Notes under the pieces: generated by a model | Told to the model about the DNA's origin: nothing | Databases searched by the model: none | What the model saw: only the letters and a program-made list of their open reading frames with translations | In this document: one piece after another, positions 1-42,999 of the stretch | How positions within the stretch are numbered: the stretch's first letter is position 1 | Layout of the letters: each line of letters starts with the position of its first letter | Program-made: the position numbers and the translations under genes | Source of the DNA: a virus | Taxonomy: Duplodnaviria; Heunggongvirae; Uroviricota; Caudoviricetes | IMG/VR virus record: IMGVR_UViG_2703718845_000002 | Coordinates: 1 to 42,999 of that record | Strand: one strand, 5' to 3' | Length of the DNA: 42,999 bases

Positions 1-288
1 TTAGAGGACAACAGCCCCAGCAAACTCTTCAGCTTGCATAAGTTGCTGCTCAGCCTGTTCTGTCCACGGCTTTGATGATGAAGCGTCCAGAGTTACCGCA
101 TACTCTCCTGCGTTAACTTTCGCCGCATCATTATATCGAACAGATACTGAGGCTTTAACTTGACCTGCATCATCCTGCCTGACGCTTTCTACTGAGTAAA
201 TGAGGTCAATATTGATATCCTTTTCACACAGAAATCCTCCGAGATAATAAATCTGTACAGTTTTTACTGCTGATAATTTAAATGACAT
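1..288 (-). CDS. Hypothetical protein immediately downstream of tail fiber gene
   Basis: ATG at 288 with AAGGA-type SD directly after the tail fiber stop (298..300); stop at 1..3; 95 aa, no recognisable motif. Confidence 0.45.
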   Translation of the reverse strand: MSFKLSAVKTVQIYYLGGFLCEKDINIDLIYSVESVRQDDAGQVKASVSVRYNDAAKVNAGEYAVTLDASSSKPWTEQAEQQLMQAEEFAGAVVL

Positions 289-297
289 AATGATTCC

Positions 298-2859
298 TTA
301 CGCAGGTAAGTAGTATTTTTCGCCATAAATAAGCTTGCACAGACTGAATGCCGCTGCATCTGCGCCAGCCTTGTAACTGACGGTATAGCCGAGGTCATTC
401 GGGTGGTTGAAATTAGGTGAGTTGAAAAGGGCTGACCATCCGTGTACCTCCACTCCCTGTTTGAACCAGGGGATTTCAGCTTCCAGTACAAATGCGGATT
501 TCTTCCGTGCTGTGGCTCGCGCCATGCTGTTATAGAGGCCAAACCGCACATCACCAACAACTTCAATACCACTCCCTGACCAGTCGGACTCCACAAATGA
601 CCGTGACGGTGGAGGATCGAGTACTTCCTCAATAATGCTGTCCAGATTAATTTGCTGAATAGTGGTATAAATCAGGCCAGAGACCGGAATATTTTCTGCC
701 ACAGTAATAGTGTTACGATCCGCAGAAATGCCGGTAATTGTGTAGTCGCCTGCATTGCTGCCGCCCACCCTCAATTTATGGCCAATTCGCAGAACCTGAC
801 CGCCCCAGCTGGTCGCTGCATTTCCTGTATCGTATGAGAACGCGGTGCTATGGATAGTATTGCTGGAAGAATCAAATGTGAAGTTGCCCGTAACATTGAA
901 AGTCCTCACAGGCCAGACAACATTCAGATCGCCAAGCGTGATGTTATTAACATTAGTGCTTTCCACATTATTATGGGGAGTTGTACAAACAATCACGATT
1001 GCGCCTTTTGCCGTGCACATATCAATTATGTTCTCAAGCTCTCCCTGCTGTTTCGGAAAGGTTCTTCCCCTGTTAAAGTTTCCTGGCGGGGCATCATTCA
1101 TACCCCCTACAATCAGAACGAAATCAGGCCAGTCGTCAGAGTTGGCACTGGTAAAATAGGGGGAGTTTTGTAGCTGTGCGGGAAACTGCTGTAATGCCTG
1201 ACCAATTATGCACTGATTGTCGTCGATAAACTCAAATTCCCCATACGGCGATAAGTATTTTTTCATCGCCTCAATAAATAGCGTATTCGGTGCAAAAGGC
1301 GCCCCCGGACCCCCGCCATCTGTTGACCCCGCGCCTAATCCTACCGACGAACCCGTTGATGTGAAGATAAGTCGTTTTTTTGTGACAGTTCTTACACCAT
1401 TGCTAAACGAAATTTTACCGAATGGCGAAGTATAAGCCGCTGTACCATCACCAATGAGTTTTATACGGAGCTTATCGTAGGGATCGGTAATGGCGCTTTG
1501 CAGGGTGGTGACATCACTTTTCAGGTTCAGAATGTCTGTGGTCGGATCGCCTGAGAGCAAAAGTTTGAAATTGTTAACGGGAGAACCACGATACTGAACC
1601 GTAACAGGTTTCGCTGCCTGCAGTTCGCCGCCAGTAAGCGCTGTGTTCGCCCCTTTGAATAAGTTACGCGTGACTGTGTTACCGTACATGTCGGTGATGA
1701 CAAGAGTCATAGCACCTGTATTTGCAGCAACCGGCTCAAAAGTAAGCTGAGTTCCATCTCCAAGTAACCCGGGAATTGTTAATGCTACTGAGTTAGGACT
1801 GGTAGCATCGCTGGTAACAGTTGCCTTTGAATAACCATTAAGTACACGGCTTCTGTCAGCCGGGTAGGTCAGCATCCGAAAATCTGCTGATGCAAAATTG
1901 AATTTAACGAGATACGTATATCCGGCTATCAAATCGCCCGCAGCGACGCTGGTCCCGTTATTTTGCTTAATCTGCCTTGCCGTGCCACCATTAACGGAAA
2001 GAGTTGGCGTGCGGGTTGTATTAGTGGCGCTTGGCGTAAAAAGAAAGACACGATCAGACGCAACAATTCCAGGAATTGCAGATGCGGTACCGGAATAGGC
2101 ATCTCCAGTACTAGCAACGCCAGACAATAACGCTACGCTATTTAATTCAAGCGTGGAAATTCTTGACGCAAGTTCAGCAGCTACTGGGCCGGATGCCACA
2201 AGGACAAAATTGTTAGCAGTCCCAGTGCGGAATTCCATCAGTGCGGGCTGATTGAGAAGCAACTCATTCCCAACTAAAGCTGCATTATTTTGTTTCTGTA
2301 TTGCCCGAGTAACCGAGTTCCCCCTGGCATCTGTCACGGTAACGCTAACAGCCGCCGTATTCAAAATAGGAGACAGGAAATAAATCAAACTGCCATCCAC
2401 TAATAATCCGGGGATAGTGATAGCAATGGTATTAGCCGCACCGCTACTCACAGCTGTAGCAGACTGGTAACCCATTGGCATTGCGGATGGCATTTTTCGT
2501 CCGGTTGGCTGCAACGTTCCGCCAACGTTCATGACCTCGATCGCGAGGGCGCTGTCATCCGGGCTGCGATAATAAGTAGTGCTCCCCTCGGGGATATTCG
2601 CGATATCCGCCTGCGCCGCTGCCAGGGTCATGTACTGCCGGCTGAGAGGGATCAGGTTCTGCCGCGTCTCTTCGACAACTTTATCCCCTTCCACCTTCAT
2701 TCCATCTACGGTGTAGTGCTCACCGCCGAGGCGATCGGTGTAGGTCAGGTCGGGACCGGTGACAACCTTATCCAGCATGGCGCCAGCATAAACTGCGTCC
2801 CGGATATCAGTGCTGGGCACCGGGTTGTCGGTTGGAGTTGGTAACGGTACTTCTGCCAT
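298..2859 (-). CDS. Tail fiber / receptor-binding protein with internal ~85-aa duplication and C-terminal SGNH/GDSL-like hydrolase domain
   Basis: 853 aa ORF, ATG at 2859; two repeated segments (TIPGLLVDGS...TVTDARGNSVTR and TIPGLLGDGT...VITDMYGNTVTR); C-terminal region has GGMND and HPNDLGY motifs consistent with SGNH blocks III and V; last large gene of the tail module. Confidence 0.7.
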   Translation of the reverse strand: MAEVPLPTPTDNPVPSTDIRDAVYAGAMLDKVVTGPDLTYTDRLGGEHYTVDGMKVEGDKVVEETRQNLIPLSRQYMTLAAAQADIANIPEGSTTYYRSPDDSALAIEVMNVGGTLQPTGRKMPSAMPMGYQSATAVSSGAANTIAITIPGLLVDGSLIYFLSPILNTAAVSVTVTDARGNSVTRAIQKQNNAALVGNELLLNQPALMEFRTGTANNFVLVASGPVAAELASRISTLELNSVALLSGVASTGDAYSGTASAIPGIVASDRVFLFTPSATNTTRTPTLSVNGGTARQIKQNNGTSVAAGDLIAGYTYLVKFNFASADFRMLTYPADRSRVLNGYSKATVTSDATSPNSVALTIPGLLGDGTQLTFEPVAANTGAMTLVITDMYGNTVTRNLFKGANTALTGGELQAAKPVTVQYRGSPVNNFKLLLSGDPTTDILNLKSDVTTLQSAITDPYDKLRIKLIGDGTAAYTSPFGKISFSNGVRTVTKKRLIFTSTGSSVGLGAGSTDGGGPGAPFAPNTLFIEAMKKYLSPYGEFEFIDDNQCIIGQALQQFPAQLQNSPYFTSANSDDWPDFVLIVGGMNDAPPGNFNRGRTFPKQQGELENIIDMCTAKGAIVIVCTTPHNNVESTNVNNITLGDLNVVWPVRTFNVTGNFTFDSSSNTIHSTAFSYDTGNAATSWGGQVLRIGHKLRVGGSNAGDYTITGISADRNTITVAENIPVSGLIYTTIQQINLDSIIEEVLDPPPSRSFVESDWSGSGIEVVGDVRFGLYNSMARATARKKSAFVLEAEIPWFKQGVEVHGWSALFNSPNFNHPNDLGYTVSYKAGADAAAFSLCKLIYGEKYYLPA

Positions 2860-2945
2860 TGTGCATGTCGCCCTATAAAAGGCGCACGAAGCCCTCAGAA
2901 ATTAACCTGATGGTGTGCGCGAAGGTTGGTAATTACTGCTGTGTG

Positions 2946-5417
2946 TTACGGATAAATCGAGTCCGAATACTCTGTAAGGGAAAGAGTTTGAGTATCGTCA
3001 CCATTTGGCTTGGCGCTATCGACGCGCCAGATTGTGGAGTTCAGTTCCGAGTCGGTAGCGATGAAATACCGGCTTGGGTTTTGTACCGTGCTGCGGTCAT
3101 AAATATTCAGATCGAATGTGTCGGCTGCAGCCTGAAATGCTTTTGGCTTGCCGCTTACCGGATAAGCTCGCCAGCGCCCGCGGTAATTGCCGAGGCTGTC
3201 GGTCATCACTACCCACATATCGCCGAGTGAAAAGTCGATACGCTCTGACGTCGAGAACACATCCCCGGAGCGTCCGGTGATGTATCCAGTCTGCTGCGCG
3301 TTGTCGTACATGTCCGGACACTGAACCACCGTACCGCGCACCACCTGCGTCGACTCCAGCACTTTCACTGTCATGGTCAGGCGTGAGTAGAGGATTTTCC
3401 TCGCCTCAAGCCAGGCCCGATCGGTTGCCTGATTGGCGTTGCGGCAGCCGTCCAGGCTGATCTGCATCGCGTTAACAGTAGCGTCGGAAACTTCACTTAT
3501 TCCGGAGGTGCCCACGTTTAGGTATATGTAGGTCTTTTTGTTAGTTGAAGGGTCGACGTAGTCGAGCGTCACGCCGTCATACCCACCAGGTAAAGACATT
3601 TTCCATGACAACTTGTAATCTTCCCAGAACATATTCGAACGGGCGAAAACCGCATCTGGGTTAGAAACCCTTTCATCACGCCAGAATGTAAGAACATCAC
3701 CGATCCAGTTAAAACTAACGCGAGCTACGTTACAGATAGTCTGTATTCGCTCACCTAGCGGCTGATTTTCATCGGAAAATGTCCAGTCAAAATAACCAAG
3801 CTGAGCATCTGGCAGCGAGTCTTTAATGGCGTAAAGCGAAGGTAAATCAAGCCTGGATGGATCCTGTTTGCCAATGATCACCCACTCATGTAGTACGGCG
3901 TCAGCAAATGACCTGCTGGGCCGCAATGCAAAGTCAATGCCGCTTGACGTCCATGATATGACCTTCCTCTGCACCAGACAGTTATATTTACGATCTGACG
4001 CTACAGTCTGTGTTTCCGTCTGTCTGACAGTGACCCTGACAATTGTGTCATCGGTATATACTACGTTTTTACGGATGGTTACAGCATGCGCGCCGGACAA
4101 ATACAGTACTGAGTTGCTGGCCGAGTTATTGGTTCGCTCAGCTCTAAAGGCATAACGTCCAAAACCCGCCACAGGTGTTATTTTGTATGTCCGGTAAATG
4201 TAATCCTGATTGCCTCCATCGTTGTGCACGTTTACATCAATGCTCTCTTCGGTACCGGGTATCTGGTTGTTATCGGTGTCGACCTGCCACCATGTGATAC
4301 GGGCAGGCCCGTCATATCCGCCAGCTTCATTCGCGTAGAGGTGCACCCAAAGCTGATCACCAGGGAGCGCCGCAAAAAATGGCCCAACCGCAATAGTCGA
4401 ATACTGAGTCAGCGTGAAAAGAGTGCTGTTTACCGTGGCGTCTGCTGGCAATCCCTCAAAGTCTGGACCAGACAAATAGTTAAACCAAAACTCATAGAAT
4501 TGTTGCGGATCGATAAGTGTCCCATCATCTGATAGCGCAGAGTTAAACAAACTAGCAGATACATTGATGTTTTTTGTTACCAGCCCACTGGCTGTATTAT
4601 ATGACACATTTACAGTGATAGTGACCGAAAATGGTTTTGGAGAGTCATAGAAAACATCAAACTCATTTTGTTTTTCAATTTTTGCATAAAACTGGCCTCC
4701 AGCGAAACTACCAGCCAGCAAATTATTCGTCGTGGCTTGATTAACGATATTTGATGTCTGCTCGTTGGTGCCAGGAAGCTCCTGCCCATCAACATCGTCA
4801 AAGGCATATCCCTGAATAATCTCTGGGATTACCGTGCCTGGATGATAAACTTCATAGCTGGCGCCGGCCATAGCTACCAGAGAAGATTCGGAATAACGTA
4901 CTGATGAAATATTGTAGTGTCCATAGCCTATCTCCATCCACTCTGTAACCATTTTATTATTACTGATGTATTCAAACATCGATTCCTGTATGAGGTCTGG
5001 ATAGGCTCGTACTTGACCATAAATATTCGGTCTCCCTTTATATAGACGGGCCCGGTTAGTCTGCTGGGTGACATCATTGTTAGGCGACTCACCAGTTGCA
5101 ACAGAAACGCCTCCGGATTTTGGTGCAAGACCGAGCAATTTCATTGCGCCAGAGAGAATTTTTGTGACCGGTCGTAATATGGTGTTGATCAGTTTCCCTA
5201 CCCCACCCTCTGGCTGATCGAATATAAGGACTACATCATTTCTGCACAGCGGATAAGTTATCTCGAAGTCGTCATCAAGTTCTCTGCCGTTAAGCTTAAC
5301 TACCACATCATTGTGCAAATTCAGAGAATCAAGTAACTCAGCTAGCGGCGTTCCTTCCTCCGCAACTCCACGCTGCTTTGGCGCGCCAGGAAGGCGCTGT
5401 AATTCATATCGAACCAT
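2946..5417 (-). CDS. Central tail fiber / host specificity protein (lambda J-like position)
   Basis: Large ORF after the K-like gene; track start at 5495 is GTG, in-frame ATG at 5417 has a GGAG SD and overlaps the upstream stop (5404..5406). Confidence 0.7.
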   Translation of the reverse strand: MVRYELQRLPGAPKQRGVAEEGTPLAELLDSLNLHNDVVVKLNGRELDDDFEITYPLCRNDVVLIFDQPEGGVGKLINTILRPVTKILSGAMKLLGLAPKSGGVSVATGESPNNDVTQQTNRARLYKGRPNIYGQVRAYPDLIQESMFEYISNNKMVTEWMEIGYGHYNISSVRYSESSLVAMAGASYEVYHPGTVIPEIIQGYAFDDVDGQELPGTNEQTSNIVNQATTNNLLAGSFAGGQFYAKIEKQNEFDVFYDSPKPFSVTITVNVSYNTASGLVTKNINVSASLFNSALSDDGTLIDPQQFYEFWFNYLSGPDFEGLPADATVNSTLFTLTQYSTIAVGPFFAALPGDQLWVHLYANEAGGYDGPARITWWQVDTDNNQIPGTEESIDVNVHNDGGNQDYIYRTYKITPVAGFGRYAFRAERTNNSASNSVLYLSGAHAVTIRKNVVYTDDTIVRVTVRQTETQTVASDRKYNCLVQRKVISWTSSGIDFALRPSRSFADAVLHEWVIIGKQDPSRLDLPSLYAIKDSLPDAQLGYFDWTFSDENQPLGERIQTICNVARVSFNWIGDVLTFWRDERVSNPDAVFARSNMFWEDYKLSWKMSLPGGYDGVTLDYVDPSTNKKTYIYLNVGTSGISEVSDATVNAMQISLDGCRNANQATDRAWLEARKILYSRLTMTVKVLESTQVVRGTVVQCPDMYDNAQQTGYITGRSGDVFSTSERIDFSLGDMWVVMTDSLGNYRGRWRAYPVSGKPKAFQAAADTFDLNIYDRSTVQNPSRYFIATDSELNSTIWRVDSAKPNGDDTQTLSLTEYSDSIYP

Positions 5418-5799
5418 GCACCATATACTCCACGCGGCTGTATACTTTAAGAAGCGCCAGCGGGTTGTCGCTGCGCACGAAACCAAACTCCCCACGGGAA
5501 TGCAGGCACTTAACGGGGCTTGTCATTACGCCAATATGCGCCGGGACTTCACCACGATAGAAAACCGCAATGCAACCCGACACCGCTGCTGGTATCGTTC
5601 GCCAGTGCTCCACCTCCTGCTCATGGCAAGTAATGAAGTCAGCCCCGGCTTCATACGCTGGAATATGGTGTAACTCAAGTCCCAGCACATGCCGGTAATA
5701 CAGAACAACCAGCGCCCAACAATCCATCGATCCAAAACTGCAGGAGCGGTTAGCCCACGGCTTGCCGGTAACAAGCCGGATAAATTCGTCTTGCGTCAT
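5404..5799 (-). CDS. Tail assembly protein, NlpC/P60 peptidase-like (lambda K-like)
   Basis: 131 aa with Cys (SMDCWALV) and His (PAHIGV) in NlpC/P60-like arrangement; ATGA overlap with upstream gene at 5796..5799. Confidence 0.7.
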   Translation of the reverse strand: MTQDEFIRLVTGKPWANRSCSFGSMDCWALVVLYYRHVLGLELHHIPAYEAGADFITCHEQEVEHWRTIPAAVSGCIAVFYRGEVPAHIGVMTSPVKCLHSRGEFGFVRSDNPLALLKVYSRVEYMVHGSI

Positions 5800-6266
5800 G
5801 AAGTTTTCAGTCCGGGATAAAGTTCTGTTGTGTAAATAATCGGGTTGGCGAGCGTCAAAGGGTTGGTGAACCCGGCGTCAACCGTCACATTGTTTGCGTC
5901 AGCAGAGATATCACTCACATACAGCGTCCAGTCTTTCAGTGACGCCGTGTCACCAATCGCATTCCACTGCTGATACAGGCACTTTATCGGCGTCATGCGC
6001 GCCGCCCCGCGCCAGCTTTTCAGTGTCTGCCGGACATGTTCCGTCGCGGCGACAAAAGTGATCGTCATGGATATGACTGCCGTTCCGTCCTGCGCCGGCT
6101 CGGTCACGCTGAACCGCGCAGGCTCGAACGAGTTTCCGCCAAACGTCGCCGGGCGAAACAGGTTATTGACCACCCGGTAATAACCAAACGCAGGGTGATA
6201 AAACTCCACCGTCTGTTTGATGTCGCTTGCCGGCCGCCGCTCCTTCCACTCTCTCAATGTCGGCAT
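5796..6266 (-). CDS. Minor tail protein
   Basis: 156 aa, translationally coupled to neighbours on both sides, located between tape measure and K-like gene. Confidence 0.6.
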   Translation of the reverse strand: MPTLREWKERRPASDIKQTVEFYHPAFGYYRVVNNLFRPATFGGNSFEPARFSVTEPAQDGTAVISMTITFVAATEHVRQTLKSWRGAARMTPIKCLYQQWNAIGDTASLKDWTLYVSDISADANNVTVDAGFTNPLTLANPIIYTTELYPGLKTS

Positions 6267-6757
6267 TAGTCAGCCCTCGGCATAACTTCGGTGATCAGGT
6301 AATCCAGCCAGTATCCGTAGCCAGGCTGGGCCTCAACAATCCAGTCGTCGTAATCTTCAGTAATGTCCTCGATACCATTGCTGATAACCGTTGCGGTCCA
6401 GGTGACAATGTTGCCGTTTTTGCTGGTCTGCACCGGCATGTCGACGAAATGCAGCGTCTGCTGCTGCACGCCCTGCGTATCACCCAGGTCGATCGGCATC
6501 TGGAACCAGTTGCGCCCGCGGTCGCAATATGTTGGCGAGCGAAGCCACGACTTAAACCGCTCGGCCTGGGCAAGCGTGAATATCCACTGCAGCGTCCATG
6601 TCGCTTTAAGGTCCGTAGTGATCGGCGTGATTATCAATGGACCGACTGCCGTCTGCGTCGTCTGCCAGGCTGTATCCTGCGTCATGTTCTGATCGGCACG
6701 CTGGGGCAGTGGCAGGAACGGAGGGTATTGAACTGTTGCCACGTTTCCTCCGGGCAT
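6266..6757 (-). CDS. Minor tail protein
   Basis: 163 aa, ATG at 6757; position between tape measure and distal tail genes; a hairpin plus U-run lies immediately upstream, leaving no room for a normal SD. Confidence 0.55.
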   Translation of the reverse strand: MPGGNVATVQYPPFLPLPQRADQNMTQDTAWQTTQTAVGPLIITPITTDLKATWTLQWIFTLAQAERFKSWLRSPTYCDRGRNWFQMPIDLGDTQGVQQQTLHFVDMPVQTSKNGNIVTWTATVISNGIEDITEDYDDWIVEAQPGYGYWLDYLITEVMPRAD

Positions 6758-6778
6758 AAAAAATGCCGCGGCTGCGGC
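6758..6778 (-). terminator. Intrinsic terminator-like hairpin (minus strand)
   Basis: Minus-strand RNA GCCGC-AGCC-GCGGC followed by A + U6, ending at the ATG of the minor tail gene. Confidence 0.5.
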
Positions 6779-6855
6779 ACTGATCTTTTATCAGGATGTT
6801 ACTAAATGTGTCTCGCTGATACTGTGTATTTTTCACACACAGCAAGAGAGGTCAT

Positions 6856-7119
6856 ATGTCTTACATTCACAGCAGAGAACATGCTGATCATGGCGATGTC
6901 ATCAGCATTCATTGCTCTCATCAAATTAACGTACTGGTTCTGGATGATACCAATTACTCTAAGTATCGTTCGGGGCGGCAATGCACATATTACGGAGGGT
7001 TTTACACTAGATTTCCCGCTAATATAGCTGTTCCTCACTCTGGCTACTGGAATGTCGTGCTGGCCCTTCCTCCCGGCCATCGAGCTAATATCCAGTACTC
7101 AATCAATATCATCCGGTAA
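6856..7119 (+). CDS. Hypothetical protein (AT-rich moron cassette, plus strand)
   Basis: ATG at 6856 preceded by AGAGAGG SD 4 nt upstream; 87 aa; AT-rich; opposite orientation to all flanking tail genes; 3' end overlaps the convergent ORF 7099..7278 by 21 nt. Confidence 0.35.
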   Translation: MSYIHSREHADHGDVISIHCSHQINVLVLDDTNYSKYRSGRQCTYYGGFYTRFPANIAVPHSGYWNVVLALPPGHRANIQYSINIIR

Positions 7120-7278
7120 ATTTAGCTGACCTTTTGCCTGAAATAGGGATTCTTCAAGGGCGGCAATGATCTTCTGCTGTGTGCCGTCCCTTAAATAACC
7201 TACCGACGCCATCCCCTCCTGTTTATCGCTGTCGCGGTACCAGATAACCTCGCCATTAACTTCGATTGCTACTTTCAT
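7099..7278 (-). CDS. Hypothetical small protein (moron cassette)
   Basis: Track ORF 7099..7287 begins with GTG; in-frame ATG at 7278 has a GGGTGA SD and sits just after the terminator U-run; 59 aa (MKVAIEVNGEVIWYRDSDKQ...). Confidence 0.4.
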   Translation of the reverse strand: MKVAIEVNGEVIWYRDSDKQEGMASVGYLRDGTQQKIIAALEESLFQAKGQLNLPDDID

Positions 7279-7292
7279 TATGTTCACCCATT

Positions 7293-7313
7293 AAAAAACC
7301 CGCCGGAGCGGGC
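7293..7313 (-). terminator. Rho-independent terminator downstream of tape measure gene
   Basis: Minus-strand RNA GCCCGC-UCCG-GCGGG followed by U6; near-identical copy of the hairpin at 9942..9962. Confidence 0.7.
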
Positions 7314-7318
7314 TTGGT

Positions 7319-9925
7319 TTAGTAAGTGGCTTGCGCTTTGCGGCTTAGTCCAAATGTCTGCTGCATCTGAGAGGATACCGGGCCGCCTCTTTCCATGTCG
7401 GTGATCAGCAAGTCCACAACTGCACTACCGTCCTGCATGTAGCCGTTGGCACTCTGTAAGGTGGCACCGGTAGACTGGTTGATGACGTTCACCTGCACGC
7501 TAATCCCTCCTCCTGACTGCATATCCTTATTGCTGATGACCTTCCCGTTATCGCCGGGGATCATGTACTGCTTGCCGGTGCTGGCCTGGTAAATCTCTGG
7601 CTTACCTTTCTCGCCTACCTGATACAGGCCGCCGGCTGATACCGGACCGCCGTTGTAGCGTGCGCCGGCAAGCGCAAGCCCGTTAGCCAGTCCCACCGTC
7701 GAACTGATACCAGCTGCAGCCGGGCCAGCGTTAGCACCGAACGAGGCGAGCGATGCCATAGCGGCCGCCGGAGCCCAGGCTGAAGCGGTAGTTGCCGCCA
7801 GTCCGACTGATGTCGCCACCGATGCGGCACCGAGCGTCTGACCGAGAATGTAGTTTTTCAGCGCTTCGACGCCAACCTGGACAATGCTGTTGATCACGCT
7901 GTTCAGGATGGTGTTGCCGAGCGACCGCATTGCCTCCTGCGCTGACATTGTGCCGGTTAGCAGACCGGTGATCGCATTGGAGGCATTCCCGCTAAACGCA
8001 TCCACCGCACTCGTCAGCATGTTATAGCCGAGGCTCTGCTGGCTGAGGATTTCCCATTGAGCTGCGATCCGCTGCTGCTCATATTGCCGGTCAGCGGCAT
8101 TTTTCAGCGCCAAGGCATTCTCATGAGCGAGAACCCCTTGCTGCTCAAACTGCTGAATCAGCGCCAGCTCCTGCGCGTGCTGGTTAGCCAGTTGCTGCAC
8201 CGGGTCAACTTCGCCAAGTGCCTGCTGGGTTGGGTTAACCACCTGCTGCGCGCGTATTTTGGCAAGGTTGGCCTGATGCTGCTGCTCCATCTGCTCAGTG
8301 GCTGCGTTGTATTCCTGCAGATCTATCTTCCCGGCGTTCAGCGCCGCTTTCAGGTTCTGCATGGATTCAGCGTAGGATTTATTCTCAGCCTGTTCCGGAA
8401 TGGCATTAAGCGCCTCTGTTACCCCCTTCGCCGCTGCGGCTGCATCCCATGCGGCTGCTGCGTATTTGCCTGCTTCCTGGATTTGAGCCTGAGTAGCTGA
8501 TTTACCAAGAGACTGCTGCGCACGCAATATCGCCTGCTCACGGCTCAATTCCTGAGTTGAGTCCGCTGCAAGCTCAGACTGCTGGCGAAGGTTTTCGAGT
8601 TTTTGGGCAATAGAATCTGCGGTAGACGCCGACTGTTTCCCGGCTTTGTCGCTTTCCTTCCTCGCCTCCGTAACCCGATAGGTTTCTGCATATTCGTCCT
8701 GCAGCGCTTTTATTCGCTTAGGATCGGTCACCCCAGCATCAGCTGCATCATATTGGGCCTGAAGCCTGGCTCGCGCCTCGCCTTCAAGTTTGGCCAATGC
8801 AAGCCGGCGCTCAGAGTTTTGAACCAGCTTCTTGGTTGCGGCGTCATCGCCTTTGGTCGGAGGCGCTTTAAACTGGTTGCTTCCGGCGTCCTTCTGAGCC
8901 TTTGCTCGAATGTGGGCTATTTCCCCCTCGATCTGCTTCAGCTGCACTGCTGCCTGCGCCCTTCTGGCCTGAAAAACTGAGTCAGTTTCATACCATCTCT
9001 GGCCGTCTTTCAGCTCATTGTTCAGATCCTGCTGGAGCTTGATCAGCTTCGGCATTCTTGAAGAATCGCCGACATTGTTGTTGTAGTAATTGAGGTTATC
9101 CGCGACACTCTGCATCAATCCTGCAAGGGTCGTAGTCAGGCCTATTGCCTGGTTCAGGTCGTTAATGGCATTTTTGAAGGCCACATCGAGGCTGTTCTTG
9201 GCTCGATCAATGCTGACCGGCATTTTATCGAACTCTTCATTGACCGACTGCGACTGACGTTGAATGGCGTTCAGGGCATCCTGAGCCGTCAGTTTTCCTT
9301 CCAGCATTCTCTTGCGAAGATCGCCGATTGATATCCCCAACCCCGCTGCAATCTGGCGCGCAAGTTCAGGCATCTGCTCAAGAATAGAGTTGAACTCTTC
9401 AGCACGGACGATACCGCCAGAAATAGACTGGCCGAACTGCCGCAATGCGTTTGCCATTTCCTCAGTAGAGGACCCACCGATCGTGCCAATTTTTTGCAGT
9501 GTCGATGTCAACCCGAGAATTTGCGAGTTAGTGGCGCCAGTTTCCTTTAACGCTGTCGTTAGTGATTCCCATAACCTCTCAGTTTCTGACAGGCTATTAC
9601 CTGTTTGAGCCGCGATTGCAGACAGTGAGGCAAGTGTTTCTTTGGCCACGTCAATGCTGGGGCTTAGTCTGGCTATCCTCGCCTGGAGCGTAACCATCTC
9701 GTCGCCGATGGCGATAAGCTTCTTCGCTGCATCAATGGTGAAAGCAGCTGCAATGGCAACGCCAACTTTATTTAAAGCACCTTCAAACCGCCCGGCAGAT
9801 CGTGACGATTGCTCAAACTTGGCGTCCATTTGGTCAAGACGCTTATTAACCTGCTGCTGCGCTTGGATCAGGCCGGATACGTTAGCCTCAATGTCATAAT
9901 AAATTTCACCTGCTTTTTCTGCCAT
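7319..9925 (-). CDS. Tail tape measure protein
   Basis: 868 aa, long alpha-helical, A/Q/E-rich protein with Gly-rich C-terminus, between tail chaperone region and minor tail genes; ATG at 9925 with GGAG SD. Confidence 0.9.
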   Translation of the reverse strand: MAEKAGEIYYDIEANVSGLIQAQQQVNKRLDQMDAKFEQSSRSAGRFEGALNKVGVAIAAAFTIDAAKKLIAIGDEMVTLQARIARLSPSIDVAKETLASLSAIAAQTGNSLSETERLWESLTTALKETGATNSQILGLTSTLQKIGTIGGSSTEEMANALRQFGQSISGGIVRAEEFNSILEQMPELARQIAAGLGISIGDLRKRMLEGKLTAQDALNAIQRQSQSVNEEFDKMPVSIDRAKNSLDVAFKNAINDLNQAIGLTTTLAGLMQSVADNLNYYNNNVGDSSRMPKLIKLQQDLNNELKDGQRWYETDSVFQARRAQAAVQLKQIEGEIAHIRAKAQKDAGSNQFKAPPTKGDDAATKKLVQNSERRLALAKLEGEARARLQAQYDAADAGVTDPKRIKALQDEYAETYRVTEARKESDKAGKQSASTADSIAQKLENLRQQSELAADSTQELSREQAILRAQQSLGKSATQAQIQEAGKYAAAAWDAAAAAKGVTEALNAIPEQAENKSYAESMQNLKAALNAGKIDLQEYNAATEQMEQQHQANLAKIRAQQVVNPTQQALGEVDPVQQLANQHAQELALIQQFEQQGVLAHENALALKNAADRQYEQQRIAAQWEILSQQSLGYNMLTSAVDAFSGNASNAITGLLTGTMSAQEAMRSLGNTILNSVINSIVQVGVEALKNYILGQTLGAASVATSVGLAATTASAWAPAAAMASLASFGANAGPAAAGISSTVGLANGLALAGARYNGGPVSAGGLYQVGEKGKPEIYQASTGKQYMIPGDNGKVISNKDMQSGGGISVQVNVINQSTGATLQSANGYMQDGSAVVDLLITDMERGGPVSSQMQQTFGLSRKAQATY

Positions 9926-9941
9926 CGCATACTCCGGGCAT

Positions 9942-9962
9942 AAAAAAACCCGCCGGAGCGGG
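9942..9962 (-). terminator. Rho-independent terminator between moron gene and tape measure gene
   Basis: Same CCCGCCGGAGCGGG hairpin plus U7 on minus strand as at 7293..7313. Confidence 0.7.
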
Positions 9963-9967
9963 TTTGG

Positions 9968-10297
9968 TTATTTACAGGCCCGTTGGCCTATATAATACGC
10001 AATTGAATTATCAACTATTGGTGACATGCCTTCGTCAGGCTTGGATGCTTTCATCTGTTCCAGCGTATCACCATCACCAAGATACTTAACTGTCCACGAT
10101 GTGCAGTCATACAGGCGCTGTGAGTAAGATGTCCCTGACGGCCCCTCTCTCATGGTCGTGATGGTCGCCATGGAGCCATTTAAGCTTTTATCTATGATGG
10201 TGTATTTGGCTTTCGAATCGGTCGGGATGGAAATTGTAGTGGCTGAGGCAGCGCCAAAAGAAACCGTTAACATTAACACTAAAGCTAATTTTTTCAT
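9968..10297 (-). CDS. Secreted small protein with signal peptide (moron)
   Basis: 109 aa; N-terminal MKKLALVLMLTVSFGAASA looks like a Sec signal peptide with AxA cleavage site; two Cys; AT-rich codon usage unlike flanking tail genes. Confidence 0.6.
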   Translation of the reverse strand: MKKLALVLMLTVSFGAASATTISIPTDSKAKYTIIDKSLNGSMATITTMREGPSGTSYSQRLYDCTSWTVKYLGDGDTLEQMKASKPDEGMSPIVDNSIAYYIGQRACK

Positions 10298-10301
10298 GTA
10301 A

Positions 10302-10829
10302 TTACCCTATTTTAAAACCCATAAACTTACTTCCTGTCAGTTGGGATAGTTCAATTTCCCCGCCTCCCCAACCTTCCTCATGCATCTTTCGGTTCAATTG
10401 TTCTTCACGCTTAATATTCTTACACTTTCGAAGCAAGACGCCGAGTTGATAGTAACCATGGTGACTAGGCCGGTAAAAGGTTTTAGGGTATGGATAATCG
10501 CCTACCACTTGCTCATATTCATAAATTTGATAAAGCGCCTTGGCTATCAACGCATCCATGGCAATATCAGAAATGCAAATCATGTATTCACAAGCGCTAA
10601 TTGCAATAGACAAATGTTTCTGATCTGCGCGCAGTCGGTAGTGCTTTTTTACAGCCTCAGATAGTTGAAAATGAAGATCTACCACTTCTAAAAAGTTCTT
10701 TTTTAGCACCCACGACCTGAACCATTCGACTTTATCTCGAGAGAATCCATCAAGGCTCATATCCCTATCCCCACTGGTTAGTTTTGAACAGATTAGCAGG
10801 GATAGGAGAGAACGACAAAAGTGCTCCAT
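10302..10829 (-). CDS. Hypothetical cytoplasmic protein (moron); alternative start at 10760
   Basis: 175 aa ORF, AT-rich; ATG at 10829 has weak SD, in-frame ATG at 10760 has GGGGA/AGGGA SD; stop 4 nt before the downstream secreted-protein gene. Confidence 0.5.
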   Translation of the reverse strand: MEHFCRSLLSLLICSKLTSGDRDMSLDGFSRDKVEWFRSWVLKKNFLEVVDLHFQLSEAVKKHYRLRADQKHLSIAISACEYMICISDIAMDALIAKALYQIYEYEQVVGDYPYPKTFYRPSHHGYYQLGVLLRKCKNIKREEQLNRKMHEEGWGGGEIELSQLTGSKFMGFKIG

Positions 10830-10845
10830 CTTGGCTTAAAAAGCA

Positions 10846-11376
10846 CTAAGCAATGCCGGGCAAGTACAGCTGAACTTCATCGGCAGCACGATCACGCGCG
10901 GCATGGAGTAATCGCTTACGTCCGCCGACTCCCCATTTTGCCATCTGGCTAGCACACTGGCTAATCGCTTTGGTTTCAGTGTTGATGATATGGTCGATTT
11001 TGTTCAGCCTGGCCATGGCGCCGATCCCCAAACGGACAACGGTTCGAAATACCTCATACACTTCAATTTCGAACTCCGGCTTAATCCAGGCAGCGTAGCG
11101 AATAGCAAGTAGTTCGACGCCCCACGCGCCGGATTCAGAGCCGCCTTTTATCACCTTAAGCGGTTGATTTTGTTCCGAAGCACTTTTTAGTGCTTTGGAT
11201 TGAAGCGCCTTAATGAAGCGTTTTATTTGGGCGCTTCTGAGAAATACGCTTGGGCGCTGGGACTCTGTAGCCTCCCCATTTGCCACGGCTGCTGCATGGA
11301 GGTCATTAAGGCTATAGCGCCCCTCATCGTCGACACGAACGGAGACGCCGTTCACTGATACAGTTGGATATTTCAT
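10846..11376 (-). CDS. KilA-N domain protein
   Basis: N-terminal region (VSVNGVSVRVDDEGRYSLNDLHAAAV...RPSVFLRS) matches the KilA-N DNA-binding domain pattern; unusual location inside the tail module. Confidence 0.6.
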   Translation of the reverse strand: MKYPTVSVNGVSVRVDDEGRYSLNDLHAAAVANGEATESQRPSVFLRSAQIKRFIKALQSKALKSASEQNQPLKVIKGGSESGAWGVELLAIRYAAWIKPEFEIEVYEVFRTVVRLGIGAMARLNKIDHIINTETKAISQCASQMAKWGVGGRKRLLHAARDRAADEVQLYLPGIA

Positions 11377-11547
11377 ATCGGTTTACCTTTGAGTGATGAA
11401 CCTTGTCGCACAGGAAACCGGCCCACAGAAGGGCACCGACAGCCAGCCGGCATCCTCAAGGGTCATCCTGAAAGGTTCTGTGTTAAATGCGCGTGCGAGG
11501 CGCGTCAGAAGTGAGTCGGCGTTAGCCGTTCACGAACAAACGGATAT

Positions 11548-11571
11548 AAAAAAGCCCCGCGAATGCGAGGC
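11548..11571 (-). terminator. Rho-independent terminator (minus strand)
   Basis: Minus-strand RNA GCCUCGC-AUUC-GCGGGGC (G.U wobble) followed by U6; same stem sequence as the terminator at 25365..25390. Confidence 0.6.
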
Positions 11572-11593
11572 TGATATTCGGTTAGTGCTGTGG

Positions 11594-12307
11594 TTATTTC
11601 TTCGTGCGGCTTGTCATGGATCGCTCCTGCTCCATCATCGCCTGCCAGCGGCGATCATCTTCGTCCATGACCGTGTCGTACTCTTCGCGCGTGAAGCCGT
11701 TCTGATTGGGGTATTTGGCGTTAATCATCATGGCGAACTCTGTCATCGTGAGGTTCTCAGCCTCTTCCCGGCTTATGCCGAAATGGTTACGGGCCGCCAT
11801 GATGTAGTCGGCTGCGCGGAATTCTGCGGTTGTCTCATTCGTTTCGTAACGCTGCAGCTTGCGCACCTTCGCTTTGCCGATGATGCCGTGCATCATCAGG
11901 TTTTGCGCGACGATGACCATACTTTCCGGCGGCATGCTGCCCGGGCGCCATACAAAGCCACGCTTACGTGATTTCCCCGGCTTCATCCAACCAACCAGAT
12001 CGCCGATATCATCGTCACAACATGCTGTCAGTACCGTATGCGCGGCCATGATCGCTTTGCGTGACAGGAGCCCGCTTTGCATAAACCGCATGACGCAATC
12101 AGGAAGGTGGCTGTACTCATCGCGGATATAGGCCTCGGCTGCGCGCTGCGCGAATGGCGTAGCCTCGTCATTGCACAGGTCATAGAATGCCTGAACAATC
12201 TCCTCGGGCTCACCGATTCGCGCCATGTTGCGAAACGACGGCCGGAAAAAGAGTTCCCGGTCACCGGTACCGATAACGCATTCGCCTAATTCTTTAATCG
12301 GGGTCAT
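11594..12307 (-). CDS. Putative tail assembly chaperone (positional call)
   Basis: 237 aa ORF between major tail protein and tape measure, where G/GT-type chaperones are encoded; no diagnostic motif recognised, no frameshift partner identified. Confidence 0.45.
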   Translation of the reverse strand: MTPIKELGECVIGTGDRELFFRPSFRNMARIGEPEEIVQAFYDLCNDEATPFAQRAAEAYIRDEYSHLPDCVMRFMQSGLLSRKAIMAAHTVLTACCDDDIGDLVGWMKPGKSRKRGFVWRPGSMPPESMVIVAQNLMMHGIIGKAKVRKLQRYETNETTAEFRAADYIMAARNHFGISREEAENLTMTEFAMMINAKYPNQNGFTREEYDTVMDEDDRRWQAMMEQERSMTSRTKK

Positions 12308-12374
12308 AGTCGCTCCATAAACAGTATCAAGGGCGCAGAACGCCCTTTGTACTATTCACGAAATGGCCTGATGG

Positions 12375-13139
12375 TTAACTGATAGTGACCGCGCAGGATG
12401 CAGAAGTGATCGTGAATGGTGTCGCGGAAGAATCGGTAACTTCACAGGTATAGGCCCCGGCATCACCGGAAACAGCGCTGGCCTTGTTGAAGGTCGCCGT
12501 TGTTTGCCCGCTTACAACCGTGCCGTCTTTCTTCCAGACGTAGGTATAAGGCGAAGTGCCACCCTCAACCACTACCGACATATTCAGAGCCGCCCCTGCC
12601 GCCACGCTCTTGGTCGTCGGCAGGTTGGTGGTAAACGCCAGCGCCGGTGGAGCGACCTCAAATACTACGGTGTCTGCATCAGCAACTTTCCACTCACCAG
12701 AGAAGGTGGAAATATCCGTGGTGCCAAAATCACCAGACCAGGAGGTGGTGTTAAAGTAGCCCATGATATAAGTGCCAGCGTCTTCACCAGTGAAGTCGAA
12801 GCGGACCCAGACAGTCGGCTGACGGCCGGCCTGCACTTCATCGAAAATATATTTCGAGATGGCAATAGCTCCGACTTCCGTCGTCTTGTCTTTCTTGCGG
12901 AACTCACCTTCTCCGGAGATGGTGAAGTCCATGTTGTTGACCAGGTTCTCAACCAGCCCCTTCGTATCGTCAGCCTCAGAGGTGACGGTATTCATGGAGT
13001 AGTCAAAGCCCTTGGTGGTCATGGCGCCGAGTCGCTTCCATTCGGAAAGCGCAGGAACCGTATCAGCACAGCCAAAAGCCATGCGGAGCACGGCCACCTT
13101 ACCAATCAGCTTGCCGGTGTCATTAGCGCAGCCTTGCAT
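12375..13139 (-). CDS. Major tail (tube) protein with C-terminal Ig-like domain
   Basis: 254 aa; C-terminal 80 aa (SVVVEGGTSPYTYVWKKDGTVVSGQTTATF...AYTCEVTD) resembles an Ig-like fold as on lambda V; ATG at 13139. Confidence 0.8.
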   Translation of the reverse strand: MQGCANDTGKLIGKVAVLRMAFGCADTVPALSEWKRLGAMTTKGFDYSMNTVTSEADDTKGLVENLVNNMDFTISGEGEFRKKDKTTEVGAIAISKYIFDEVQAGRQPTVWVRFDFTGEDAGTYIMGYFNTTSWSGDFGTTDISTFSGEWKVADADTVVFEVAPPALAFTTNLPTTKSVAAGAALNMSVVVEGGTSPYTYVWKKDGTVVSGQTTATFNKASAVSGDAGAYTCEVTDSSATPFTITSASCAVTIS

Positions 13140-13154
13140 GTATGCCTCTCAATT

Positions 13155-13178
13155 AAAAAAGGCCGCCATATGGCAGCC
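13155..13178 (-). terminator. Strong hairpin plus U-run between tail terminator gene and major tail gene
   Basis: Near-perfect palindrome GGCCGCCATATGGCAGCC; minus-strand RNA forms a 7-bp stem followed by U6. Confidence 0.55.
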
Positions 13179-13197
13179 TGATGGGTGATTCTGACGA

Positions 13198-13581
13198 TTA
13201 TTCGCCGTATGTGCAGGATACGAGCAGCCGGGTTACTAACCGGCCCTCTTCGGTGGGGATCGGCGCCGGGACATTGCCGACAAGCCGTAGCGCGCCTACG
13301 CAATCATCGGCGCCGGATTGCGCGCTGATATACTCGACAATGGCGTTTACCGCGGCGTCCGCAGCATCGGGATTCGCCTTCGAGGAGATCACATCAACCA
13401 TCACATACCAGTCGCCGCCGAGGTCAAAGGTGATATCGGTACCGCCGGAAGACCGGAACACGATGAACTGATCGGTATCTTTCCCGGTGTCGCGCCATTG
13501 CCGCCACTGGACCTTAAACCCCGCGGTAAGCCCCTCATCCACAAACAGGTCTTTGAGGCGCATGTACATGGGGGGCGTCAT
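13198..13581 (-). CDS. Tail terminator / tail completion protein (U-like position)
   Basis: 127 aa ORF immediately upstream of the major tail gene, overlapping the preceding gene by 4 nt. Confidence 0.55.
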   Translation of the reverse strand: MTPPMYMRLKDLFVDEGLTAGFKVQWRQWRDTGKDTDQFIVFRSSGGTDITFDLGGDWYVMVDVISSKANPDAADAAVNAIVEYISAQSGADDCVGALRLVGNVPAPIPTEEGRLVTRLLVSCTYGE

Positions 13582-13946
13582 AGCGAAAGCTCCTTCTTCA
13601 CCACCGCGTCAATCTGGTTGCGGGTATCCTCGAAGCCTTTCGTTAAGAACTCCTTGCGGGCAGTTGCTCGCGTGAAGTTCTGTTTCACTGCCGGATCGTG
13701 AACATAAACCGCATAGTTGGCGGAGTAACCAACGCGCCCGGTTACCCTGGTGCCGTTAGCCATGATTTCGCGGAACTGGCTGTTGATGAGCGTCGACGTA
13801 TCGATCGGGGTGTAAAGCGCGGCCTGCGCGCTGCCGATAAGCATCGCAGACTGGATTGCTCGCACGACTTTACGTCCCTGAACGTCTTTAATGATGCGAT
13901 CGAGGTTGGCCTTGGCCTGGCGGATGCCGCGAACTTTAGCGCCCAT
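13578..13946 (-). CDS. HK97 gp10-family neck/tail component
   Basis: 122 aa; N-terminus MGAKVRGIRQAKANLDRI is typical of HK97 gp10-like proteins; correct position in head-tail joining module. Confidence 0.6.
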   Translation of the reverse strand: MGAKVRGIRQAKANLDRIIKDVQGRKVVRAIQSAMLIGSAQAALYTPIDTSTLINSQFREIMANGTRVTGRVGYSANYAVYVHDPAVKQNFTRATARKEFLTKGFEDTRNQIDAVVKKELSL

Positions 13947-13948
13947 AA

Positions 13949-14311
13949 TCAGACTCCCGTAATCAGTGCGAAATCGTCCGCCAGTCGCTCGAACGTATCT
14001 GCGAACTGGACGATCTGCCGAATCTCATCGGCCTCATCCGGCGGAGCCGCATCGGTCGACGCGCCAATCAGGATGTAATCTCCCTCCCGCGCCGTTGCGT
14101 ACTCGGTCCATATCGTGTTTTTAACCACAATCTCCCGGCCAAGGTCACCGATTTTTGCAGAGAGACCACCCTGGTAGTCGCAGAGAATAGCGTTCGGCGC
14201 TTCCCACCCGTAAGGCTGACCTCCGCCGTCGGTATCACTACCGTCAGCATCGCGTATACGCCGCCAGATTGTCGCCGTCGCGGTGTATGACCAATTAGCT
14301 ACCGAAGACAT
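13949..14311 (-). CDS. Head-tail adaptor / head closure protein
   Basis: 120 aa ORF in head-tail joining module; ATG at 14311 overlaps stop of upstream small ORF. Confidence 0.5.
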   Translation of the reverse strand: MSSVANWSYTATATIWRRIRDADGSDTDGGGQPYGWEAPNAILCDYQGGLSAKIGDLGREIVVKNTIWTEYATAREGDYILIGASTDAAPPDEADEIRQIVQFADTFERLADDFALITGV

Positions 14312-14484
14312 CAGTCATCCCTCCATCGCAGCACGGCGGCGCCTGTGGCGCGTATGCGGTCGCAGTTAATGAACCACTCACCGTCGCTTTTCACGTACGC
14401 CGTAGTTTGCTCGCCGGTATCGGTGATCACCCACACCCGGGTAAACGTCCGCGGCAGCCGTTGCTGAACTGAAACCCACGCCAT
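14311..14484 (-). CDS. Small hypothetical protein (57 aa), not in supplied ORF track
   Basis: ATG at 14484 overlapping the stop of the connector gene (TAATG), GGGGA SD, TGA overlapping the next ATG (TGATG); translation MAWVSVQQRLPRTFTRVWVITDTGEQTTAYVKSDGEWFINC... Confidence 0.45.
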   Translation of the reverse strand: MAWVSVQQRLPRTFTRVWVITDTGEQTTAYVKSDGEWFINCDRIRATGAAVLRWRDD

Positions 14485-14885
14485 TACTTATCCCCGCACA
14501 TACATCCGCCTTTACCTATCCAGATACCAGCGAATGCCGGCGAGGCGGTAGGGTCTGCAGGAATCAGAGCGCTGGCGCACCCGGATTTATCCAGACTGCG
14601 CAGCAGGTTTACGGATGACTTCCATCTGTCTGAGAATGACTGGTAACGGAATGAGCGGGATGCTCCGCTTGGCGCCGTCTGGCTGGAAATGTATTTATCC
14701 CCACTCCCGAGCCCCATCAGCGCTAGGAGGTAGAGCTGAATAAGCAAGGCTGTCGATGCCGGGTAATGTGCATCAAGGCAGTCCTGAATGCTGTTCGCCT
14801 CATCAACGAACGCCTGGAGTACAAAGTCAGGCATGGTAATCCCCTGACCTTCCAGATACTCCTTCGCTTGGTCGAGAGTTACCAT
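14484..14885 (-). CDS. Head-tail connector protein (gp6-like)
   Basis: 133 aa; N-terminal MVTLDQAKEYLEGQG... resembles gp6-type head-tail connector N-termini; follows capsid genes. Confidence 0.6.
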   Translation of the reverse strand: MVTLDQAKEYLEGQGITMPDFVLQAFVDEANSIQDCLDAHYPASTALLIQLYLLALMGLGSGDKYISSQTAPSGASRSFRYQSFSDRWKSSVNLLRSLDKSGCASALIPADPTASPAFAGIWIGKGGCMCGDK

Positions 14886-14926
14886 TATCGGCTCCGTGAG
14901 AATGAAGCCCTGTTTTCACAGGGCAT

Positions 14927-14948
14927 AAAAAAACCGCCTTAGCGGCGG
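14927..14948 (-). terminator. Rho-independent terminator (minus strand), with a second hairpin at 14906..14924
   Basis: Minus-strand RNA CCGCC-GCUAA-GGCGG followed by U7; adjacent GCCCTG-TTTTCA-CAGGGC hairpin. Confidence 0.6.
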
Positions 14949-14951
14949 CTG

Positions 14952-15245
14952 TTATTCAGCAGGGAATAGCTTTTCAAGTTCGCCATCCGGCAACAGCTCA
15001 CCAAGCTTTTCAGCCCCTATGTTTCCTTTAAACTCGATGCCTAATTCCGTCAGGCGGGCCTGAATAATCTCTTTTCGAGATTTTGTATCAGTGCCTGCTT
15101 CTGGTGTTGCCGGAGAGAGTTCCCCACCTGCTTCGCCGCGCATGAGACGAACGTTTGACTTCAGGGCCGGATGAAGATTTTCAAGTTCAACAACCTGCCC
15201 CAGCGCTACTCCATTCCACGGGCGCACCACTTCGTATTTAGCCAT
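14952..15245 (-). CDS. Hypothetical protein downstream of major capsid gene
   Basis: 97 aa, ATG at 15245; helical C-terminal segment (IIQARLTELGIEFKG...); function unknown. Confidence 0.5.
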   Translation of the reverse strand: MAKYEVVRPWNGVALGQVVELENLHPALKSNVRLMRGEAGGELSPATPEAGTDTKSRKEIIQARLTELGIEFKGNIGAEKLGELLPDGELEKLFPAE

Positions 15246-15254
15246 GCTGTTTCC

Positions 15255-16331
15255 TTACGCCAGGTTCGCGCCGTAGACAACGCCAGACAGGCCCTGATCG
15301 TCTGCAGTGATTTGCAGACCTTCAGCAGACATGATCTGGAAGTTGTAGTTAATGTTTGGGAGAGGGCGAGGTAGTGCAATAACGCCCTGAGCCATACCAA
15401 CAAGCGGAGAAATAACATCGCGACGGCGGACGTAAGCAATGAACTCATTACCGGACAGAGCGAACGTTGGGCGGATTTCTTTAACTGGCGCGAACGGCAG
15501 AACCTCCTGCAGAACATTGCCACTAATCACACCGTTCACTACGTACGGTTTTGCCAGGTTAGCCCAGATCTCATCAGATACCCACATTACGTCATAGGAA
15601 GAAACCTTGTTGGCACGTGCCGTTGTTCCGAAAGCGCCCTTTCCGAAGAACTCAATGATCTGCTCTGTAGTGGCGGTAGTCAGATCGATGTTTACGCCAC
15701 CTGCGCCAGAGCCAAGGTTAATTTTCTTGGTGTTGCGGTGGTTTTTCATACCCTGGGCAGGATAACCCTGCACCTGAATATTGGCATCACCTGAAAGGTA
15801 ATAAGCAACACGGCGCTTGTTTACTTTTTTGAGTTTCGCCATTTGCGAGTCGAGCACCAGATCTACACCAACCGAATTAAGACCTGCTGCGTGACGCCAG
15901 TTAACCCCATAGCCGGCGGTAAATACCGGAATAGGGTCGCCATCACTAGCATAGTCGGTGTGGTCAAAGGAGAACGGAGCCTGACCGTCAATGCTCACAG
16001 AAACATCATCAGCAATATCGCCGACAACGTTATATAACTTCGCCGTCTTTCCAACTGGAAGCACTGTCTGGACGCCCATCAGGTCATTGATGATTTCCAT
16101 GCCATCTTCCTGATCGCGTAGTTGCAGGATCTGGTTATCAATCTCAGCCCAGAAATCACGAGCGAAACCGCCAACAGCGTTACATGCCAACATTTCTGGC
16201 GTCATGTGCGCGCGGTTGACAGCAATCATAGCGTCATGTTGCGCGTTCCACATGTTGCGGTTAGCCCACAACTCATTCCAGTGAGCGCCAAGGCGAGCAT
16301 TAGTCGCCAGTGTCTCTTTAGAAAAGTACAT
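15255..16331 (-). CDS. Major capsid protein (lambda E-like)
   Basis: 358 aa; C-terminus (...NFQIMSAEGLQITADDQGLSGVVYGANLA) resembles the lambda gpE C-terminus as recalled; correct position and size. Confidence 0.8.
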   Translation of the reverse strand: MYFSKETLATNARLGAHWNELWANRNMWNAQHDAMIAVNRAHMTPEMLACNAVGGFARDFWAEIDNQILQLRDQEDGMEIINDLMGVQTVLPVGKTAKLYNVVGDIADDVSVSIDGQAPFSFDHTDYASDGDPIPVFTAGYGVNWRHAAGLNSVGVDLVLDSQMAKLKKVNKRRVAYYLSGDANIQVQGYPAQGMKNHRNTKKINLGSGAGGVNIDLTTATTEQIIEFFGKGAFGTTARANKVSSYDVMWVSDEIWANLAKPYVVNGVISGNVLQEVLPFAPVKEIRPTFALSGNEFIAYVRRRDVISPLVGMAQGVIALPRPLPNINYNFQIMSAEGLQITADDQGLSGVVYGANLA

Positions 16332-16348
16332 ATGCGTTTATCCTTTTG

Positions 16349-16798
16349 TTACGCGCCAGCTGCGGCGACAGTGCCAACGCGCATGCGCACGCGAATAAAA
16401 TCGGTAGTGCTGGCCGCGATGGTGTATTCATCCTGGCTGTAGCCGATCACTGAATCGGTGTCGGAGGTGGCAAGGGTGAACTGACCAGCCGTCCCAAGTT
16501 TGATAGGGCTGTCTTTCTTATACGCTCCAGGCAGGCAGCGTAACGCCAGTTCACGTCCCTCTTCGACATAGTTGCCGACCGCAGAATCACCGGCAGGAAT
16601 TGCTTCGGTGATGGTCAGTCCCTGGTGGTAGCCGACATCGATAATGTACAGGCGGCCAGTTAGTGCAGTTGCCTGAGCAAATTCATCAGAGGAGTTGATG
16701 GTAGCCGCGGTGCCTGGAAGAAGATCGGCGGCCGTGGTGCGGGTTTCGGTCTTGTAAAGAGACAGACCGTCGATATTAACGCGACGATAACGTGCCAT
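16349..16798 (-). CDS. Putative head decoration / capsid accessory protein
   Basis: 149 aa ORF between scaffold-like gene and major capsid gene, the position of lambda D; no motif-level support. Confidence 0.45.
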   Translation of the reverse strand: MARYRRVNIDGLSLYKTETRTTAADLLPGTAATINSSDEFAQATALTGRLYIIDVGYHQGLTITEAIPAGDSAVGNYVEEGRELALRCLPGAYKKDSPIKLGTAGQFTLATSDTDSVIGYSQDEYTIAASTTDFIRVRMRVGTVAAAGA

Positions 16799-16810
16799 TA
16801 TTCCGGCTCC

Positions 16811-18133
16811 TTATTTGAAGTATTCAGATGCGGCAGGAGCGCCAGTTTCTTTCGGCTGCTGAGCATTGTTGGTTCCCAACGGAGCGGCTTCACCGATAGT
16901 TTTAAACATTGCATCCAGCGCTTCACCAGACAGCGCATTGGCGACGATATCGCCGTGGACTTTCGCAACCGCTTCACGCTTGTTTTTTTCTTCAGCGCGG
17001 GAGTTGGCGGTCAGGGTTTCTGCCAGTTTCTGCTGATTGGCCTGCAGCGCATCAACCTTTTCTACAAGAGGCTTAATAGCCGCATCGGTATTAGTCGCAA
17101 CAGCCTGGCCGATCATGCTGCCGATTTGTTCCAGTTCTTCTTTGGTTAAAGGCATGTCGCCCTCCGTTTTGTGGTTTGGTGCAGGCTGTTCCTGCGGTGT
17201 GAATAGAGCTTTAAGTTTGTTAGTGACTACAGCCACCCACGACTCCTGTCGTGCAACTGCGGTGCCGGTATCGTCGAAGGTGATAATCCCGCCTTCTGAC
17301 TTGTAGCCAAACACCTCAGCATTGCCGCCGTTACGGATGATTACCGCTTGCGAGTCAGTGAAGTCAGCCACCCAGGCGTATTCGTCCTGGCCGCTCGCAA
17401 ACTTAGCTTTGGCAGCTCTATCGAGGCGCTGCTCGCGCTCCCGGTAAGATTCTCCGATCAGCGCGCCAGAATTGGCCTTTAACGGCTTCGCCATGTCAGC
17501 ATTAACCATCAGGCCAACACCTTGCTCAGGGGTGGCCGCTCCGACCTCATGCAGGAGAATCGCGTCATGGTCCATGCTGTGAATCTTCGCCACCCAGTCG
17601 GCACCTGTTGCGCGCTGCTGCTCATTTGGTTCAAGTTGATCGAGGAAAGCAGCCACACTGGTATGAATGGGTGGTACGTCTTCACCGCGCTCGATAGCCG
17701 CGACACGCTCAAGCAATTCTTTACCGCCTTCCGACTCGCCAGCGCGGGCCACATCGACCCACTTTTCGAGATAGATGCGATTACCGGACTTCTTAACATT
17801 GCGGTTCCACGCGCCGATATGGCCGGCATTAATCCCTTCAGGAGAAAACGCGGATACGAACTGGCCGTTAACCTGTGGGTGCCCCAGCGGCGCCAGAGTG
17901 CCCTCCAGCCCCTGATAGTGGGCATTGATTTCATCTTCCGTGTACAACCCGCCATTCATAACGACGTTCGCCGGAAGCGTGTAGCTCGGCAGCACCAGGT
18001 GCTCACGCCCATTGTACGTTTCGCGTCGGATAGACTGGCTATTCACCTTAGTGGTGATATTGACCTGAATGTGCTCACCATTTTGCGATGCCGGGATTGG
18101 ACGCTTTGCTTCGTGGTTTACCTGTAATTTCAT
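16811..18133 (-). CDS. Putative scaffolding / prohead core protein
   Basis: 440 aa with helical E/K/A/Q-rich C-terminal third, between minor head protein and capsid genes. Confidence 0.55.
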   Translation of the reverse strand: MKLQVNHEAKRPIPASQNGEHIQVNITTKVNSQSIRRETYNGREHLVLPSYTLPANVVMNGGLYTEDEINAHYQGLEGTLAPLGHPQVNGQFVSAFSPEGINAGHIGAWNRNVKKSGNRIYLEKWVDVARAGESEGGKELLERVAAIERGEDVPPIHTSVAAFLDQLEPNEQQRATGADWVAKIHSMDHDAILLHEVGAATPEQGVGLMVNADMAKPLKANSGALIGESYREREQRLDRAAKAKFASGQDEYAWVADFTDSQAVIIRNGGNAEVFGYKSEGGIITFDDTGTAVARQESWVAVVTNKLKALFTPQEQPAPNHKTEGDMPLTKEELEQIGSMIGQAVATNTDAAIKPLVEKVDALQANQQKLAETLTANSRAEEKNKREAVAKVHGDIVANALSGEALDAMFKTIGEAAPLGTNNAQQPKETGAPAASEYFK

Positions 18134-18146
18134 AGCTGTTAGCTCT

Positions 18147-19097
18147 CTATGCCGCGTGTTTATAACCGCAGCAACTGGAATGGTTGACCTTCATCTTCTT
18201 CCAATGACTGTCGAATTCCTTCTTAGCCATTTCGATGACGTTCGGATAAAGCGGCTTACCATCTGCATCAACAAGCACTTCCACTTGGCTGCATTTGCAG
18301 TTTATTGCATTAGCATCAACGGCATACCAGTCCCTGACCTCCTGAACTGTGTATGTGTGCGCGTGTCTCAGAGCATGCTTTATTCGCGTTGTTGGGCTTA
18401 ATGCGGAAAGGTGGAGAAGCCTGATGTTTAAGCCGAGATCATCCATTGAAGACTCAGCTTCATCCCATCGAGCCCGGCGCAGCGCAGTGGTAACCTCAGT
18501 GCGCGCTATCCGGTTCGCCCGACGTTTTTCGATGCCAGTCTGTGCGGTAAGGTTCCTGGCAATATCCAGCGGGTTAAGCCCTCGCCCTACACCATCAGTC
18601 AGCACGCGAGCCATGTCGCGCTTTACTTCTGCACTCAGGCCTTTCATTTCCTCAAACACACGCGCATGCACCAGCGTCATTCGTTGCTGGTACGGGTTGC
18701 TTGCAAGGATGGAGGCCAGGGACTCACGTCCAGCGGCGTACACCGGCGACTGCTGGCTGAGGTTGTAGAATGACTGTCCTGTGCCTTTCTCTGACGCCAA
18801 ATCGACATACTCATAAAACCACAGGTCGTACTCGTTACCATCCAGAAGCACCTGATCAACCAGATAACTGGCATCATTCAGGATGATGGATAGTAGGGTT
18901 GGGTTTAGCTGGTATTCGTATCTGGCGTTTACTGCGAGAGAGAATGGTATTTTGTCGAGTGCTGCTTTGTACGCTTTGCCAATCTTATTCATCCGCCTGG
19001 CGAAGTCTTTCATCGCCCGGCGTTCCAGCGCATCAGCTCCGGTCGGGTCCTGATAGTTACGCGGTAGAATCGGTGGCTTCGTCTTCTTCGCTGCCAT
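18147..19097 (-). CDS. Minor head protein (head morphogenesis, F-like)
   Basis: 316 aa following and overlapping the portal gene by 41 nt; composition and position typical of SPP1 gp7 / Mu F-like proteins. Confidence 0.65.
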   Translation of the reverse strand: MAAKKTKPPILPRNYQDPTGADALERRAMKDFARRMNKIGKAYKAALDKIPFSLAVNARYEYQLNPTLLSIILNDASYLVDQVLLDGNEYDLWFYEYVDLASEKGTGQSFYNLSQQSPVYAAGRESLASILASNPYQQRMTLVHARVFEEMKGLSAEVKRDMARVLTDGVGRGLNPLDIARNLTAQTGIEKRRANRIARTEVTTALRRARWDEAESSMDDLGLNIRLLHLSALSPTTRIKHALRHAHTYTVQEVRDWYAVDANAINCKCSQVEVLVDADGKPLYPNVIEMAKKEFDSHWKKMKVNHSSCCGYKHAA

Positions 19098-28189: not shown

Positions 28190-28209
28190 AAAAACCCGCA
28201 GTAAGCGGG
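28190..28209 (-). terminator. Rho-independent terminator in early-right operon (tR2-like position)
   Basis: Minus-strand RNA CCCGC-UUACU-GCGGG followed by U5, between a hypothetical gene and ninB. Confidence 0.55.
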
Positions 28210-28231
28210 TTATGTGCGGTCGATGATTGAA

Positions 28232-28492
28232 TTACATTGGTTTCAGCTTTGATGCCTTTATTAAGCGCTCTATCTCAGACCCTTCAATGCTTTTACAACT
28301 TGCAAAAGCATAGTATTCCCCATCAATCCTCATTGAATCCATTATGTATCGAGGAGCACTGCGCACTTCTGTGTGCGGGGAGCGAGAACTCACAATGGTG
28401 GGGGTGTAATCCACAATAACACCATCACGCTGGAACTCTCTCTCTTCTATTTCACCGTCACGATTGCCGCCAATAAGTAAGACCTGAACCAT
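28232..28492 (-). CDS. Hypothetical protein
   Basis: 86 aa ORF, ATG at 28492, followed by terminator. Confidence 0.5.
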   Translation of the reverse strand: MVQVLLIGGNRDGEIEEREFQRDGVIVDYTPTIVSSRSPHTEVRSAPRYIMDSMRIDGEYYAFASCKSIEGSEIERLIKASKLKPM

Positions 28493-28510
28493 TCTTTTCT
28501 CCTTGTTTAA

Positions 28511-28774
28511 TCACTTCTTAGAGTTCTGCTCTGCCATTTCCAGATAGCGCGGTTCGGATGCGCGTGGTAACTGGATGCTCTGCTCACGATAGTAGCGGAC
28601 ACGTTCCATGAAATACTCGCGTAGGTGTTCAGGCTGCTCTCTGGCCACCACTTCGGCGACAACCGGCATGTTCAGGCGCTCTTTGTAAGCGACGCCGGAC
28701 GCGGCGAGGTCAACGTTGACTTTGTCCTGCTCGTCTTTCGATTTGGCTGCTATGTTCCAGGATGATGTTGTCAA
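28511..28774 (-). CDS. Hypothetical protein (apparent TTG start)
   Basis: 87 aa ORF; first codon is TTG overlapping upstream stop (TTGA); no early in-frame ATG. Confidence 0.35.
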
Positions 28775-28953
28775 TCTGCTGTCCTCCCTCTTTTCTTGCG
28801 CGTTTCATAGGGCGATCTGTAGGTGTCAACGGAAAGCACTTCTTTCTCGCCAAATCGCTTGGCGTTAGCGATATCCAGTTGAAGCCAGATTTTTTTATAC
28901 CGCTTCCGCGAAGCTTTGAGCTTTTCGGCAGGTGTCATTTTTTTGTTTGTCAT
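28771..28953 (-). CDS. Hypothetical small basic protein
   Basis: 60 aa, ATG at 28953 with GAGGGGA SD. Confidence 0.5.
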
Positions 28954-28989
28954 AAAAATCCCCTCTGCTGTGGAGGGGATTATACATTA

Positions 28990-29187
28990 TTATTTCTGAG
29001 CTTTTTTTACCCGGATTATTGATGGGACACAGGTATTGCCAATGATAGGACCGCCTACTGTCATCACCGTGTAGTCATCTTTCACGCCATCGAGCGTTAA
29101 TGACAGCAAATCACCCGCCCTGACATCCGCGCTAAGTTCAATATCTTCCTTCCGCTCTGTCTCATTGAACGTCACTGTATACAGCAT
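28990..29187 (-). CDS. Hypothetical small protein
   Basis: Track ORF to 29193 starts with GTG; ATG at 29187 with AGGTGG SD; 65 aa. Confidence 0.5.
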   Translation of the reverse strand: MLYTVTFNETERKEDIELSADVRAGDLLSLTLDGVKDDYTVMTVGGPIIGNTCVPSIIRVKKAQK

Positions 29188-29301
29188 TTTCACGCCACCT
29201 AAGCAAATGAAGAATAGGTAAACACATTACCACGCCCTCACTTCCAGCCAAACAGATCTTTACCTCCTGCGCGGCTTTGCGTTCGGCGGGGGATTTAGGC
29301 A

Positions 29302-29523
29302 TCAGTATTCATCCTCGTCCCAATCGTCATCTTCCTCATCCTCGTCATCATCGCAGGATGCGAGCAATGGATTCATTCTCCGCCCTACCCGGCAGGCGTA
29401 CCCGCGGCGACCGAGGTTGTGTAGCACGCTGTAGATTTCGAACATTTCTGTTCGCTCATCACCAATATCAAGCTCACAGGCCAGTGTGTGGCATATCAGT
29501 AGCGAGCGCCGATATCTTATCAA
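29302..29523 (-). CDS. Hypothetical protein with poly-acidic C-terminus (start uncertain)
   Basis: 73 aa track ORF begins with TTG; first ATG is at residue 27; C-terminus DDDEDEEDDDWDEDEY. Confidence 0.35.
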   Translation of the reverse strand: MIRYRRSLLICHTLACELDIGDERTEMFEIYSVLHNLGRRGYACRVGRRMNPLLASCDDDEDEEDDDWDEDEY

Positions 29524-29534
29524 GCAGTTCGACC

Positions 29535-29954
29535 TTATTCACTTTTCACTTCTCTTGGTGTGGCTGAGAAATGCTCAACGCCTTTAGCCCAGATTTCTTT
29601 GATAGTCGTCCAGGTGACAGGTACCGTAATTTCAATTCTCCCGCTGCCATCACAGGTTTCACATTCATCATCACCAAAGCATTCCGGGCAGTTTACGAAC
29701 TTGGTTTCTGAAAACTCACCCGATAGCGCCCCCTTAGCGCCGTTCTCAGCAGTTAGCCTGATTGGCACCATCACGTAACCATTAGGAATTGCCGGAGAAT
29801 TGCCGTCTTGCACCGGACAGCAATCGGATTGCGCCAGAGAGTTGCCAGCCTCATAAGCCACACGTAACCAGTGATAAAAAGCTTCTGTGGTAACACAGCC
29901 GCAATCTACCTCAATAACCCCATCCTGTTGTGCTAACCATTCTTCGAATTTCAT
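29535..29954 (-). CDS. Hypothetical Cys-rich protein
   Basis: 139 aa, ATG at 29954 with GGAGGT SD and ATGA overlap; contains CPECFGDDECETCDGSG cluster suggestive of metal binding. Confidence 0.55.
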   Translation of the reverse strand: MKFEEWLAQQDGVIEVDCGCVTTEAFYHWLRVAYEAGNSLAQSDCCPVQDGNSPAIPNGYVMVPIRLTAENGAKGALSGEFSETKFVNCPECFGDDECETCDGSGRIEITVPVTWTTIKEIWAKGVEHFSATPREVKSE

Positions 29955-30340
29955 GACTTACCTCCGCTGAGCATGGCGGCGCGGCAGGCGTTCCACATAT
30001 CAGCCGCGATGCAGCACGCATATTCATCTGGATTTGAAGTCGGCAGAATGCCTTTGATGACTTCATAATCAGGCTCAATAGCTGACGGCACCACCGGAGC
30101 TGGCTGCGGGGCAGCGAATATTTCGACACCTTCTGGTAACTGCTGATAAAGTGAGACGTGAATGCTTTTCCTCTCCCCAGCACCGACATATCGGACAATG
30201 CCAACCGGCTCGCTGTCCATTGCGGCCAGCGCCATGCGGGCTAGATAAGATGCCTCACCGCACTGCACGTGATCGGTTTCAATAATTTCGAGTAACTGCT
30301 CTCTGGTTATGGTTGATTTGGTCATTGTTTTATTCTCCAT
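29951..30340 (-). CDS. Hypothetical protein
   Basis: Track ORF to 30346 begins with TTG; ATG at 30340; 129 aa. Confidence 0.5.
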   Translation of the reverse strand: MENKTMTKSTITREQLLEIIETDHVQCGEASYLARMALAAMDSEPVGIVRYVGAGERKSIHVSLYQQLPEGVEIFAAPQPAPVVPSAIEPDYEVIKGILPTSNPDEYACCIAADMWNACRAAMLSGGKS

Positions 30341-30521
30341 CGCCAATCGCCTTATTCAGCTGGTCAAGGACGATATCAGTCATGATGCCTTTGCCATTCA
30401 CTTTGATGTGGGCCTGTATTTCGCTGCGCGCCGCTTTGAGTGTGCCGACGCTGACGAATACCCGGCGCTGGTTTTCTGCGTTTATCTTGCGCAGGCGCTC
30501 TAAAGCTGTTTTCTCTGCCAT
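30330..30521 (-). CDS. Hypothetical small protein
   Basis: Track ORF to 30524 begins with GTG; ATG at 30521 overlaps upstream stop (ATGA); 63 aa. Confidence 0.5.
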   Translation of the reverse strand: MAEKTALERLRKINAENQRRVFVSVGTLKAARSEIQAHIKVNGKGIMTDIVLDQLNKAIGDGE

Positions 30522-30889
30522 CACTCAGCCTCCACCTTGATGCCAGCGGCGGCCAGCGCCGCGTTAACTTCTGCCTCGGGGTATGCGTATATTGCGCAGT
30601 GCGCCGCAGTGAACTCTCGGCGATGCAAAACGCTAATAGGCTTCGGCAGCTTCACGGTGCGGGACTCCAATGACGACAAAAGCGCTTTAATTTCTCCTTG
30701 CTGAAATGCAATCGTCTCCTGCGCCTTCTCCAGCGCCTCTACCAGCGCGATGACATTGTTTGGGTTAGCCAGGGCGTAAAATTTCTCCGCCGCCGCACGG
30801 CCTTTCGAATACCGGGCGATAATGGCGAGCTCTTTGGCATCGATCGCTGCCGCTTTCAGGCTCTGCGCCAGTTCGGTGATATCAGTCAT
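30521..30889 (-). CDS. Ead/Ea22-like protein (tentative)
   Basis: 122 aa helical protein in the early-right accessory region; family assignment from remembered sequence pattern only. Confidence 0.4.
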   Translation of the reverse strand: MTDITELAQSLKAAAIDAKELAIIARYSKGRAAAEKFYALANPNNVIALVEALEKAQETIAFQQGEIKALLSSLESRTVKLPKPISVLHRREFTAAHCAIYAYPEAEVNAALAAAGIKVEAE

Positions 30890-31145
30890 TGGCCTTTCCC
30901 TCGCTGCGGAACATCATGATTGTCAGGTCGCCTTTAGTGGCCAGGCGAACGGTAGAGCCAGGTTCCAGGCTGTTAAGCTCAAAGGCGTCATAAAACTCAT
31001 TCACAGCTTTCTGGCGGCGAGATTCCTTACGACGCTTGTCCCACTGCCTCAGAGCATTTTTGGTAATCCACTGGCCTGTTTTAACCATGATGTATGCCCA
31101 TCCCAGAATGGCTAAACCGGTATTGAGGTAAGTGGCGATGCTCAT
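30882..31145 (-). CDS. Small membrane protein
   Basis: Track ORF to 31181 begins with GTG; ATG at 31145 overlaps upstream stop; N-terminal TM helix IATYLNTGLAILGWAYIMV. Confidence 0.45.
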   Translation of the reverse strand: MSIATYLNTGLAILGWAYIMVKTGQWITKNALRQWDKRRKESRRQKAVNEFYDAFELNSLEPGSTVRLATKGDLTIMMFRSEGKAND

Positions 31146-31588
31146 TTCCCGGCCCCCTCGCGCAGCGAGTCTGCCAGCCACTGCAAATTCATGATCTGCA
31201 CGCCGATATTGCTGAACTTTTTATCCAGGTGAGCGATGGCCTTCTCAACTCCGCGCGCCTCGGCTTCGGCCATGATGCGATCGGTGGCGGGGGTTTCGAT
31301 ATTGTTGAGAGCGTCAGTAAACCCGCCCCTTTCCATGCCAAGTTCGGCTTCATAGTCGGCATCAAATGCAGCGTTTTTGCAGAAATTCTTCAGCGCCACA
31401 TTCTCCGCAGCCAGCTGAGCATTTGGGTCTGCCAGCATATTCCCGGTTTTTATGGCGGCATCCAGTGAAGCGCTGCAAATGCGGAACTCTTTCGCCAGCT
31501 TCAGGAACTTCTGTTCTCTGATCGACGGCTCGCCTGCGCTCTCAAGGGAGGCGATGAGCTCGTTTAGTGCCTGTAATGTGATAGTCAT
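31142..31588 (-). CDS. Hypothetical protein
   Basis: Track ORF to 31645; in-frame ATG at 31588 overlaps upstream stop (ATGA); 148 aa. Confidence 0.5.
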   Translation of the reverse strand: MTITLQALNELIASLESAGEPSIREQKFLKLAKEFRICSASLDAAIKTGNMLADPNAQLAAENVALKNFCKNAAFDADYEAELGMERGGFTDALNNIETPATDRIMAEAEARGVEKAIAHLDKKFSNIGVQIMNLQWLADSLREGAGK

Positions 31589-31881
31589 GCTGATGTTCTC
31601 CCGTAAACAGCCAGTACCCGTTTCATCGCTGGGCTTTGCCGACACTCGTTAAAAATCTGATTGGTGCTCTTCCTGCCTGAAATTTCTTCTTCAGTGGCCA
31701 ACCGGTAGTAAACCGTACGCCACACCCGAGCTTCCGCTACCAGCACCCCCTGCTTTGCCAGGATATTTGCAGCCTGGTTGATGCAGGTATGCGTCATTCC
31801 TGAAGCCGCGGCGACATCTGGAGAGCTGCAGGTTTTATGCGTTTTCAGGTAGTTCAGAATTACGTCTTTGCCTGTCATCAT
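31585..31881 (-). CDS. Putative winged-helix DNA-binding protein
   Basis: About 98 aa; track start 31887 is GTG, ATGs at 31881 and 31878 (the latter overlapping the upstream stop). Confidence 0.5.
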   Translation of the reverse strand: MMTGKDVILNYLKTHKTCSSPDVAAASGMTHTCINQAANILAKQGVLVAEARVWRTVYYRLATEEEISGRKSTNQIFNECRQSPAMKRVLAVYGRTSA

Positions 31882-32468
31882 TGCCACCTGTTCTCAAGAA
31901 GCGCCTGTCCGTTGCGAATGAGCTTGGCCTTGTCCTTCTCGCCAATCAGAAATGGCATTGGTTCGCGCTGGAATCCCGCGCGCATGTTCTGCGCATCATC
32001 CATGCCGATCATCACCGTTTCGCACTTGCTGACGCCGGTTATCAGGTAAGAGCGGTAACGCTTTTCGAACTCGCGGGAACGGAACGGCAATTCCTCTTCG
32101 CTCATCCCGGCAAATTCAATCCACCCACCCATATCGGCAATGACCGCATGGATGATCGGATCATCAAACACAACGCTGTTGCGGCGCCCATAACTGCAGA
32201 TTGCCCTGTATGCTTTCGACCAGGCCATCAGCGCTTTGCCATCTTTGTTGCCTTCGATGTGACGAAGAAGATCCGCAGGCTTAGGGAAAAACTGGCCGTT
32301 GTCGGTATCGCGGGTATGCCCCCGGAAGGAGCGCATCACATCTTCAACCGGGTAAGGCTTGAGGGCATTCCAGTAAATACCCACCATCACCTCGGATATA
32401 TCCTTTCCGTAAATCTCGCCGATCGCTGCCATGGACTGGGCGAACTTTGGTTTTTCAGAATCGTTCAT
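31878..32468 (-). CDS. Replication-module protein of unknown type (lambda P position)
   Basis: 196 aa directly downstream of and coupled (ATGA) to the O-like initiator; no DnaC-type Walker motifs recognised. Confidence 0.5.
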   Translation of the reverse strand: MNDSEKPKFAQSMAAIGEIYGKDISEVMVGIYWNALKPYPVEDVMRSFRGHTRDTDNGQFFPKPADLLRHIEGNKDGKALMAWSKAYRAICSYGRRNSVVFDDPIIHAVIADMGGWIEFAGMSEEELPFRSREFEKRYRSYLITGVSKCETVMIGMDDAQNMRAGFQREPMPFLIGEKDKAKLIRNGQALLENRWQ

Positions 32469-33487
32469 CAGAAAAGTTCTCCTGAATCAGTGCCGCCAGC
32501 CCAGCGCTGGAGGGTTTCAAGGTTGCGAGCCGTTGTGGCTGAGTACTGGCCCTGAGAAATTGCCATTGCGTGAGCATCGCCGGCCATATCACGAAGTTTT
32601 TCGACCTGAGCAGCGTCTCGCAGGAGCGTCTCAATGCCGTCATAGCGCTTTCTGGAAGGGTTCTTTCCCATAAGCCACGGATCGCCTTTTGCGCCAGTTA
32701 TGGCCCGGCACAGCTCGTCCACAGTGAAGCCTTCCGCCAGTCGCGCCTTGATGCGCTTGCGGCGTTTGTCGTCGAGTTTTGCTGACGGGTGGTCATGTTC
32801 TTTCTGCCAGTGGGTGAAAACCAGTCTTACAGGGTCGGTCTTCGGCTGCTCCTGAATAACCGGATCGGGATCTGGTTTTCCACACTCGTCCCCAGCGGGG
32901 ACTATAGGGGTTAGATCTGTTTTTATATTTGTCTTTGAAAGAATGTCTTTGGTGTTCCCTGTTTCCGGGGATACCTTTCCCTGTTTTTGGGGATGGTTAT
33001 CCCTGTTTTCAGGGATGGTTGGCGCGGCTATTCTGCTATCCCTAATTTCAGGGATGGTGATAACCTGCGTTTCAACTTCAGCGACCGGAAAACTCACCGG
33101 ACATTTAGGGCATTTCGGTTTGGTATAAGCCCATGCATCCAGACAGGTGTTGATCCCGATGTATCGTGTTTGCCCAATCCTGCGAACCTTGATGATGTTG
33201 CGATAAGCAAGGCTGAGAACCGCTTCAGAAACGTGCTTAACCGCCAGCATGGTTTTGTCAGCGATGAGGCTGTTAGCGATCCGGTCTTCTTTTTTCGACC
33301 AGCCATACGTCAGGCGAACAATTGCATTCAGCACGCGAAATTCGCGCCCCGAAAGCTCCACTACACACAAGGCGTCCTGAATCTGGTTAGCAAGGCGCAG
33401 ATAGCCATTGTCCAGATCAGCCATGCGACTCTCCTGCTGTACCTTTTCCGGCACAGGGAAATTGATTACTTCGGCAGTATTTGCCAT
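32468..33487 (-). CDS. Replication initiator protein (lambda O-like), contains ori iterons
   Basis: 339 aa; N-terminal REFRVLNAIVRLTYGW resembles the replisome-organiser domain; four DNA iterons lie in the middle of the gene as in lambda O. Confidence 0.75.
   Translation of the reverse strand: MANTAEVINFPVPEKVQQESRMADLDNGYLRLANQIQDALCVVELSGREFRVLNAIVRLTYGWSKKEDRIANSLIADKTMLAVKHVSEAVLSLAYRNIIKVRRIGQTRYIGINTCLDAWAYTKPKCPKCPVSFPVAEVETQVITIPEIRDSRIAAPTIPENRDNHPQKQGKVSPETGNTKDILSKTNIKTDLTPIVPAGDECGKPDPDPVIQEQPKTDPVRLVFTHWQKEHDHPSAKLDDKRRKRIKARLAEGFTVDELCRAITGAKGDPWLMGKNPSRKRYDGIETLLRDAAQVEKLRDMAGDAHAMAISQGQYSATTARNLETLQRWAGGTDSGELF
32951..33062. repeat. Replication origin iterons (four ~19-bp repeats) with adjacent AT-rich tract
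   Basis: Four repeats read directly (TCCCTGTTTCCGGGGATA, TCCCTGTTTTTGGGGATGG, ATCCCTGTTTTCAGGGATGG, ATCCCTAATTTCAGGGATGG) at about 32956, 32978, 33001, 33039; AT-rich tract 32916..32950. Confidence 0.7.
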
Positions 33488-33572
33488 AATTACTCCTGTG
33501 AATTTGTTCAGTTAATTCGCGTAGAAAGCCGTTAGTGTTCCCGCACTGCGGCTTTCGCCCTTCTGTTTCCAC

Positions 33573-33794
33573 TCATGCTTCAAAATCACCTTTCTCTCCC
33601 GGCCTGTTAGAAATCAGGATGGCCAGCAGTAGCGACATGTTCGGCAGCAGACTTTCCCGCCAGCGACTCACCGTCGACTTATTCACTCCGGCCACTTTGG
33701 CGATATTCGTGGTTCCCAGTTCAGCTATCTGGCTGTGTAACCAGCTTTCTATCCTGCGAGCCTCCACTTTGTTGCGTGTCGTTGAACTCTCCAT
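33573..33794 (-). CDS. cII: CII transcriptional activator
   Basis: RIESWLHSQIAELGTTNIAKVAGVNKSTVSRWRESLLPNMSLLLAIL closely parallels lambda CII; ATG at 33794 with AGAGGAAG SD. Confidence 0.85.
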   Translation of the reverse strand: MESSTTRNKVEARRIESWLHSQIAELGTTNIAKVAGVNKSTVSRWRESLLPNMSLLLAILISNRPGEKGDFEA

Positions 33795-33873
33795 TTGTGA
33801 TACTTCCTCTGGTGGTGTTTGGAATGGCTGAATTACTCAGTCAGAACCCGCTGACTGCTCAATTCAGCTTTGT

Positions 33874-34065
33874 TTAATCAGGATTTCTGTTATGTGGGAA
33901 AGGCTTGATCTCCTCAGCCTTAATTTTTCCATCAGGCAGGGTGTTAACGAAAATCTTCCGCCCTACCCGGATAGCTTTACTAATTGCGGTCTGGTGAACG
34001 CCGATGGCATCAGCAGCTCTTGCCTGTCCAACTTCGTCAACGTATTCAGCTAAAGAAATTTTCAT
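33874..34065 (-). CDS. cro: Cro repressor
   Basis: 63 aa from ATG at 34065 (AGGAG SD): MKISLAEYVDEVGQARAADAIGVHQTAISKAIRVGRKIFV...AEEIKPFP parallels lambda Cro; the track ORF extends upstream through the operator region. Confidence 0.85.
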   Translation of the reverse strand: MKISLAEYVDEVGQARAADAIGVHQTAISKAIRVGRKIFVNTLPDGKIKAEEIKPFPHNRNPD

Positions 34066-34169
34066 GTGGTTAGCTCCTATCAACTCATGAGCAAACAATA
34101 CCACAAGTATTAAACATTGCAATACCGCTAGTATTTTTAAAATAAGAACATTGGTATTACTATTTGAAA
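34066..34169. promoter_or_regulatory. OR region: operators and divergent pR / pRM promoters
   Basis: Two 15-bp palindromic operators AATACCACAAGTATT (34097..34111) and AATACCGCTAGTATT (34121..34135), 24 bp centre to centre, between divergent cro and cI; a third degenerate site may lie near 34145..34160. Confidence 0.7.
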
Positions 34170-34880
34170 ATGGAAAAGAAAAAGACACTGACATCGGCTC
34201 AGATCGCTGACGCAGAAAGGCTGAAAGCCCTCTATGAAGCCAAGAAAAAAGAGCTTGGGATAACACAGCAATCAATAGCTGACATGCTAGACATATCTCA
34301 GGGGGGCGTTGGGCATTACTTGAATGGCAGGAATGCCCTTAATGCTGCCGTGGCTGCTGTTTTTGCCAGAGCCCTCCAGGTGGATGTCTCTGATTTTAGC
34401 CCCAGCCTTGCGAAAGAAATATCTGCAATGAGTGCTTCCGCTACATCGAATGCCAAGTATGCAGGCCAGTACACCCCAGGCATTAAATACCCTGTATTAA
34501 GCAAGATTCAGGCTGGGCATTGGTCGGAAGCGTGCGAGCCGTATGCACTTAAAGATATCGATCTATGGCTAGAATCAGACGCTCACATCCAGGGGGATGC
34601 GTTCTGGTTGTTGGTCGAGGGGGAATCCATGACTGCCCCGGTCGGGCTCAGCATACCAGAGGGTACCTACGTTTTGTTTGATACCGGCCGAGAGCCAGTA
34701 AATGGCAGCCTTGTGATCGCAAAGCTATCCGAATCAAACGAAGCGACATTCAAAAAGCTGATTATTGATGGGGGCCAGAAGTACCTGAAGGGCTTAAACC
34801 CTCAATGGCCATTGGTTCCCATCAATGGGAATTGCCGGATCATTGGTGTGGCTGTAGAAACTAAGTTGAGACTTGTGTGA
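34170..34880 (+). CDS. cI: CI repressor (HTH plus LexA/S24-like autocleavage domain)
   Basis: MEKKKTLTSAQIADAERLKALYEAKKKELGITQ and C-terminal GESMTAP ... FKKLIIDGGQKYLKGLNPQWP parallel lambda CI; track start 34164 is TTG, first ATG at 34170. Confidence 0.9.
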   Translation: MEKKKTLTSAQIADAERLKALYEAKKKELGITQQSIADMLDISQGGVGHYLNGRNALNAAVAAVFARALQVDVSDFSPSLAKEISAMSASATSNAKYAGQYTPGIKYPVLSKIQAGHWSEACEPYALKDIDLWLESDAHIQGDAFWLLVEGESMTAPVGLSIPEGTYVLFDTGREPVNGSLVIAKLSESNEATFKKLIIDGGQKYLKGLNPQWPLVPINGNCRIIGVAVETKLRLV

Positions 34881-34981
34881 TCAGCAGCATGCCGCGGACG
34901 TACAGGAAGCATGGGTAGTCGGTAGTGGACTGACAAGGTGTTTGGGTGATGAGAAGATAGCAATAACTTAGAGGCTTAAAT

Positions 34982-35746
34982 GTGATCAGAATAGGAAGGT
35001 TACTACCTGGCGGCATTGCAATTGACGAAGGGCAACATCACCCGATAAAGGGCGTTGCTCTTTTGATAAAAGAAAATAGCGAACCAGAAGAGATTGTTGT
35101 TTTTGCAAAAGAAATTTCTTCCAGGAGCATTTCTATAGAAATAACCTGCGCAGCCTTGGGAAGAGCTCTATCCCTGCCTATACCCGAGCCAGTACTACTG
35201 TTTGACAGCTCAAACAAAGCATTTTTTGGTAGTGTTGATGCTACCTATCCGAGTTTCATGAAGTATGTTTCTAACTCTTCAGATCAGGCCGTTTCTGATG
35301 CTTTGGCATCATGGCCGTTATTGAAAAAAGCTAGCTATTTTGATGAGTGGATTGCGATGGATGACCGTCACAACGGAAATTTGCTTTTCAATGGTGATGG
35401 TTTCTTCCTGATAGACCATGAATCGGCAATTCCCCAAGGTCTTGCCCCTGACCTTTTCGGGATAGATTATTACTCCAATCAATTGCTGCAGGTAGCAACT
35501 TACATACTCGATAGAAGTAATGATATAGCCGTTCAGATGATGGCAAATGAGGCGAGAGCTTGGACCATGTCTTGCAAGAGTAACACCCTAACGCTATTAG
35601 ATGGAGAGATATCCGAAACAGTTCAAGGTAAAGAGAAAAATCAAATAATGTCTTTCCTTTCATCTAGAATTGAGTTACTAGGAGACATTCTTTATGATCA
35701 AATCAAGCCCCAACAAACACAGATGATATACGATGCTAAATCTTGA
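34982..35746 (+). CDS. Kinase-like protein (HipA/CtkA-like or APH-like catalytic motifs), first gene of rex-position cargo operon
   Basis: GTG start with AGAGG SD 9 nt upstream, no in-frame ATG nearby; 254 aa; AT-rich; motifs VVFAKEI, MDDRHNGNLLF (D-x-H-x-x-N) and FFLIDHES. Confidence 0.6.
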   Translation: MIRIGRLLPGGIAIDEGQHHPIKGVALLIKENSEPEEIVVFAKEISSRSISIEITCAALGRALSLPIPEPVLLFDSSNKAFFGSVDATYPSFMKYVSNSSDQAVSDALASWPLLKKASYFDEWIAMDDRHNGNLLFNGDGFFLIDHESAIPQGLAPDLFGIDYYSNQLLQVATYILDRSNDIAVQMMANEARAWTMSCKSNTLTLLDGEISETVQGKEKNQIMSFLSSRIELLGDILYDQIKPQQTQMIYDAKS

Positions 35747-36614
35747 TCAGCTTCTTAAGTCAGCTCCTGCTATGCCTGCAACATCAGGGCGCTGGGCATC
35801 TGTTTATCTTGAACCAATGATCGGCTCAGGAGAGCGGCTCACGGTAGCAGTTGCCACGATAACATCATCTGGTGAAATTTTAGTTAAGCCGGCAATCAGA
35901 AAAGAAGTTATAGAAGCTATGTATGGCTTCAAAGCACCAGCATTTATCAATGTGGTTGATCTGATTTTGTCGAGTTTGAAGTTGCATCTGGCTGCTAAGG
36001 GGGATTTCGTATCATGGCATCCTCCAGTTACAGGCGTCACTATAAGCGCCGTAAGGAATGCTGCGTCATCAAGCCCTGTTGGCATACTCCGCCAAGCGGT
36101 ATCATTGTCATCGAGTTTGTCATCACTCCTTGAGGCTGAAGAAGATTCCGATGGGTTGCCAGCTAAGCAATCAAGAACTAAAGACAGGTGGCCAATTCAA
36201 ATCTTTGATGCGGTTATCAGCGCTGACGGACGCAGGGATATTTTTTTCAATAGAAGCTTCACCTTTAGTGATGGACACAGACCGGCTAAAATTTTCTATC
36301 TAAGCGATCATGCAGCTATCAACACCGGAAAACTGTTACCCCACAACTTGAATGAGCAGGTTAAGGATGGAAAAGCAAAAATATCTGACTTATCAATGAT
36401 AAAAAGGCAAGGCGATATTTTTCCAAGAGAAACTCATCAAATGATTATCTACAAACCGGAAGATGATAGCCCTGCATACAATGATAGGCACATAGCATCA
36501 ATAAATAGTGCGTACCTTTCTTTACAGGACTTGGCTAACACCTACGATGTATCAATCACTTCTGTAAGCACTGCCGAGCATGCAGCAAGGTTAATATTGC
36601 AAACTGCAGCATAA
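35733..36614 (+). CDS. Unknown partner protein of rex-position operon (tentatively DUF3037-like N-terminus)
   Basis: ATG at 35733 overlaps the 3' end of the kinase-like gene by 14 nt; 293 aa; AT-rich; N-terminal YLEPMIGSGERLTVAVA; no recognisable catalytic motif. Confidence 0.6.
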   Translation: MLNLDQLLKSAPAMPATSGRWASVYLEPMIGSGERLTVAVATITSSGEILVKPAIRKEVIEAMYGFKAPAFINVVDLILSSLKLHLAAKGDFVSWHPPVTGVTISAVRNAASSSPVGILRQAVSLSSSLSSLLEAEEDSDGLPAKQSRTKDRWPIQIFDAVISADGRRDIFFNRSFTFSDGHRPAKIFYLSDHAAINTGKLLPHNLNEQVKDGKAKISDLSMIKRQGDIFPRETHQMIIYKPEDDSPAYNDRHIASINSAYLSLQDLANTYDVSITSVSTAEHAARLILQTAA

Positions 36615-36621
36615 CTTTTGA

Positions 36622-36645
36622 TCCGGCCACCGCGCCGGGTTTTTA
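36622..36645 (+). terminator. Rho-independent terminator ending the cI/cargo operon
   Basis: Plus-strand CCGGC-CACCGC-GCCGG followed by T5, 8 nt after the stop of the second cargo gene. Confidence 0.55.
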
Positions 36646-36650
36646 CTGCC

Positions 36651-36854
36651 CTACTCTTCCCTCAGCATCAGCACGTCCAGCGCCAACTCCACAGCCAGAT
36701 CGACCTGGTCTTCCTGCCACAACACCTGAATCATCTCTATCAGCGCCTCTCTTGAGGGCTCGCGCTTCTCAACCAGCAGTTGCATAACCACTATCCCGAT
36801 GACCTGCGCTATCTGCGGGTGCATTTCTGCGAAAAACTCATCCTCATTTGACAT
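36651..36854 (-). CDS. Small acidic protein, convergent to the cargo operon
   Basis: 67 aa, ATG at 36854 with AAAGGGG SD; pI strongly acidic (ending LMLREE); GC content like the phage backbone; promoter would lie in the OL region. Confidence 0.45.
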   Translation of the reverse strand: MSNEDEFFAEMHPQIAQVIGIVVMQLLVEKREPSREALIEMIQVLWQEDQVDLAVELALDVLMLREE

Positions 36855-36924
36855 GCCAACACCCCTTTATGATGTTTTTTTGAGCATAACAGCACTTTTT
36901 ACAAAAATAAATTAACTTTAAAAT

Positions 36925-36996
36925 CATACCTTTAGTATTTTTATTAAACATCATAATACTGGCGGTATTGATATAAAATAATACCGGGAGTATTAT
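36925..36996 (+). promoter_or_regulatory. OL region: three operators and pL promoter
   Basis: Operators CATACCTTTAGTATT (36925..36939), AATACTGGCGGTATT (36955..36969), AATACCGGGAGTATT (36980..36994), same consensus as OR; sigma70-like pL with -35 TTGATA (36968..36973), 17-bp spacer, -10 TATTAT (36991..36996). Confidence 0.7.
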
Positions 36997-37075
36997 GATC
37001 TCATCCAAACAACACCGGCAACGCCGGGGTGAAGTCAAAACGTCCCGTTAGCCGCGATAAGGCAAAGGTGAAGAG

Positions 37076-37192
37076 ATGATCCGCGAAGAAGATAAAACCG
37101 AGTGGTTTAAGTTTCTGGCACACGCATTCGCCATCGTCGTATGCGTACTGATAGCAAGTGCGTTCTGCCTGATGCCTGGTGGTTCAGCATGA
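37076..37192 (+). CDS. Tiny membrane peptide (38 aa), first gene after pL; not in supplied track
   Basis: ATG at 37076 with AAGGTGAAGAG SD; MIREEDKTEWFKFLAHAFAIVVCVLIASAFCLMPGGSA has one predicted TM helix; stop overlaps the next ATG. Confidence 0.45.
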   Translation: MIREEDKTEWFKFLAHAFAIVVCVLIASAFCLMPGGSA

Positions 37193-37299
37193 GCAGAAAC
37201 GGCATTCGTTCACTGATTTACTGCCTGCTGATCTGCGGAGTTATCTGGACAGCGTTGATTATCAAAATTCTGCACGTTACGGGGGTGTTCAATGGCTAA
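37189..37299 (+). CDS. Tiny membrane peptide (36 aa), translationally coupled; not in supplied track
   Basis: ATG at 37189 overlapping the previous stop (ATGA); MSRNGIRSLIYCLLICGVIWTALIIKILHVTGVFNG has one TM helix; stop overlaps the start of the next ORF. Confidence 0.4.
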   Translation: MSRNGIRSLIYCLLICGVIWTALIIKILHVTGVFNG

Positions 37300-37486
37300 C
37301 TCAATTCCTAACAGCGGACGCGCCGTGATGATGCGTAACGCTAAAACTGGCGCCACATGGAAGGTTTCACGTGACTACCTGAAAGAAACCTTCTGGTTCG
37401 AGCCTCAAGGCAACCTGCGCCACATTCGCAAAGCATTTGAGGCACGCGACCTGCTGCCAAACCTGGTACCAGCTGGGACGCATTAA
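37292..37486 (+). CDS. Hypothetical small protein in early-left operon
   Basis: 64 aa, ATG at 37292; not Arg-rich, so not an obvious N-type antiterminator. Confidence 0.45.
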   Translation: MANSIPNSGRAVMMRNAKTGATWKVSRDYLKETFWFEPQGNLRHIRKAFEARDLLPNLVPAGTH

Positions 37487-37573
37487 CCGCGCATATCAGC
37501 GCACGAATTTAACTGAGCTATCAGGCAGCCAATACGGTGCCGGGATTCTTACAACCAAATTTCAGGGGAAACC

Positions 37574-38545
37574 ATGAGCGAAATAATGGATTTAGTCGTC
37601 ATCGAGAAAAAGAACGCGATGGCGGTTTTCACCAATAACGACCAACTCGATCCGCTTATCGAAGCGATCGAAAAAGAGGCTCGCAGTCTGGTGCCGGACG
37701 TGACCACCAAAAAAGGCCGCGATGCTATCGCATCCATGGCTCACAAGGTCGCGCGCTCTAAAACCTACATCGACAACGCAGGTAAAGCCCTGGTCGCTGA
37801 GCTGAAGGCGCTGCCAAAGCAGATTGATGAAAGCCGCCGCGTTGTCCGTGAGCGTCTCGATGCACTGAAAGATGAAGTGCGTCGCCCGTTGACCGAATGG
37901 GAGGCTGAGCAGGAACGCATTAAGGCCGAAGAAGCCATGAACGCCCTTCACGTCGAAGCACTGGCCATGAATGAAGAGTTCGATCGGCAGCTGGCAGCTC
38001 GGATTGAGTCTGACCACGAAATGGCCATGCTGATGAATGACGCTTTCGACCGAGAGCAGGCAGATAAAGCAGCTGAGGCTGAGCGCCAGCGCATTGCCCA
38101 TGAAGAAGAAATTAAGCGAATGGCAGCCGCCGCAGCAGCCCGAGAAGTTGAGCAGCGCGCACAGCGTGAACGTGAAGAAGCGGCGCATCGCGAAGCTGTG
38201 TTGAAAGCACAAGCTGAGCAGGCAGAGCGAGATCGCATTGCAGCCGAGAAGAAAGCTGAGGCTGACAAGCAGGCCGCTATCGAAGCGGAGCGCCGCAAAG
38301 CTCAGGAAGAAGCCGATCGCATCCGCCGCGAGGCAGAGCAACGCGAACAGGCCCGCCTGGCTGAGGAGAAACGTAAAGCCGATGAGCAGGCTCGCCGCGA
38401 AGCCGACGTTAAGCACCGCAAGGCTGTAGGCACTGAAATCGTCAAAGCTCTTCTGGCCAATACCAGCCTTACTCGGGATCAGGCTATCGAGGTGCTTACA
38501 GCGGTTAAAGACGGCCGCATTCCCCATACCGGTATCAGTTACTGA
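37574..38545 (+). CDS. Coiled-coil protein with E/R/A/K-rich repetitive central region
   Basis: 323 aa, ATG at 37574 with GGGGAA SD; central 150 aa is highly charged low-complexity helix (AEAERQRIAHEEEIKRMAAAAAAREVEQRAQREREEA...); in the kil/cIII position upstream of gam. Confidence 0.6.
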   Translation: MSEIMDLVVIEKKNAMAVFTNNDQLDPLIEAIEKEARSLVPDVTTKKGRDAIASMAHKVARSKTYIDNAGKALVAELKALPKQIDESRRVVRERLDALKDEVRRPLTEWEAEQERIKAEEAMNALHVEALAMNEEFDRQLAARIESDHEMAMLMNDAFDREQADKAAEAERQRIAHEEEIKRMAAAAAAREVEQRAQREREEAAHREAVLKAQAEQAERDRIAAEKKAEADKQAAIEAERRKAQEEADRIRREAEQREQARLAEEKRKADEQARREADVKHRKAVGTEIVKALLANTSLTRDQAIEVLTAVKDGRIPHTGISY

Positions 38546-38552
38546 GGTGCTT

Positions 38553-38837
38553 ATGAACGCATACCGCGCATACGACGCTATCGAAGAAAGGAAATGGGCT
38601 GAACAGTCGCTAACCGAAGAGAAGCAAAAGTGGATTGACGATCGGGCGCAGGAAATTATCGACGCCCTGCCGAAAGAGCCGTCAGGCCTGTTCCGCTTCT
38701 CTGTGCCGATGGACAAAAGCCCATACGAAGGCCTCCGCAGCGATGCAGCTGGCGAGGCATATAACGATCTCATCTCGGCAGTAGCTTATGCCCAGGCGGA
38801 ATATGACTGGGACCACCGCACCGGCTGCCCGTTTTAA
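38553..38837 (+). CDS. Gam-like host nuclease inhibitor
   Basis: Track start 38547 is GTG; ATG at 38553 with GAGGTG SD gives MNAYRAYDAIEERKW..., resembling lambda GamS MNAYYIQDRLEAQSW...; immediately upstream of bet. Confidence 0.55.
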   Translation: MNAYRAYDAIEERKWAEQSLTEEKQKWIDDRAQEIIDALPKEPSGLFRFSVPMDKSPYEGLRSDAAGEAYNDLISAVAYAQAEYDWDHRTGCPF

Positions 38838-38852
38838 CTTTGGGGAATAACA

Positions 38853-39698
38853 ATGGCTAACGAACTTGTGATTACAGCCGGCTCTCTTGCTGAGAGAGGC
38901 ATTGACGGCGCTACCTGGAGCGCCCTCAAAAACAGTATTTACCCTGGCGCCAAGGATGAGTCGGTGATGATGGCACTGGACTACTGCCGGGCCAGAAACC
39001 TTGATCCGCTTCTTAAGCCCGTTCATCTGGTGCCAATGAGCGTTAAGGACTCGAAGTCGGGAAAAAGCGAGTGGCGCGATGTGGTTATGCCTGGCATCGG
39101 GCTTTATCGGATTCAGGCCGATCGCTCCGGTTCTTACGCTGGCGCAAAAGAACCAGAGTTCGGCCCGGACGTCACTCTGACGCTTACCGGTATTGAAGTG
39201 ACCGTGCCTCAATGGTGCAAGTACACGGTCAGCAAGCGCATGCCCAGCGGGGAGATCGTCGAATTCAGCGCGAAAGAATACTGGGTTGAGAACTACGCAA
39301 CCGCCGGCCGCGACACTACCGCGCCAAACGCAATGTGGAAAAAGCGCCCCTATGGCCAGCTGGCGAAGTGTGCCGAGGCTCAGGCTCTGCGTAAGGCGTG
39401 GCCTGAAATTGGCCAGCAGCCCACTGCCGAAGAGATGGAAGGTAAAACACTGGAAGTTGATGCGCGTGACGTAACGCCGCGAACCACGACAGAGGCGCTC
39501 CCCCTGGTGGCCAGTGAGGAAACGTTGCAGGCAATTACCGACCTCCTGACGTCCCTGAATAAGGACTGGGAGCAGGACTTCCTGCCTCTGTGCAGCAACA
39601 TCTTCAAGCGTGACATTTTCCAGGCATCACAACTCACCGAAGAAGAAGCGCAGAAAGGCTTTAGCTTCCTCCAGAAAAAAGCGCAGGTGGCAGCATGA
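38853..39698 (+). CDS. bet: Bet / RecT-family single-strand annealing protein
   Basis: C-terminus [40 protein letters not shown] closely parallels lambda Bet; ATGA overlap with exo. Confidence 0.85.
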
Positions 39699-40375
39699 CA
39701 CCAGAAATTATCCTCGAACGAACTGGCATTGACGTTACCCGCGTTGAACAGGGAGATGAATCCTGGCACCGCTTACGCCTGGGCGTGATCACCGCCTCGG
39801 AAGTCCATAACGTCATTTCGAAGCCGAGATCAGGCACCAAGTGGACTGACATGAAAATGTCTTATTTCCACACGCTGCTCGCAGAGGTATGCACCGGCGC
39901 GGCGCCGGAAGTTAACGCCAAGGCGCTGGCCTGGGGAAAACAGTATGAGGCCGACGCTCGAACCCTGTTTGAGTTCACCACCGACGTGAAGGTAACGGAG
40001 TCACCGATCCTTTTCCGTGACGAAGGTATGCGCACCGCCTGCTCACCAGACGGCCTGTGCAGTGATGGCCGCGGCCTTGAGCTGAAATGCCCTTTCACCT
40101 CTCGCGACTTCATGAAGTTCCGGCTTGGCGGCTTCGAGGCTATCAAATCCGCCTACATGGCCCAGGTGCAATTCAGCATGTGGGTAACCAGGAAGGACGC
40201 CTGGTATTTCGCGAATTATGACCCTCGCATGAAGCGAGAAGGCATTCATCACGTGGTTGTTGAGCGCGACGACAAATACATGTCCGACTTCAACGAAATG
40301 GTGCCGGAGTTCATCGAGAAGATGGACGAATCGCTGTCGGAGATCGGTTTCACCTTCGGGGAACAGTGGAAATGA
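39695..40375 (+). CDS. exo: Lambda exonuclease (Exo)
   Basis: [40 protein letters not shown]...GFTFGEQWK is near-identical in pattern to lambda Exo along its whole length. Confidence 0.9.
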
Positions 40376-40530
40376 AAACTAACCACGACGGAATCACCGT
40401 TGGAAGTATCACTCTTCCCTATTCCATCAATCGCCGGGGATGGATCGCCCCAAGCGGCGACGTTATCAAAAATCCATTAAAGGCTCAGCGGCTGGCTGAG
40501 CTGATGAACAGTAAGAAGGTGATGGCATGA
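40372..40530 (+). CDS. Small hypothetical protein (52 aa), not in supplied track
   Basis: ATG at 40372 overlapping the exo stop (ATGA) and TGA overlapping the methyltransferase ATG; [52 protein letters not shown]. Confidence 0.4.
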
Positions 40531-41186
40531 GCGAAAAATACTCTCTGATTTATGCCGATCCGCCATGGGCTTATGAGAACACAATCAGCAACGGCGCCGC
40601 AGTGGACCACTACTCGACGATGCGACTCATCGACCTGAAGCGTCTGCCAGTGTGGGAACTGGCTGCCGAAAACGCGGTGCTTGCGATGTGGTACACCGGC
40701 ACCCACAACCAGGAGGCGATCGAGCTGGCCGAGGCCTGGGGCTTTACGGTGCGCACGATGAAGGGCTTCACCTGGGTGAAGTTGAATCAGTTGGCTGAGC
40801 TGCGCATTACCAAGGCTCTGGCAGATGGAGATGTGACCGACTTTTACGACTTCCTCGACCTGTTGAATGCCGAGACGCGCATGAACGGTGGCAACCATAC
40901 CCGCGCCAATTCTGAAGACGTGCTGATCGCTACCCGCGGCGCCGGGCTGGAACGTAAGCACGCCGGCATTAAGCAGGTGGTCTACAGCCCGCTCGGCGCA
41001 CACAGCGAAAAACCGTGGGAAGTTCGCCACCGCCTAGAACTGCTCTACGGCGACGTGCCGCGGATTGAGCTGTTCAGTCGCAGCGCAGCGCCAGGCTGGA
41101 GCCACTGGGGCAACCAGTGCGCCACCGCTTCCGTTGAGCTGATCCCTGGCTGCGCCATCGACGTTGTGAAGGCGGAGGCAGCATGA
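40527..41186 (+). CDS. MT-A70 family N6-adenine DNA methyltransferase
   Basis: N-terminal LIYADPPWAY contains the DPPW catalytic motif; 219 aa. Confidence 0.8.
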   Translation: MSEKYSLIYADPPWAYENTISNGAAVDHYSTMRLIDLKRLPVWELAAENAVLAMWYTGTHNQEAIELAEAWGFTVRTMKGFTWVKLNQLAELRITKALADGDVTDFYDFLDLLNAETRMNGGNHTRANSEDVLIATRGAGLERKHAGIKQVVYSPLGAHSEKPWEVRHRLELLYGDVPRIELFSRSAAPGWSHWGNQCATASVELIPGCAIDVVKAEAA

Positions 41187-42352
41187 GCGCGGCAGCGTAC
41201 TACAACGAGATCGACCCATTCGCGGCGCAGTGGCTGCGTAACCTCATAGCCGCCGGGCATATCGCCCCGGGCGAAGTTGACGAACGGAGTATTGAAGATG
41301 TCACACCTGACGACCTCAGAGGATTTACCCAGTGCCACTTTTTCTCCGGTATCGGCGTCTGGTCCCATTCCCTCCGTCTCGCCGGATGGCCAGATGATCG
41401 CCCGGTCTGGACTGGCTCCTGCCCGTGCCAGCCTTTCAGCGCGGCAGGCAAAGGAGATGGGTTTGCTGACGAGCGGCACCTTTGGCCCCACTTCTTCCAT
41501 CTCATCAGCGAGCGCAGACCTCAGCATGTCTTTGGCGAACAGGTTGCAAGCGGTAACGCAAACACATGGTTCGACCTTGTACAAGCTGACCTGGAAGGAC
41601 TGGGATACGCCTTCGGGCTTGTGCCGTTTACGTCAGCGGGCATCGGTGCGCCGCACATCAGAGAGCGGGCCTACTGGGTGGCCAACGCCGACAGCGTCAT
41701 CAGTGACCGGCGCGGGAACATCCGGGCGTCAGGGCGGGATGAATATTCAAACAGCGGCGATGATGTCCGGCTGGCCGACTCCAACCACGATCGACAACAA
41801 CCAGGTCAGGGGGCTGGGTGCCGCTGCCAATGCGCCGAACAGGGGATCGACATTGGGAGGGGCGGCCAGAATGGCGGGCTGGGTAACGCCAACGTCGCGC
41901 GACTGGAAAGACTCGGCGGGAATGACGGCGCAGCGGGACGGGAAAGAGCGACTGGACCAGCTGCCGCGCCAGGCGTTCATGACGGGATGGCCAACACCGA
42001 CAACGAGCAACACTCGATCGCCATCAGTGGATGCGGCCATGAACATGTATCGACAGGACGGCAGCAAGACCCAGCAGCGTCTGCAGGACTTCGCGGGGAT
42101 TACCGGACCCTTGAGGTTAACGGTTTTTGGCGAGATGCGGACTGGCTCTTATGTCGAGATGGCAAATGGCGTCCAGTTGAACCCGGCACATTCCCGCTGG
42201 TTGATGGGGCTGCCGCACGCCTGGCACGAGTCGAGCCCGGGGTGGCAAGAGTGGCAAGCAGCAACCGCGTCTGCCGCCTGAAGGGCTACGGCAACGCCAT
42301 AAACGCCCAGGCAGCTGCGGCTTTCATTCGCGCTTATATGGGGGTCGCATGA
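41183..42352 (+). CDS. DNA cytosine-5 methyltransferase, with apparent reading-frame discontinuity in the target-recognition region
   Basis: Frame of 41183 carries motif I (FFSGIG), IV (SCPCQPFS), VI-like (FGEQV), VIII (HIRERAYWVA) and motif X-like GYGNAINAQAAAAFIRAYM, with ATGA coupling to the next gene; the middle of the gene shows conserved repeats only in the other open frame (41277..42281). Confidence 0.55.
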   Translation: MSAAAYYNEIDPFAAQWLRNLIAAGHIAPGEVDERSIEDVTPDDLRGFTQCHFFSGIGVWSHSLRLAGWPDDRPVWTGSCPCQPFSAAGKGDGFADERHLWPHFFHLISERRPQHVFGEQVASGNANTWFDLVQADLEGLGYAFGLVPFTSAGIGAPHIRERAYWVANADSVISDRRGNIRASGRDEYSNSGDDVRLADSNHDRQQPGQGAGCRCQCAEQGIDIGRGGQNGGLGNANVARLERLGGNDGAAGRERATGPAAAPGVHDGMANTDNEQHSIAISGCGHEHVSTGRQQDPAASAGLRGDYRTLEVNGFWRDADWLLCRDGKWRPVEPGTFPLVDGAAARLARVEPGVARVASSNRVCRLKGYGNAINAQAAAAFIRAYMGVA

Positions 42353-42567
42353 CGCCAGAAGAAAAGAAATATGCGCTCAGAAGCATCGCGCGCAGGGCTA
42401 ACGATGAGGTTAAGGCAAAACGGCGGTCATCTCCCGCTTTAAGTTGCGACGAGATATCACGACCGATCCTCAACGGATGCATGCCGCTGATAAGGCAGCT
42501 TGGGTTAACGCCAAGTCATCTCTATGTGGAGATCGGTATTTTGAACGGAAAGATAAAGGAGCGCTGA
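42349..42567 (+). CDS. Hypothetical protein
   Basis: 72 aa, ATG at 42349 overlapping the methyltransferase stop. Confidence 0.5.
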   Translation: MTPEEKKYALRSIARRANDEVKAKRRSSPALSCDEISRPILNGCMPLIRQLGLTPSHLYVEIGILNGKIKER

Positions 42568-42568
42568 C

Positions 42569-42802
42569 ATGCCAGAAATCATCGATCAGGCCAACGAGCT
42601 GGCAGAGCGCCGGCTGGAAATGACCATCCAGAACATGCGCATCAACCATGCGGCAGTCTCGGCTACTCACTGCCGCGACTGCGGGGAAGAGATACCCGAG
42701 CGGCGCCGGGAACTTGTGGCGGGATGCCAGCGCTGCGCTGACTGTCAGGAAGAGCTTGAAGAACGTGGTAAGCATTTGGCTGTAACGAGAGGTGGAAGAT
42801 GA
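42569..42802 (+). CDS. TraR/DksA-family C4 zinc-finger protein
   Basis: 77 aa with CRDCGEEIPERRR ... CQRCADCQE (four Cys in C4 spacing); AAAGGAG SD. Confidence 0.7.
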   Translation: MPEIIDQANELAERRLEMTIQNMRINHAAVSATHCRDCGEEIPERRRELVAGCQRCADCQEELEERGKHLAVTRGGR

Positions 42803-42999
42803 AACATGAGATGCAACCAGATAGCCTTGTTGATCTGAAATTCATCATGGCGGATACTGGCTTTGGAAAAACCTTCATTTACGACCGGATTAAGTCCGGC
42901 GATCTCCCCAAAGCCAAACTCATCCACGGCAGAGCAAGGTGGTTATATAGTGACCACTGCAAATTCAGAGAAAAGCTCCTGTCCCGCTCCGATGGGTAA
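42799..42999 (+). CDS. AlpA-family DNA-binding protein / putative excisionase
   Basis: 66 aa; LKFIMADTGFGKTFIYDRIKSGDLPKAKLIHGRARWLYSDHCKF matches the AlpA/Xis HTH pattern; stop at the window end, integrase expected downstream. Confidence 0.65.
   Translation: MKHEMQPDSLVDLKFIMADTGFGKTFIYDRIKSGDLPKAKLIHGRARWLYSDHCKFREKLLSRSDG

Follow-up and report, generated by a model that had tools for sequence, protein, structure and literature searches.

In the window, by which we mean the whole 42,999-nucleotide stretch of viral DNA analysed here, a gene for a tail fibre or receptor-binding protein follows the genes for the tape measure, a minor tail protein and an 849-aa tail protein (phrog_469). Within the tail module of the prophage the gene takes the receptor-binding slot, and its product carries an SGNH domain at the C-terminus (Table 1). 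A sequence-only reading of the DNA had placed a fibre gene here, followed by a small coupled gene; the ORF listing contains both. Nine nucleotides separate them, and an AAGGA Shine-Dalgarno sequence overlaps the stop codon of the fibre gene. Many full-length homologues of the fibre were found in Klebsiella and E. coli prophages, and the carriers found of the exact protein are E. coli. An exact copy was absent from complete E. coli genomes, where the best match covered 61% of the query at 86% identity, and a search of genome contigs with a profile of the C-terminal region returned no match.

Table 1. Features of the fibre gene and of the small ORF that follows it (positions in the window; aa, residues of the fibre protein).
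Feature	Position	Strand	Basis
Tail-fibre / receptor-binding protein gene	298..2859	minus	ORF listing, ATG start, 853 aa plus stop codon
N-terminal anchor domain, aa 1-127	2479..2859	minus	phrog_3257, phrog_9750 and phrog_14987 matches
Repeat A, aa 128-232	2164..2478	minus	40% identity to repeat C, z=28.6; aligned
Repeat B, aa 233-337, diverged middle copy	1849..2163	minus	z-scores and common core motif
Repeat C, aa 338-446	1522..1848	minus	Smith-Waterman and alignment
Linker, aa 447-495	1375..1521	minus	two short helices and a beta-hairpin into the SGNH core (model)
SGNH domain, N-terminal half, aa 496-639	943..1374	minus	blocks I, II, III and T626-T-P-H629
Beta-rich insert domain, aa 640-738	646..942	minus	splits the SGNH fold; match pattern of relatives and model
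SGNH domain, C-terminal half, aa 739-853	301..645	minus	conservation, model, motif positions
9-nt spacer, fibre to small ORF	289..297	minus	sequence read directly
95-aa ORF co-inherited with the fibre	1..288	minus	position conserved across tail types

The fibre had been described as containing a tandem duplication of about 85 residues. The duplication is real and far above chance: in a segment-against-segment Smith-Waterman comparison with shuffles, residues 130-230 and 342-443 scored 192, where shuffled sequences averaged 31 ± 5.6 (z=28.6), with 41 identities in 102 positions (about 40%, repeat A versus repeat C). The unit is, however, about 100-105 residues long, and the two clear copies are set apart by a third, diverged one (aa ~240-330), which has z=5.8 against A and z=4.2 against C and contains the core common to the array, F-x-P-x3-NT ... 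R-x-I ... L-x-G-[DE]-L. Judged by these alignments, the fibre carries a three-unit repeat array. Self-BLAST of the whole protein returned the trivial diagonal only. A profile of the repeats found nothing significant in the PDB or Pfam; its best match was the solved tail fibre 9b45 gp47 (E=0.34, via an NTGA...GGEL motif), and the Pfam matches were single-member noise. The three beta-rich repeats of about 105 residues may form a shaft or spacer.

Two motifs near the C-terminus, GGMND and HPNDLGY, had been taken for SGNH-like blocks. They are indeed SGNH block III (aa 585-589, window 1093..1107; G586-M-N588-D589) and block V (aa 819-825, window 385..405), and two more blocks that had gone unlisted stand upstream of them: block I, G503-S-S505, which contains the candidate nucleophile S505 (codon 1345..1347), and block II, N548...G553. 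The N-terminal half of the domain further contains a family-specific motif, T626-T-P-H629, and the C-terminal half the conserved residues R772, N777, R781, E793 and E795. A word-indexed profile search brought in no new sequences; relatives were gathered by an exhaustive HMMER search, and conservation was counted over about 140 representatives with pairwise identities of at most 50%. The key positions are strongly conserved (S505 in 141/142, G553 in 135/143, N588 in 147/148 and H819 in 134/136), as are G586 (130/148) and D589 (128/148), and the same pattern of block conservation was recovered a second time, independently. With the fibre as a single query, a PDB search gave no match and NCBIfam gave noise only (expansin, halocyanin, E~0.09). 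Pfam PF13472 (Lipase_GDSL_2) aligned with aa 555-630 only, at 26.2 bits against a gathering threshold of 32.9 (E=1.3e-5), probably because an insert of about 100 residues splits the domain. The family profile, by contrast with the single sequence, matched PDB entries, all of them GDSL/SGNH enzymes, and block V aligned with their HPN motif. Matches in the viral library included the SGNH protein of Escherichia phage K30 (E=1.6e-16) and the tailspike of Pectobacterium phage Possum.

Block V reads N816-F-N-H819-P-N (Asn816 codon 412..414, His codon 403..405), so that the Asp expected three residues before the His is replaced by Asn. Among 136 relatives this position holds Glu in 76, the majority, Gln in 29, Asn in 20 and Asp in four. 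By analogy with other members, the missing Asp does not exclude the fibre from the SGNH/GDSL superfamily, since Asp-less members are documented. The CE2 carbohydrate esterases have Asp-less active sites with Ser-His dyads (PMC9487903), and in CE20 enzymes the triad is Ser-His-(H2O-Asp/Asn) and the SGNH fold is interrupted by a beta-sandwich domain (PMC12313940). Both families are cellular or secreted plant-polysaccharide esterases, and the likeness to the fibre seen here is one of fold and active site.

The predicted structure also points to an SGNH hydrolase. An AlphaFold2 model of the C-terminal region, computed from 130 sequences (protein numbering is model numbering plus 445), reached a pLDDT of 93.5 and a pTM of 0.90; with only nine sequences the pLDDT was 57. 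The model has a three-layer alpha/beta/alpha fold with a parallel five-stranded sheet. Model residue S60 (S505) lies between strand 50-58 and helix 60-63, as block I requires, and H374 (H819) lies just ahead of helix 377-403, as block V requires. In a Foldseek comparison with the PDB, the top 50 matches listed, which take in all 46 at E<=1e-3, were SGNH/GDSL-type enzymes, CE2 structures among them, or an SGNH-bearing phage tail fibre (9lna). The motifs and the model together show an SGNH hydrolase fold for the C-terminal 360 residues. The linker before the core is modelled as H2-11, H17-24, E37-41 and E44-48 (model numbering). The insert has six strands within model residues 210-292, with a pLDDT mostly above 90. 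Matching in two stretches was seen in 109 of 149 relatives, with a median gap of 21 aa, and the long form of the insert occurs in only 19 of the 122 relatives with a full domain. This beta-rich domain may help to bind the substrate.

One of the library relatives, P0120, is WP_255896696.1, which is the protein 174_38-KL55, a tail fibre from a P2-like prophage of Klebsiella quasipneumoniae (Otwinowska et al., PLoS Biol 2026, PMC13123978). In that study the purified protein hydrolysed p-nitrophenyl acetate, acted as a depolymerase on none of 118 K-types, was assigned two PF13472 segments and was associated with the capsule locus KL55 (PMC13123978). p-Nitrophenyl acetate is an activated ester, and its hydrolysis by the homologue is no proof of polysaccharide turnover. 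The window fibre is 81% identical to 174_38 over aa 95-853 (761 aligned residues). Identity is 88%, 59% and 86% in repeats A, B and C, 92% in the linker, 92% and 87% in the two SGNH halves and 91% in the insert. The two proteins share S505, G553, N588, H629, E793, N816 and H819, and a homologous 96-aa ORF follows the stop codon of 174_38 after the same 9-nt spacer. Judged by this likeness, the window fibre is a further member of the class of SGNH tail fibres described from Klebsiella prophages.

The two fibres differ at the N-terminus, where the first ~125 residues are unrelated (17% identity), and they differ in context. In its P2-like myovirus, the gene for 174_38 comes after gpI and takes the gpH slot. 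The gene for the window fibre stands behind that for the 849-aa tail protein, in a siphovirus. The hosts are K. quasipneumoniae and E. coli, respectively. The KL55 association therefore belongs to a Klebsiella homologue with a different anchor, while the exact window protein occurs in E. coli. The three PHROG families listed in Table 1 match the window fibre at aa 1-127 only (E 1e-69 to 6e-52), and the comparison of sequences indicates that this anchor domain is exchangeable among fibres and follows the tail type. From its position and its exchange among relatives, we infer that it docks the fibre on the tail tip, beside the 849-aa protein.

The proposal that this is an enzymatically active esterase fibre, and not a purely adhesive one, is supported by the SGNH blocks, the PDB profile matches and the active homologue. 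It had been made conditional on a Ser-His-Asp triad, of which Ser505 and His819 are present and the Asp is replaced by Asn816. That condition was too strict: 174_38, which is active, likewise has Asn816 in place of the canonical Asp. The roles of the residues are assigned by analogy with GDS(L) enzymes: the nucleophile would be Ser505, the general base would be His819, and the oxyanion hole would be made up of Gly553 and Asn588; with Asn816 in place of the usual block V Asp, catalysis would proceed by a Ser-His dyad, or be aided by the Asn or by water. We consider it quite probable that the product is the distal fibre on the tail of a temperate siphovirus prophage, and that its SGNH acetyl-esterase tip removes O-acetyl groups from surface polysaccharide. 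The esterase assignment of the window protein itself is drawn from the homologue, about 90% identical and active on p-nitrophenyl acetate, and acetyl groups of the capsule or O-antigen would be the physiological substrate. On contact with the host, the tip would take O-acetyl groups off the polysaccharide and leave the chain uncut, which would allow specific, reversible binding and give access to the cell surface.

Other readings of the domain were weighed against this one. It might be mainly lectin-like and bind polysaccharide, acetylated or otherwise, while turning over little or none of it; the fibre would then be effectively adhesive. The replacement of the canonical Asp by Asn816 would fit such a reading, as would the fact that activity is known only on an activated substrate and in a homologue. 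Strong conservation of Ser505, Gly553, Asn588 and His819 in distant relatives is nonetheless unexpected for a dead enzyme, 174_38 is clearly active with the same Asn, and the Asp-less esterases of CE2 and CE20 are catalytically competent; we regard a lectin-like domain as improbable. Somewhat less probable still is an esterase acting on a non-polysaccharide ester, such as the acyl chains of LPS or lipid A or outer-membrane lipids, which would make the fibre a lipase or deacylase and not an O-deacetylase. Least probable of all is an SGNH-like enzyme that, like PatB, OatA or AlgX, transfers acyl groups to its substrate instead of removing them: matches to such acyltransferases score below hydrolases, an extracellular virion protein has no activated acyl donor, and 174_38 frees acid from p-nitrophenyl acetate, hydrolysis without transfer thus being shown for the homologue.

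An O-acetyl esterase at the tip of a virion fibre has parallels. Tail fibre gp63.1 of phage G7C (PDB 4QNL), which deacetylates the O-antigen of E. coli 4s, has a structurally equivalent SGNH esterase domain. Identity over the aligned core is only 14%, the overall architecture is different, G7C is a lytic N4-like podovirus, and gp63.1 is without the three-repeat array; 4qnl was recovered by neither the single-sequence nor the profile search of the PDB. The window fibre would work like gp63.1 yet stands outside its family. The K30 SGNH protein (F8R4T7), the Possum tailspike and the SFP21A tail fibre Gp09 (PDB 9LNA) are also phage SGNH receptor-binding proteins, at 10-21% identity and with different N-terminal parts and phage types. 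Among eukaryotic viruses, influenza C HEF and the HE proteins of coronaviruses and toroviruses are virion surface esterases that remove O-acetyl groups from a glycan receptor; the substrate there is sialic acid and the context unrelated, and the analogy is functional only.

Such fibres determine the encapsulated Klebsiella or E. coli strains that are open to infection by a temperate phage. They would act by modifying the surface polysaccharide and not by cleaving it, an activity that halo assays and K-locus typing miss. With the window fibre, a class whose validation dates only from 2026 gains a member carried by a siphovirus and by E. coli, and the conserved Asp-less active site and the domain inserted into the fold make this fibre a useful case for SGNH enzymology. 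The enzymatic tip moves together with its small partner gene from one genus to another, and between the tails of myoviruses and those of siphoviruses. An ORF of 91-96 aa, 60-96% identical, stands at the same position across the P2-like, the GpJ-type and the window's tail types. Its product in the window has no Pfam, PHROG or NCBIfam match. Co-expression and co-inheritance of this ORF with the fibre are shown as linkage only.

The linkage extends further. A gene for an Acyl_transf_3 O-acetyltransferase followed the exact small ORF in 9/9 sampled places with downstream DNA, on two unrelated tail backbones. The backbones have a block of DNA in common, 91-93% identical, that begins at about codon 68 of the fibre gene and extends into the ORF beyond the acyltransferase. 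The window does not contain the acyltransferase gene, which was seen in sister prophages and is presumed to be present in the source of the window as well. No acyltransferase was found beside the relatives P0127, P0069, P0017 and P0120, on which account we had considered it a lineage-specific moron; that view was revised after the 9/9 linkage to the exact small ORF. In isolated phages we found no close relative of the acyltransferase (at most 40% identity).

A more speculative reading, which we hold to be possible but rather unlikely, is that the receptor-binding part of the fibre, the 95-aa ORF and the O-acetyltransferase form one mobile module of about 4.2 kb. The virion would be the eraser and the lysogen the writer of the same O-acetyl mark on the same polysaccharide: a surface acetylated by the prophage would block competitor phages, while the phage's own virions would strip the mark, either for entry or, as a receptor-destroying activity, to free progeny from debris. 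The 95-aa protein would then be an undescribed partner of the esterase tip. If the acetyltransferase linkage is functional, the phage would encode coupled acetylation and de-acetylation of the capsule or O-antigen, which would bear on host range in phage therapy and on serotyping. As for the small protein itself, a Cor-like lipoprotein was considered and rejected, its conserved LGG[FY]LC not being a lipobox and no signal-peptide-like N-terminus being apparent by eye. The case for an obligatory chaperone is weakened, because 174_38 was highly expressed and active by itself (PMC13123978).

Gene content marks the window as a temperate siphovirus prophage. Its structural genes, which encode the large terminase, a head protein, the tape-measure protein (868 aa) and minor tail proteins, are co-directional with the fibre; at the far end, the other strand carries a DNA methyltransferase and recombination genes of the RecE/RecT type. 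The tail region matches Klebsiella temperate phages in pieces, at 80-88% DNA identity. The fibre and the small gene described in the sequence-only reading are both present as ORFs. They are 9 nt apart, and direct reading of the sequence revealed an AAGGA ribosome-binding site overlapping the fibre stop codon. Immediately upstream of the fibre, in the same direction and after a gap of 86 nt, lies the gene of a phrog_469 tail protein. Since gene calls in near-identical loci give 823 aa for this protein, translation probably begins 26 codons inside the mechanical ORF. Names given in some database records of homologues (P0112, P0122 and the DNA match H1), 'flagellar biosynthesis, cell-distal portion of basal-body rod' for the fibres and 'MoaD/ThiS family protein' for the upstream tail protein, conflict with the assignments found here and are probably misannotations.

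Coordinates of the features discussed (L handles denote compared loci bearing the fibre or the small ORF; P0120 is a homologous fibre)
Feature	Location	Strand	Detail
Small ORF	window 1..288	minus	95 aa, ORF listing
Fibre ORF	window 298..2859	minus	853 aa, ORF listing
Upstream tail protein ORF	window 2946..5495	minus	849 aa, mechanical ORF, GTG start
N-terminal anchor	aa 1-127		17% identity to P0120
Repeats A / B / C	aa 128-446		88% / 59% / 86% identity to P0120
Linker	aa 447-495		92% identity to P0120
SGNH N-terminal half	aa 496-639		92% identity to P0120
Insert	aa 640-738		91% identity to P0120
SGNH C-terminal half	aa 739-853		87% identity to P0120
T626-[TS]-P-H629	window 973..984		family-specific
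Position 793	window 481..483		family-specific, Glu
Small-ORF homologues	L003 7530-7820; L005 7548-7823; L011 7542-7829
Acyl_transf_3 gene	L001 13004-14089, same region as L020 4433-5518		361 aa, after small ORF, beyond window position 1
E. coli K-12-identical flank	L001 15100-19100		yecD, aspS, nudB, yebC
Departure of L002 from L001	L002 12927		67 nt past small ORF
ISL3-family transposase	L017, L024 4384-5604
DNA common to two backbones	L020 1634-5858		~4.2 kb
Acyl_transf_3 genes flanking the cassette	L019 1-1062 and 4559-5518		upstream one on opposite strand, 363 aa

The C-terminal domain of the fibre matches Pfam Lipase_GDSL_2 under the gathering score (aa 555-630, E=1.3e-5). A family profile, run exhaustively with HMMER, retrieved 241 relatives at E<=1e-3, and conservation was counted in about 140 of them, mutually no more than 50% identical. 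The SGNH blocks are well preserved: G503 (142/142), S504 (123/142) and S505 (141/142) in block I, N548 (124/143) and G553 (135/143) in block II, G586 (130/148), N588 (147/148) and D589 (128/148) in block III, and H819 (134/136) in block V. Three residues before this His, position 816 is Asn, and the relatives carry Glu (76), Gln (29), Asn (20) or Asp (4). Two family-specific sites were also found, the T626-[TS]-P-H629 motif, with its His in 138/147 relatives, and position 793, which is Glu here and Asp in 140/146; R772, N777, R781 and E795 are further conserved. One of these near-invariant polar residues outside the four SGNH blocks may compensate for the absent block-V Asp. Active sites without this Asp are documented among SGNH carbohydrate esterases: CE2 enzymes work with Ser-His dyads (PMC9487903), and CE20 enzymes with a Ser-His-(H2O-Asp/Asn) triad; in the latter the SGNH fold also has an inserted beta-sandwich domain (PMC12313940).

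When a 130-sequence profile was compared with the PDB, only GDSL/SGNH enzymes were matched (YxiM 1.7e-6, LAE5 5e-6, TesA 6e-6), with alignments running through the GxND and HPN blocks. The AlphaFold2 model of aa 446-853 based on the 130-sequence alignment reached a pLDDT of 93.5 and a pTM of 0.90; a nine-sequence model was poor (pLDDT 57). In the predicted model, Ser505 lies where strand 1 meets helix 1, GMND comes after strand 3, His819 stands before the last helix, and the insert folds as a six-stranded beta-rich domain. The domain matches as two stretches in 109/149 relatives, with about 21 aa between them. Here some 100 aa (aa 640-738) separate the two, a long form found in only 19/122 full-domain relatives.

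The fibre belongs to a class described and validated in 2026. Passages of PMC13123978 (PLoS Biol 2026) report that 164_08-KL2 and 174_38-KL55 hydrolyse p-nitrophenyl acetate (pNPA), that neither has depolymerase activity on 118 K-types, and that WP_255896696.1 is assigned to 174_38 at 100% identity and coverage. This is the accession of P0120; the 399-aa part of the 174_38 sequence that was compared is identical to P0120, and both are 839 aa long. Over aa 95-853 our fibre is 81% identical to P0120, and S505, G553, N588, H819, N816, H629 and E793 are all the same. The active homologue therefore also has an Asp-less block V. Compared to 174_38-KL55, the fibre differs in anchor, tail type and host genus. 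The gene, its domain order, the conserved S, G, N and H residues, the SGNH fold and the near-identity to an esterase-active fibre are established, and the conserved blocks, the fold and the resemblance to pNPA-active 174_38 support the earlier proposal of an enzymatically active SGNH-esterase fibre. The fibre itself would be an acetyl-esterase, with O-acetyl groups on capsule or O-antigen as its probable natural substrate. De-acetylation could allow the phage to bind and to cross the polysaccharide layer, by analogy with the description of G7C gp63.1, the insert may shape the substrate site, and the anchor presumably docks on the tail tip of this phage. That the SGNH domain only binds, or is a lipid or LPS deacylase, or a transferase, are weaker readings than that of an acetyl-esterase.

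The fibre had also been described as containing an internal tandem duplication of about 85 aa. Whole-protein self-BLAST was uninformative on repeats. By segment-wise Smith-Waterman with 500 shuffles, segment A (aa 130-230) scored 192 against C (aa 342-443; shuffle 31 +/- 5.6, z=28.6; 41/102 identities), 65 against B (aa ~240-330; 31 +/- 5.8, z=5.8), and B scored 58 against C (32 +/- 6.2, z=4.2). All three have the core F-x-P-x3-NT ... R-x-I ... L-x-G-[DE]-L ... F-x-L. The scores and the common core indicate that the duplication is real, but its form is an array of three units of ~105 aa, in which the two well-conserved copies (A and C) are non-adjacent. The repeat profile had no match in Pfam; its best structural match, below threshold, was the phage tail-fibre structure 9b45 gp47 (E=0.34), via the NTGA...GGEL motif. 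The repeats may serve as a shaft, as a spacer or in carbohydrate binding.

Homologous fibres were found in three tail architectures: 174_38 itself occupies the gpH slot of a P2-like myovirus, others follow GpJ in lambda-like siphoviruses, and others again come after a ~825-aa tail protein, as in the window. In all three, a 91-96-aa ORF, 60-96% identical to the small ORF of the window, starts within about 9 nt after the fibre. This constant place and identity assign the small ORF, which has no family match in Pfam, PHROG or NCBIfam, to the fibre cassette. High-level expression and activity of 174_38 in the absence of the small ORF (passages of PMC13123978) make it unlikely that the small ORF is strictly required for folding of an active esterase. 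At the P0069 loci (L005-L010), in GpJ-type prophages, the fibre is 84% identical; it and its 91-aa ORF point towards an oppositely oriented ORF of 252 aa and another fibre-like gene (584 aa, Lipase_GDSL_2 match). A resolvase/invertase (Resolvase and HTH_7) adjoins the block, all of which has the reverse orientation to GpJ in L007. The arrangement, which the window lacks, resembles an invertible switch of the Gin/Cin type that would alternate two SGNH fibres.

The window is 99.56% identical to the 4.39-Mb contig L001 and 99.99% identical to the E. coli contig L002, which ends 194 nt past the small ORF. Downstream of the small ORF, L001 carries an acyltransferase gene (Pfam Acyl_transf_3, E=4.6e-33; phrog_3333 'O-acetyltransferase', E=6.5e-51; 36% GC vs 49% for the fibre), two small ORFs, and then the chromosome, whose flank matches E. 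coli K-12 at 100% identity. L002 departs from L001 exactly where sister loci have an inserted ISL3-family transposase, which separates their small ORF from the same acyltransferase. The source prophage of the window therefore very probably continues likewise, and an ISL3 insertion probably explains why the window ends at the small ORF. Acyl_transf_3 lies directly downstream of the exact small ORF in 9/9 sampled places with downstream DNA (L017-L025). These span two unrelated tail backbones, which have in common a block at 91-93% identity that begins near fibre codon 68, spans the small ORF and includes the acyltransferase. No such gene lies beside the more distantly related fibre variants P0127, P0069, P0017 and P0120, so the linkage is a trait of a single mobile lineage and may reflect hitch-hiking. 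Passages of PMC13123978 on prophage acetyltransferases discuss acetylation and de-acetylation in general terms and do not describe a physical fibre-acyltransferase linkage. This esterase-acyltransferase module and its conserved 95-aa partner are the parts worth following up; the fibre itself is of moderate to low interest.

The exact 853-aa sequence has been deposited mainly from E. coli (61 contigs), and the fibre family is otherwise overwhelmingly from Klebsiella. E. coli carriers with a K-12-identical flank, set beside this Klebsiella family, suggest that the module may have been exchanged between genera, possibly in connection with Klebsiella-like capsules in E. coli. The validated homologue 174_38 is a predictor of capsule type KL55. 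In L019, two Acyl_transf_3 genes flank the fibre cassette, the usual one downstream and another just upstream.

Follow-up and report, generated by a model that had tools for sequence, protein, structure and literature searches.

A candidate antisense-coupled moron: two convergent, 3′-overlapping genes inserted in the tail operon of a lambdoid Klebsiella prophage

In a lambdoid Klebsiella prophage, where the tape measure and minor tail genes of the late operon meet, we found an inserted cassette of ~535 bp with two small genes that face each other and overlap at their 3′ ends: ORF87, which encodes a standalone DUF1883 protein, and ORF59, which encodes a small acidic partner. To judge from related phages, the cassette is foreign to the tail operon and has no part in tail assembly, and its two genes form a widespread mobile pair in prophages of several bacterial phyla. 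We see an about even chance that it is a two-gene moron whose genes are expressed reciprocally through antisense coupling, with a function of the lysogenic-conversion or exclusion type. The window, that is, the whole stretch of DNA that was analysed, comprises 42,999 nucleotides (positions 1 to 42,999 of the virus record IMGVR_UViG_2703718845_000002), and the features discussed below are collected in Table 1.

Table 1. Features of the cassette, its flanks and the antiterminator gene of the same phage (positions in the window).
Feature	Position	Strand	Basis
Inserted cassette	6764..7298	.	Comparison with MK448233; low GC
Tape measure protein gene (flank)	7319..9925	-	Pfam TMP_3, E = 1.5e-51; phrog_1107
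First distal-tail/virion gene (flank)	6266..6757	-	phrog_384, E = 2.5e-54
ORF87, 87 aa, standalone DUF1883 beta-sandwich	6856..7119	+	Pfam PF08980; opposed to late operon
ORF87 Shine-Dalgarno AGAGAGG	6845..6851	+	Read from sequence
Putative extended -10 element TGATACTGT for ORF87	6817..6825	+	Conserved motif TGnTAnnnT
ORF59, 59 aa, acidic	7099..7278	-	phrog_21096; co-oriented with late operon
ORF59 Shine-Dalgarno GGGTGA	7284..7289	-	5 nt before ATG at 7278; read from sequence
21-nt 3′ overlap, exact codon (antisense) register	7099..7119	.	Read from sequence
T1, intrinsic terminator after tape measure stop	7293..7313	-	Stem 7299-7312, U6 run 7298-7293
T2, intrinsic terminator carried by cassette	6752..6781	-	Stem 6781-6762, 8 pairs, U-run 6761-6752
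Q-type antiterminator, same phage	25453..25953	-	Pfam Phage_antitermQ PF06530, E = 1.2e-21

A preliminary description of this DNA, made from the letters alone, had reported an AT-rich island that interrupts the tail operon, with a gene layout unlike that of ordinary tail genes, and it had proposed a comparison with related prophages lacking the island. The island was borne out. The GC content is 0.425-0.48 over positions 6700-7299 versus 0.545-0.61 in the flanking genes, and in the close relative MK448233 the cassette is missing and the tape measure and minor tail genes lie only ~40 nt apart, with one hairpin between them. The junction of this relative, read from the minor tail start to the tape measure stop without the cassette, is gggcat-A8-ccgccgaagcggg-ttgggtttagtaag. 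Relative to it, the edges of the insertion are ambiguous by 6 nt, since the same 6-nt A-run stands at either end (6758-6763 and 7293-7298). In other relatives, the same junction is occupied by other cargo.

The two ORFs were found at the coordinates first given for them, one on the plus strand against the structural operon and preceded by its AGAGAGG motif, the other on the minus strand with the same ATG start that its homologues use. The profile searches that had been suggested for both gave clear family assignments. ORF87 matches Pfam DUF1883 (PF08980) over residues 1-86 of its 87, i.e. over its full length, with 72.4 bits against a gathering cut-off of 26 (E = 3.1e-20), and it also matches phrog_9211 (E = 3e-25) and, as a profile, the structure of Atu1913 (PDB 2b1y, E = 4e-9). 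Its AF2 model (pLDDT 89) shows a beta-sandwich fold like that of Atu1913. The protein is basic (pI 8.7) and has no transmembrane segment, and the DUF1883 fold itself is a generic binding jelly-roll (GOLD, PPC, PliG, CBM-like) in which we found neither enzymatic nor pore-forming features. Atu1913 and the TIR-DUF1883 fusions have the Pfam domain and the beta-sandwich fold in common with ORF87. The motifs CSHQxNV, GGFY and WNVV of the phage-type subfamily are, however, not kept in Atu1913, and ORF87 is a standalone domain whereas the TIR-DUF1883 proteins are fused to an effector. TIR-DUF1883 is a predominant architecture of bacterial TIR proteins, and DUF1883 is a common fusion partner of TIR domains (PMC9153377). 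A literature search for PF08980 and Atu1913 returned no papers, and among the few papers found to name DUF1883 none concerned phage defence.

ORF59 could be read from a GTG (7099..7287) or from the ATG of its homologues, which gives the 59 aa used here. It matches phrog_21096 (E = 6.5e-37) and belongs to an unnamed family of 197-299 clusters at 90% identity, or 222 representatives at 50% identity; with the Yersinia partner it shares 28% identity (E = 6e-7). The AF2 model (pLDDT 86) consists of three beta strands and a helix; residues 1-52 are structured, and residues 53-59, the tail encoded by the overlap, are of low confidence and lie beyond the helix. The protein is acidic, with a pI of 4.4. 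We obtained no Pfam match at E ≤ 0.1, no NCBIfam match at E ≤ 1 and no PDB or fold match: by sequence, the best hit among solved structures was a designed helical bundle (E = 0.085), which is not credible, and the sole match of the model among viral predicted structures was a truncated homologue of ORF59 itself. Pfam scans for fusions in the longer proteins of the family and in a zinc-ribbon ORF of locus L003 gave sub-threshold matches only. Some homologues bear the NCBI name Rrf2 regulator, which we rejected, as there is no Pfam or NCBIfam match, the length is 59 aa and the fold is beta3-alpha; Rrf2 proteins are much longer. In databases, genes of the ORF59 type are either mislabelled as Rrf2 regulators or lack an annotation.

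Conservation of the two ORFs, the lack of which would have pointed to a non-coding spacer, is evident from both families and from the pattern of substitutions: pN is 0.22 versus a pS of 0.82 in ORF87, and 0.24 versus 0.73 in codons 1-50 of ORF59, outside the overlap. Both are genuine coding genes under purifying selection.

Is the convergent, overlapping layout an accident of one genome? We surveyed 154 loci with DUF1883, of which 123 carry the partner family. In 123 out of 123 the genes are convergent with overlapping 3′ ends, and co-directional, separated or inverted arrangements number zero. The layout noted for this phage thus holds in several phyla and whatever the flanks, of which there are about 40 kinds. 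The overlap of 21 nt given in the preliminary description is exact: the Ser82 codon TCA of ORF87 is the TGA stop of ORF59, and the TAA stop of ORF87 is the Leu53 codon TTA of ORF59. Across loci, overlaps are almost all multiples of 3 and range from 12 to 60 nt, so that the length of 21 nt is not conserved. With TCA as the Ser codon the overlap measures 21 or 24 nt, and with TCC, TCG or AGT it measures 54-60 nt; indeed, the length flips with a synonymous change at this one codon. What is conserved is the back-to-back packing without an intergenic terminator rather than the length of the overlap. As there is no terminator between ORF87 and ORF59, their predicted transcripts must be antisense to each other, and this anatomy suggests the antisense regulation for which the layout had been said to allow. 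A scan of positions 6400-7700 for known RNA families gave none (Rfam, E ≤ 1).

How would the two genes be transcribed? Upstream of ORF87 we found a putative extended -10 element, from which transcription is predicted to start near 6832 with a leader of ~25 nt (CACACACAGCAAGAGAGG). Its hexamer, TACTGT, is weak, with matches at 3 of 6 positions in addition to the TG; a good -35 is absent, and a generic promoter scan reported no promoter in the cassette. Among 33 dereplicated modules, 12 nevertheless have the motif TGnTAnnnT at 38-42 nt upstream of the DUF1883 ATG, and these 12 form four groups whose upstream sequences are otherwise unrelated (Klebsiella; Yersinia/Serratia/E. coli; L092; Pseudomonas/MAG). 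This conserved element supports an independent plus-strand transcription of ORF87. Another third of the dereplicated modules have a different conserved leader before DUF1883. For the partner we found no promoter; it directly follows the upstream gene or a terminator, and in the present cassette only 13 nt separate the U-run of T1 from the ATG of ORF59, which leaves no room for one.

The hairpin and U-run terminators described on both sides of the island are indeed present, but both are good for the minus strand only, and the one after the tape measure gene predates the cassette. T1 has a folding energy of -14.7 kcal/mol on the minus strand (z = -2.15) and a z of -0.42 on the plus strand; there it is weak, and ORF87 is followed by no other hairpin. 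The same hairpin is found in the cassette-less MK448233 and in a second relative (L002); T1 is ancestral to this phage group rather than specific to the cassette. T2, which the cassette carries, reaches -13.7 kcal/mol on the minus strand (z = -3.3; plus strand z = -1.45). Read along that strand, it comes after ORF87 and the putative promoter of this gene and immediately ahead of the minor tail gene, where it would end minus-strand transcripts. In 13 of 30 dereplicated modules, an equivalent terminator, with a stem of unrelated sequence, stands on the partner strand 72-150 nt past the start of DUF1883. Over a 3-kb region, we counted 6 terminator-like sites compared with 2.5 ± 1.3 in shuffled sequences. 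Read-through of both T1 and T2 by the late operon would be explained by the Q-type antiterminator of the same phage.

The gene pair is by no means restricted to tail operons. Paired loci include Enterobacterales, Pseudomonas, Ignavibacteriota, Acidobacteria (Pyrinomonadaceae) and Pseudomonadota MAGs, and the pair occurs in about 40-42 flank-family contexts, with recurrent insertion sites after the tape measure gene and after a CI-like repressor and further copies in the immunity, lysis and terminase regions of other phages. In Yersinia and in Rac-like E. coli/Citrobacter prophages, the module lies directly downstream of the CI-like repressor and is co-oriented with it. All gene tables examined show the partner running with the phage genes around it and DUF1883 running antisense to them. 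DUF1883 was found without an intact partner at four loci (L004, L107, L141 and L148) and the N-terminus of the partner without DUF1883 at one (L003), so the partnership is not obligatory. Inside flanks that are 100% identical, DUF1883 alleles and the C-terminal half of ORF59 were swapped together. The median pI is 4.9 for the partner family and 9.0 for DUF1883. As to prevalence, one small-protein allele turns up in over 3,400 indexed data blocks from Klebsiella assemblies; a literature search on morons, the tape measure gene and Klebsiella prophages brought up nothing on the cassette.

In the scheme that we infer for the transcripts, the reciprocal switch, the interaction of ORF59 with ORF87 and their target, ORF87 would have a sigma-70 extended -10 promoter to itself and be transcribed counter to the operon, and ORF59 would be made only when transcription of the operon passes T1, which here would be the Q-antiterminated late transcription. 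Each mRNA would run antisense through the other gene, and the ORF59 transcript would in addition cross the ORF87 promoter before it stops at T2. Because no terminator separates the genes, expression of the two would be reciprocal. While the operon is silent, as in the prophage state, ORF87 would be on and ORF59 off; once the operon is active in late lytic growth, ORF59 would be on and ORF87 would be shut off by promoter occlusion, polymerase collision or duplex RNA. We propose that ORF59 binds ORF87 and neutralises or redirects it, for which there are hints in the acidic and basic nature of the pair, in the co-swapped alleles and in the need of the DUF1883 protein MrpB of C. difficile for a small partner. 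ORF87 itself may be a cytoplasmic binding protein that is expressed in the lysogen and acts on a component of the host or of an incoming phage, leading to lysogenic conversion or exclusion. Where the module adjoins the repressor, as in Yersinia and E. coli, the lysogen would transcribe the partner together with cI, in the opposite phase from here; a choice of "lysogeny versus lysis" therefore cannot be the meaning of the switch in every context.

A bolder version, which we put forward tentatively and think rather unlikely, takes the overlap itself as the working part of a two-component prophage switch. One mRNA would be both the message for the small acidic protein and an antisense RNA that covers the DUF1883 gene over its full length, and the module would sense the transcriptional state of whichever phage operon harbours it and flip between DUF1883-on and partner-on. 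This would be a protein-plus-RNA antidote that spans phyla, is distinct from toxin-antitoxin types I to VIII and is used for phage exclusion or host control.

The cassette shares features with several known systems. Morons, as recognised in comparisons of HK97 and lambda, are extra genes with their own promoter and terminator that lie between genes adjacent in related phages. Correspondingly, the cassette sits between genes that are adjacent in MK448233, has a lower GC content than its flanks and brings its own terminator, T2, and a promoter-like element into a Q-antiterminated late operon. It differs from a phage moron in that two genes face each other and recur as the same unit across phyla, and in that ORF59 would have no promoter to itself and rely on transcription that reads through from the surrounding operon. 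Convergent RNAs with overlapping 3′ ends are known from type I toxin-antitoxin loci, which are frequent in prophages (txpA/RatA, bsrG/SR4, fst RNAI/RNAII). There, as here, convergent units share their 3′ ends with no terminator in between, which forces RNA-RNA complementarity, but in the cassette both strands encode conserved proteins and neither is a small hydrophobic peptide. A classical type I system was rejected on these grounds, as both strands are coding and the maximal 19-residue Kyte-Doolittle score is ≤ 1.28 in both families. The rexAB genes of lambda are accessory genes of the immunity region, and the modules of Yersinia and the Rac-like E. coli/Citrobacter prophages occupy the corresponding slot downstream of the CI-like repressor; nonetheless, the pair has no sequence or fold relation to RexA or RexB, one of its genes is antisense and the present copy lies in a tail operon. 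Finally, the excludons of Listeria are long antisense transcripts that join divergent chromosomal operons of opposing function. The mRNA of one cassette gene would likewise run antisense across its opposed neighbour and the promoter of the latter, whereas the cassette is a mobile unit of ~0.5 kb and its transcripts are predicted only.

Could the pair instead be a dedicated system of anti-phage defence, abortive infection or a toxin-antitoxin-like kind, with DUF1883 as sensor or effector, ORF59 as antidote and the antisense overlap as antidote control as in type I loci? Several observations point this way: the module occupies classic prophage defence slots (the rexAB position after a CI-like repressor and terminator-bounded moron sites of late operons), DUF1883 alleles are replaced inside constant flanks as in an arms race, bacterial TIR domains are commonly fused to DUF1883 (PMC9153377), and the pair is acidic plus basic. 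We nevertheless consider this reading unlikely. No PADLOC-DB v2 model matches ORF59 or ORF87 even at E ≤ 1, a generic binding jelly-roll offers no enzymatic, pore-forming or transmembrane features, ORF59 has neither a DNA-binding nor a known antitoxin fold, and the genes never form a co-directional operon. Moreover, DUF1883 is intact without an intact partner at L004, L141 and L148, which argues against a lethal toxin. A classical type II toxin-antitoxin pair was rejected: the genes are never co-directional, neither has a Pfam toxin, antitoxin or DNA-binding match, PADLOC returned nothing and co-occurrence is not strict; by fold, the two proteins are a binding sandwich and an orphan beta3-alpha unit.

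Kil genes and other division inhibitors often lie near the prophage repressor, and our module sits beside the repressor in Rac-like prophages. The cassette might modulate host physiology or cell division in the manner of MrpAB of C. difficile, with the DUF1883 protein and its small partner jointly targeting cytoplasmic proteins of division or cell shape (MinD, MinC, FtsZ), cf. Kil and DicB. ORF87 is homologous to MrpB from end to end (BLASTP, 34% identity over 87 of 87 residues, E = 4e-21), and both systems comprise an 87-aa standalone DUF1883 protein and an adjacent small protein with beta strands and a C-terminal helix (PMC12694794). In C. difficile, the phenotype of elongated cells and rough colonies needs both MrpB and the 81-aa MrpA, pull-down with MrpB recovers MrpA as well as MinD and further division proteins, and mrpAB is present in all 212 complete genomes examined, where it is regulated by CmrT (PLoS Pathog 2025, PMC12694794). 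We hold such a role to be improbable for the phage pair, as the contact with MinD was demonstrated for MrpA and not for MrpB, whose own role is described as unclear (PMC12694794). ORF59 shows no sequence similarity to MrpA: using MrpA and MrpB sequences reconstructed from S8 Table of PMC12694794, BLASTP gave no alignment of MrpA with ORF59, and hhalign gave a probability of 0.1% for MrpA against partner profile A2. In addition, mrpAB is co-directional, co-transcribed from one strand and not on a mobile prophage cassette, whereas the phage pair is convergent and mobile.

It is also conceivable, and to our mind decidedly improbable, that the two genes are functionally independent morons and that the overlap is neutral tight packing inherited from one ancestral arrangement, without regulatory meaning. 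The variable overlap length with its flip at a synonymous Ser codon would fit such neutrality, as would the low-confidence tail of ORF59 in the overlapped part and the occurrence of either gene alone. Against this stand the convergent, abutting arrangement in every one of the 123 co-occurrences, across phyla and about 42 contexts, the movement of the pair as a unit with promoter and terminator, and the joint exchange of alleles of both genes.

Very doubtful is an anti-defence decoy, in which the standalone DUF1883 would poison or titrate TIR-DUF1883 immune proteins of the host. The predominance of this TIR architecture in bacteria (PMC9153377) and the rapid diversification of DUF1883 alleles could be seen in its favour, but the putative sigma-70-type promoter, the moron sites and the repressor-side position fit expression in the lysogen over early infection, and Klebsiella prophages carry the module in thousands of copies. 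The notion of a non-coding spacer with chance ORFs, or of a tail-assembly accessory such as a chaperone, has its sole support in the position between tape measure and distal tail genes and is scarcely credible; we rejected both versions, since the ORFs are conserved families under purifying selection (pN well below pS), close relatives with the same tail genes do without the cassette and the same pair recurs in non-tail regions of other phages.

Returning to the two-gene moron with reciprocal, antisense-coupled expression, what would it mean? The cassette is very common in Klebsiella prophages. Protein-coding pairs rarely keep a convergent, abutting layout in several phyla and at dozens of insertion sites, and the cassette thus offers a compact natural system in which to test whether a portable regulatory device can be built on antisense pairing or on transcriptional interference. 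The link to MrpB, the only DUF1883 protein studied, suggests that standalone DUF1883 proteins as a rule work with a small partner. If the cassette does exclude other phages, it would be relevant for phage therapy against Klebsiella.

As a minor observation on the flanks, the likely true start of the first distal-tail/virion gene is a GTG at 6742 preceded by GGAGG, and its homologues are annotated from MATVQYPP.

Between the tape measure gene and the first distal-tail gene lies a genuine two-gene cassette that is widespread and uncharacterised. The convergent layout of its genes, strictly conserved, is unusual and testable. Our locus sample was drawn with the DUF1883 profile from species-representative genomes (49 loci) and viral contigs (80 loci) and extended through exact-protein look-ups, and all loci were scanned with HMMs of both families, DUF1883 (that of the plus-strand ORF87) and the partner (that of the minus-strand ORF59). 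The partner was present in 123 of the 154 DUF1883 loci, and in every one of these 123 the two genes lay on opposite strands and converged; a same-strand arrangement was found in none. The overlap measured 21 nt in 49 loci, 24 nt in 33, 57 nt in 16, 54 nt in 8 and 60 nt in 6, with a few others, and after dereplication to 34 clusters 21 nt (13 clusters), 57 nt (6) and 54 nt (4) were the commonest lengths. The main lengths can all be divided by three, so that the two genes keep one antisense codon register. How long the overlap is depends on one synonymous choice at the invariant Ser82 codon of DUF1883: the partner stops there when the codon is TCA (antisense TGA), and runs 11-13 codons further when it is TCC, TCG or AGT. 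Because the overlap flips with this codon, 21 nt is not itself a conserved feature; judged from the sequences, what is conserved is the back-to-back abutment, with neither space nor terminator between the genes. The preliminary description had noted the convergent layout and its 21-nt overlap; the layout is invariant among these loci, the overlap length is not.

The pair occurs in Klebsiella, Serratia, Erwinia, Atlantibacter, Enterobacter, Citrobacter/E. coli, Yersinia, Xenorhabdus, Photorhabdus, Budvicia and Pseudomonas, and also in MAGs classified as Ignavibacteriota, Pyrinomonadaceae or Pseudomonadota. Prophages of Yersinia enterocolitica have a DUF1883 gene of 87 aa that converges with a 21-nt overlap on a 62-aa gene, whose product is an ORF59 homologue (28% identity, E = 6e-7); this pair lies immediately downstream of an S24-type CI repressor, outside the tail operon. 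The isolated P. aeruginosa phage vB_Pae_U8 (PP003920) carries, between the terminase small subunit gene and lysis/tail genes, a DUF1883 gene (3001-3267) and, converging on it, a partner ORF missing from the annotation (minus strand, 3157-3423; 111-nt overlap).

The partnership is not obligatory. DUF1883 is intact and an intact partner is missing in four loci (L004, L107, L141 and L148). Two of these, the viral contigs L141 and L148 (around 5001-5310), have DUF1883 converging straight on a 485-aa gene and look like partner-deletion variants; Enterobacter prophages have a gene of this 485-489-aa family, then the partner, then DUF1883. The partner is also missing from most alphaproteobacterial DUF1883 loci. 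Bradyrhizobium sp. BWA-3-5 carries near-identical DUF1883 copies without partner, two chromosomal and one plasmid-borne, each 52% identical to the query and with an identical downstream ORF; this points to another kind of mobile context for DUF1883 in the Alphaproteobacteria. In the Firmicutes phage Pd_22F of Paenibacillus (MZ092003, 2941-3422), a divergent DUF1883 gene runs against its neighbours and overlaps convergently by 4 nt with a 70-74-aa helical ORF unrelated to ORF59.

Both ORFs and their overlap are present in the window as first described, ORF59 being counted from its ATG, and the AT-rich island appears as a fall in GC content to 0.43-0.48 between the tape measure and first distal-tail genes, vs 0.55-0.61 in the flanks. 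The earlier observation is thus confirmed, and its interpretation is partly supported. Each edge carries a hairpin with a T-run, T1 and T2, which by their predicted folding are convincing intrinsic terminators for the minus strand, that of the late operon. The claim of terminators at both edges therefore stands for this strand only, and T1 is older than the cassette. An Rfam scan of the region found no known RNA family. As to the first distal-tail gene, a GTG at 6742 behind GGAGG is probably its real start, rather than the ATG at 6757, which sits within the T2 U-run; homologues are annotated from MATVQYPP.

Features of the cassette and of the phage that carries it
Feature	Position	Strand	Remarks
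Distal-tail gene	5404..5799	-	NlpC/P60-like; phrog_329
Distal-tail gene	5796..6266	-	phrog_396
First distal-tail gene	6266..6757	-	phrog_384
T2	stem 6762-6781 + U-run	-	-13.7 kcal/mol, z = -3.3; plus strand weak, z = -1.45
Putative extended -10	6817-6825	+	TGATACTGT; Klebsiella form
ORF87 (87 aa)	6856..7119	+	AGAGAGG upstream
ORF87/ORF59 3' overlap	7099..7119	both	final seven codons of each gene
ORF59 (59 aa from ATG)	7099..7278	-	mechanical ORF call begins at GTG, 7287
T1	stem 7299-7312 + U6	-	-14.7 kcal/mol, z = -2.15; plus strand weak, z = -0.42
Tape measure gene	7319..9925	-	Pfam TMP_3, E = 1.5e-51
Q antiterminator	25453..25953	-	PF06530, E = 1e-21
Calcineurin-like phosphoesterase	26715-27383	-	accessory
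C5 cytosine DNA methylase	41183-42352	+	accessory

Relatives were compared with the window at this site, as had been proposed. Megablast with the window retrieved ten Klebsiella phages that share the flanking genes and differ in content at the tape measure/minor tail junction. In MK448233 the junction is empty, with a T1-like hairpin alone between the stop codon of the tape measure gene and the start of the minor tail gene; hence T1 predates the cassette, which is an insertion of about 535 bp (6764..7298) edged by a repeated A6 run. MK448231 and OK490416 hold instead a hydrophobic ORF of 81-82 aa, located in MK448231 upstream of the T1-like hairpin, and MK714353 holds a divergent DUF1883 gene and a truncated ORF59. 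In Klebsiella phage 2b LV-2017 (KY271395, 2040-2700, matching window 6758-7318), DUF1883 is replaced by a 70-aa zinc-ribbon ORF, which suggests from sequence that the plus-strand cargo behind an ORF87-type promoter is exchangeable. This ORF (CxxC...CxxC, MSEKFRIKLSCPDCGSEQF...) stands behind the same promoter region as ORF87, and antisense to it the ORF59 N-terminus (residues 1-52) is extended into a 155-aa ORF. The junction (6758-7318) is a hot spot for cargo.

The two-gene module is mobile. The nearest co-oriented neighbours on both sides of the pair form about 42 different family combinations. It follows the tape measure gene in Klebsiella and, with unrelated downstream genes, in other phage lineages; it directly follows a CI-like or RacR-like repressor in Yersinia and in Rac-like prophages of E. 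coli and Citrobacter; it precedes holin and terminase genes in a Pseudomonadota MAG prophage and follows the 485-489-aa gene upstream of terminase in Enterobacter. All gene tables of these sites have the small gene along the phage genes and DUF1883 against them. Prevalence varies widely. One ORF59 allele (P0031) is indexed in over 3,400 data blocks; these are essentially all from Klebsiella and always show the order tape measure, ORF59, DUF1883, minor tail. The module is rare among isolated phage records (4 of 50,697), as is its E. coli/Citrobacter version among complete E. coli genomes (14 of 5,426).

Alleles at the Klebsiella site point to joint exchange. Against the common Klebsiella type (L007, L116), the window is 95-100% identical at 6580-6860 and 7220-7500, the latter taking in the first ~19 codons of ORF59, and 37-85% identical between these flanks, where DUF1883 and the part of ORF59 that encodes its C-terminal two-thirds lie. 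Compared with the DUF1883 gene of the window, other alleles at this site show 98-100%, 90%, 64-66% or 45% identity. As the divergence is confined within constant flanks, DUF1883 alleles have been swapped jointly with the helix-encoding part of the partner. Such exchange fits cognate pairing or diversifying pressure, and linkage alone could also produce it.

Profile searches place both small proteins in conserved families, so that a reading of the island as non-coding spacer fails; sequence conservation marks both as real genes. ORF87 matches Pfam DUF1883 over its full length (72.4 bits, cut-off 26) as well as phrog_9211, and its family profile finds the structural-genomics protein Atu1913 (2b1y, E = 4e-9) as the sole credible match in the PDB. 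AF2 models it as a sandwich of seven strands plus a single helix (pLDDT 89). ORF59 matches phrog_21096 (E = 6.5e-37) with homologues in hundreds, and a library of 1.8 billion proteins, clustered at 50% identity, holds 222 representatives of its family (E < 1e-3); sequence searches of Pfam, NCBIfam and the PDB gave no match. Its AF2 model (pLDDT 86) has three short strands and a helix ending at residue 52. ORF87 is basic (pI 8.7; family median 9.0) and ORF59 acidic (pI 4.4; median 4.9), and neither has transmembrane-like segments. By the Nei-Gojobori method, 66 pairs of diverged modules gave a median pN of 0.22 vs a pS of 0.82 for DUF1883, and 0.24 vs 0.73 for the first 50 partner codons, outside the overlap; dN/dS was ~0.1-0.2 where dS was unsaturated. 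Many ORF59-family members (among them P0004, P0008 and P0009) are named 'Rrf2 family transcriptional regulator' by NCBI/UniRef. This identity has no support from Pfam or NCBIfam, the fold predicted for the protein differs from a winged helix, and the name has probably spread as a misannotation. Some members of the partner family (P0232, P0238, P0246, P0245, P0247, P0249, P0295) are extended by ~190 aa at the N-terminus or by 90-150 aa at the C-terminus, without Pfam match above cut-off; the gene for P0232 (locus L162) still converges on DUF1883 with a 54-nt overlap.

Which signals could drive the two genes? In 12 of 33 dereplicated modules the DUF1883 ATG is preceded, at a distance of 38-42 nt, by an extended -10 motif (TGnTAnnnT), these modules representing four groups with otherwise unrelated upstream sequences; by our own estimate, chance would place it in a 5-nt window in ~0.5% of sequences. 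Outside Klebsiella its forms are TGGTATCTT or TGGTATCCT (Yersinia/Serratia/E. coli), TGATATGAT (L092) and TGGTAGTGT, TGCTAATGT, TGCTAGTGT and TGATAGTGT (Pseudomonas and MAGs). Another third of the modules, of Erwinia, Enterobacter and Atlantibacter type, share in its place a leader block, GAGGGATGGCTGATTACCTCT, which may act as an operator for translation or as another promoter; it lies 15-35 nt before the ATG (L021, L023, L098, L099, L101, L104, L156) and has hairpin potential (AGAGG...CCTCT). In Yersinia/Serratia/E. coli modules (L015, L020, L105, L083), an inverted repeat CCACC-N9-GGTGG, 40-65 nt before the ATG and between a putative -35 (TTTCCA) and the extended -10 TGGTATCTT, looks like an operator. 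Upstream of the partner, no conserved promoter was visible across the modules examined: the gene starts at most ~20 nt past the upstream stop codon or behind an intrinsic terminator (12 of 27 modules), and in the window 13 nt separate the T1 U-run from the ORF59 ATG. A partner-strand intrinsic terminator lies 72-150 nt from the DUF1883 start in 13 of 30 modules, T2 being the copy in the window, and the stems are unrelated from group to group.

We propose that the two products of this portable accessory module are expressed reciprocally, as their transcription units would collide. Partner-strand transcripts would enter from the host operon, allow translation of the partner, cross DUF1883 and its promoter antisense, and stop at the terminator. 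DUF1883 transcripts would begin at their own putative promoter and, T1 being the first hairpin on that strand, would have to cross the partner antisense. The window phage is lambdoid, with a Q antiterminator, lysis genes, terminase and an O-type replication protein. Q-type antitermination lets late transcription read through terminators; by analogy, since this phage encodes Q, late transcription may pass T1 and T2 and reach the tail genes. In the window prophage, ORF87 would then be a product of the lysogen state, and ORF59 a late-lytic product of Q-dependent read-through of T1, which would also silence ORF87. Next to a repressor, the partner would be produced in the lysogen, and the switch would therefore report 'host operon on or off' and not a fixed life-cycle phase. 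Acidic ORF59 is predicted to bind basic ORF87, whose binding sandwich would act on a component of the host or of an incoming phage.

Within this model we lean, tentatively, towards lysogenic conversion of an exclusion or defence type, because of the repressor-adjacent recurrence, the moron sites and the allele turnover. PADLOC defence models matched neither protein. Three of the four features that define a moron are present; for the promoter, the -10 hexamer of ORF87 is weak. Next in order comes a host modulation like that of MrpAB in C. difficile, the subject of the sole functional study among the papers found that name DUF1883. There, CmrT induces mrpA (81 aa) and mrpB (87 aa, DUF1883), which jointly suffice to elongate cells, make colonies rough and confer surface motility; MrpA is pulled down by MrpB and binds MinD, and the role of MrpB is described as unclear (PLoS Pathog 2025, PMC12694794). 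MrpB, rebuilt like MrpA from S8 Table of that paper, aligns with ORF87 over its whole length (34% identity, E = 4e-21), and on sequence ORF87 belongs to the subfamily of standalone DUF1883 proteins of MrpB type. However, MrpA resembles neither ORF59 nor the partner profile, and mrpAB are co-directional, unlike the cassette pair, so MrpAB and the Klebsiella pair are different systems. What may transfer by analogy is that a DUF1883 protein acts with a small partner; the link to MinD does not. An anti-defence decoy is the least likely of the three. DUF1883 has elsewhere been described as a predominant partner of bacterial TIR domains (PMC9153377). Some type I toxin-antitoxin loci share the convergent 3' overlap, but the cassette has neither a hydrophobic toxin nor a non-coding antitoxin, and a type II system fails on operon structure, known folds and strict co-occurrence. 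Two further accessory functions of the window phage, a methylase and a phosphoesterase, lie in its early and late-regulatory regions.

Follow-up and report, generated by a model that had tools for sequence, protein, structure and literature searches.

What are three minus-strand genes doing inside a phage tail operon, between the gene in the tail assembly chaperone position and the tape measure gene? The window analysed here is a 42,999-nucleotide stretch of a Caudoviricetes genome (IMG/VR record IMGVR_UViG_2703718845_000002), and its ORF list, read together with Pfam matches, places a KilA-N domain gene and two genes that we call B and C in the gap between a DUF6246 gene and the tape measure gene, which they fill. 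A first-pass annotation had treated the three as one insertion. We consider it probable, at roughly 70%, that the architecture is that of a moron slot holding two independent modules in a Klebsiella-type lambda-like siphovirus prophage. The features that bear on this reading are, in the direction of transcription:

11594..12307, minus strand: left flank, DUF6246 gene in the tail assembly chaperone position (PF19759, E 3.9e-83; phrog_791)
11553..11572, minus strand: intrinsic terminator after the DUF6246 gene, the upstream boundary of the slot (8-bp stem with six GC pairs, 4-nt loop, T-run)
11374..11505, minus strand: structured RNA leader of the KilA-N gene (a small GCGC hairpin and a hairpin of ~95 nt)
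10846..11376, minus strand: KilA-N domain protein, 176 aa (PF04383, E 4.9e-16, 58.9 bits against a cutoff of 23.8; phrog_129)
10761..10818, minus strand: putative moron promoter-leader (-35 TTGTCG at 10818-10813, 17-nt spacer, extended -10 TGcTAATCT at 10798-10790, Shine-Dalgarno sequence GGGGATAGGGAT at 10772-10761)
10302..10760, minus strand: gene B, 152 aa, predicted all-helical, TPR-like and cytoplasmic (longest ORF 10302-10829, 175 aa)
9968..10297, minus strand: gene C, a predicted exported protein of 109 aa (Sec-type signal peptide; mature part a beta-sheet with two helices and a conserved Cys65-Cys108 pair)
9946..9965, minus strand: intrinsic terminator closing the B-C operon (8-bp stem and T7 run), 20 nt before the tape measure start codon
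7319..9925, minus strand: right flank, tape measure gene (PF20155 TMP_3, E 1.5e-51; phrog_1107 and phrog_1538)

Both borders carry intrinsic terminators, as the first-pass annotation had proposed; the hairpins lie within 1-4 nt of where it had placed them, and the one after the DUF6246 gene is kept in related loci. Its description of the last two genes as AT-rich and closely spaced also stands, as B and C have GC contents of 0.410 and 0.445, whereas the window as a whole has 0.524, the tape measure gene 0.546 and the DUF6246 gene 0.556, and only 4 nt (10298-10301) separate the two. Unlike B and C, the KilA-N gene (0.518) does not depart from its neighbours. Purifying selection acts on all three genes (dN/dS 0.04-0.29, with pN far below pS in every comparison; KilA-N alone, 0.04-0.07). 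Our literature search found no description of DUF6246 function or of the Klebsiella slot.

Comparison across relatives is what identifies the site as one for cargo. The slot could be delimited in 77 loci: 74 relatives with DUF6246 more than 88% identical, two Pantoea coffeiphila loci and the window. It is occupied in every one of them and never empty, spans 0.96-4.4 kb and holds 79 protein clusters in shuffled combinations, which is the variable cargo site that the first-pass annotation had proposed to look for in related prophages. Universal presence with a tail-assembly role, the outcome it had set against a cargo function, is not the pattern observed. No cargo family is universal among the 77 slots; the KilA-N type of the window occurs in 34, C in 17 and the B family in 14, and close relatives of B are confined to a few. 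The genes at the end of the slot in related loci mostly encode small proteins with a signal peptide or a lipoprotein signal. Several hallmarks of a moron in the sense of Hendrix and Juhala are present: a variable insertion between conserved genes, its own terminator, deviating GC content (B and C) and, at the sequence level, its own promoter. The variable slot, the terminator and the comparative evidence for a promoter thus bear out the view that these genes are accessory moron cargo and not tail-assembly machinery. In 25 of the 77 slots, a terminator hairpin of the type AAACCCGC...GCGGGTTTT ends no more than 70 nt before the tape measure gene; we considered this shared terminator as a universal right-hand border of cassettes and rejected it, as it is enriched 3.4-fold in slots but stands before the tape measure gene in only those 25 and before a leader in 9 of 70 cases.

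The promoter-leader of B and C was missed by a simple consensus scan, and the copy in the window has a weak -10 hexamer (TAATCT). The cassette consensus is TTGnCn-17-TGnTAnGAT ... GGGGATAGGGAT-ATG. In the related loci, all 81 occurrences of this motif (70 inside delimited slots and 11 in loci without a located tape measure gene) lie on the gene strand downstream of the DUF6246 gene, and there are none elsewhere in ~1.8 Mb counted over both strands. More than 120 further matches in IMG/VR lie mostly beside homologues of DUF6246 or of the tape measure protein, with identities down to 28%. Among 54 non-redundant leaders, the conserved positions are T, T and C of the -35 element, TG of the extended -10, T1, A2, A5 and T6 of the hexamer and the 17-nt spacing; the remaining positions vary while the sigma-70 contact positions stay. 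This pattern suggests that the B-C operon is driven by its own sigma-70 extended -10 promoter, which may be active in lysogens. The leader precedes unrelated genes elsewhere, and the cassette travels with its gene, as C is preceded by the leader in Pectobacterium and by a related one in a P2/Mu-like Salmonella prophage. Folding of the window's B leader alone gives a probability of 0.15 that the Shine-Dalgarno sequence is unpaired in read-through RNA versus 0.46 in the leader's own transcript. As a general arrangement, a Shine-Dalgarno sequence hidden in read-through and freed in its own transcript was rejected; 55 non-redundant leaders give 0.285 and shuffled-upstream controls 0.289 (p = 0.54).

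A parallel to this layout comes from another phage group. The PeSL promoter-stem-loop elements, reportedly characterized by Arbiol and colleagues in 2010, are said to be mobile regulatory cassettes of T4-type phages. Like them, the present element is a short conserved promoter-leader that stands before many unrelated small cargo genes in a hyperplastic region, where it plausibly provides both expression and the homology for cassette shuffling. The sequences differ, however, and the promoter here is of the sigma-70 extended -10 type, which would suit expression in a prophage, versus a T4 early promoter there.

Gene B had been annotated as a protein of 175 aa, the length of the longest ORF. Its true start is the ATG at 10760, which gives 152 aa and is where all homologues start, because the first 23 codons of the longest ORF translate the conserved non-coding leader. 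The rest of the earlier description, a cytoplasmic protein without a recognizable domain, agrees with our analysis: B has no signal peptide or hydrophobic segment and no match in Pfam or NCBIfam. It falls in phrog_22434, of unknown function, and structure prediction suggests a small TPR-like protein of putative protein-binding type. Its residues H30, Y41, C57 and H100 are invariant. A PADLOC match of B to PDC-M13B (E 0.005) was discarded, being common to no other family member, as was a PDC-M72A match of one distant relative, which falls in an ankyrin part and not in the B-like domain. In Erwinia phage vB_EhrS_49, a B-like gene directly follows a CI-like repressor, which we take to be a rexAB-type position for lysogen-expressed genes.

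Gene C had been called a secreted protein, and its N terminus supports this, with an MKK n-region, a 13-residue hydrophobic core and an ASA|TT cleavage site predicting export. C has no Pfam or NCBIfam match and falls in phrog_13843, of unknown function; its family comprises more than 550 clusters, and C65 and C108 are invariant. Its structural model is confident apart from residues 1-19, which are of low confidence, and points to a periplasmic disulfide-bonded protein with a fold like that of Protein E or PseM. A match of the C profile to PDB entry 6xi1 (a flagellin IN-motif) was rejected; its score is the sum of short matches, of which no single stretch passes. Neither B nor C has a functional annotation in Pfam, NCBIfam or PADLOC, and a PDB profile search returned no solved structure for a sequence-level relative of either.

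The KilA-N gene stands apart from this pair. The PF04383 match spans residues 9-113 of its product, which leaves ~60 aa after the domain. KilA-N belongs with Bro-N, Rha, ANT, P22_AR and ORF11CD3 to the domains of the Bro network (Iyer et al. 2002, list in PMC10111431). In related loci, proteins that combine Rha with ORF11CD3, KilA-N with P63C or Bro-N with P22_AR_C alternate with KilA-N behind the same leader, and in some relatives an Arc-like repressor with a P22_AR_N antirepressor takes its position. At the first position of the slot, KilA-N and other Bro-network regulators thus stand in for one another, and the KilA-N product is probably a DNA-binding regulator of that network or antirepressor-like. 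In the P22-like ST104 and in ST64B, this gene recurs between Rz and terminase genes with 76-79% nucleotide identity. The likeness to the P22 immI antirepressor region lies in the site within the late region; the window differs in having no Arc/Mnt-type repressor or known antisense RNA and carries a structured leader instead, which would occlude the Shine-Dalgarno sequence.

In that leader, the basal helix of the ~95-nt hairpin is predicted to pair with the Shine-Dalgarno region of the KilA-N gene. The minimum free energy has a z-score of -2.6, and divergent versions adopt the same fold and are recovered by covariance model CM R1 with E values of 1e-5 to 1e-11. In an alignment fitted to the model, base pairing holds in 96.7% of cells and compensatory changes occur at 23 of 35 pairs, a result that none of 500 shuffles matched; an unfitted MAFFT alignment gave the outer helices only. 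The structured leader also occurs in P22-like phages and in ST64B. Rfam 15 has no match at 11374-11505 (the KilA-N leader) or 10761-10830 (the B leader), and its Trp leader, rsmX and isrK matches at 9940-10022 score far below the gathering thresholds and lie on the terminator. Ahead of the KilA-N leader, inspection by eye and a consensus scan revealed neither a LexA box nor a clear promoter. As KilA-N has a leader of a different kind and forms a separate module, the idea of a single three-gene insertion has to be given up.

Several other explanations of the cargo deserve weighing. The first-pass annotation had offered B and C as a functional pair of a cytoplasmic and a secreted protein, and an obligate two-component system, either toxin and immunity protein or a cytoplasmic sensor with a periplasmic effector for exclusion, would fit their putative co-transcription across the 4-nt gap and the persistence of the arrangement: the order and the gap are kept in Pantoea ananatis at 62% (B) and 55% (C) identity, a short B variant is followed by C in two other loci (L083 and L194), and every delimited slot with a long B ends in a small exported protein. 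This is C, directly after B, or an unrelated 104-aa lipoprotein, which lies directly downstream of the long B in L006 and L007 and follows an intervening 107-aa protein in L008. Yet each gene is found far more often without the other, with C lacking a B-family gene in 12 of 17 slots and the B family lacking C in 9 of 14, and the two adjoin in 5 of 77 slots, with ~3 expected under independence. C often has its own copy of the promoter-leader (L020, L060, L064, L089 and Pectobacterium) and is found on its own in unrelated phage types, namely in phage D6 and a P2/Mu-like prophage of Salmonella. Immunity to a periplasmic toxin would also need export, and B has no signal peptide. Because neither B nor C requires the other as a partner, the data do not support a toxin/immunity pair, and we regard any obligate system as unlikely. 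More improbable still is a PseM/TdeM-type role for C, in which this small protein would bind peptidoglycan or act on it enzymatically, for wall crossing, lysis or attack on competitors. C adjoins the tape measure gene, and it shares with PseM and TdeM (9m3l; PMC12494544), as with Protein E (3zh5), the character of a small exported protein with an antiparallel sheet packed by a helix; with PseM it further shares a strand-to-helix disulfide. The identities to Protein E and PseM are 6-10%, however (6% for PseM), Pfam and PDB profile searches gave no sequence-level homology to either the Protein E family or the PseM-TdeM muramidases, and C lacks the C-terminal dimerization helices that build the active site of PseM (PMC12494544). 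The Haemophilus influenzae adhesin Protein E, which unlike C is a lipoprotein, matches equally well, and PseM needs an immunity protein to be tolerated in the periplasm (PMC12494544), yet C occurs alone in many prophages. No adhesin or muramidase activity of C can be inferred from these likenesses.

We find it very hard to credit that the cargo consists of lineage-specific tail-assembly or virion accessory genes, for example substitutes for the T part of G/GT, even though the genes share the strand of the tail operon and lie inside it, directly before the tape measure gene, in a slot that is never empty. The ORF list shows no overlapping frameshift partner of the DUF6246 gene, which such substitutes would suit; it also shows no overlapping -1 frameshift pair of the G/GT type among the three cargo genes. 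The absence of a universal family among the 77 slots argues against a tail role, as do the terminators and promoter that flank the genes, the predicted export of C, its homologues in non-tail contexts and myovirus prophages, and the presence of the same KilA-N gene beside lysis genes in P22-like phages. A BstA-like abortive-infection function of the KilA-N protein is scarcely more probable. BstA proteins are reportedly encoded by prophages and have a KilA-N domain at the N terminus (PMC8585504), but BstA has a large C-terminal domain where the 176-aa protein has a short ORF11CD3-like tail, PADLOC gives no match at E<=0.1, Rha and Bro-N regulators can take the place of KilA-N behind the same leader, and KilA-N resides in late-operon slots, not beside the repressor.

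We therefore return to the slot with two modules, for which there is a precedent at the same site. [quoted passage not shown] 2000; Cumby et al. 2012; PMC3594210). Like the B-C operon, which lies in the interval from the chaperone-position gene to the tape measure gene, it is an independent unit of promoter, small gene and terminator within the tail operon, a late operon; it differs from its surroundings in base composition and is found in only some relatives. Its product is located in the envelope, as predicted for C. The contents differ, as HK97 gp15 is a single YebO-like inner-membrane protein, whereas two unrelated proteins are found here, one TPR-like and cytoplasmic and the other predicted to be periplasmic; neither has any Pfam match, YebO included, and C has a cleavable signal peptide, not a membrane anchor. 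The present locus also has an extra KilA-N module, and its slot is a multi-cassette mosaic that reuses one promoter-leader.

We propose that KilA-N is probably transcribed by antiterminated late read-through, with its translation probably gated by the ~130-nt structured leader that pairs its ribosome-binding site. The B-C operon, with its sigma-70 extended -10 promoter, fixed strong Shine-Dalgarno leader and intrinsic terminator, should allow expression from a repressed prophage. B would then stay in the cytoplasm as a small TPR-like protein-binding module, and C would be exported by Sec, form its disulfide in the periplasm and act at the cell envelope. Superinfection exclusion and host interaction, as suggested by the first-pass annotation, are plausible functions. 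Our guess at a phenotype is lysogenic conversion of the envelope, most likely as superinfection exclusion at adsorption or DNA entry; we hold this specific phenotype only tentatively, and a role in host fitness or adhesion is less likely. Neither C nor B has a direct link to phage exclusion, and the precedent, HK97 gp15, is an unrelated inner-membrane protein. We found no link between the region and the Tai tail-assembly-interference systems (PMC11364771).

A bolder and somewhat more doubtful proposal is that the ~130-nt leader of KilA-N, Rha and Bro genes represents an undescribed class of phage riboregulator, or that the C family, the B family or both are new exclusion or defence proteins of prophages, spread by a dedicated portable promoter-leader cassette that would turn the slot into an integrase-free, integron-like store of envelope-modifying genes. 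On the first of these readings the leader would keep the regulators untranslated, and a specific signal would be needed to open the helix containing the Shine-Dalgarno sequence; the leader may explain the control of the KilA-N and Rha regulators that are common, and poorly understood, in phage late regions.

Taken by itself, the window offers an ordinary kind of phage cargo, because two of the three genes share a terminator and a putative promoter of their own. In this lineage, the interval between the DUF6246 and tape measure genes acts as a busy point of exchange, where one promoter-leader serves dozens of small proteins without known function, most of them predicted to be exported. The slot thus offers a catalogue of candidate lysogenic-conversion and exclusion genes in prophages of Klebsiella, Enterobacter, Salmonella, Pantoea and Pectobacterium, and TGnTAnGAT...GGGGATAGGGAT-ATG a simple tag for finding them. 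Since the C family is common and has no name, a single phenotype would serve to annotate hundreds of genes.

The window has, on its minus strand, a lambda-like late operon in which three further ORFs, encoding a KilA-N protein and two proteins here called B and C, lie between the DUF6246 gene and the tape measure gene.

Features of the tail operon in the window
12375-13139, minus: major tail protein gene
11594-12307, minus: DUF6246 gene
11572-11553, minus: terminator-like hairpin with T-run
11374-11505, minus: structured leader of the KilA-N gene
10846-11376, minus: KilA-N ORF
10302-10829, minus: B ORF, longest form
10761-10818, minus: whole promoter-leader cassette of B
10818-10813, minus: -35, TTGTCG
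10798-10790, minus: extended -10, TGcTAATCT
10772-10761, minus: Shine-Dalgarno (SD) sequence of B
9968-10297, minus: C ORF
9965-9946, minus: terminator-like hairpin with T-run
7319-9925, minus: TMP_3 tape measure gene

The first-pass annotation had described three extra ORFs bracketed by terminators, the last two AT-rich and 4 nt apart. This description is accurate: the ORFs and both hairpins are in place, the gap is 4 nt, and the GC contents of B (0.410) and C (0.445) are low beside the window's 0.524 and the roughly 0.55 of the flanking genes. The KilA-N gene (0.518) is not AT-rich. The three genes are genuine: compared with homologues, each has a pN far below its pS (dN/dS 0.04-0.29 in comparisons with unsaturated synonymous sites). 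The DUF6246 gene, which has a terminator 22 nt past its stop codon, occupies the position of lambda G/GT and is a candidate for the tail assembly chaperone of this lineage; we saw no partner ORF overlapping it in the -1 frame. A candidate second small variable region follows the tape measure gene (6757-7319, minus), with a 62-aa ORF (7099-7287; phrog_21096, function not annotated) and some 340 nt of reduced GC content preceding the next tail gene; Klebsiella phage Kp4856-1 has a 182-aa ORF at the corresponding place (locus L003, 1064-1612).

We compared this slot across 80 fetched IMG/VR loci with a DUF6246 protein at least 88% identical, together with GenBank phages and genome loci, delimiting it from the DUF6246 gene to the next large (tape measure) ORF. 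None of the 77 delimitable slots is empty. They range from 0.96 to 4.4 kb, and their ORFs, once leader-derived extensions are trimmed, form 79 clusters in many combinations, bearing out the proposal of a variable cargo site. Slots end mainly in small signal-peptide or lipoprotein genes without a Pfam family. Of the 77, 34 contain the window's KilA-N type, 17 contain C and 14 a B-family gene (a count that takes in a short 113-aa form at ~35% identity); a tail-assembly role, with which universal presence would agree, is thus scarcely plausible. The slot corresponds to the chaperone-to-tape-measure site at which the term ‘moron’ originated (PMC3594210). The exact arrangement of the window recurs only in L029 and L093, each with one extra gene, and Pantoea ananatis has it without KilA-N. 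What had been taken for a single insertion is better described as two modules, KilA-N and B-C.

B and C had also been proposed as a functional pair, a claim that does not hold up well. Of the 17 slots with C, 12 have no B-family gene, and 9 of the 14 B-family slots lack C; five co-occurrences stand against about three expected under independence. C also lies between ddrB and the portal gene in phage D6 and closes a Salmonella prophage of myovirus type (P2/Mu-like). These distributions indicate that the two are not obligate partners, and an obligate pair is unlikely. Some of their linkage is real: a B-C pair in Pantoea keeps the same 4-nt gap at 62% (B) and 55% (C) identity. In every delimited slot with a long B, the closing gene encodes a small exported protein, either C directly or a 104-aa lipoprotein (directly downstream of B in L006 and L007, after a 107-aa protein in L008), which the general make-up of the slot explains as well as a functional pair does.

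The ORF of B stands as annotated, but its 175-aa product does not: all homologues begin at the Met codon at 10760, giving 152 aa. The 23 extra upstream codons (...SLLICSKLTSGDRD) are translated non-coding sequence that also precedes unrelated genes in other phages. Immediately before the true start is a motif ending GGGGATAGGGAT-ATG. The first locus set (~1.8 Mb, both strands counted) holds 81 copies, all on the gene strand and downstream of the DUF6246 gene (70 in delimited slots, 11 where the tape measure gene was not located), and none elsewhere. An exact-match scan of IMG/VR gave more than 120 further matches, which precede dozens of unrelated, mostly exported proteins and in most cases adjoin DUF6246, tape measure or major-tail homologues with identities down to 28%; copies total more than 200 across loci L001-L216.

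Aligning 54 non-redundant leader versions on the best TAnnnT, by which T1 and A2 are 54/54 by construction, we found that the conserved positions are sigma-70 contacts: the TG of an extended -10 (42/54 and 47/54), A5 (41/54) and T6 of the -10 hexamer and, 17 nt upstream, the T, T and C of a -35 hexamer. The consensus, TTGnCn-17-TGnTAnGAT, lies 23-25 nt upstream of the SD. A generic promoter scanner run on the window did not call the B leader. We read this cassette as a portable, presumably active promoter with a strong ribosome-binding site. In the window, C lacks a separate leader and uses that of B; in L020, L060, L064, L089 and Pectobacterium it has a copy to itself, and in the P2/Mu-like Salmonella prophage a related leader. 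The cassette is limited to the tail-operon slot of siphovirus prophages that form a broad enterobacterial group; one subgroup, which includes L105 and L130, has its cargo on the upstream side of the DUF6246-like gene rather than downstream.

Searching 1.84 billion representatives with a profile of B gave 57 relatives; several are proteins of 200-290 aa in which the domain forms the C terminus. Two residues, H30 and Y41, never vary, and F31, R44, C57, P98, H100, G130 and W131 are nearly invariant. Among 38 members scanned, 37 belong to phrog_22434 (function not annotated) and none is a named protein. Erwinia phage vB_EhrS_49 gp51 (L096, 3725-4327; 200 aa) has a C-terminal B-like domain. Its gene is directly downstream of a CI-like repressor gene, a rexAB-type position and a classic site of lysogen-expressed genes, which is a hint that lysogens express the B family.

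The prediction that C is secreted agrees with its 19-residue signal peptide, behind which the AF2 model (pLDDT 89) has a five-stranded antiparallel sheet and two helices; Cys65 and Cys108 are invariant. In Gammaproteobacteria the family has no fewer than 551 clusters, every one of them hypothetical. Phage proteins with weak similarity are present in BFVD, one annotated as Protein E-like, and no sequence-level link was found; that C is a PseM-like wall enzyme is improbable. A homologue with 61% identity is widespread in Salmonella (220 index blocks); in Salmonella enterica (L219-L221, 4001-4333) it lies at a P2/Mu-like prophage end, after tail-fibre genes and beside an AAA_15/AAA_21 ATPase gene, a type common in defence islands.

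The ~130 nt upstream of the KilA-N start codon are conserved before different Bro-network genes, namely KilA-N, Rha and KilA-N+P63C (other copies: L003 6569-6707; L006 4525-4645; L012 7754-7887; L073 7750-7890; L217 (ST104) 3517-3655; L218 (ST64B) 1459-1596; L222 2949-3082). At least three sequence-divergent versions, each folded independently, take one fold, in which a short GCGC hairpin accompanies a long, irregular one with a basal helix that pairs the SD region. A covariance model built from type-1 leaders only found the divergent types full-length (E 1e-5 to 1e-11), and 96.7% of cells in its alignment are paired. Compensatory changes occur at 23 of 35 pairs in this model-fitted alignment, a strong covariation between the divergent types; 0 of 500 shuffles match, and in slid controls the number of such pairs does not exceed 9. 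With a plain MAFFT alignment, the outer helices alone are recovered. The leader matches no Rfam family, and no convincing promoter was seen upstream of it as far as the DUF6246 terminator. We infer read-through late transcription of KilA-N with translational gating.

Across loci, interchangeable Bro-network regulators fill the slot's first position: the window's KilA-N protein, a 251-aa KilA-N+P63C protein, a 185-aa Rha+ORF11CD3 protein, Bro-N+P22_AR_C proteins with a divergent Arc-like gene, or an HNH/AP2 protein. That KilA-N is instead a BstA-like defence protein is very improbable. Some relatives (L008 2839-5899; also L046, L048, L051, L059, L068 and L069) have in this slot a unit resembling immI, which combines a Bro-N/P22_AR-type antirepressor with a divergent gene for an Arc-like repressor; this suggests that the first position is in general an antirepressor locus. 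The P22-like phage ST104, and also ST64B, carry the same KilA-N gene (76-79% nucleotide identity) between the Rz and terminase genes, an interval that is a further late-operon accessory site.

A moron slot with two modules is the best-supported architecture (probability roughly 0.7-0.8). It is already known in kind; proteins B and C, the reused promoter-leader and the structured KilA-N leader are undescribed in the libraries and literature searched, and the ~130-nt leader may represent a so far undescribed cis-regulatory RNA of phages. In the two-module slot, a Bro-network regulator would be expressed late and gated by its leader, and the B-C operon, on its own promoter, would supply the lysogen with a periplasmic C and a cytoplasmic B. 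Given the HK97 precedent for this site and the exported proteins that dominate the slot, the phenotype might, tentatively, be exclusion of superinfecting phages at the envelope.

Follow-up and report, generated by a model that had tools for sequence, protein, structure and literature searches.

Three short, tightly spaced open reading frames of a lambdoid prophage are very likely genes of catalogued phage families

Three short open reading frames that share their ends with the stop and start codons of neighbouring genes are very probably (probability of about 0.93) genuine small genes that encode proteins in a Klebsiella-type lambdoid prophage, and each belongs to a catalogued family. They lie in the window, by which we mean the whole stretch of 42,999 nucleotides that was analysed (IMG/VR record IMGVR_UViG_2703718845_000002), and could be seen in the sequence reads, the ORF list and the translations (Table 1). 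All three are shorter than the default cutoff of 60 aa used for ORF listing. A preliminary description had proposed that each begins on or within the upstream stop codon and ends on the next start codon, and the coordinates and junctions of all three were verified. Their existence, family membership and junction architecture were observed directly, and we infer the biochemical roles of their proteins. All three families are already known, ORF1 being ES18 gp12/DUF551-like, ORF2 YlcG and ORF3 lambda Orf60a/DUF1317, so the finding amounts to a gap in annotation of an ordinary kind rather than to anything new.

Table 1. The three small ORFs and the genes that adjoin them.
Feature	Position	Strand	Description
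Downstream neighbour of ORF1	13949..14311	-	120 aa; ES18 gp13-like; phrog_797 E 2e-50
ORF1	14311..14484	-	ATG start, 57 aa
Upstream neighbour of ORF1	14484..14885	-	133 aa; DUF7370 (Pfam E 1e-51) / ES18 gp11-like head-tail region protein
Q-type late antiterminator	25453..25953	-	Pfam Phage_antitermQ E 1e-21; phrog_943 E 3e-70
ORF2	25950..26090	-	ATG start, 46 aa
NinG/Rap junction-specific endonuclease	26087..26731	-	Pfam NinG E 4e-62
Lambda Exo-like (YqaJ) recombination exonuclease	39695..40375	+	Pfam YqaJ E 3e-30
ORF3	40372..40530	+	ATG start, 52 aa
MT-A70 family DNA methyltransferase	40527..41186	+	Pfam MT-A70 E 2e-23; phrog_359 E 1e-98

The strongest evidence comes from related loci on IMG/VR viral contigs (n = 80 for ORF1, n = 79 for ORF2 and n = 80 for ORF3). 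Rather than being interrupted in homologs, which the preliminary description had named as counter-evidence, the frames were intact in 80/80, 79/79 and 78/80 loci, respectively, all from the same ATG. ORF2 was 46 aa long in all 79 loci and ORF3 was 52 aa long in 78 of 80. The junctions were kept as well: ORF1 retained its −1 spacing upstream in 79/80 and downstream in 74/80 relatives, the two −4 junctions of ORF2 were found in 79/79 and 78/79, and the downstream −4 junction of ORF3 in 79/80. Substitutions in all three ORFs showed an excess at third positions, and dN/dS in the claimed frame was 0.09 for ORF1, the lowest of the three, 0.21 for ORF2 and 0.25 for ORF3, compared to 1.1–2.3 in shifted frames. 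Many residues are invariant, and these are spread over the whole length of the small proteins. Because the frames are intact, the junctions are kept and dN/dS is low relative to the shifted frames, we conclude that ORF1, ORF2 and ORF3 are real genes. That the claimed frames are conserved and under purifying selection, both directly observed, is decisive, and together with full-length family matches this bears out the central proposal of genuine, tightly spaced small genes below the size cutoff.

ORF1 is joined to its upstream neighbour by TAATG (14482-14486), a 1-nt overlap with the TAA stop of that gene, and to its downstream neighbour by TGATG (14309-14313), in which its TGA shares one nucleotide with the next ATG. 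It matched phrog_1261 over positions 1-57 of 57 (E-value of 6e-36) and gp12 of Salmonella phage ES18 with 52% identity over 56 residues (E-value of 7e-25). ES18 gp12 belongs to the same phrog and carries the RefSeq name 'DUF551 domain-containing protein'. Genes 11, 12 and 13 of ES18 have the same order as here, including a 1-nt overlap between 11 and 12, and the product of the gene downstream of ORF1 is 28% identical to ES18 gp13 (E-value of 2e-8). Unlike ORF1, ES18 gp12 has 59 aa and its gene overlaps gene 13 by 8 nt instead of 1 nt.

The AF2 model of ORF1 (pLDDT 95.9) confidently predicts a stand-alone small β-barrel with the DUF551 fold. Searching BFVD with this fold returned top matches that were nearly all DUF551 proteins (probability 1.00, TMq 0.72–0.81); these targets are themselves predicted models, and a search for a solved DUF551 structure found none. 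At the sequence level, ORF1 scored 16.5 bits against PF04448, below the gathering threshold of 22, with a match confined to the N-terminal 31 positions, and NCBIfam yielded only a chance β-propeller match. For the ORF1 family, 22 of 37 members matched Pfam DUF551 at an E-value ≤0.1 (best 1.4e-4). A profile of the family reached three proteins (P0209, P0213 and P0218) among 1.8 billion with E-values from 1e-5 to 8.5e-4, and these pass the Pfam DUF551 threshold at 40–53 bits. Known DUF551 (PF04448) proteins, such as E. coli CPS-53 YfdS and the C-terminal domain of Stx-phage Ea22 V2, have the same predicted fold and share with ORF1 an N-terminal W-x-S-V-x-x-R-L-P motif. ORF1 differs from them in being shorter than the 68-position model, in its sub-threshold Pfam score and in its location, since its operon is a late structural one and theirs are early or accessory genes.

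We suggest that ORF1 is an accessory gene of the late head-tail operon, placed between the gp11-like (DUF7370) and gp13-like genes. A rather unlikely alternative is that it encodes a core virion component of the neck, as it sits in the head-tail joining block with stop/start junctions on both sides, has nearly constant neighbours over the 80 loci and shows the lowest dN/dS. However, Pseudomonas phage phi297 joins a gp11-like to a gp13-like gene at −4 with no ORF1 homologue between them, and ORF1 occurs in only 41 phage records, compared to 278 with the DUF7370 gene. Some relatives carry an extra 127-aa gene in the same slot. Elsewhere, moreover, DUF551 domains typically occur in phage proteins of the early or accessory kind (PMC10834534, PMC4776307).

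ORF3 shares ATGA overlaps with exo (40372-40375) and with the MT-A70 methylase gene (40527-40530). Starting from an alternative GTG (40366) would lengthen the product to 54 aa, but we place the start at the ATG because homologues, including lambda Orf60a, begin there. The product matched PF07026 (DUF1317) at 73.6 bits over residues 1-49 of 52 (gathering threshold 22.3) and phrog_1998 over its full length (E-value of 5e-26), and is 57% identical to lambda Orf60a over 49 residues (E-value of 4e-21). ORF3 is the homologue of lambda orf60a (lambdap39) and comes first behind exo in the pL early operon, just as the lambda gene directly follows exo in the leftward early operon; the lambda protein is of similar length (60 versus 52 aa). 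In lambda, orf60a (31169..31351) shares 4 nt with exo (31348..32028), the same overlap that ORF3 has with exo here. The two phages differ downstream, where lambda has orf63 with a 28-nt overlap, whereas ORF3 leads into the methyltransferase gene via ATGA; across relatives, 14 unrelated gene families occupy this slot. Ribosome profiling has confirmed the lambda gene, which has a pro-lytic effect (PMC8614690, PMC6213356). In both lambda and phi24B, the gene is non-essential and tips development toward lysis (PMC6213356, PMC10695390).

ORF2 likewise has ATGA overlaps at both ends, with NinG at 26087-26090 and with Q at 25950-25953, and occupies the last slot of the nin region, flanked by the genes for the Holliday-junction resolvase (NinG) and the late antiterminator (Q). 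It scored 89.3 bits against NCBIfam NF033498, a model named 'YlcG_phage_expr' (cutoff 30, model positions 1-41 of 41), and matched phrog_2705 over its full length (E-value of 9e-28). Its database homologues are annotated with PF26818 and named 'YlcG family protein', and it is 45% identical to YlcG of E. coli K-12. From the AF2 model, which is moderately confident (pLDDT 69; helices 3-19 and 22-40), we predict a small basic protein of the YlcG family that forms a two-helix hairpin. K-12 YlcG (b4509), from the cryptic prophage DLP12, also has 46 aa, and its gene has an ATGA overlap with an upstream Holliday-junction resolvase gene and lies just 5' of a Q antiterminator gene. In K-12 the resolvase is RusA rather than NinG, an 86-nt gap separates ylcG from quuD where the ORF2 stop overlaps the Q start, and the C-terminal tail ends in ..GAGV instead of ..PGETA. 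Both resolvases, NinG or RusA, are found upstream of this family in relatives, with Q families downstream. One article, citing Hemm et al. 2008, describes rusA-ylcG as an operon with stationary-phase induction of its mRNA (PMC12844172). The gene ylcG is also mentioned in further E. coli papers, but these say nothing on its function.

All six junctions join co-directional genes at −4 or −1 nt, and this spacing is kept in relatives. Of the spacing motifs between neighbouring genes that run in the same direction, these two are the commonest and allow the most efficient coupling (PMC12548453). The anti-Shine-Dalgarno free energy at the six starts ranges from −5.7 to −10.3 kcal/mol, compared to a mean of −2.5 at random positions. 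The 3' end of ORF1 contains the GGAGGG Shine-Dalgarno motif of its downstream neighbour (−9.8), the 3' end of ORF3 contains that of the methyltransferase gene (AAGAAGGTGA; −6.5), and the last codons of NinG (..E-A-A-stop) contain that of ylcG (GGAGGCCGC) along with the ATGA overlap. The ATG of Q, in turn, begins on the third base of the codon before the ylcG stop and takes its TG from that stop (ATGA).

These features fit the earlier characterisation of the ORFs as translationally coupled as far as spacing goes, with −1/−4 overlaps at all six junctions. Functional coupling is predicted from the overlaps and the Shine-Dalgarno motifs. Each small gene would most likely be translated in two ways, by initiation at its own Shine-Dalgarno site, located in the 3' end of the gene before it, and by reinitiation of ribosomes that have just terminated on the overlapping stop, as the −1/−4 spacing suggests; its own 3' end in turn contains the Shine-Dalgarno motif and start codon of the next gene. 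Since each start has a Shine-Dalgarno motif of its own, independent initiation could suffice to explain all translation. Stop/start overlaps, the most common spacing of genes in prokaryotes, are frequent across the whole window. The loci show mosaic modules of lambdoid phages joined exactly at overlapping stop and start codons, each small gene bearing the ribosome-binding site of its neighbour; this manner of joining modules is nothing new in kind.

It is conceivable, if improbable, that the ylcG cassette serves as a portable coupling and regulatory adaptor for the late-gene switch. Its conserved block begins with the Shine-Dalgarno motif of ylcG and extends through the stop codon. Unrelated upstream genes, those for NinG and RusA among them, bear this motif in their final three codons ('E-A-A-stop'), and the ylcG stop gives the ATG to four unrelated families of Q antiterminators. 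If this invariance reflects selection, translation through YlcG would gate the translation of Q and hence the timing of late gene expression. Alternatively, Q could have a partner in the YlcG peptide, which is basic and helical. One could argue likewise, though less strongly, for orf60a as an adaptor that leads into 14 unrelated downstream genes.

In another reading, the small ORFs would be mainly translational bridges that pass ribosomes between modules and whose peptide sequences are dispensable. The ylcG and orf60a cassettes keep the exact −4 junction regardless of the adjoining gene, be it one of at least seven unrelated upstream or four unrelated Q families for ylcG, or one of the 14 downstream families for orf60a, and the conserved block stops exactly at ATGA, taking in the Shine-Dalgarno motif of the next gene. 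We nonetheless regard such a pure bridging role as highly unlikely, as purifying selection on the amino-acid sequences is clear, invariant residues are numerous along the full length and deletion of orf60a in lambda or phi24B has phenotypes (PMC6213356). The 86 nt between ylcG and quuD in K-12 also mean that coupling to Q is not universal.

ORF2 had initially been labelled 'NinH-like', a label that has to be replaced by 'YlcG family'. Lambda NinH is a Fis-like DNA-binding protein. That ORF2 might be a short or diverged NinH is hardly credible: like lambda ninH (PF06322), it is a small gene directly after ninG with a 4-nt overlap, and its product is small and basic, but ORF2 has no match to Pfam NinH at E-values up to 10 and sequence similarity to lambda NinH was not detected by BLASTP (E-value of 7.5), in contrast to its 89 bits on the YlcG model and its similarity to the K-12 protein. 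Lambda also has ninI between ninH and Q, whereas ORF2 abuts Q. We therefore rejected the NinH identity; the resemblance is limited to the position after ninG.

The arrangement of the three ORFs had further been called unlikely by chance. Of 758 candidate small start sites, taken from six frames at 30–59 aa, just the three described here are joined on either side by a −1 or −4 junction to an ORF of 90 aa or more. When the interior of each ORF was dinucleotide-shuffled with the junctions held fixed, 13–20% of the shuffles left the frame open. An open frame of about 50 codons is thus not rare, so frame openness by itself is weak evidence and the shuffle test alone is not decisive. Still, we attach next to no weight to the reading that these are chance frames within non-coding spacers between real genes, and reject it on dN/dS, which is 0.09–0.25 in the claimed frames but exceeds 1 when the frame is shifted, and on conservation, with the same length and start in nearly all of about 240 related loci. 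All three ORFs also match curated protein families over their full length, ORF1 is predicted to fold confidently, and a scan of the three intervals for Rfam families found no RNA family.

The 60-aa cutoff loses real, conserved phage genes, and some of the names that such genes carry in public databases need correction. Many GenBank, NR and UniRef records of the ORF1 family are named '50S ribosomal protein L13', but we rejected the idea that ORF1 is a fragment of ribosomal protein L13 (uL13) as virtually impossible, since it has no Pfam Ribosomal_L13 match at E-values up to 10, lies within a phage structural operon and points to DUF551 by both fold and profile. We propose 'DUF551-like, ES18 gp12 family' as its name. 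The window also holds at least a fourth family member of fewer than 60 aa, at 23348..23485.

The three ORFs proposed in the preliminary description were all recovered as given from the sequence, the ORF list and the translations of this 43-kb lambdoid (pro)phage (52% GC), whose nearest relatives in public databases are prophage-derived phages of Klebsiella pneumoniae. As read from the sequence, ORF1 overlaps each neighbour by 1 nt (TAATG upstream, TGATG downstream), and ORF2 and ORF3 overlap both of theirs by 4 nt (ATGA). A six-frame scan of the window gave 758 small start sites (30–59 aa); only three of them, ORF1, ORF2 and ORF3, are joined by −1 or −4 junctions to an ORF of 90 aa or longer upstream as well as downstream. 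Since 13–20% of dinucleotide shuffles retained an open frame across the gap, a gap-spanning frame alone is not very improbable, and the status of the three ORFs as genes therefore rests on comparative evidence.

Small features located in the window
Feature	Coordinates	Strand	Size	Location or basis
ORF1	14311..14484	-	57 aa	sequence and translation
ORF2	25950..26090	-	46 aa	sequence and translation
ORF3	40372..40530	+	52 aa, counted from ATG	sequence and translation
tRNA-Arg (anticodon UCU) and tRNA-Met-type (anticodon CAU)	within 25119..25278	-		just downstream of the Q antiterminator gene
45-aa ORF	23348..23485	-	45 aa	phrog_20573, E 1.9e-24

For each ORF, the comparison set consisted of 80 related viral contigs; that of ORF2, retrieved by an alignment query, counts as 79 because one locus runs past the contig end. 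ORF1 was unbroken in 80/80 loci (57 aa in 74, 56 aa in six), ORF2 was 46 aa long in 79/79 and ORF3 52 aa long in 78/80, and the start ATG was identical among intact copies of each. The two ORF3 exceptions, both from IMG/VR, are a frameshift after about codon 5 (locus L134) and a 5' truncation retaining residues 18–52 (locus L154), which could reflect prophage decay, recombination scars or assembly errors. Pooled Nei-Gojobori dN/dS was 0.09 for ORF1, 0.21 for ORF2 and 0.25 for ORF3 in their claimed frames, versus 1.1–2.3 in the two shifted frames, and variable sites were enriched at third codon positions in all three. The preliminary description had named interrupted frames in close homologues as the observation that would refute these genes; given the intact frames and low dN/dS, this is not the pattern found. 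An Rfam scan detected no families in the three intervals. On the plus strand, a 47-aa TTG-initiated ORF (25934..26077) is open opposite ylcG, and we regard it as an antisense shadow of that coding frame.

All three ORFs belong to described families, and their arrangement is textbook and already known. ORF3 matches Pfam DUF1317 (73.6 bits, cutoff 22.3) and shares 57% identity with lambda Orf60a, whose gene likewise lies directly behind exo with a 4-nt overlap. Ribosome profiling has confirmed lambda Orf60a, and its predicted fold is a small β-sheet-plus-helix similar to DNA-binding domains. Deleting it raises the numbers of survivors and lysogens and slows induction, so its role is pro-lytic (PMC8614690, PMC6213356). 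A CRISPRi screen found it non-essential (PMC10695390).

ORF2 matches NCBIfam NF033498 "YlcG_phage_expr" (89.3 bits, cutoff 30) and is 45% identical to YlcG of the E. coli K-12 prophage DLP12; about 275 database clusters carry the name "YlcG family protein". It had been labelled "NinH-like", which proved mistaken: with a BLASTP E-value of 7.5 against lambda NinH and no Pfam NinH match, NinH identity is rejected. Lambda NinH is a positional counterpart without sequence similarity, so the label is true of the position of ORF2 only. Apart from that one wrong label, the preliminary description correctly caught an ordinary annotation gap. The AlphaFold model of ORF2 is a two-helix hairpin of moderate confidence, and by our own count its net charge is about +5. 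One study treats K-12 rusA-ylcG as an operon with mRNA levels that increase in stationary phase (PMC12844172); we found no function for YlcG in the E. coli literature mentioning ylcG.

ORF1 aligns over its full length to phrog_1261 (E 6e-36) and is 52% identical to gp12 of phage ES18, whose gene order of gp11-like (DUF7370), gp12-like and gp13-like genes is kept in the window. A search of 1.8 billion proteins yielded 27 representatives of its family at 50% identity, so the family is narrow, and it is enterobacterial in range. Although ORF1 scores 16.5 bits against Pfam DUF551, below the threshold of 22, this domain is matched weakly by 22 of 37 family members, and the family profile detects proteins above the DUF551 threshold. 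The very confident AlphaFold model (pLDDT 95.9) has four main strands and a short helix, and its best BFVD matches are almost all DUF551 proteins (TMq 0.72–0.81). RefSeq uses "DUF551 domain-containing protein" for the homologues in ES18, SPN3UB and Oslo. Elsewhere in public records, both phage and bacterial, the family goes by "50S ribosomal protein L13" (window 14311..14484; L001 1812..1985; L002 2413..2583); the Pfam search did not support this identity, which we reject, and the name looks like a propagated misannotation. In the 174-aa database protein P0199, a C-terminal part of DUF7370 is fused to residues 1–44 of the ORF1 family, probably through a frameshift or gene-calling artefact over the TAATG junction rather than as a natural fusion.

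ORF1 looks accessory rather than core. It occurs in 41 phage records, versus 278 with DUF7370, and in Pseudomonas phage phi297 the gp11-like gene is joined straight to the gp13-like gene at −4. Klebsiella phage vB_Kpn_RAH1 (L002 2026..2409) and five IMG/VR loci, such as L044, carry an additional 127-aa gene that separates the ORF1 homologue from the gp13-like gene, with 3-nt spacing replacing the 1-nt overlap. In the head-tail operon, the slot beside ORF1 is thus a hot spot for insertions.

A Shine-Dalgarno-like motif precedes all six start codons at the ORF1–ORF3 junctions, with anti-Shine-Dalgarno duplex energies of −5.7 to −10.3 kcal/mol, compared with an average of −2.5 for randomly placed sites. 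Among co-directional gene pairs, no spacing motifs are more frequent than −4 and −1, and none support termination-reinitiation coupling more efficiently (PMC12548453). About 20 of the 69 same-strand junctions in the window are spaced at −4, −1 or −8, so the pattern is the norm there and nothing peculiar to these ORFs. The junctions are kept in relatives, and those of ORF2 and ORF3 persist beside unrelated neighbours (at least seven upstream and four Q families for ORF2; six upstream and 14 downstream families for ORF3). True coupling of the translation of the small ORFs is an inference.

Positional conservation profiles place the onset of the conserved cassette about 9–10 nt upstream of the ATG of the small gene, and its end exactly at the stop codon. 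Because of this onset ahead of the ylcG ATG, where the mosaic joint lies, unrelated NinG- and RusA-type upstream proteins share an "E-A-A-stop" tail (26091..26099; loci L166-L245), their last three codons being the conserved ylcG Shine-Dalgarno motif GGAGGCCGC. The 3' end of each small gene in turn carries the Shine-Dalgarno motif and ATG for the next module. That of the orf60a-like gene (AAGAAGGTG..GCATGA; 40510..40530; loci L083-L162) serves 14 unrelated downstream families, and conservation drops abruptly past its ATGA. This arrangement is classic gene-boundary mosaicism of lambdoid phages; the least ordinary reading, in which the ylcG cassette is selected as an adaptor that couples or regulates Q expression, seems improbable.

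Clusters of tRNA genes follow Q in Stx-type lambdoid phages, and the placement of the two tRNAs in the window resembles them. The 45-aa ORF, located with the lysis genes on one side and the putative small terminase gene on the other, is not stop/start coupled; it too is probably a real small gene, the fourth to fall under the size cutoff (<60 aa).

Follow-up and report, generated by a model that had tools for sequence, protein, structure and literature searches.

A kinase-partner gene pair in the cI-downstream slot of a lambdoid phage, a probable divergent relative of the HipAD defence system

Genes and signals at the locus

We analysed a window of 42,999 nucleotides, corresponding to positions 1 to 42,999 of the IMG/VR virus record IMGVR_UViG_2703718845_000002. 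Two overlapping genes, here termed ORF1 and ORF2, lie directly downstream of a cI-type repressor gene, on the same strand and ahead of the OL/pL region (Table 1). Their start codons agree with the N-termini of homologues (MIR[IV]GRL and MLNLD, respectively), and the two reading frames overlap by 14 nt. An earlier reading made from the sequence alone had described this arrangement, including a second ATG within the end of the first gene, and both the reading frames and the operators confirm it. RefSeq annotates ORF1 and ORF2 in E. coli ECCRA-119 as 'hypothetical protein', and lists the counterpart of the repressor as WP_001548451.1, a 'LexA family protein'. An identical cI is found in an E. coli prophage with other cargo.

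Palindromes of the form AATAC-N5-GTATT are present on both sides of the unit. Five of the six matches in the window fall in the two operator regions, while 0.76 would be expected by chance in the window. Together with the pL-like promoter TTGATA-17-TATTAT (36968-36996, +), these palindromes bear out the cI and OL-pL setting proposed by the sequence-only reading. The cI-ORF1-ORF2 unit is closed by a hairpin (36620-36641; dG -12.3 kcal/mol, z = -2.1) with a T-run next to it. Folding backs this terminator hairpin only modestly, with 6 of 200 shuffled sequences folding as well, and the hairpin was absent from the output of the consensus terminator scan. In related phages, the terminator is identical downstream of rexAB and of a DUF6932 cargo, and we therefore assign it to the phage backbone. 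The earlier statement that the pair ends at a hairpin and T-run is thus modestly supported for the hairpin, but the terminator does not belong to the cassette.

Between the terminator and OL lies a small gene of 67 aa, which corrects the layout given by the sequence-only reading. It is annotated at the same place in all related prophages and phages and has no match in Pfam or PADLOC.

Table 1. Features of the locus, in coordinates of the 42,999-nt window
Feature	Position	Strand	Basis or remark
OR-side operator palindromes AATAC-N5-GTATT, two exact copies (34097, 34121)	34097..34135	.	between cro and cI
cI-type repressor (LexA/Peptidase_S24 family)	34170..34880	+	directly upstream of the cassette, same strand
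Exchangeable low-GC cassette, ~1.7 kb	34916..36622	+	borders from alignments with prophages/phages sharing the flanks but not the cargo
ORF1, predicted kinase	34982..35746	+	254 aa, GTG start
Lys43 codon (VVFAKE), predicted ATP-binding lysine	35108..35110	+	invariant in 38 homologues
Catalytic loop D128-R-H-N-G-N133	35363..35380	+	D128, R129 and N133 invariant
Asp145-His146 (LIDH), predicted metal-binding Asp equivalent to DFG	35414..35419	+	invariant
ORF2, predicted partner	35733..36614	+	293 aa, ATG start
Motif E27-P-x-x-G-S32-G-E34-R35, most conserved of the partner family	35811..35837	+	88 diverse members
Hairpin + T-run terminator closing the cI-ORF1-ORF2 unit	36620..36644	+	folding; conserved backbone
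67-aa gene, function not assigned	36651..36854	-	convergent with ORF2, between terminator and OL
OL operators (36925, 36955, 36980) and pL-like promoter	36925..36996	+	palindrome and promoter scans

An exchangeable cassette in the rexAB slot

The left junction of the cassette lies 35 nt past the cI stop codon and the right junction at the base of the terminator hairpin. The cassette has a GC content of 42.4%, where the window averages 52.4% (sd 3.5), and no other 1.7-kb stretch of the window is as low; its GC3 value of 37% compares with 52-69% for the recombination genes and cI. The junctions are sharp and the cassette is an acquired unit, in agreement with the earlier view that the genes are richer in AT than their flanks, which had suggested recent acquisition.

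Phages with identical flanks fill the slot with rexAB or with a DUF6932 (PDC-M63A) gene and its partner, a PDC-M63-like pair. In Klebsiella phage ST101-KPC2phi6.1, RexA and RexB are encoded between cI and the same terminator and 67-aa gene, so that the term rexAB slot, as used in the sequence-only reading, applies literally. With rexAB, the PDC-M63-like pair and the present pair between identical flanks, and HipAD in an equivalent slot elsewhere (see below), the locus provides a clean natural case of cargo exchange downstream of cI in lambdoid phages.

The pair resembles lambda RexAB in occupying this slot, in probably being transcribed with cI in the lysogen, and in a predicted outcome of abortive infection. 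It differs from RexAB in having no sequence or fold relationship to it, with no RexA or RexB match for either ORF in PADLOC, Pfam or PHROG, and in its putative mechanism, which would be based on a kinase instead of membrane depolarisation.

ORF1 as a predicted HipA-like kinase

ORF1 scores 25.5 bits against Pfam HipA_2, just below the gathering cutoff of 27, and the domain (PF20613) occurs in most of the 78 clusters of its homologues. The AF2 model of ORF1 (pLDDT 84.9) has its top Foldseek matches in the PDB with CtkA, followed by HipA, VPS34 and HipT, and a PDB sequence search with the kinase returned weak Bud32/RIO matches only. Across 38 homologues, K43, E53, D128, R129, N133, D145 and H146 are invariant. 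The LIDH sequence also occurs in the HipA protein of phage PhiR5_1 and in most kinases of the family. Judged from its sequence and model, ORF1 is a kinase of the HipA_2/CtkA fold with intact catalytic residues. A HipA/CtkA-like kinase core with D-x-H-x-x-N, IDH and VVFAKE motifs had been proposed earlier; both the predicted fold and the invariance of these residues uphold that proposal.

The best structural match, H. pylori CtkA (PDB 3AKJ/3AKK/3AKL; E 2e-6, TM ~0.5), is likewise a compact HipA-like kinase without the HipA N-terminal domain. In contrast to CtkA, which is a secreted pro-inflammatory effector, ORF1 has a partner gene, and the two proteins are only ~14% identical. ORF1 also shares the PI3/4-kinase-like HipA fold and the catalytic residues with the HipBA and HipBST systems (Foldseek matches to HipA, 3tpd and 3dnu, and HipT, 7wcf). 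However, ORF1 lacks the HipA N-terminal subdomains, comprising 254 aa whereas full-length HipA has ~440. Furthermore, the gene upstream is cI rather than a HipB-type HTH antitoxin, there is no HipS, and the partner of ORF1 is encoded downstream and is unrelated to HipB.

Relationship of the kinase to HipAD

HipAD, reportedly described by Brenes & Laub in 2025 (Cell Host Microbe), is another name for DS-6. Pairs of a HipA_2 kinase and a DUF3037 protein correspond to the PADLOC candidate PDC-M66. Such pairs have been validated as DS-6/HipAD (PMC13092281) and in a Retron-Sda1 operon (PMC12548924). HipAD is a phage-defence pair made up of a kinase toxin and a DUF3037 antitoxin; the kinase is needed for defence, which its deletion abolishes, and deletion of the DUF3037 gene is toxic (PMC13092281, PMC12548924). 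The D139A mutant of the kinase DS-6A loses defence (PMC13092281).

Profile comparisons connect ORF1 to this family. Its family profile aligns with the DS-6A/HipA kinase at 97.5% probability (hhalign, E 5e-12), with ORF1 D128 placed on DS-6A D139, and the PhiR5_1 HipA protein scores 39.8 bits (E 2e-13) against the ORF1-family HMM. In the PADLOC scan, ORF1 matched PDC-M66A (E 2e-6) and ORF2 had no match. These comparisons identify ORF1 as a homologue of the HipAD kinase with a shared catalytic Asp, and place it at sequence level as a distant member of the HipA_2/PDC-M66A family. The gene arrangement is also similar. In the lambdoid phage PhiR5_1 (GenBank PV340545), genes annotated 'HipA toxin' and 'HipD antitoxin' directly follow cI and precede kil/gam/bet/exo, the same slot as here. 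The order is kinase then partner in both cases, with overlapping genes (4 nt in PhiR5_1) and similar sizes (249 + 275 aa in PhiR5_1, 254 + 293 aa here). By analogy, the toxin/antitoxin logic is likely shared as well.

The differences from HipAD are nevertheless considerable. The kinases are ~19-21% identical, ORF1 falls in a separate clade, and DS-6A scores 258 bits against HipA_2, for which ORF1 remains below the cutoff. With the partner lacking a match, the pair would escape the PADLOC v2 models. The earlier statement that the pair matches no named system does not hold, since HipA_2 + DUF3037 is PDC-M66/DS-6/HipAD and ORF1 is homologous to its kinase. Its description as an undescribed system is correct in part: the kind of system was described in 2025-2026, but the lineage and the partner family are missed by current tools.

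Pairing and distribution of the cassette

An ORF1-type kinase gene is found directly upstream of an ORF2 homologue in 35/35 contexts (10/10 sampled contexts and 25/25 IMG/VR loci). This pairing persists for kinases of as little as ~20% identity, in loci from Enterobacterales, Pseudomonas, Methyloglobulus and Alteromonas phage P24. Stop and start codons overlap in nine of the ten family contexts that were individually inspected. ORF2 is an obligate, translationally overlapping downstream partner of ORF1.

A cI-like repressor is encoded just upstream in 17 of the 25 viral loci; the remaining eight have no cI-like match upstream, several of them near a contig end. One kinase-ORF2 pair follows an integrase, and pairs of the family also occur beside unrelated repressors. 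The cassette is rare among complete E. coli genomes (4/5,426), and its behaviour fits that of a moron rather than a core life-cycle gene.

This distribution bears on a possible role in the phage life cycle, in which the kinase would modify a protein of the host or the phage and thereby favour the maintenance of lysogeny, the timing of induction or, by lysogenic conversion, host physiology instead of exclusion. The probable expression of the pair together with cI in the immunity region would suit such a role, as would the best structural match, CtkA being an effector kinase and not a TA toxin. However, the cassette is dispensable, being swapped among otherwise identical immunity regions, and both its rarity and the occurrence of the pair beside an integrase and with unrelated repressors argue against it. 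We regard a life-cycle role as the least probable of the explanations considered here.

The obligate overlapping pairing is also typical of toxin-antitoxin modules, and the kinase fold and catalytic set of ORF1 match HipA-type toxins. The pair could therefore be a plain addiction or persistence module that stabilises the prophage or, under stress, induces dormancy, as chromosomal hipBA does, with no specific role against superinfection. We consider this unlikely: the closest characterised relatives are validated as defence systems, the slot otherwise holds rexAB, HipAD or a PADLOC candidate, and scans of the pair revealed no HipB-like HTH antitoxin.

The partner protein ORF2

Clustering at 50% identity divides the ORF2 family into at least 715 clusters, and no Pfam, PADLOC or NCBIfam model covers it. 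In Pfam and PADLOC scans, ORF2 showed neither an HTH nor a HipB match, and no solved structure related to ORF2 or to HipD turned up in PDB sequence searches. In the ORF2 model, residues 1-128 form an N-domain and residues 150-293 a C-domain, joined by a disordered linker (129-149). The most conserved motif of the family forms a loop between strands 17-26 and 36-44 of an N-terminal beta-hairpin in the model; across 88 diverse members, each of its specified residues is conserved at 86-99%, with Ser32 at 95%.

The C-domain is modelled with the alpha-beta-beta-beta-alpha-beta core of restriction endonucleases. Over the 88 members, strands beta2 and beta3 (185-190 and 194-200) carry no conserved acidic or Lys positions, and the conserved charges are K214, K216 and D219, located in a helix, and E236. 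We rejected ORF2 as an active nuclease, as the PD-(D/E)XK catalytic residues are missing on beta2/beta3. From its model and conservation pattern, the C-domain looks like an inactive restriction-endonuclease fold that probably serves protein or DNA binding. Inactive PD-(D/E)XK and XPF-family nuclease-like domains, such as the ERCC1 central domain and FAAP24, are among the closest known counterparts of the C-domain. In BFVD, the ORF2 model matches a DUF1828 protein.

The sequence-only reading had noted a weak resemblance of the ORF2 N-terminus to DUF3037 proteins. This pointed to the right relatives, but the similarity itself is not detectable. Pfam and PADLOC scans of ORF2 and 30 close relatives gave no DUF3037 or PDC-M66B match, and none was found for ORF2 and 87 diverse relatives (0/88; E<=0.1-1), whereas the HipAD partner DS-6B, used as positive control, matched DUF3037 at 7.6e-24 and PDC-M66B at 3.8e-16. 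HMMER cross-searches between ORF2-family and HipD-family HMMs were null in both directions, and hhalign of the ORF2 family with DS-6B alone returned nothing. On the basis of the Pfam/PADLOC scans and the cross-searches, ORF2 was rejected as a detectable DUF3037 protein.

Against an alignment of 40 HipD sequences, the ORF2 family gave an hhalign probability of 4.9% (E 0.008) over 234 collinear columns. The score, 21.0 compared with at most 19.0 for whole-length shuffled-column controls, is not exceptional and not significant; taken singly, the N- and C-domain scores are inside the shuffle ranges, and the aligned length alone is unusual relative to the controls. Within this non-significant alignment, ORF2 P28, S32 and E34 are paired with P14, T18 and E20 of the HipD family.

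Sequence comparison thus leaves room for the view that ORF2 may be non-homologous to HipD and work differently. On this view, DUF3037 would have been displaced by ORF2, an unrelated sensor or effector with a nuclease fold. The kinase might, for instance, control a partner that binds or cuts DNA, or ORF2 might recognise phage DNA and thereby turn on the kinase. We judge this improbable. The canonical PD-(D/E)XK residues are absent on beta2/beta3, and the pair matches HipAD in its gene order and overlap, in the length of the partner and in its locus. Furthermore, the collinear, full-length, albeit non-significant, profile alignment matches P-x3-[ST]-x-E positions, and a DUF1829-like C-terminal region reported for DS-6B (HHpred 0.78; PMC13092281), together with the DUF1828 match of ORF2, fits shared ancestry.

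Proposed mechanism and implications

Given its kinase, gene arrangement and location, we propose by analogy that the cassette is a prophage-borne kinase toxin/antitoxin module acting against phages, a divergent sister lineage of HipAD, and assign this reading a probability of roughly 0.6. Phage exclusion is our best inference for the role of the pair, with ORF1 as the predicted toxin and ORF2 as the predicted antitoxin or sensor, a positional analogue of HipD. Because the consensus signal scan found no promoter or terminator in the 101-nt gap after cI, we infer co-transcription with cI; in a lysogen, the pair would be expressed from the maintenance promoter, as is lambda rexAB. ORF2 would bind the kinase and keep it inactive. 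On superinfection, the kinase could be freed or activated when ORF2 senses a phage product or DNA, or when ORF2 itself is lost. The freed kinase would then phosphorylate an essential host protein, with an aminoacyl-tRNA synthetase as a candidate target by analogy with HipA and HipT, and the cell would arrest before the phage completes its cycle (abortive infection).

If this proposal is correct, the HipAD/DS-6 family of defence kinases would extend to a large sister lineage. The system is only partly new: its kind is known (2025-2026), whereas current tools pass over the lineage and the partner family. Present defence-system censuses undercount this lineage, since Pfam, PADLOC v2 and NCBIfam offer no match for the partner and leave the kinase below threshold. 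In practical terms the advance is a modest one, with the kind already known and all of the evidence drawn from sequence and models.

The occurrence of two divergent partner families on homologous kinases offers a comparison that could reveal the features needed for kinase control or phage sensing, with the P-x3-[S/T]-x-E loop and the nuclease-like C-domain as candidates. A more speculative extension, which we hold only tentatively and as rather doubtful, is that the ORF2 family represents a second, hitherto overlooked type of regulator paired with HipA_2-type defence kinases, and more than a diverged form of DUF3037. Its exposed E-P-x-x-G-S-G-E-R loop could enter the kinase active site as a pseudosubstrate or phospho-switch, while the inactive nuclease-like C-domain could sense phage DNA or protein and thereby set the kinase free. 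In that case, the ORF2 and HipD lineages would share one mechanism. In the alignment described above, whose score is not significant, Ser32 of ORF2 falls on the near-invariant Thr18 of the HipD P-x-x-E-T-E-E motif.

Organization of the locus

The two-gene operon that a sequence-only reading had placed after cI is present, comprising ORF1 (the predicted kinase-toxin gene) and ORF2 (its downstream partner gene). The two frames overlap by 14 nt, and both start codons are backed by the N-termini of homologues; in E. coli ECCRA-119, which carries the identical pair, RefSeq lists both products as hypothetical. A consensus scan of the 101-nt gap between cI and ORF1 found neither promoter nor terminator. 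The motif AATAC-N5-GTATT has six matches in the window, against a chance expectation of 0.76, and five of the six lie at the OR and OL regions, where they appear to act as the operators for this type of immunity. Given palindromes on both sides and a promoter on the far side, the pair lies between OR and OL/pL, inside the immunity region, as had been proposed. The proposed hairpin and T-run terminator was also found, while a minus-strand gene 3' of it had been missed.

Features of the immunity region and predicted domains of the ORF2 product
Feature	Position	Strand	Details
OR/cro-side palindromes	34097 and 34121 (span 34097-34135)		AATAC-N5-GTATT, 15 bp, two exact copies
cI-type repressor	34170-34880		LexA/Peptidase_S24; directly 5' of ORF1
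ORF1	34982-35746	+	254 aa, GTG start
ORF2	35733-36614	+	293 aa
ORF2 N-domain	residues 1-128		AF2 model
ORF2 disordered linker	residues 129-149		AF2 model
ORF2 C-domain	residues 150-293		alpha-beta-beta-beta-alpha-beta topology, AF2 model
Terminator hairpin, then T-run	36620-36641		end of ORF1-ORF2 unit; dG -12.3 kcal/mol, z -2.1
67-aa acidic protein gene (MSNEDEFFAEMHPQ...)	36651-36854	-	between shared terminator and OL; convergent with ORF2
OL-side palindromes	36925, 36955, 36980 (span 36925-36994)		AATAC-N5-GTATT, two exact and one 1-mismatch
Promoter TTGATA-17-TATTAT		+	overlapped by OL-side palindromes

The kinase

ORF1 encodes a HipA-type kinase with an intact catalytic set, homologous to the kinase of HipAD (DS-6, a HipA_2 kinase with a DUF3037 partner). 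It scores 25.5 bits against Pfam HipA_2, just under the 27-bit threshold, and matches PADLOC PDC-M66A (E 2e-6). PF20613 is present in most of the 78 ORF1 homologue clusters, several of which are titled 'HipA family kinase'. K43, E53, D128, R129, N133, D145 and H146 are invariant across 38 homologues, exactly the motifs that had been flagged as kinase-like from the sequence alone. The AF2 model (pLDDT 84.9, pTM 0.83) most closely matches H. pylori CtkA, followed by HipA, the VPS34 kinase domain and HipT. Using the DS-6A and DS-6B sequences from the supplement of PMC13092281, we aligned the ORF1 family profile to DS-6A with 97.5% probability (E 5e-12), which places D128 on D139.

The partner family

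ORF2 matches phrog_21150 and has no match in Pfam, NCBIfam or PADLOC. Its family, 44 clusters by word-indexed search, grows to 715 representative clusters at E ≤ 1e-3 (528 at E ≤ 1e-10) in an exhaustive profile search, nearly all of about 290 aa. A weak resemblance of ORF2 to DUF3037-type proteins had been suggested, but none of 88 diverse members convincingly matched DUF3037, PDC-M66B or another family, whereas the positive control DS-6B matched the first two at 7.6e-24 and 3.8e-16. HMMER cross-searches between the ORF2 and HipD families were null. A profile-profile alignment of the 88 ORF2 relatives with 40 HipD relatives was collinear over 234 columns with 4.9% probability, its score falling within the column-shuffled range over the whole length and per domain. 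This same non-significant alignment puts P28, S32 and E34, the most conserved ORF2 residues (95-99% in the 88 members), opposite P14, T18 and E20 of HipD, which are themselves invariant or nearly so; this is suggestive rather than proof.

In the AF2 model of ORF2 (pLDDT 83, pTM 0.73), strands beta2 and beta3 of the C-domain carry no family-conserved acidic or lysine residues, so this nuclease-like domain is probably non-catalytic, as in ERCC1 and FAAP24. The C-terminal region of DS-6B is reported to be DUF1829-like (HHpred 0.78; PMC13092281), which fits a C-terminal fold common to DS-6B and ORF2; a PDB sequence search found no solved structure for ORF2 or HipD. The null searches favour a less likely rival reading, a mechanistically distinct system whose partner is a non-homologous nuclease-fold protein; against it stand the aligned P28, S32 and E34, the lack of conserved catalytic residues, and a gene order and overlap like those of HipAD.

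Pairing and exchange of the cassette

Pairing with an ORF1-type kinase is obligate: the kinase lies directly 5' of the ORF2-family gene in all ten individually inspected contexts (Pseudomonas, Proteus, Methyloglobulus, metagenomic phages and Alteromonas phage P24; kinase HMM E-values 1e-108 to 2e-32) and at 25/25 IMG/VR loci. A small neighbour-joining tree places three kinases with bona fide DUF3037 partners (PhiR5_1, Novosphingobium and Pseudomonas) in a clade apart from the ten ORF2-partnered kinases, with 15-25% identity between clades, indicating that kinase and partner diverged together. Seventeen of these 25 loci have a co-oriented cI-like repressor gene just 5' of the pair, and several of the others are truncated upstream. 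In UViG 2667527506_000004 (1-3342 of L029) the pair follows a tyrosine integrase, with no repressor in that position; the cassette thus also uses an integrase-proximal accessory site.

Alignment with relatives that have common flanks and other cargo set the cassette junctions. On the left (~34916), the prophage of E. coli SUISSEKPC3NDM5 shows no difference from the window in cI or in the 35 nt past its stop and diverges beyond; on the right (~36622, at the base of the terminator hairpin), alignability resumes in all relatives. The GC content of 34916-36622 is 42.4%, below every other 1.7-kb stretch in the window (mean 52.4%, sd 3.5), and its GC3 is 37% versus 52-69% in cI and the recombination genes; together with the other cargo of flank-sharing relatives, this bears out the earlier view of an AT-rich, acquired segment. 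The proposed rexAB position is confirmed by Klebsiella phage ST101-KPC2phi6.1, where RexA and RexB fill the slot between the same flanks. The SUISSEKPC3NDM5 prophage, which shares cI, cro, cII and the replication genes with the window, carries there (L003 3488-4989) a DUF6932 protein (PADLOC PDC-M63A, E 2.5e-11) and a 305-aa protein that overlaps it and matches no family, another candidate defence pair. In Klebsiella phage 2 LV-2017 (KY271396) the slot is nearly empty and lacks the kinase pair; the last ~27 nt of ORF2 (ATTGCAAACTGCAGCATAA...) are kept at ~4975-5005 (window 36596-36622), ahead of the shared terminator, and look like what remains of a cassette that was deleted or replaced. Among 5,426 complete genomes of E. 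coli, only 4 carry the cassette. These four prophages, including that of ECCRA-119, are 99.9% identical to the window over immunity region and cassette and carry RecE/RecT further downstream, where the window has, at 37500-40400, a Bet/RecT-like and a lambda-exonuclease-like gene, as in the Klebsiella phages; the backbone around the cassette is a mosaic.

In phage PhiR5_1 (PV340545), a 'HipA toxin' and 'HipD antitoxin' directly follow cI, ahead of kil/gam/bet/exo, with the layout of ORF1/ORF2: kinase first, genes overlapping, cI-downstream slot. The slot is equivalent to that of rexAB and HipAD, and the cassette is mobile. A life-cycle or lysogenic-conversion role is an unlikely rival reading, favoured by the position beside cI; the exchange of the cassette for other cargo between like flanks speaks against it.

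Relation to HipAD and proposed role

The best-supported reading is that ORF1/ORF2 is a sister lineage of HipAD, differing in its partner: DS-6B matches DUF3037/PDC-M66B, whereas the ORF2 family does not. Pairs of a HipA-like kinase and DUF3037 were listed as candidate PDC-M66 (PADLOC v2, 2023), and the E. coli pair DS-6 was validated by DefensePredictor and renamed HipAD, after Brenes & Laub 2025 (PMC13092281). Defence was lost in the DS-6 kinase D139A mutant (PMC13092281); in the Retron-Sda1 operon, kinase deletion abolished defence and deletion of the DUF3037 gene was toxic (PMC12548924). A further, less likely rival is an addiction module without a defence role; the validation of these relatives as defence systems speaks against it.

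As a HipAD sister lineage, ORF1 would be a kinase toxin and ORF2 the partner restraining it; the two would be delivered as a moron, co-expressed with cI, and would guard the lysogen against other phages through kinase-mediated growth arrest. We infer ORF1 toxicity, ORF2 neutralisation, the defence phenotype and its trigger, the kinase substrate, and co-transcription with cI. The sequence-only reading was probably right about phage exclusion and overstated its novelty: this kind of system is already known through PDC-M66 (2023) and the work on DS-6/HipAD and Retron-Sda1 (2025-2026). What is new is the lineage, with an unannotated partner family and a pair not called by current HMM libraries.

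Other features of the region

Klebsiella phages and E. coli prophages alike have the 67-aa gene at this position, regardless of cargo. Its product has no Pfam or PADLOC match, and it may be transcribed from a promoter that lies in the OL region and diverges from pL. Within the 3' end of ORF1, just 5' of ORF2, is a weak sigma-70-like site (TTGAGT-17-TATGAT, 9/12; 35670-35698, + strand) whose score in the scan does not exceed chance; it is reminiscent of pLIT, the internal promoter of lambda rexB. In the early-left operon, the gene at 37574-38545 (+) encodes a 323-aa protein with a long, highly charged Ala/Glu/Arg/Lys-rich central region, probably a coiled coil, whose Klebsiella phage homologue is labelled 'membrane protein involved in colicin uptake'.

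Follow-up and report, generated by a model that had tools for sequence, protein, structure and literature searches.

The immunity region of this prophage raises a simple question: what is the small gene that is read against cI and its cargo genes next to OL, and from which promoter is it expressed? The window (the whole stretch of 42,999 nucleotides that was analysed, positions 1 to 42,999 of the IMG/VR record IMGVR_UViG_2703718845_000002) is a lambdoid prophage, oriented with pL rightward: cro, cII and the replication genes run leftward from ~34080, and pL drives small ORFs followed by recombination genes of the gam/bet/exo type. A preliminary description of the locus had reported a strongly acidic minus-strand ORF of 67 aa preceded by an AAAGGGG Shine-Dalgarno sequence (SD), and had suggested that it is transcribed under repressor control. 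The features discussed below are collected in Table 1.

Table 1. Coordinates of the small gene, its predicted signals and the surrounding immunity region (window positions)
Feature	Position	Strand	Basis or remark
cI	34164..34880	+	rightward
Two cargo genes	34982..35746 and 35733..36614	+	cI-linked, rightward
t_imm-like intrinsic terminator of the cI-cargo operon	36622..36644	+	hairpin 36622-36639, T-run (T5) 36640-36644
67-aa acidic protein gene	36651..36854	-	ORF list; PHROG 3946; RefSeq 'hypothetical protein' WP_001548448.1 in E. coli JNQH497
Shine-Dalgarno AAAGGGG	36862..36868	-	read from sequence; 7 nt ahead of ATG (36854-36852)
Predicted extended -10 TGtTATGCT	36883..36891	-	conservation; TG 36891-90, hexamer TATGCT 36888-83
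A/T box ATTTATTTTT, with candidate -35 TTTATT	36903..36912	-	invariant beside at least 5 operator types; candidate -35 at 36911-06, 17-bp spacer
OL3 operator CATACCTTTAGTATT	36925..36939		pattern search; one mismatch to AATACN5GTATT
Weak alternative promoter-like site TTTATA-16-TATGAT, overlapping OL2	36950..36977	-	9/12 matches; immunity-type-specific
OL2 / OL1, overlapping pL	36955-36969 / 36980-36994		pattern search
pL TTGATA-17-TATTAT	36968..36996	+	10/12 sigma-70 consensus matches; divergent from the candidate promoter of the small gene

The 67-aa frame is a real, widespread and uncharacterised small prophage gene. Its coordinates, SD and composition (15 D/E against 4 K/R, pI 4.1) agreed with the preliminary description, and RefSeq and phage records list the ORF as a CDS. 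The protein matched the PHROG 3946 HMM over its full length (residues 1-67 of 67, E=1.2e-38, 131.8 bits). Its relatives fell into 540 clusters in a collection of 5.8 billion proteins, all of them unnamed or 'hypothetical', and numbered 238 in IMG/VR; the family is compact, since a full HMMER scan of 1.84 billion representatives returned 48 clusters only. Conservation in related phages, on which the preliminary description had staked its proposal, was found: the reading frame was intact, with a length of exactly 204 nt, in 78 of the 84 related loci, the mean dN/dS of the ORF was ~0.11 and the variable columns were distributed 32/19/53 over the three codon positions. The family is kept down to 38% protein identity despite divergence of the DNA, and a purine-rich GGG/GAGG element occupies the SD position in all lineages. 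A reading of the ORF as a by-product of conserved cis elements was ruled out by the dN/dS and the codon-position pattern.

Scans of the 67-aa protein against Pfam, NCBIfam and PADLOC gave nothing significant, and a profile search against PDB sequences gave noise only (Syo1, E=0.35). No Rfam match was obtained for positions 36400-37300, and a full-text literature search on family peptides and PHROG 3946 matched no paper. Gene calls of the family in databases are often N-terminally extended to 78-118 aa, the conserved start giving 67 aa, and the gene was left unannotated in epsilon34, ST104 and g341c.

A prophage of E. coli JNQH497 matches the region with 99.7% identity, and the phage records nearest to the window are Klebsiella prophages. 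Wherever it occurs in a phage, the gene is found on the strand opposite to the cI operon, in the interval from OL/pL to the operon's end. The lambdoid prophages that carry it were found in Klebsiella, E. coli (including Stx phages), Salmonella, Enterobacter and Yersinia, and the species representatives with a homologue include Enterobacter, Trabulsiella, Rahnella and Yersinia. In Klebsiella phage ST101-KPC2phi6.1 the gene adjoins rexB/rexA; Salmonella SPN9CC and epsilon34 carry a homologue at the same position, as does an E. coli O157:H7 Stx phage, and a 38%-identical homologue stands directly between N and cI, without cargo. The Stx-phage homologue was present in 50 E. coli genomes, among which Sakai and EDL933 are not named. 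BTP1 was absent from the phage matches to the 67-aa gene; its cI-bstA locus is covered by a transcriptome paper on the BTP1/D23580 prophage (PMC7067206). A search for published transcription starts yielded none that could be linked to the gene.

Two distant homologues (41-48% identity; L086 4001-5048 and L090 874-1077) are chromosomal and lie outside prophages. One is found a few kb from icd, with GGDEF/DUF7661 genes on one side of it and a DUF2767 (FumD-like) gene on the other; the second homologue adjoins ydfZ. The layout around the homologue near icd recalls the E. coli ycgZ-ymgA-ariR cluster near c-di-GMP genes; BLASTP of the neighbours of the chromosomal homologue against YcgZ and YmgA revealed no similarity.

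Several observations were made on the pL side of the locus. No N-like antiterminator was seen after pL in the window (37000-37500, plus strand). Behind a conserved GC hairpin in the pL leader (CCGGCAACGCCGG, 37015-37027) come small hydrophobic ORFs of 38 and 52 aa and then a 64-aa PHROG 3722 protein. One of the pL-side neighbour genes is a phage cell-division inhibitor according to RefSeq.

The limits of the conserved unit were determined by aligning the upstream sequences of 82 loci, together with the downstream sequences. Homology begins at the box ATTTATTTTT (36912-36903) and ends at the hairpin GGCAGTAAAAACCCGGCGCGGTGGCCGGG, the right-hand boundary; the cassette so delimited opens with the A/T box, continues with a promoter-like extended -10 element, the SD and the ORF, and closes with the t_imm hairpin. 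At least 5 unrelated operator sets were found upstream of the box among the aligned loci, and the same gene (85-99% identical) occurs beside at least 5 unrelated operator/CI types. Homology between loci stops exactly at the terminator hairpin, and past it the cargo is unrelated from locus to locus: RexAB, a HipA-like pair, a KilA-N/BstA-like protein, a ParA-like ATPase, others, or none. Because the operators upstream and the cargo downstream are both unrelated, the small gene is independent of immunity type and of cargo.

The preliminary description had presented the gene as a minus-strand unit of its own, convergent to cI and the cargo genes, and this view stands: 36 nt separate the two stop codons, and this gap contains the operon's terminator. 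On the plus strand the terminator folds with -12.3 kcal/mol and is followed by UUUUU, while its minus-strand counterpart is a 5-bp hairpin (-10.9 kcal/mol) with no U-tract. In four loci (L034, L045, L073 and L075) a second small ORF is present on the same strand, ~30 nt past the 67-aa ORF and before the shared hairpin. It encodes 57 aa (MRPPITKEEVELLMQDMEMLAEQ...) behind a strong AAGGAGG RBS, and gave no match in PADLOC. As this second ORF also precedes the shared hairpin, the unit behaves as an operon on the minus strand.

The ATG of the small gene and OL3 are 70 bp apart, and the promoter-like element is located within this interval. The candidate promoter (TTTATT-17-TGtTATGCT) spans 36911..36883 and is separated from OL3 by 13 bp; transcription is predicted to start at ~36876, in an A7 run (36881-75), which would give a 5' UTR of ~22 nt. 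Across the loci the cassette follows one pattern: the box, 7-8 freely varying bases, GTGCTGkTAwGCT, CAAAAAAAC and the RBS. Of the 81 loci whose box is strict, 77 carry the motif TGnNAnnnT at the right offset, and 8 further loci carry it with the box variant GTTTATTTTT. The element is kept in eleven lineages: the window type, one further variant of it, four other Klebsiella/E. coli immunity variants, Salmonella, the 38% homologue, Enterobacter, Trabulsiella and the Stx phage. All carry TGn and a hexamer (TATGCT, TAAGCT, CATACT, GATACT or TATTTT) that never varies at positions 2 (A) and 6 (T), amid differing flanks. In 11/11 lineages a distance of 17-18 bp separates the -10 from the box and one of 22-31 nt separates it from the start codon downstream, while the sequence of the spacer varies freely. 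Yersinia and Rahnella are exceptions: the box lies ~95-100 nt from the ATG, the leader is longer and there is no extended -10 at the box offset; a TGcTAAATT-type element, read by eye, is found nearer the gene in the Yersinia loci.

The candidate -35 (TTTATT) matches the consensus at only 3 of 6 positions, which is why the promoter was not called by a generic scan. Extended -10 promoters tolerate a poor -35. The conservation of the element indicates that the small gene is most probably transcribed from its own sigma-70 extended -10 promoter and not from a repressor-controlled one. Most loci retain the A7 run at the predicted start (36875-36881, minus strand) as CAAAAAAAC; its role could be in reiterative transcription or as a leader element.

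The operators were located by pattern search. AATACN5GTATT was matched 6 times in the window (0.76 expected), and five of these matches fall in OR/OL, two at OR and three at OL. The wider spacing noted earlier for OL3 was confirmed, the centre-to-centre distance being 30 bp for OL2-OL3 and 25 bp for OL1-OL2. The preliminary description had gone on to state that the only possible promoter region of the small gene overlaps OL3, and to suggest from this a repressor-controlled leftward transcript. The statement did not hold and the suggestion found no support: a conserved promoter-like element stands clear of the operator, and OL3, at about -49 to -63 from the predicted start, falls outside the core of this candidate promoter. 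Because the predicted promoter is clear of OL3, expression is expected to be largely independent of direct occlusion by CI, and so may be possible in the lysogen. OL3, centred at about -56, could still affect alpha-CTD contacts.

The alternative closest to that earlier proposal is that the only promoter is a CI-repressed one inside OL, and that the product is an early lytic protein released on induction, for example an antirepressor-like one. We regard this as unlikely. Some features of OL fit it: the weak site at 36977-36950 overlaps OL2 and is one of 5 such sites in the region, where 1.5 would be expected; the hexamer after OL2 is TATNAT-like in variants of the window immunity type; and a TATGAT at 36928-23 overlaps the edge of OL3. 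The gene, however, is linked to at least 5 unrelated operator sets, so an operator-specific promoter cannot be the conserved one, and the extended -10, which is conserved, is nearer to the gene. In the conserved candidate neither the -35 nor the -10 is overlapped by an operator, whereas the weak site is. An antirepressor would moreover be expected to co-vary with the CI type, and the 67-aa gene does not; no antirepressor family was matched in Pfam, PHROG or NCBIfam, and a search of positions 36600-37100 for a LexA box found none. The antirepressor-like role that had been put forward accordingly found no support, the gene being found beside at least 5 CI/operator types with no family match; the site overlapping OL2 could add a CI-repressed transcript.

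Comparison with lambda supplied a reference state for the same interval. In lambda, ATTTATTTTTT is found at 35673-35683 (L098 374-384), i.e. at -91 to -101 from the pL start (35582); the window box ATTTATTTTT is at -91 to -100 from its own pL start. Both regions upstream of pL thus carry the same A/T box at a matching distance, and in lambda rexB is followed, as the cargo is in the window, by the same hairpin (AAAACCCGGCGC...GGCCGGG, t_imm). What lies between them differs: the box-to-hairpin interval of lambda is ~110 bp long, non-coding and devoid of an extended -10, and the window has the extended -10, the SD and the 204-nt ORF. The earlier statement that the unit has no lambda counterpart was therefore borne out, in the sense that the slot is present in lambda without the ORF. 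A second copy of the box, CTATTTATTTTTC, was observed inside the lambda spacer (L098 445-457).

An UP element proximal to OL stimulates lambda pL and, through the CI loop, pRM (PMC3708714 and PMC8053113, citing Giladi 1998, Cui 2013 and Michalowski & Little 2013). By position, the A/T box would be this UP element. Since the box is also present in the pL/pRM upstream region of lambda, its conservation alone is no proof of a role as -35; the extended -10, found only where the ORF is, is the specific evidence for the predicted promoter. The box beside OL3, at the position of the lambda UP element, is conserved across immunity types, and in ORF-carrying phages it may also serve a divergent promoter as its -35.

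A related alternative is that the unit acts mainly in cis or as RNA, tuning expression of the immunity region, with the peptide being secondary. Two routes can be envisaged: convergent transcription would run through the weak hairpin and enter the cI-cargo operon at its 3' end, in keeping with a minus-strand hairpin that lacks a U-tract, or polymerase at the A/T box would compete with the use of the UP element by pL and pRM, in keeping with the coincidence of the candidate -35 and a box at the lambda UP-element position (PMC3708714, PMC8053113). The strong purifying selection on amino acids (dN/dS 0.11), the retention of the protein down to 38% identity while the DNA has diverged, and the existence of chromosomal, non-phage homologues all argue against the peptide being secondary, and make this alternative very unlikely.

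The nature of the product was approached by structure prediction. An AlphaFold model built with 16 homologues contained three helices (3-28, 35-45 and 53-63; pLDDT 83). When it was searched against the PDB with Foldseek, the first match was 2OXL_A, E. coli YmgB/AriR (probability 0.98, TM 0.61/0.65, rmsd 2.5 Å), and all other PDB matches had a probability of 0.35 or less. The 38%-identical phage homologue, modelled independently (pLDDT 89.7), again had 2OXL as its first match (probability 0.98, TM 0.67/0.70, 58 columns). The Foldseek E-values for 2OXL were only 0.4-0.5, the fold being very small and all-helical. No convincing match was obtained among the viral predicted structures of BFVD (best probability 0.44). 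At the sequence level, hhalign against a YmgB/YcgZ alignment gave E=0.002 with a probability of only 13.8%, over 35 columns covering helices 1-2, and Pfam PF10798 was not matched by the window protein and 15 homologues even at E<=10 (gathering cut-off 22.3 bits; AriR itself scores 90.3 bits and YcgZ 24.9 bits). On the strength of the models, the 67-aa protein appears to be AriR-like in fold; we do not call it a member of the YmgB/AriR family, as the link in sequence is weak.

YmgB/AriR, encoded in the ycgZ-ymgA-ariR-ymgC operon, is likewise a small (60-90 aa), all-helical, cytosolic protein. The two differ in several respects: aligned identity is 15-20%, and neither Pfam nor NCBIfam gives a match; the ~28 residues that extend AriR at its N-terminus are missing from the phage protein, which is also much more acidic; and the phage gene lies in a prophage immunity region, whereas ariR is in a chromosomal operon controlled by BluR. 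[quoted passage not shown]

It was also considered whether the protein belongs instead with DUF2767/YdhZ ('fumarase D'), to which a sequence signal about as weak as that for YmgB points. The two are alike in size (67 and 69 aa) and in an N-terminal acidic motif followed by a V-x-G hydrophobic helix (EDEFFAEM..VIG.VV against EDELYREM.VVGKVV), hhalign gave E=0.013, and the distant homologue P0156, encoded two genes from a true DUF2767 gene, scored 14.7 bits against PF10965 and 13.3 bits against NCBIfam NF007630. These scores are below the cut-offs (20.7 bits for Pfam, 82 bits for NCBIfam), only 22 columns align and neither Pfam nor NCBIfam matches the window protein; no DUF2767 structure was among the PDB matches for a comparison of folds. 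DUF2767 proteins, unlike the phage protein, are chromosomal and basic to neutral in the C-terminal half. We hold this assignment to be highly improbable.

The cargo of the window consists of two genes with a 14-nt overlap (34982-36614, plus strand). The first gene encodes a HipA_2-like kinase, with a Pfam score of 25.5 bits that falls just short of the cut-off and a weak match to PADLOC PDC-M66A, and the second a 293-aa PHROG 21150 protein; the pair is probably a defence or abortive-infection pair. The proposal that the acidic protein is a dedicated partner of this cargo (an antitoxin, immunity factor or regulator), prompted by its position adjoining and convergent with the kinase gene and its PHROG 21150 partner, has next to no likelihood, as the same protein is found beside RexAB, BstA/KilA-N-like, ParA-like and other cargos or beside cI alone, has no PADLOC match, and is cut off from the cargo by a break of homology exactly at the terminator hairpin; with the gene independent of cargo identity, the regulatory partnership suggested in the preliminary description was discarded as well.

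The explanation that we favour, and to which we give about an even chance of being right, is that the locus is a portable moron cassette with its own extended -10 promoter and an AriR-like, host-modulating product, which is neither an antirepressor nor a cargo partner. The cassette would fill the slot that in lambda is the non-coding DNA between the A/T box upstream of pL and t_imm. Transcription would run leftward from the candidate promoter, back-to-back with pL. The reality of the gene, the boundaries of the cassette, its independence of immunity type and cargo and the resemblance in fold are shown; promoter activity, the timing of expression, the target and the function are inferred. The product would be a small acidic three-helix protein with, as modelled, a YmgB/AriR-like fold. 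By analogy with the action of YmgB on RcsC and SpoT, it is predicted to bind and modulate a host regulatory protein, and would then serve as a lysogenic-conversion or host-modulation factor. With respect to a moron-like organisation, lambda has the same junctions without the gene, a promoter is predicted from conservation alone, and only on the opposite strand does the hairpin make a good terminator.

Like the prophage morons and lysogenic-conversion genes rexAB and bstA (PMC7067206), the small gene is an accessory gene in the mosaic cI-to-pL interval, with a predicted promoter of its own. Unlike rexAB and bstA, it lies on the strand opposite to the cI operon and is not co-transcribed with cI; it is conserved beside hypervariable cI-linked cargo, and it matches no defence family.

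The 67-aa gene is among the most constant features of a hypervariable cI-to-pL hot spot in which defence cargos are swapped. Its carriers are prophages of clinically important Klebsiella, E. coli (including Stx phages) and Salmonella, in which it is recorded only as 'hypothetical' or left unannotated. A more specific proposal, which we consider quite unlikely, is that these phage proteins are AriR-like connectors that are expressed in lysogens from a constitutive promoter, the -35 of which is the UP-element box of pL/pRM, and that they bind RcsC/RcsD or SpoT, with their expression coupled to the OL-OR loop. If this were true, the connector would reprogramme capsule or envelope stress, or the stringent response, for example as capsule-based superinfection exclusion in Klebsiella. 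If the gene is expressed in lysogens and its product acts as YmgB/AriR does, it would offer prophages a route into host Rcs/capsule or ppGpp signalling.

Follow-up and report, generated by a model that had tools for sequence, protein, structure and literature searches.

TisB, DinQ, Hok, SidA and SPO1 gp56 are proteins of about 30 to 80 aa with one transmembrane helix, which are made only after DNA damage or repressor loss and act at the inner membrane. TisB, DinQ and Hok are type I toxins induced by the SOS response. The other two, SidA of Caulobacter and gp56 of the Bacillus phage SPO1, are small membrane-anchored division inhibitors. In phage lambda, the cIII gene lies directly upstream of kil and overlaps it. 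CIII, like SpoVM of Bacillus, is a small helical, membrane-associated inhibitor of FtsH, and Kobiler et al. expected CIII-like functions carried by other sequences to exist (PMC1838920).

The window analyzed here, a stretch of 42,999 nucleotides, is a lambda-like prophage of the Klebsiella type (Table 1). The 1-kb region around the two genes described below, P1 and P2, matches 26 phage records, all from Klebsiella and at 80–97% identity, and among 5,426 complete E. coli genomes it is matched in 64. Clinical Klebsiella isolates very commonly carry prophages of this type. The early-left operon of the window departs from the lambda textbook: without N and without CIII, it opens with two predicted membrane micro-proteins joined to an exchangeable division-inhibitor slot.

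Table 1. Position of the promoter, operators and genes of the early-left region and its surroundings in the window.
Feature	Position	Strand	Remarks
cro and cII		-	
OR	34097-34111, 34121-34135		two AATACnnnnnGTATT operators between cro and cI
cI	34164-34880		HTH and S24 peptidase protein, from domain matches
HipA-like kinase	34982-35746	+	cargo in rexAB position
Kinase partner, 293 aa (phrog_21150)	35733-36614	+	overlaps the HipA-like gene
Terminator			between the cargo pair and pL, followed by the 67-aa ORF
Acidic ORF, 67 aa (phrog_3946, E=1e-38)	36651-36854	-	between the cargo terminator and OL, divergent from pL
Promoter-like sites	36977-36950, 37021-36992	-	overlap OL
OL	36925-36939 (1 mismatch), 36955-36969, 36980-36994	+	three cI operators AATACnnnnnGTATT, within 36925-36994
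pL promoter	36968-36996	+	-35 TTGATA, 17-nt spacer, -10 TATTAT; 10/12 matches, best sigma-70 match of the region
Leader, ~79 nt	36997-37075	+	start of transcription estimated; opens with CATCCAAACAAC, closes with SD AAGGTG (37065-37070)
P1, 38 aa	37076-37192	+	ATG start; single-pass membrane peptide (predicted)
P2, 36 aa	37189-37299	+	single-pass membrane peptide (predicted)
P3, 64 aa (phrog_3722)	37292-37486	+	kil slot by position
Remainder of early-left operon	37574-40375	+	
Coiled-coil protein, 323 aa (phrog_1376)	37574-38545	+	first after P3
GamL	38547-38837	+	
Bet/RecT	38853-39698	+	
Exo	39695-40375	+	

A sequence-only reading of this DNA had placed a strong sigma70-like pL immediately before two tiny coupled ORFs. 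The promoter call holds, both by its match to the sigma-70 consensus and by cI operators identical to those of OR. The three OL operators flank pL and overlap both its hexamers, and the AATACnnnnnGTATT palindrome is present 6 times where 0.76 sites are expected for the window, a number that none of 100 shuffles reached. Since OL carries the same operators as OR, the promoter before P1 and P2 is a true cI-controlled pL/OL. No second promoter-like site was seen on the plus strand between pL and P1, and the two ORFs are, as had been proposed, the first two cistrons after pL, behind a 79-nt leader. As pL is operator-controlled, P1 and P2 should be silent in the lysogen and should be the first products made after derepression. 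A function as exclusion factors in the lysogen is unlikely, because the operators cover the promoter.

The leader is 95–99% identical to that of the window in about half of the loci compared, and 81–84% or about 50% identical in the rest; values of 95–99% are reached even in phages with unrelated operators. In L001-L016 and many IMG/VR loci, the CATCCAAACAAC sequence directly after the -10 hexamer is invariant, even between phages with unrelated operators and immunity regions, and therefore marks a mosaic boundary at the transcription start. The 19 sequence variants of the leader have a mosaic interior and no hairpin common to all. The leader of the window has a hairpin, CCGGC-AAC-GCCGG, that is absent from some variants, and a boxA-like CGCTC is found in some variants only. 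The predicted fold showed no unusual stability (z = +0.47), and an Rfam scan of positions 33000–42999 at E<=1 gave no meaningful match, the single hit being a spurious U3. On these two grounds, a put/nut-like element or a riboswitch in the leader is unsupported.

The coding status of the two ORFs was assessed on 17 annotated phage or E. coli loci, 4 species-representative genomes and 160 IMG/VR viral contigs. In the window, both ORFs are present at 37076–37299 as described in the sequence-only reading, each with a single hydrophobic helix and the second starting on an ATGA overlap with the first. The SD of P1, rated as good there, is AAGGTG and lies 5 nt before the ATG. The ATG of P2 overlaps the TGA of P1, with GGTGG 6 nt upstream; a longer ORF of 52 aa opening at 37141 contains P2, and the only conserved start is that of MS[RK]... 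Among the 146 ATG-initiated ORFs of 30–60 aa found in the six frames of the 43-kb window, two reach a best 17-residue Kyte-Doolittle mean (KD17) of at least 2.3, and these two are P1 (2.83) and P2 (2.67). In the 18 distinct alleles first collected, frame +1 is the sole frame open throughout, for both ORFs. Frame +3 across P2 is open in 16 of the 18, and the reverse-strand ORFs across P1 and P2 are not conserved. The earlier proposal had been made to depend on conservation of the reading frames in related phages, and it withstands this test, as the frames are open in about 170 loci of the Klebsiella group.

P1 consists of the N-terminus MIREEDKTEWFKF, a transmembrane segment at about residues 14–33 and the tail PGGSA. 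It has at least five allele types, 35–38 aa long, with a mutual identity of only 29–45%. All of them retain MIRE[EH][DE]..W..F, followed by a hydrophobic helix and a short tail; identity of the P1 body to that of the window is 54–59%, and its helix is hypervariable. P2 opens with MSRNGIRS, followed by a transmembrane segment at about residues 9–25 and by KILHVTGVFNG. The AlphaFold2 model is one helix spanning residues 3–35 (pLDDT 91). P2 is always 36 aa long, except in two loci where it has 33 aa, and it is 87–99% identical to the window in most loci and 73–78% in the most divergent ones. Residues M1, S2, G5, I6, R7, S8, L9, W20, F34 and G36 are invariant, and the helix of P2 is more conserved than that of P1. 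Between allele types, synonymous differences are near saturation (pS 0.4–0.9) with pN of 0.1–0.5 and dN/dS of about 0.2–0.7; helices with a KD17 of 2.3–2.8 are retained in every allele despite the 29–45% identity. The conserved ends of the peptides, ..CWGG in P1 and ..GVFNG in P2, come from nucleotides that also form the SD and start codon of the following cistron, and C-terminal conservation is thus in part conservation at the nucleotide level.

The ATGA junction between P1 and P2 is present in 17 of 18 loci, and the SDs lie within the preceding cistrons. The remaining locus has an additional ORF of 71 aa between the two genes; as this ORF runs into P2 through an ATGA of its own, the coupling architecture was rebuilt around the insertion. 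This insert (positions 1690–1905 of L011, also present in about 12 IMG/VR loci) matches the C-terminal part of phrog_2201. On the sequence evidence, P1 and P2 are genuine, translationally linked protein-coding genes, and it is highly probable that they are translated into real membrane peptides. Because a short charged N-terminus precedes the hydrophobic stretch, the positive-inside rule predicts an N-in, C-out topology for both.

The sequence-only reading made no mention of a third gene. The TAA of P2 overlaps the ATG of P3 (ATGGCTAA), which is located 8 nt before the end of P2, and this spacing of exactly 8 nt between the third-gene ATG and the P2 end recurs in 174/174 loci (100/100 and 74/74). 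This overlap of the P2 stop and the third-gene start in every locus is a new observation. Three mutually unrelated families alternate in the third slot: phrog_3722, which is the one in the window, a KilR-like family and Lambda_Kil. The KilR-like occupant in relatives matches NF008465 'FtsZ inhibitor' (E=6e-19) and phrog_294 'Kil protein' (E=5e-34), and the Lambda_Kil occupant matches PF06301 with 40.5 bits for a cut-off of 27.6. Two of the three slot families, KilR-like and lambda Kil-like, are known FtsZ inhibitors. Comparison of P3 (phrog_3722) with KilR by hhalign gave no homology, and the AlphaFold2 model of P3 is beta-rich and of low confidence (pLDDT 58.8). From its position, P3 is a candidate third type of Kil. 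Its family is restricted to Klebsiella and has two alleles that are about 70% identical.

P1, P2 and the kil gene thus form a module chained by overlapping stop and start codons. Its members are exchanged: the types of P1, P2 and third gene reassort freely, and no co-variation among their alleles that would suggest a specific partnership was seen. P2 and the kil gene persist where P1 is lost or truncated (L020-L022). Two of these loci, on the chromosome of Klebsiella sp. WOUb02 and on a 276-kb plasmid (L020 and L021), carry P2 and a KilR-like gene without P1, and both, plasmid included, are apparently outside an intact early-left operon. Also, a basic ORF of 53 aa (MTAKKYALECNSEYLRYREKCRNTRRGD...) is present in L012 (positions 1586–1747) and in L010, L013 and L014, where it takes the leader SD; P1, shifted downstream by about 190 nt, is preceded by an SD of its own. 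This 53-aa ORF had no match in Pfam or PHROGs.

The sequence-only reading had also noted that neither ORF was in the ORF track supplied with the DNA. The genes are real, as it implied, but they are not novelties, since GenBank and RefSeq already list both. Klebsiella phage Mulock gp44 (CPT_Mulock_044, QFG06746.1), a 'putative membrane protein', is P1 at 100% identity, and Mulock gp43 (CPT_Mulock_043, QFG06745.1) is P2 at 100% identity. The 'membrane protein' UVD31884.1 of GZ7 belongs to the P1 family, and RefSeq WP_223203116.1 is P2 in E. coli. The two exact sequences occur in NCBI, in 57 and about 1000 contigs. In some database entries, a different start or frame was chosen. As ORFs, P1 and P2 are therefore already known, listed as hypothetical or 'membrane' proteins. 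A search of the literature for the two peptides found no paper, and comparison of P1 and P2, divergent alleles included, with Pfam, PHROGs, NCBIfam, PADLOC and PDB profiles gave nothing meaningful. An exhaustive phmmer comparison of P2 with 1.8 billion representatives gave 16 clusters; 15 are variants from the Klebsiella group or versions with a wrong start, and the weakest is a spurious repeat protein. P2 is carried by 4 of 185,579 species genomes. As judged from these sequence searches, the family is narrow in range.

An N-type antiterminator had been expected at this site, and the absence of any Arg-rich N-like protein nearby had been noted. N is indeed absent, with no lambda N relative by tblastn and no Pfam match suggesting N. 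The expectation itself was lambda-centred, and no intrinsic terminator was predicted on the plus strand between 36900 and 42999, so that, judged from intrinsic terminators, antitermination may not be needed in the visible part of the operon. More generally, neither the window nor about 180 loci gave a relative of lambda N, CIII, Ral or Ea10, by tblastn and with the Pfam families for pL-operon products. The window does encode CII (PF05269; phrog_3638, E=1.5e-48), and because CII is present such a phage would need a CIII-like function. A lambda CIII tblastn search gave 364 phage records, mainly Escherichia, Salmonella and Stx phages. Of these, 40 were listed, and the majority of the 40 have the match over annotated cIII and kil. 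P2 with P1 fills the cIII slot in phages that have cII and no cIII. The module is also found in the phage of locus L025, which has a DicA/YdaS/YdaT-type immunity region and no lambda-type CII.

Several other features of the neighborhood were recorded. The HipA-like kinase downstream of cI matches PF20613 (E=1e-5) and the PADLOC candidate PDC-M66A (E=2e-6), and in relatives the same slot contains RexAB, DUF6932 or ParA-like cargo. With its 293-aa partner, this kinase probably forms a lysogen-expressed defence or abortive-infection pair. Several relatives keep the 67-aa ORF, which is a pseudogene in the E. coli locus L001; it may also be under cI control, as the minus-strand promoter-like sites overlap OL. 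The 323-aa protein is rich in Ala, Glu, Arg and Lys and is labelled 'TolA-like' or 'colicin uptake' elsewhere. Its gene, between the kil slot and gamL, is present in some relatives and missing from others.

We hypothesize that the P1-P2-kil module encodes early membrane-anchored host-takeover peptides with a CIII-like action. The peptides would insert in the inner membrane, where the helices would serve mainly as anchors, because the P1 helix is hypervariable and the N-terminal motifs are invariant. The cytoplasmic juxtamembrane motifs, MIRE..W..F in P1 and MSxxGIRSL in P2, would be exposed to a host protein located at the membrane. P2 with P1 would then do the job of lambda cIII, that is, restrain FtsH so that CII and other unstable early proteins survive, and the P2/kil overlap would make translation of kil depend on that of P2. 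This is our best overall explanation, and it is held tentatively, at somewhat less than an even chance. The more general claim of an early function directed at the host and tied to the kil module, taken separately, has about an even chance, and a broad role in host takeover is plausible. By analogy with CIII, FtsH is the leading candidate for the specific target, which is doubtful when considered as a claim of its own. The same low probability applies to the full proposal that P1 and P2 replace CIII without being homologous to it, as truly membrane-embedded proteins that control FtsH and, through it, CII and the choice between lysis and lysogeny. On that proposal, the hypervariable P1 helix would reflect a diversified interaction with FtsH or phage-phage competition. 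Against our preferred explanation, P1 and P2 have no homology to any characterized protein in the sequence comparisons, and the function given here is a candidate. Against the CIII idea in particular, two true transmembrane helices, as predicted, stand in the place of the single amphipathic one of CIII, and the module occurs in L025 without a lambda-type CII. Also, replacement in a slot of mosaic phages need not imply equal function. The free reassortment of P1, P2 and third-gene types weighs against our explanation as well, and so does the share of the terminal conservation that is owed to the signals of the next cistron.

A target in the divisome or envelope would fit the neighborhood of the module. 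P1 and P2 could be small membrane-anchored inhibitors or helpers that act on ZipA, FtsA, FtsQLB or FtsW/I/N, in the manner of SidA and SPO1 gp56, and so complement the third gene's product, a cytoplasmic inhibitor of FtsZ. Physically and in translation, the linkage to the kil slot is invariant, two of the three slot families are Kil or KilR, and P2 is kept with KilR-like genes when P1 is lost. However, lambda Kil and Rac KilR do without such a peptide in their own phages, the neighbor of kil in lambda being cIII and no P2-like ORF being present upstream of Rac kilR. Moreover, P2 pairs with three unrelated third genes and the alleles reassort freely. We consider this reading rather unlikely in itself, and about equally likely as a role on FtsH; a toxin or a coupling leader is less likely than either. 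As toxins, the peptides would oligomerize and depolarize or permeabilize the inner membrane early in lytic growth, to shut the host down or to block the entry of superinfecting DNA. A role in host killing or exclusion had been suggested in the sequence-only reading, and the invariant linkage to a kil-type slot lends it some indirect support. Their size and hydrophobicity are typical of TisB, DinQ and Hok, and they would be induced only on repressor loss. This possibility appears quite improbable: there is no signature of an antisense RNA or antitoxin (no Rfam match, and no antisense promoter in or after the ORFs), a strong SD heads an essential early operon whose phage would be harmed in its replication by a loss of energy minutes after induction, and conservation is in the cytoplasmic N-terminal motifs, not in the helices.

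The overlaps themselves could also be what is selected. In that case the peptides would be minor products of regulatory leader cistrons, the translation of which supplies the toxic kil gene with ribosomes at a constant ratio and may also carry the mRNA to the membrane. Such a reading agrees with the conserved ATGA and ATGGnTAa/g overlaps, with the location of the SDs of P2 and P3 inside the preceding cistron, and with the hypervariability of the P1 helix, as if any hydrophobic helix sufficed. It has to contend with N-terminal motifs and a P2 residue W20 that are invariant, with codons 5, 6, 8 and 9 that change only synonymously, and with a length (35–38 and 36 aa) and hydrophobicity that are strictly kept and would not be needed for pure coupling; we regard it as improbable to much the same degree as the toxin. 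The most skeptical reading is that P1 and P2 are chance ORFs or mis-called frames, their conservation coming from an RNA element or from the other strand. The ORFs are indeed very short, frame +3 stays open across P2 in most alleles, and other starts or frames are in use in the databases. Nevertheless, this is essentially excluded, as only frame +1 is open in all alleles, the reverse-strand ORFs are not conserved, the protein features outlast a synonymous divergence close to saturation, and no structured RNA was found.

The value of P1 and P2 lies in the P1-P2-kil architecture and in a testable hypothesis of cIII replacement. If control of FtsH or of the divisome were true, the peptides would represent a new class of factors for host takeover by phages, and they could be of use as small tools, or as leads against an essential target in the K. 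pneumoniae membrane. Should their role prove modest, the module is still an example of translationally chained micro-ORFs conserved across mosaic phages, and genes of this kind are missed by family databases such as Pfam, PHROGs and NCBIfam.

Among known systems, two identities find no support. P1 and P2 do not resemble a lambda N-type antiterminator, being hydrophobic, with no N relative by tblastn and no Pfam match. Nor do they have the location of holins, as they lie in the early-left operon beside gam, bet and exo and not in a lysis cassette. With TisB, DinQ, Hok, SidA and SPO1 gp56 they share a small size and a single transmembrane helix, predicted in the case of P1 and P2. Unlike these proteins, they are in tandem and embedded in an operon, with no antisense-RNA control and no homology. 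The small hydrophobic single-helix character is likewise that of the type I toxins Hok, TisB, Ldr and Ibs, but neither an antisense or trans RNA antitoxin nor a promoter of their own was found for P1 and P2, which are transcribed from pL and have a strong SD.

Tiny ORFs opening a repressor-controlled operon with a division inhibitor are also known in the Rac prophage (ydaG/ydaF, upstream of kilR) and in Qin (ydfA/ydfB, upstream of dicB). Their products differ from P1 and P2 in being soluble (KD17 <= 0.72) and belonging to DUF1391 or to unrelated families, and their genes do not overlap that of the inhibitor; with no P2-like ORF before Rac kilR, they were rejected as homologues. Kil of lambda (PF06301) and KilR of Rac (NF008465) are soluble and not homologous to P1 and P2, which did not match either profile. 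It is only the neighbor gene in relatives that does so, and these Kil and KilR homologues start on the stop codon of P2 as part of the same operon module.

Lambda CIII (54 aa, FtsH inhibitor) resembles P1 and P2 as a small helical early product of pL, encoded upstream of kil and overlapping it, and it is membrane-associated (PMC1838920). It differs from them in being amphipathic, soluble or peripheral, and the product of a single gene, whereas P1 and P2 are two genes for predicted transmembrane peptides; no sequence or profile similarity to CIII (PF02061) was detected in either. In Klebsiella phage Mulock, gp44 and gp43 are of the identical families, and they also occupy the identical position, after pL and before a kil-type gene.

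Follow-up and report, generated by a model that had tools for sequence, protein, structure and literature searches.

The window analysed here (the whole stretch of 42,999 nucleotides, from a virus of the Caudoviricetes) contains, at 41183..42352 on the plus strand, an open reading frame (ORF) of 389 amino acids predicted to encode the catalytic chain of a DNA-cytosine-5 methyltransferase (C5-MTase). We will refer to it as alpha. A second coding sequence on the same strand (beta; 41298..42281, 327 amino acids) is nested entirely inside it in the +1 frame and covers 84% of alpha; counted from a TTG codon, the longer +1-frame ORF extends over 41277..42281 and reaches 334 amino acids. An ATGA stop/start overlap is found at each end of the 41183 frame, and an MT-A70 adenine methyltransferase gene lies upstream, translationally coupled to alpha. 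Along alpha, II-like and III-like segments come first, followed by motifs I, IV, VI and VIII; the middle is read through without being conserved, and a C-terminal block that is conserved precedes motif X. In beta, the N-terminal tail varies, and after it come a conserved block, the four GWxTP modules and a C-terminus resembling motif IX. The first-pass annotation had described a C5-MTase with its conserved elements distributed over two frames, and this description holds: both ORFs are present, and alpha matches M.HhaI and the Pfam family PF00145.

The catalytic motifs I, IV, VI and VIII previously read in the 41183 frame were recovered by hhalign, in which alpha residues 42-174 align with M.HhaI residues 6-177, motifs I to VIII, at a probability of 98%, the motifs in the alignment being FFSGIG, CPCQPFS, GEQV and IRERAYW. 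Motif I (FFSGIG, 41339..41356) is aligned to FAGLGG of M.HhaI, and is followed by motif IV with the catalytic cysteine (CPCQPFS, 41420..41440), motif VI (FGEQV, 41531..41545) and motif VIII (IRERAYW, 41657..41677), the end of which shares bases with the first GWPTP of beta. M.HhaI residues 31-70 are skipped in this main alignment; alpha residues 5-39 align separately to M.HhaI 36-71 (hhalign, E = 0.0016), and the corresponding segment (41198..41302) resembles motifs II (YYNEID) and III (SIEDV), placed ahead of motif I. The match to PF00145 scores 50.5 bits (cut-off 22) and involves only residues 76-171 against positions 65-164 of the 324 in the profile; the score against TIGR00675 (37.7) is under its cut-off of 100.65. 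NCBI relatives of alpha are named “DNA cytosine methyltransferase”. Like M.HhaI and the PF00145 monomers, alpha carries PCQ, ENV-like and RxR motifs; unlike M.HhaI, it has motifs II-III before motif I and no conserved target-recognition domain of its own, and the element resembling motif IX is read in the other frame. The collinear I-II-III-IV...target-recognition domain-IX-X order in one chain is not seen in alpha.

The middle of the first frame had also been described as low-complexity and G/R/A/N-rich, in agreement with the composition of residues 168-310 (64% G/R/A/N/D/S vs. 46% in the remainder of the protein). Beyond it, a motif X-like YGNAI (42287..42301), followed by a C-terminal helix-like stretch, is a pattern common to all relatives; motif X was assigned by this pattern and by the alpha-type diversity after 42260, a Pfam scan of the isolated alpha C-terminal fragment giving no profile match for it. 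Pfam scans of the isolated beta C-terminal fragment and of a beta-to-alpha chimera also gave no match. AlphaFold2 predictions, based on 83-sequence alignments that were probably too shallow (61-96% identity), yielded no usable model for alpha (pLDDT 30) or beta (mean pLDDT 43).

Translation of beta is proposed to start at 41286..41300, where GGAG (41286-41289) is separated by an 8-nt spacer from ATG (41298-41300), all within the alpha codons for DERSIEDV. Of 97 relatives, 93 keep this +1-frame ATG and 86 keep GGAG, the latter through a restricted choice of codons for the Arg-Ser pair (CGG/AGG plus AGT/AGC) out of the six available for each residue. Alpha-synonymous diversity also dips over this start region (41282-41305). 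Homologs matching beta comprise 10,304 cluster representatives, mostly from residue 1, and thousands of them are begun at the same Met by gene callers. Two beta families are present in PHROGs (phrog_1008 and phrog_31772), both labelled “DNA methyltransferase”. Pfam, NCBIfam and PDB gave no match for beta, and PDB sequence and profile searches returned nothing meaningful.

The variable region of beta is a tandem array. The pattern GGNTGGNNNACNCCNAC has exactly four matches in the window, at 41676, 41769, 41877 and 41985, whereas dinucleotide shuffles gave a mean of 0.02 matches and none of 100 reached four. Earlier, these sites had been read as four M-x-G-W-P-T-P-T repeats differing mostly at third codon positions. 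Their positions and their divergence stand, the differences being confined to +1-frame third positions apart from one Pro-to-Val codon; the uniform wording does not, as one of the four lacks M-x and the sites read, in order, GWPTPT, GWPTPT, GWVTPT and GWPTPT. The modules that begin there can be assigned to type B (GWPTPTASSVTG..., 41676..41768), type C (GWPTPTTIDNNQ..., 41769..41876), type D (GWVTPTSRDWKD..., 41877..41984), the commonest type in the family, and type E (GWPTPTTSNTRS..., 41985..42107). Among the 97 sequences, about 30 module types occur in more than 50 arrangements, with 1 to ~10 modules per beta protein, and alpha is still open through 633 codons in homologs with ~10 modules. 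Tandem exchangeable modules in the variable region, the mark of multispecific-type enzymes, are present here at the level of architecture.

Downstream of the array, the motif IX-like element LNPAHSRWLMGLPHAW is located at 42177..42224 in the +1 frame. Its presence had been noticed before with a start at 42195, a position that corresponds to the R of RWLMG within the longer span. The best local alignment of beta to M.HhaI pairs beta residues 227-259 with M.HhaI residues 260-292, in the motif IX register, and it is weak (hhalign, E = 0.12); no motif IX was detected in beta by Pfam and PDB profile searches. The 9-bp tandem duplicate previously reported at the second junction exists as a near-perfect repeat (GTGGCAAGA/GTGGCAAGC) at 42242..42259, one base off the earlier coordinates, and encodes WQEWQ in beta and ARVAS in alpha. 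It belongs to a clade-specific beta tail, WQEWQ being common to epsilon15 and Klebsiella phages.

All 21 phage records examined show the alpha/+1-beta layout, and so do about 75 of the 80 viral contigs, with hosts as diverse as Klebsiella, Salmonella, Escherichia, Erwinia, Pseudomonas, Vibrio, Cronobacter, Xanthomonas, Burkholderia, Rhodobacter and Komagataeibacter; the conserved beta block is retained in Pseudomonas, Xanthomonas, Burkholderia and Vibrio phages. Where alpha is intact, the +1 frame of beta is open in 86 of 87 genes, and relatives with 95-96% identity have the same length and frames as the window copy. No relative with all the elements in a single frame was found among about 100 loci, and even the weakest tblastn matches (LASTA, Bas70, phiXaf18 and N133) are nested. 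Homologs had been proposed as a check on two features together, a 41183 frame collinear through the middle and an absence of the WPTPT repeats: the frame is indeed collinear and open there, and the repeats are present, in the homologs' +1 frames. Real lesions affect ~5% of the relatives, namely PMG1 (a frameshift in the N-terminal part of alpha) and four others (L011, L039, L044 and L088).

Each of the two frames is conserved, remains open and shows purifying selection specific to it; the start signal of beta is likewise conserved. Expected numbers of open frames were derived from synonymous-codon shuffles preserving the protein of the other frame. All 30 non-redundant sequences keep the alpha middle open, vs. 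5.3 expected (product of probabilities 1e-32), and beta is open over the alpha N-terminal part in 12 of 13 vs. 2.7 expected (1e-11), figures that overstate independence even after redundancy filtering, as the sequences compared are related; the third (+2) frame contains 13-26 stops. Diversity by codon position, with the reservation that the mosaic middle region aligns imperfectly at the nucleotide level, divides the locus into zones. From 41183 to 41410 selection is on alpha only, diversity being highest at alpha position 3. The following stretch (41414..41675) is doubly constrained, with alpha IV-VIII over the beta block LSARQAKEMGLL ... GSTLYKLTWK ... RASVRRTSE, and diversity at alpha third positions, 0.27-0.37 up to there, is 0.07-0.26 from about 41414 on. 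Between 41676 (from ~41663) and 42100, selection is on beta only and diversity is highest at beta position 3, in agreement with the protein-level selection on the +1 frame previously suspected from the repeats. An almost invariant dual-coding block follows at 42104..42200 (alpha FWRDADWLLCRDGKWRPVEPGTFPL over beta PLRLTVFGEMRTGSYVEMANGVQLNPAHSRW), with diversity of 0.01-0.22 at all three codon positions and a DNA identity of 84-87% even with phages of Bordetella, Burkholderia and Pseudomonas. After ~42260 the alpha-type pattern returns.

A two-subunit nested design has been known among C5-MTases since 1995. [quoted passage not shown] The layout of the prophage gene appears to match that design, likened by description: beta is entirely within alpha, on the same strand and in a different frame, as holds in all relatives, and it has a conserved N-terminal block. 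M.EaeI, the isoschizomer of M.EcoHK31I, is likewise a heterodimeric C5-MTase. There are differences as well. Beta covers 84% of alpha here and has 1 to ~10 shuffled modules, unlike M.EcoHK31I as described; the target-recognition domain of M.EcoHK31I is in alpha according to the literature, but in the present gene it is in the beta frame that the variable region is under selection; and M.EcoHK31I is part of a restriction-modification system, whereas this gene is situated in a prophage recombination/early region beside MT-A70, with no nuclease seen. M.AquI offers a second comparison, as a C5-MTase naturally split in the variable region whose two polypeptides must assemble; its subunits carry motifs I-VIII and IX-X, motif X being in the small subunit, and nesting is not described (PMC3404938). 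Full-text searches found no description of the nested gene of this phage family among the papers covered.

The best reading, to which we assign a probability of roughly 0.75, is that the locus encodes a two-polypeptide C5-MTase like M.EcoHK31I with beta within alpha. One DNA stretch would give rise to two polypeptides of a single enzyme. Alpha would supply the AdoMet-binding and catalytic core (motifs I-VIII) and the C-terminal motif X, its central third (~41678..42100) serving as a read-through spacer in which any amino acids are tolerated as long as no stop codon arises. Beta would be translated independently from the internal GGAG-N8-ATG, contributing the conserved N-terminal block, the tandem GWxTP modules of ~30-40 amino acids and the motif IX-like element, and by analogy with M.EcoHK31I would provide the small DNA-recognising domain. 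Both chains are expected, on the same analogy, to associate non-covalently into an active enzyme, and several modules could confer several target sequences. Judged from its sequence, the methyltransferase gene is intact, most of its length being shared with a second gene in another frame, and it is probably functional. Its role is likely the methylation of phage DNA against host restriction, alongside the upstream MT-A70 adenine methyltransferase.

Other explanations of the layout have to be weighed. Alpha and beta could both be real proteins and functionally unrelated, beta having been overprinted and alpha working or failing alone; the missing Pfam, NCBIfam and PDB matches of beta, the statistical weakness of its link to motif IX and the motif IX-like pattern that alpha retains of its own in the same register (RPVEPGTFPLVDG) are in line with this reading. 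We regard it as unlikely, however: alpha alone is left without a conserved target-recognition region because its middle shows no amino-acid constraint, the beta modules occupy the target-recognition position of a C5-MTase and are followed by LNPxxSxWLMGxPxxW, the PHROGs label of both beta families is that of a DNA methyltransferase, and M.EcoHK31I is a precedent with the same geometry. Less probable still is programmed ribosomal frameshifting, by +1 once motif VIII has been read and by -1 once motif IX has, leading to one canonical polypeptide with motifs I-VIII, the target-recognition modules, motif IX and motif X. No slippery site was found at the first junction, where motif VIII and the first GWPTP share the same bases, and the formal -1 heptamer C_CCG_GGG at 42236, between motif IX and the beta stop, is found in only 47 of 97 relatives, all of one clade. 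The order of motifs read across the frames is indeed that of a canonical enzyme, but beta is constrained from ~41414, which is ~260 nt before a shift could take place, starts at a conserved SD-ATG of its own and extends past the alpha GNxx motif in 58 of the 97, and a shifted ribosome has no need of the alpha middle that is open in all 30 representatives. As a programmed frameshift gene the locus was rejected, neither a conserved slippery site nor an early closure of the zero frame being found.

The first-pass annotation had attributed the split to compensating indels, sequencing error or inactivation. This cause is contradicted by the recurrence of the layout in the relatives, by both frames being open beyond chance and by the conserved beta SD-ATG. 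The lesions in ~5% of the relatives show that damage to such genes does occur; the window copy, on the other hand, is collinear with 86 intact relatives, is matched in length and frames by those 95-96% identical to it, and is under purifying selection in both frames. A damaged or mis-sequenced copy, through two compensating indels or ongoing inactivation, is refuted for the window copy by these comparative data, and we give it hardly any credence. Pseudogene and assembly artefact were likewise discarded, with no single-frame relative among about 100 loci and frame-specific purifying selection, and the apparent pseudogene call is hereby corrected for the window. Two ancient compensating frameshifts are a possible evolutionary origin of the whole family.

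With the nested two-chain enzyme as the preferred reading, its modules recall the C5-MTases of Bacillus phages SPR, phi3T, rho11s and H2, multispecific enzymes with tandem short target-recognising domains whose combinations vary between phages and whose presumed role is the evasion of several host restriction systems. Those enzymes are single polypeptides in one frame, unlike alpha/beta. If the modules set specificity, these prophages would possess readily reshuffled multi-target m5C methyltransferases, with a bearing on restriction evasion and on the methylomes of Klebsiella and Enterobacteriaceae; m5C is often missed by standard long-read methylome analyses. The 1-kb same-strand overlap, found in phages of alpha-, beta- and gamma-proteobacteria, is also a clean example of dual coding in nature, the zones constrained in alpha only, in beta only and in both being clearly separated. 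A broader proposition can be advanced tentatively, at somewhat less than even odds: that a very large phage and prophage C5-MTase family (~10,000 beta clusters at 50% identity) consists of obligate nested pairs, the beta chain being the whole DNA-recognition part, with 1 to ~10 recombining GWxTP modules plus motif IX, in the +1 frame over 0.8-1.7 kb, and the alpha centre being a stop-free spacer in a chain with motifs II-III before I. If so, these same-strand overlaps would stand out by their length and by how widely they are conserved, and beta would be systematically missed by standard annotation pipelines.

Alpha-only annotation of such genes leaves out a second predicted protein, of 327 amino acids in the window. 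In GenBank, some phage records annotate just alpha, some just beta and some both, and the NCBI relatives listed name alpha only. In K1ind2 the nested ORF is labelled “Mte8-like protein” in GenBank (searching the literature for “Mte8” returned only this label, repeated), and the nested beta CDS is annotated both there and in PhiXhv-18.

By analogy with M.EcoHK31I, a two-chain C5-cytosine methyltransferase (C5-MTase) whose beta gene lies inside alpha in another frame, we regard the alpha gene (41183..42352, 389 codons) and the beta gene nested in its +1 frame (open at 41277..42281, 334 codons) as a conserved gene pair of that kind, situated in a Klebsiella temperate-phage early region. The geometry is the same in both systems, and the likeness is one of architecture. 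The first-pass annotation had read this two-frame feature as the result of compensating indels, sequencing error or inactivation. The feature itself is real and non-random, and its frames had been read correctly: both ORFs are present, and the four sites reported at 41676, 41769, 41877 and 41985 lie exactly there in the +1 frame (GWPTPT, GWPTPT, GWVTPT, GWPTPT), a degenerate DNA pattern found four times against 0.02 expected. The damage reading, on the other hand, fails, as the layout is common to the relatives, none of them was found to carry all elements in a single frame (among the phage records and 80 IMG/VR loci), and both frames are maintained.

The alpha product matches PF00145 (Pfam), confined to residues 76-171. 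In a profile comparison with the canonical monomeric M.HhaI (reference sequence previously checked against PDB entry 10mh), M.HhaI 6-177 aligned with alpha residues 42-174 with a probability of 98%; the alignment spans motifs I, IV, VI and VIII and skips M.HhaI 31-70. The motif II-III region (M.HhaI 36-71) matched instead the alpha N-terminus (YYNEIDPFAAQWLRNL ... DERSIEDV; E = 0.0016), the II/III-like segment and motif I together occupying 41198-41356 (alpha residues 5-58). Since this segment precedes motif I (FFSGIG), the motif order is II-III-I-IV, a permutation of which we know no description in C5-MTases. The C-terminal end reads ...RLKGYGNAINAQAAAAFIRAYM, and its YGNAI-type element might, by pattern, tentatively be called motif X-like.

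The closest phage records (Klebsiella phages RCIP0114, ST13-OXA48phi12.5 and 2 LV-2017, followed by Salmonella epsilon15) all carry both frames, their middles being mosaics of differing segments. The layout is also present in N15 gp58, ESSI2_ev129, Erwinia Eho59, Pseudomonas PMG1, PAT1 and K1ind2, in Rhodobacter, Xanthomonas, Komagataeibacter, Cronobacter, Vibrio and Burkholderia phages, and even in the weakest matches found (LASTA, Bas70, phiXaf18, N133). The phage set was retrieved with beta and the 80 IMG/VR loci by similarity to alpha, and neither was picked on the openness of the other frame; of the 87 intact alpha genes pooled from them, 86 have an open +1 frame of 240-360 codons, the +2 frame holding 13-26 stops. 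Judged from these sequences, the two-frame layout is a property of the family and not of the window copy. Real lesions occur in about 5% of loci (PMG1, L011, L039, L044 and L088). In Pseudomonas phage PMG1 (L008, ~1080-1140) an apparent short duplication (…DVDERSID / RSIEDVHPDDL…) has put the alpha N-terminus in a different frame from the remainder, and the record here shows either a real lesion or a sequencing error.

Openness was assessed with synonymous-codon shuffles that fixed the protein of one frame and counted stops in the other. All 84 sequences keep the alpha middle region open, where the shuffles gave a mean probability of 0.14, as do all 30 representatives (<70% identity), where 5.3 were expected (product of probabilities 1e-32). 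Across the alpha N-terminal part, 12 of 13 representatives have beta open, 2.7 being expected. These figures overstate independence, the sequences being related; nonetheless, the effect is large, and points to both frames being maintained. In this register the third base of an alpha codon serves as the second of a beta codon, and the first as the third, so two codes compete for each base; nucleotide diversity by codon position delimits five zones. At 41183-41410 only alpha is constrained (position 3 diversity 0.27-0.43, vs <0.15 at positions 1 and 2); at ~41414-41675 both frames are, alpha position 3 falling to 0.07-0.26. At 41676-42100 only beta is constrained, diversity being highest at alpha position 1 and lowest at position 3, the reverse of a coding pattern for alpha, with the caveat that the mosaic middle aligns imperfectly. 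The stretch 42104-42200 is nearly invariant (0.01-0.22 at all three positions) and accounts for the DNA being 84-87% identical to that of Burkholderia, Bordetella and Pseudomonas phages. After ~42260 alpha position 3 is again the most diverse, and constraint is on alpha only.

Ribosomal frameshifting between the frames, in place of two separate chains, could find its site at C_CCG_GGG (42236-42242), a formal -1 slippery heptamer in the beta frame just past the motif IX-like element. It is the only such heptamer, and occurs in 45-47 of 97 relatives, all belonging to the clade that has the SSPGWQEWQ tail; it is probably incidental. A ribosome shifted into beta would need no open alpha middle, yet this is open in every representative; moreover, beta constraint begins at ~41414, well upstream of the modules, motif VIII and the first GWPTP use the same bases, and the beta stop lies beyond the alpha GNxx motif in 58 of 97 relatives. 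We thus hold frameshifting to be very improbable compared with two chains.

Of 97 relatives, 93 have a +1-frame ATG within the alpha DERSIEDV motif. The Arg-Ser codons upstream of it are nearly always CGG/AGG then AGT/AGC, a restricted choice through which 86 of the 97 retain a GGAG separated from the ATG by 8 nt. Together with a local dip in alpha-synonymous diversity at 41282-41305, and with most beta homologs aligning their own residue 1 to residues 1-16 in a cluster representative search, this places beta at 41298..42281 (327 aa). Its first ~40 residues are poorly constrained, and an upstream stop in N15 forces a later start there, around the position equivalent to 41457. The motif IX-like element LNPAHSRWLMGLPHAW (42177..42224) falls in the register of the best local alignment of beta with M.HhaI, a weak one (E = 0.12). 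A motif IX-like pattern is seen twice at 42146-42215 in the same register, as RPVEPGTFPLVDG in alpha and (V)QLNPAHSRWLMGLP in beta, each matching M.HhaI RKLHPRECARVMGYP in the placement of L/V, P, L/V and G; runs of GTTG, CCCG and GGGG make it possible in both frames. The 9-bp tandem described at 42243..42260 is present, one base earlier (42242..42259).

Multispecific Bacillus phage methyltransferases carry tandem target-recognising domains, which the beta module array resembles. Cut at the GWxTP sites, the betas of 97 sequences yield ~30 types of module, combined in more than 50 ways (B-C-D-E in the window). The number per beta runs from one in minimal relatives to ~ten in some homologs. The modules would presumably recognise DNA targets, and the conserved 17-nt GGNTGGCCNACNCCNAC at their borders may serve as recombination microhomology. 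In L101, a JGI metagenome contig (1380-3278), beta reaches 572 aa with ~ten modules and alpha is open for 633 codons; CPCPSF replaces CPCQPF and YGDAI replaces YGNAI in alpha, and the gene caller called beta alone. Komagataeibacter phage phiKX2 (L093, 1996-2514) has ~165 extra codons between GKFRPVEP... and RVGRLRGYGNAIVPQ, giving an alpha of 549 aa that stays open across the insert; the insert also contains, in another frame, an HNH-like ORF (…HVHHISENRSDNHPENLKTLCPSCHKLSH).

Upstream of alpha are genes for a DUF1317 protein (40366..40530) and an MT-A70 family methyltransferase (40527..41186), and downstream a 72-aa ORF with no family match (42349..42567), a TraR/DksA zinc-finger protein (42569..42802) and a weak HTH_17 match (42799..42999). 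This order (40366-41186 and 42349-42999) matches the Klebsiella temperate phage early/recombination region beside the integrase, and alpha overlaps both adjacent genes through ATGA stop/start junctions. G+C is 61.7% at 41183-42352 vs 52.4% in the whole window, consistent with the avoidance of stop codons where both frames code, or with a foreign origin.

Three aspects merit follow-up: the extent of the layout across the family, the modular array of beta, and the inconsistency with which beta is annotated (an observation covering loci L008, L010, L092, L094 and L096). PHROGs holds families for both frames, and both genes are annotated in the GenBank records of K1ind2 (“C-specific methylase” and “Mte8-like protein”) and PhiXhv-18 (two “DNA methyltransferase” CDSs). 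Alpha alone is annotated in most records and in the NCBI-named relatives among those listed, and beta alone in PMG1, JC01 and Burkholderia vB_E184, labeled in the latter as a “putative metabolic enzyme.”
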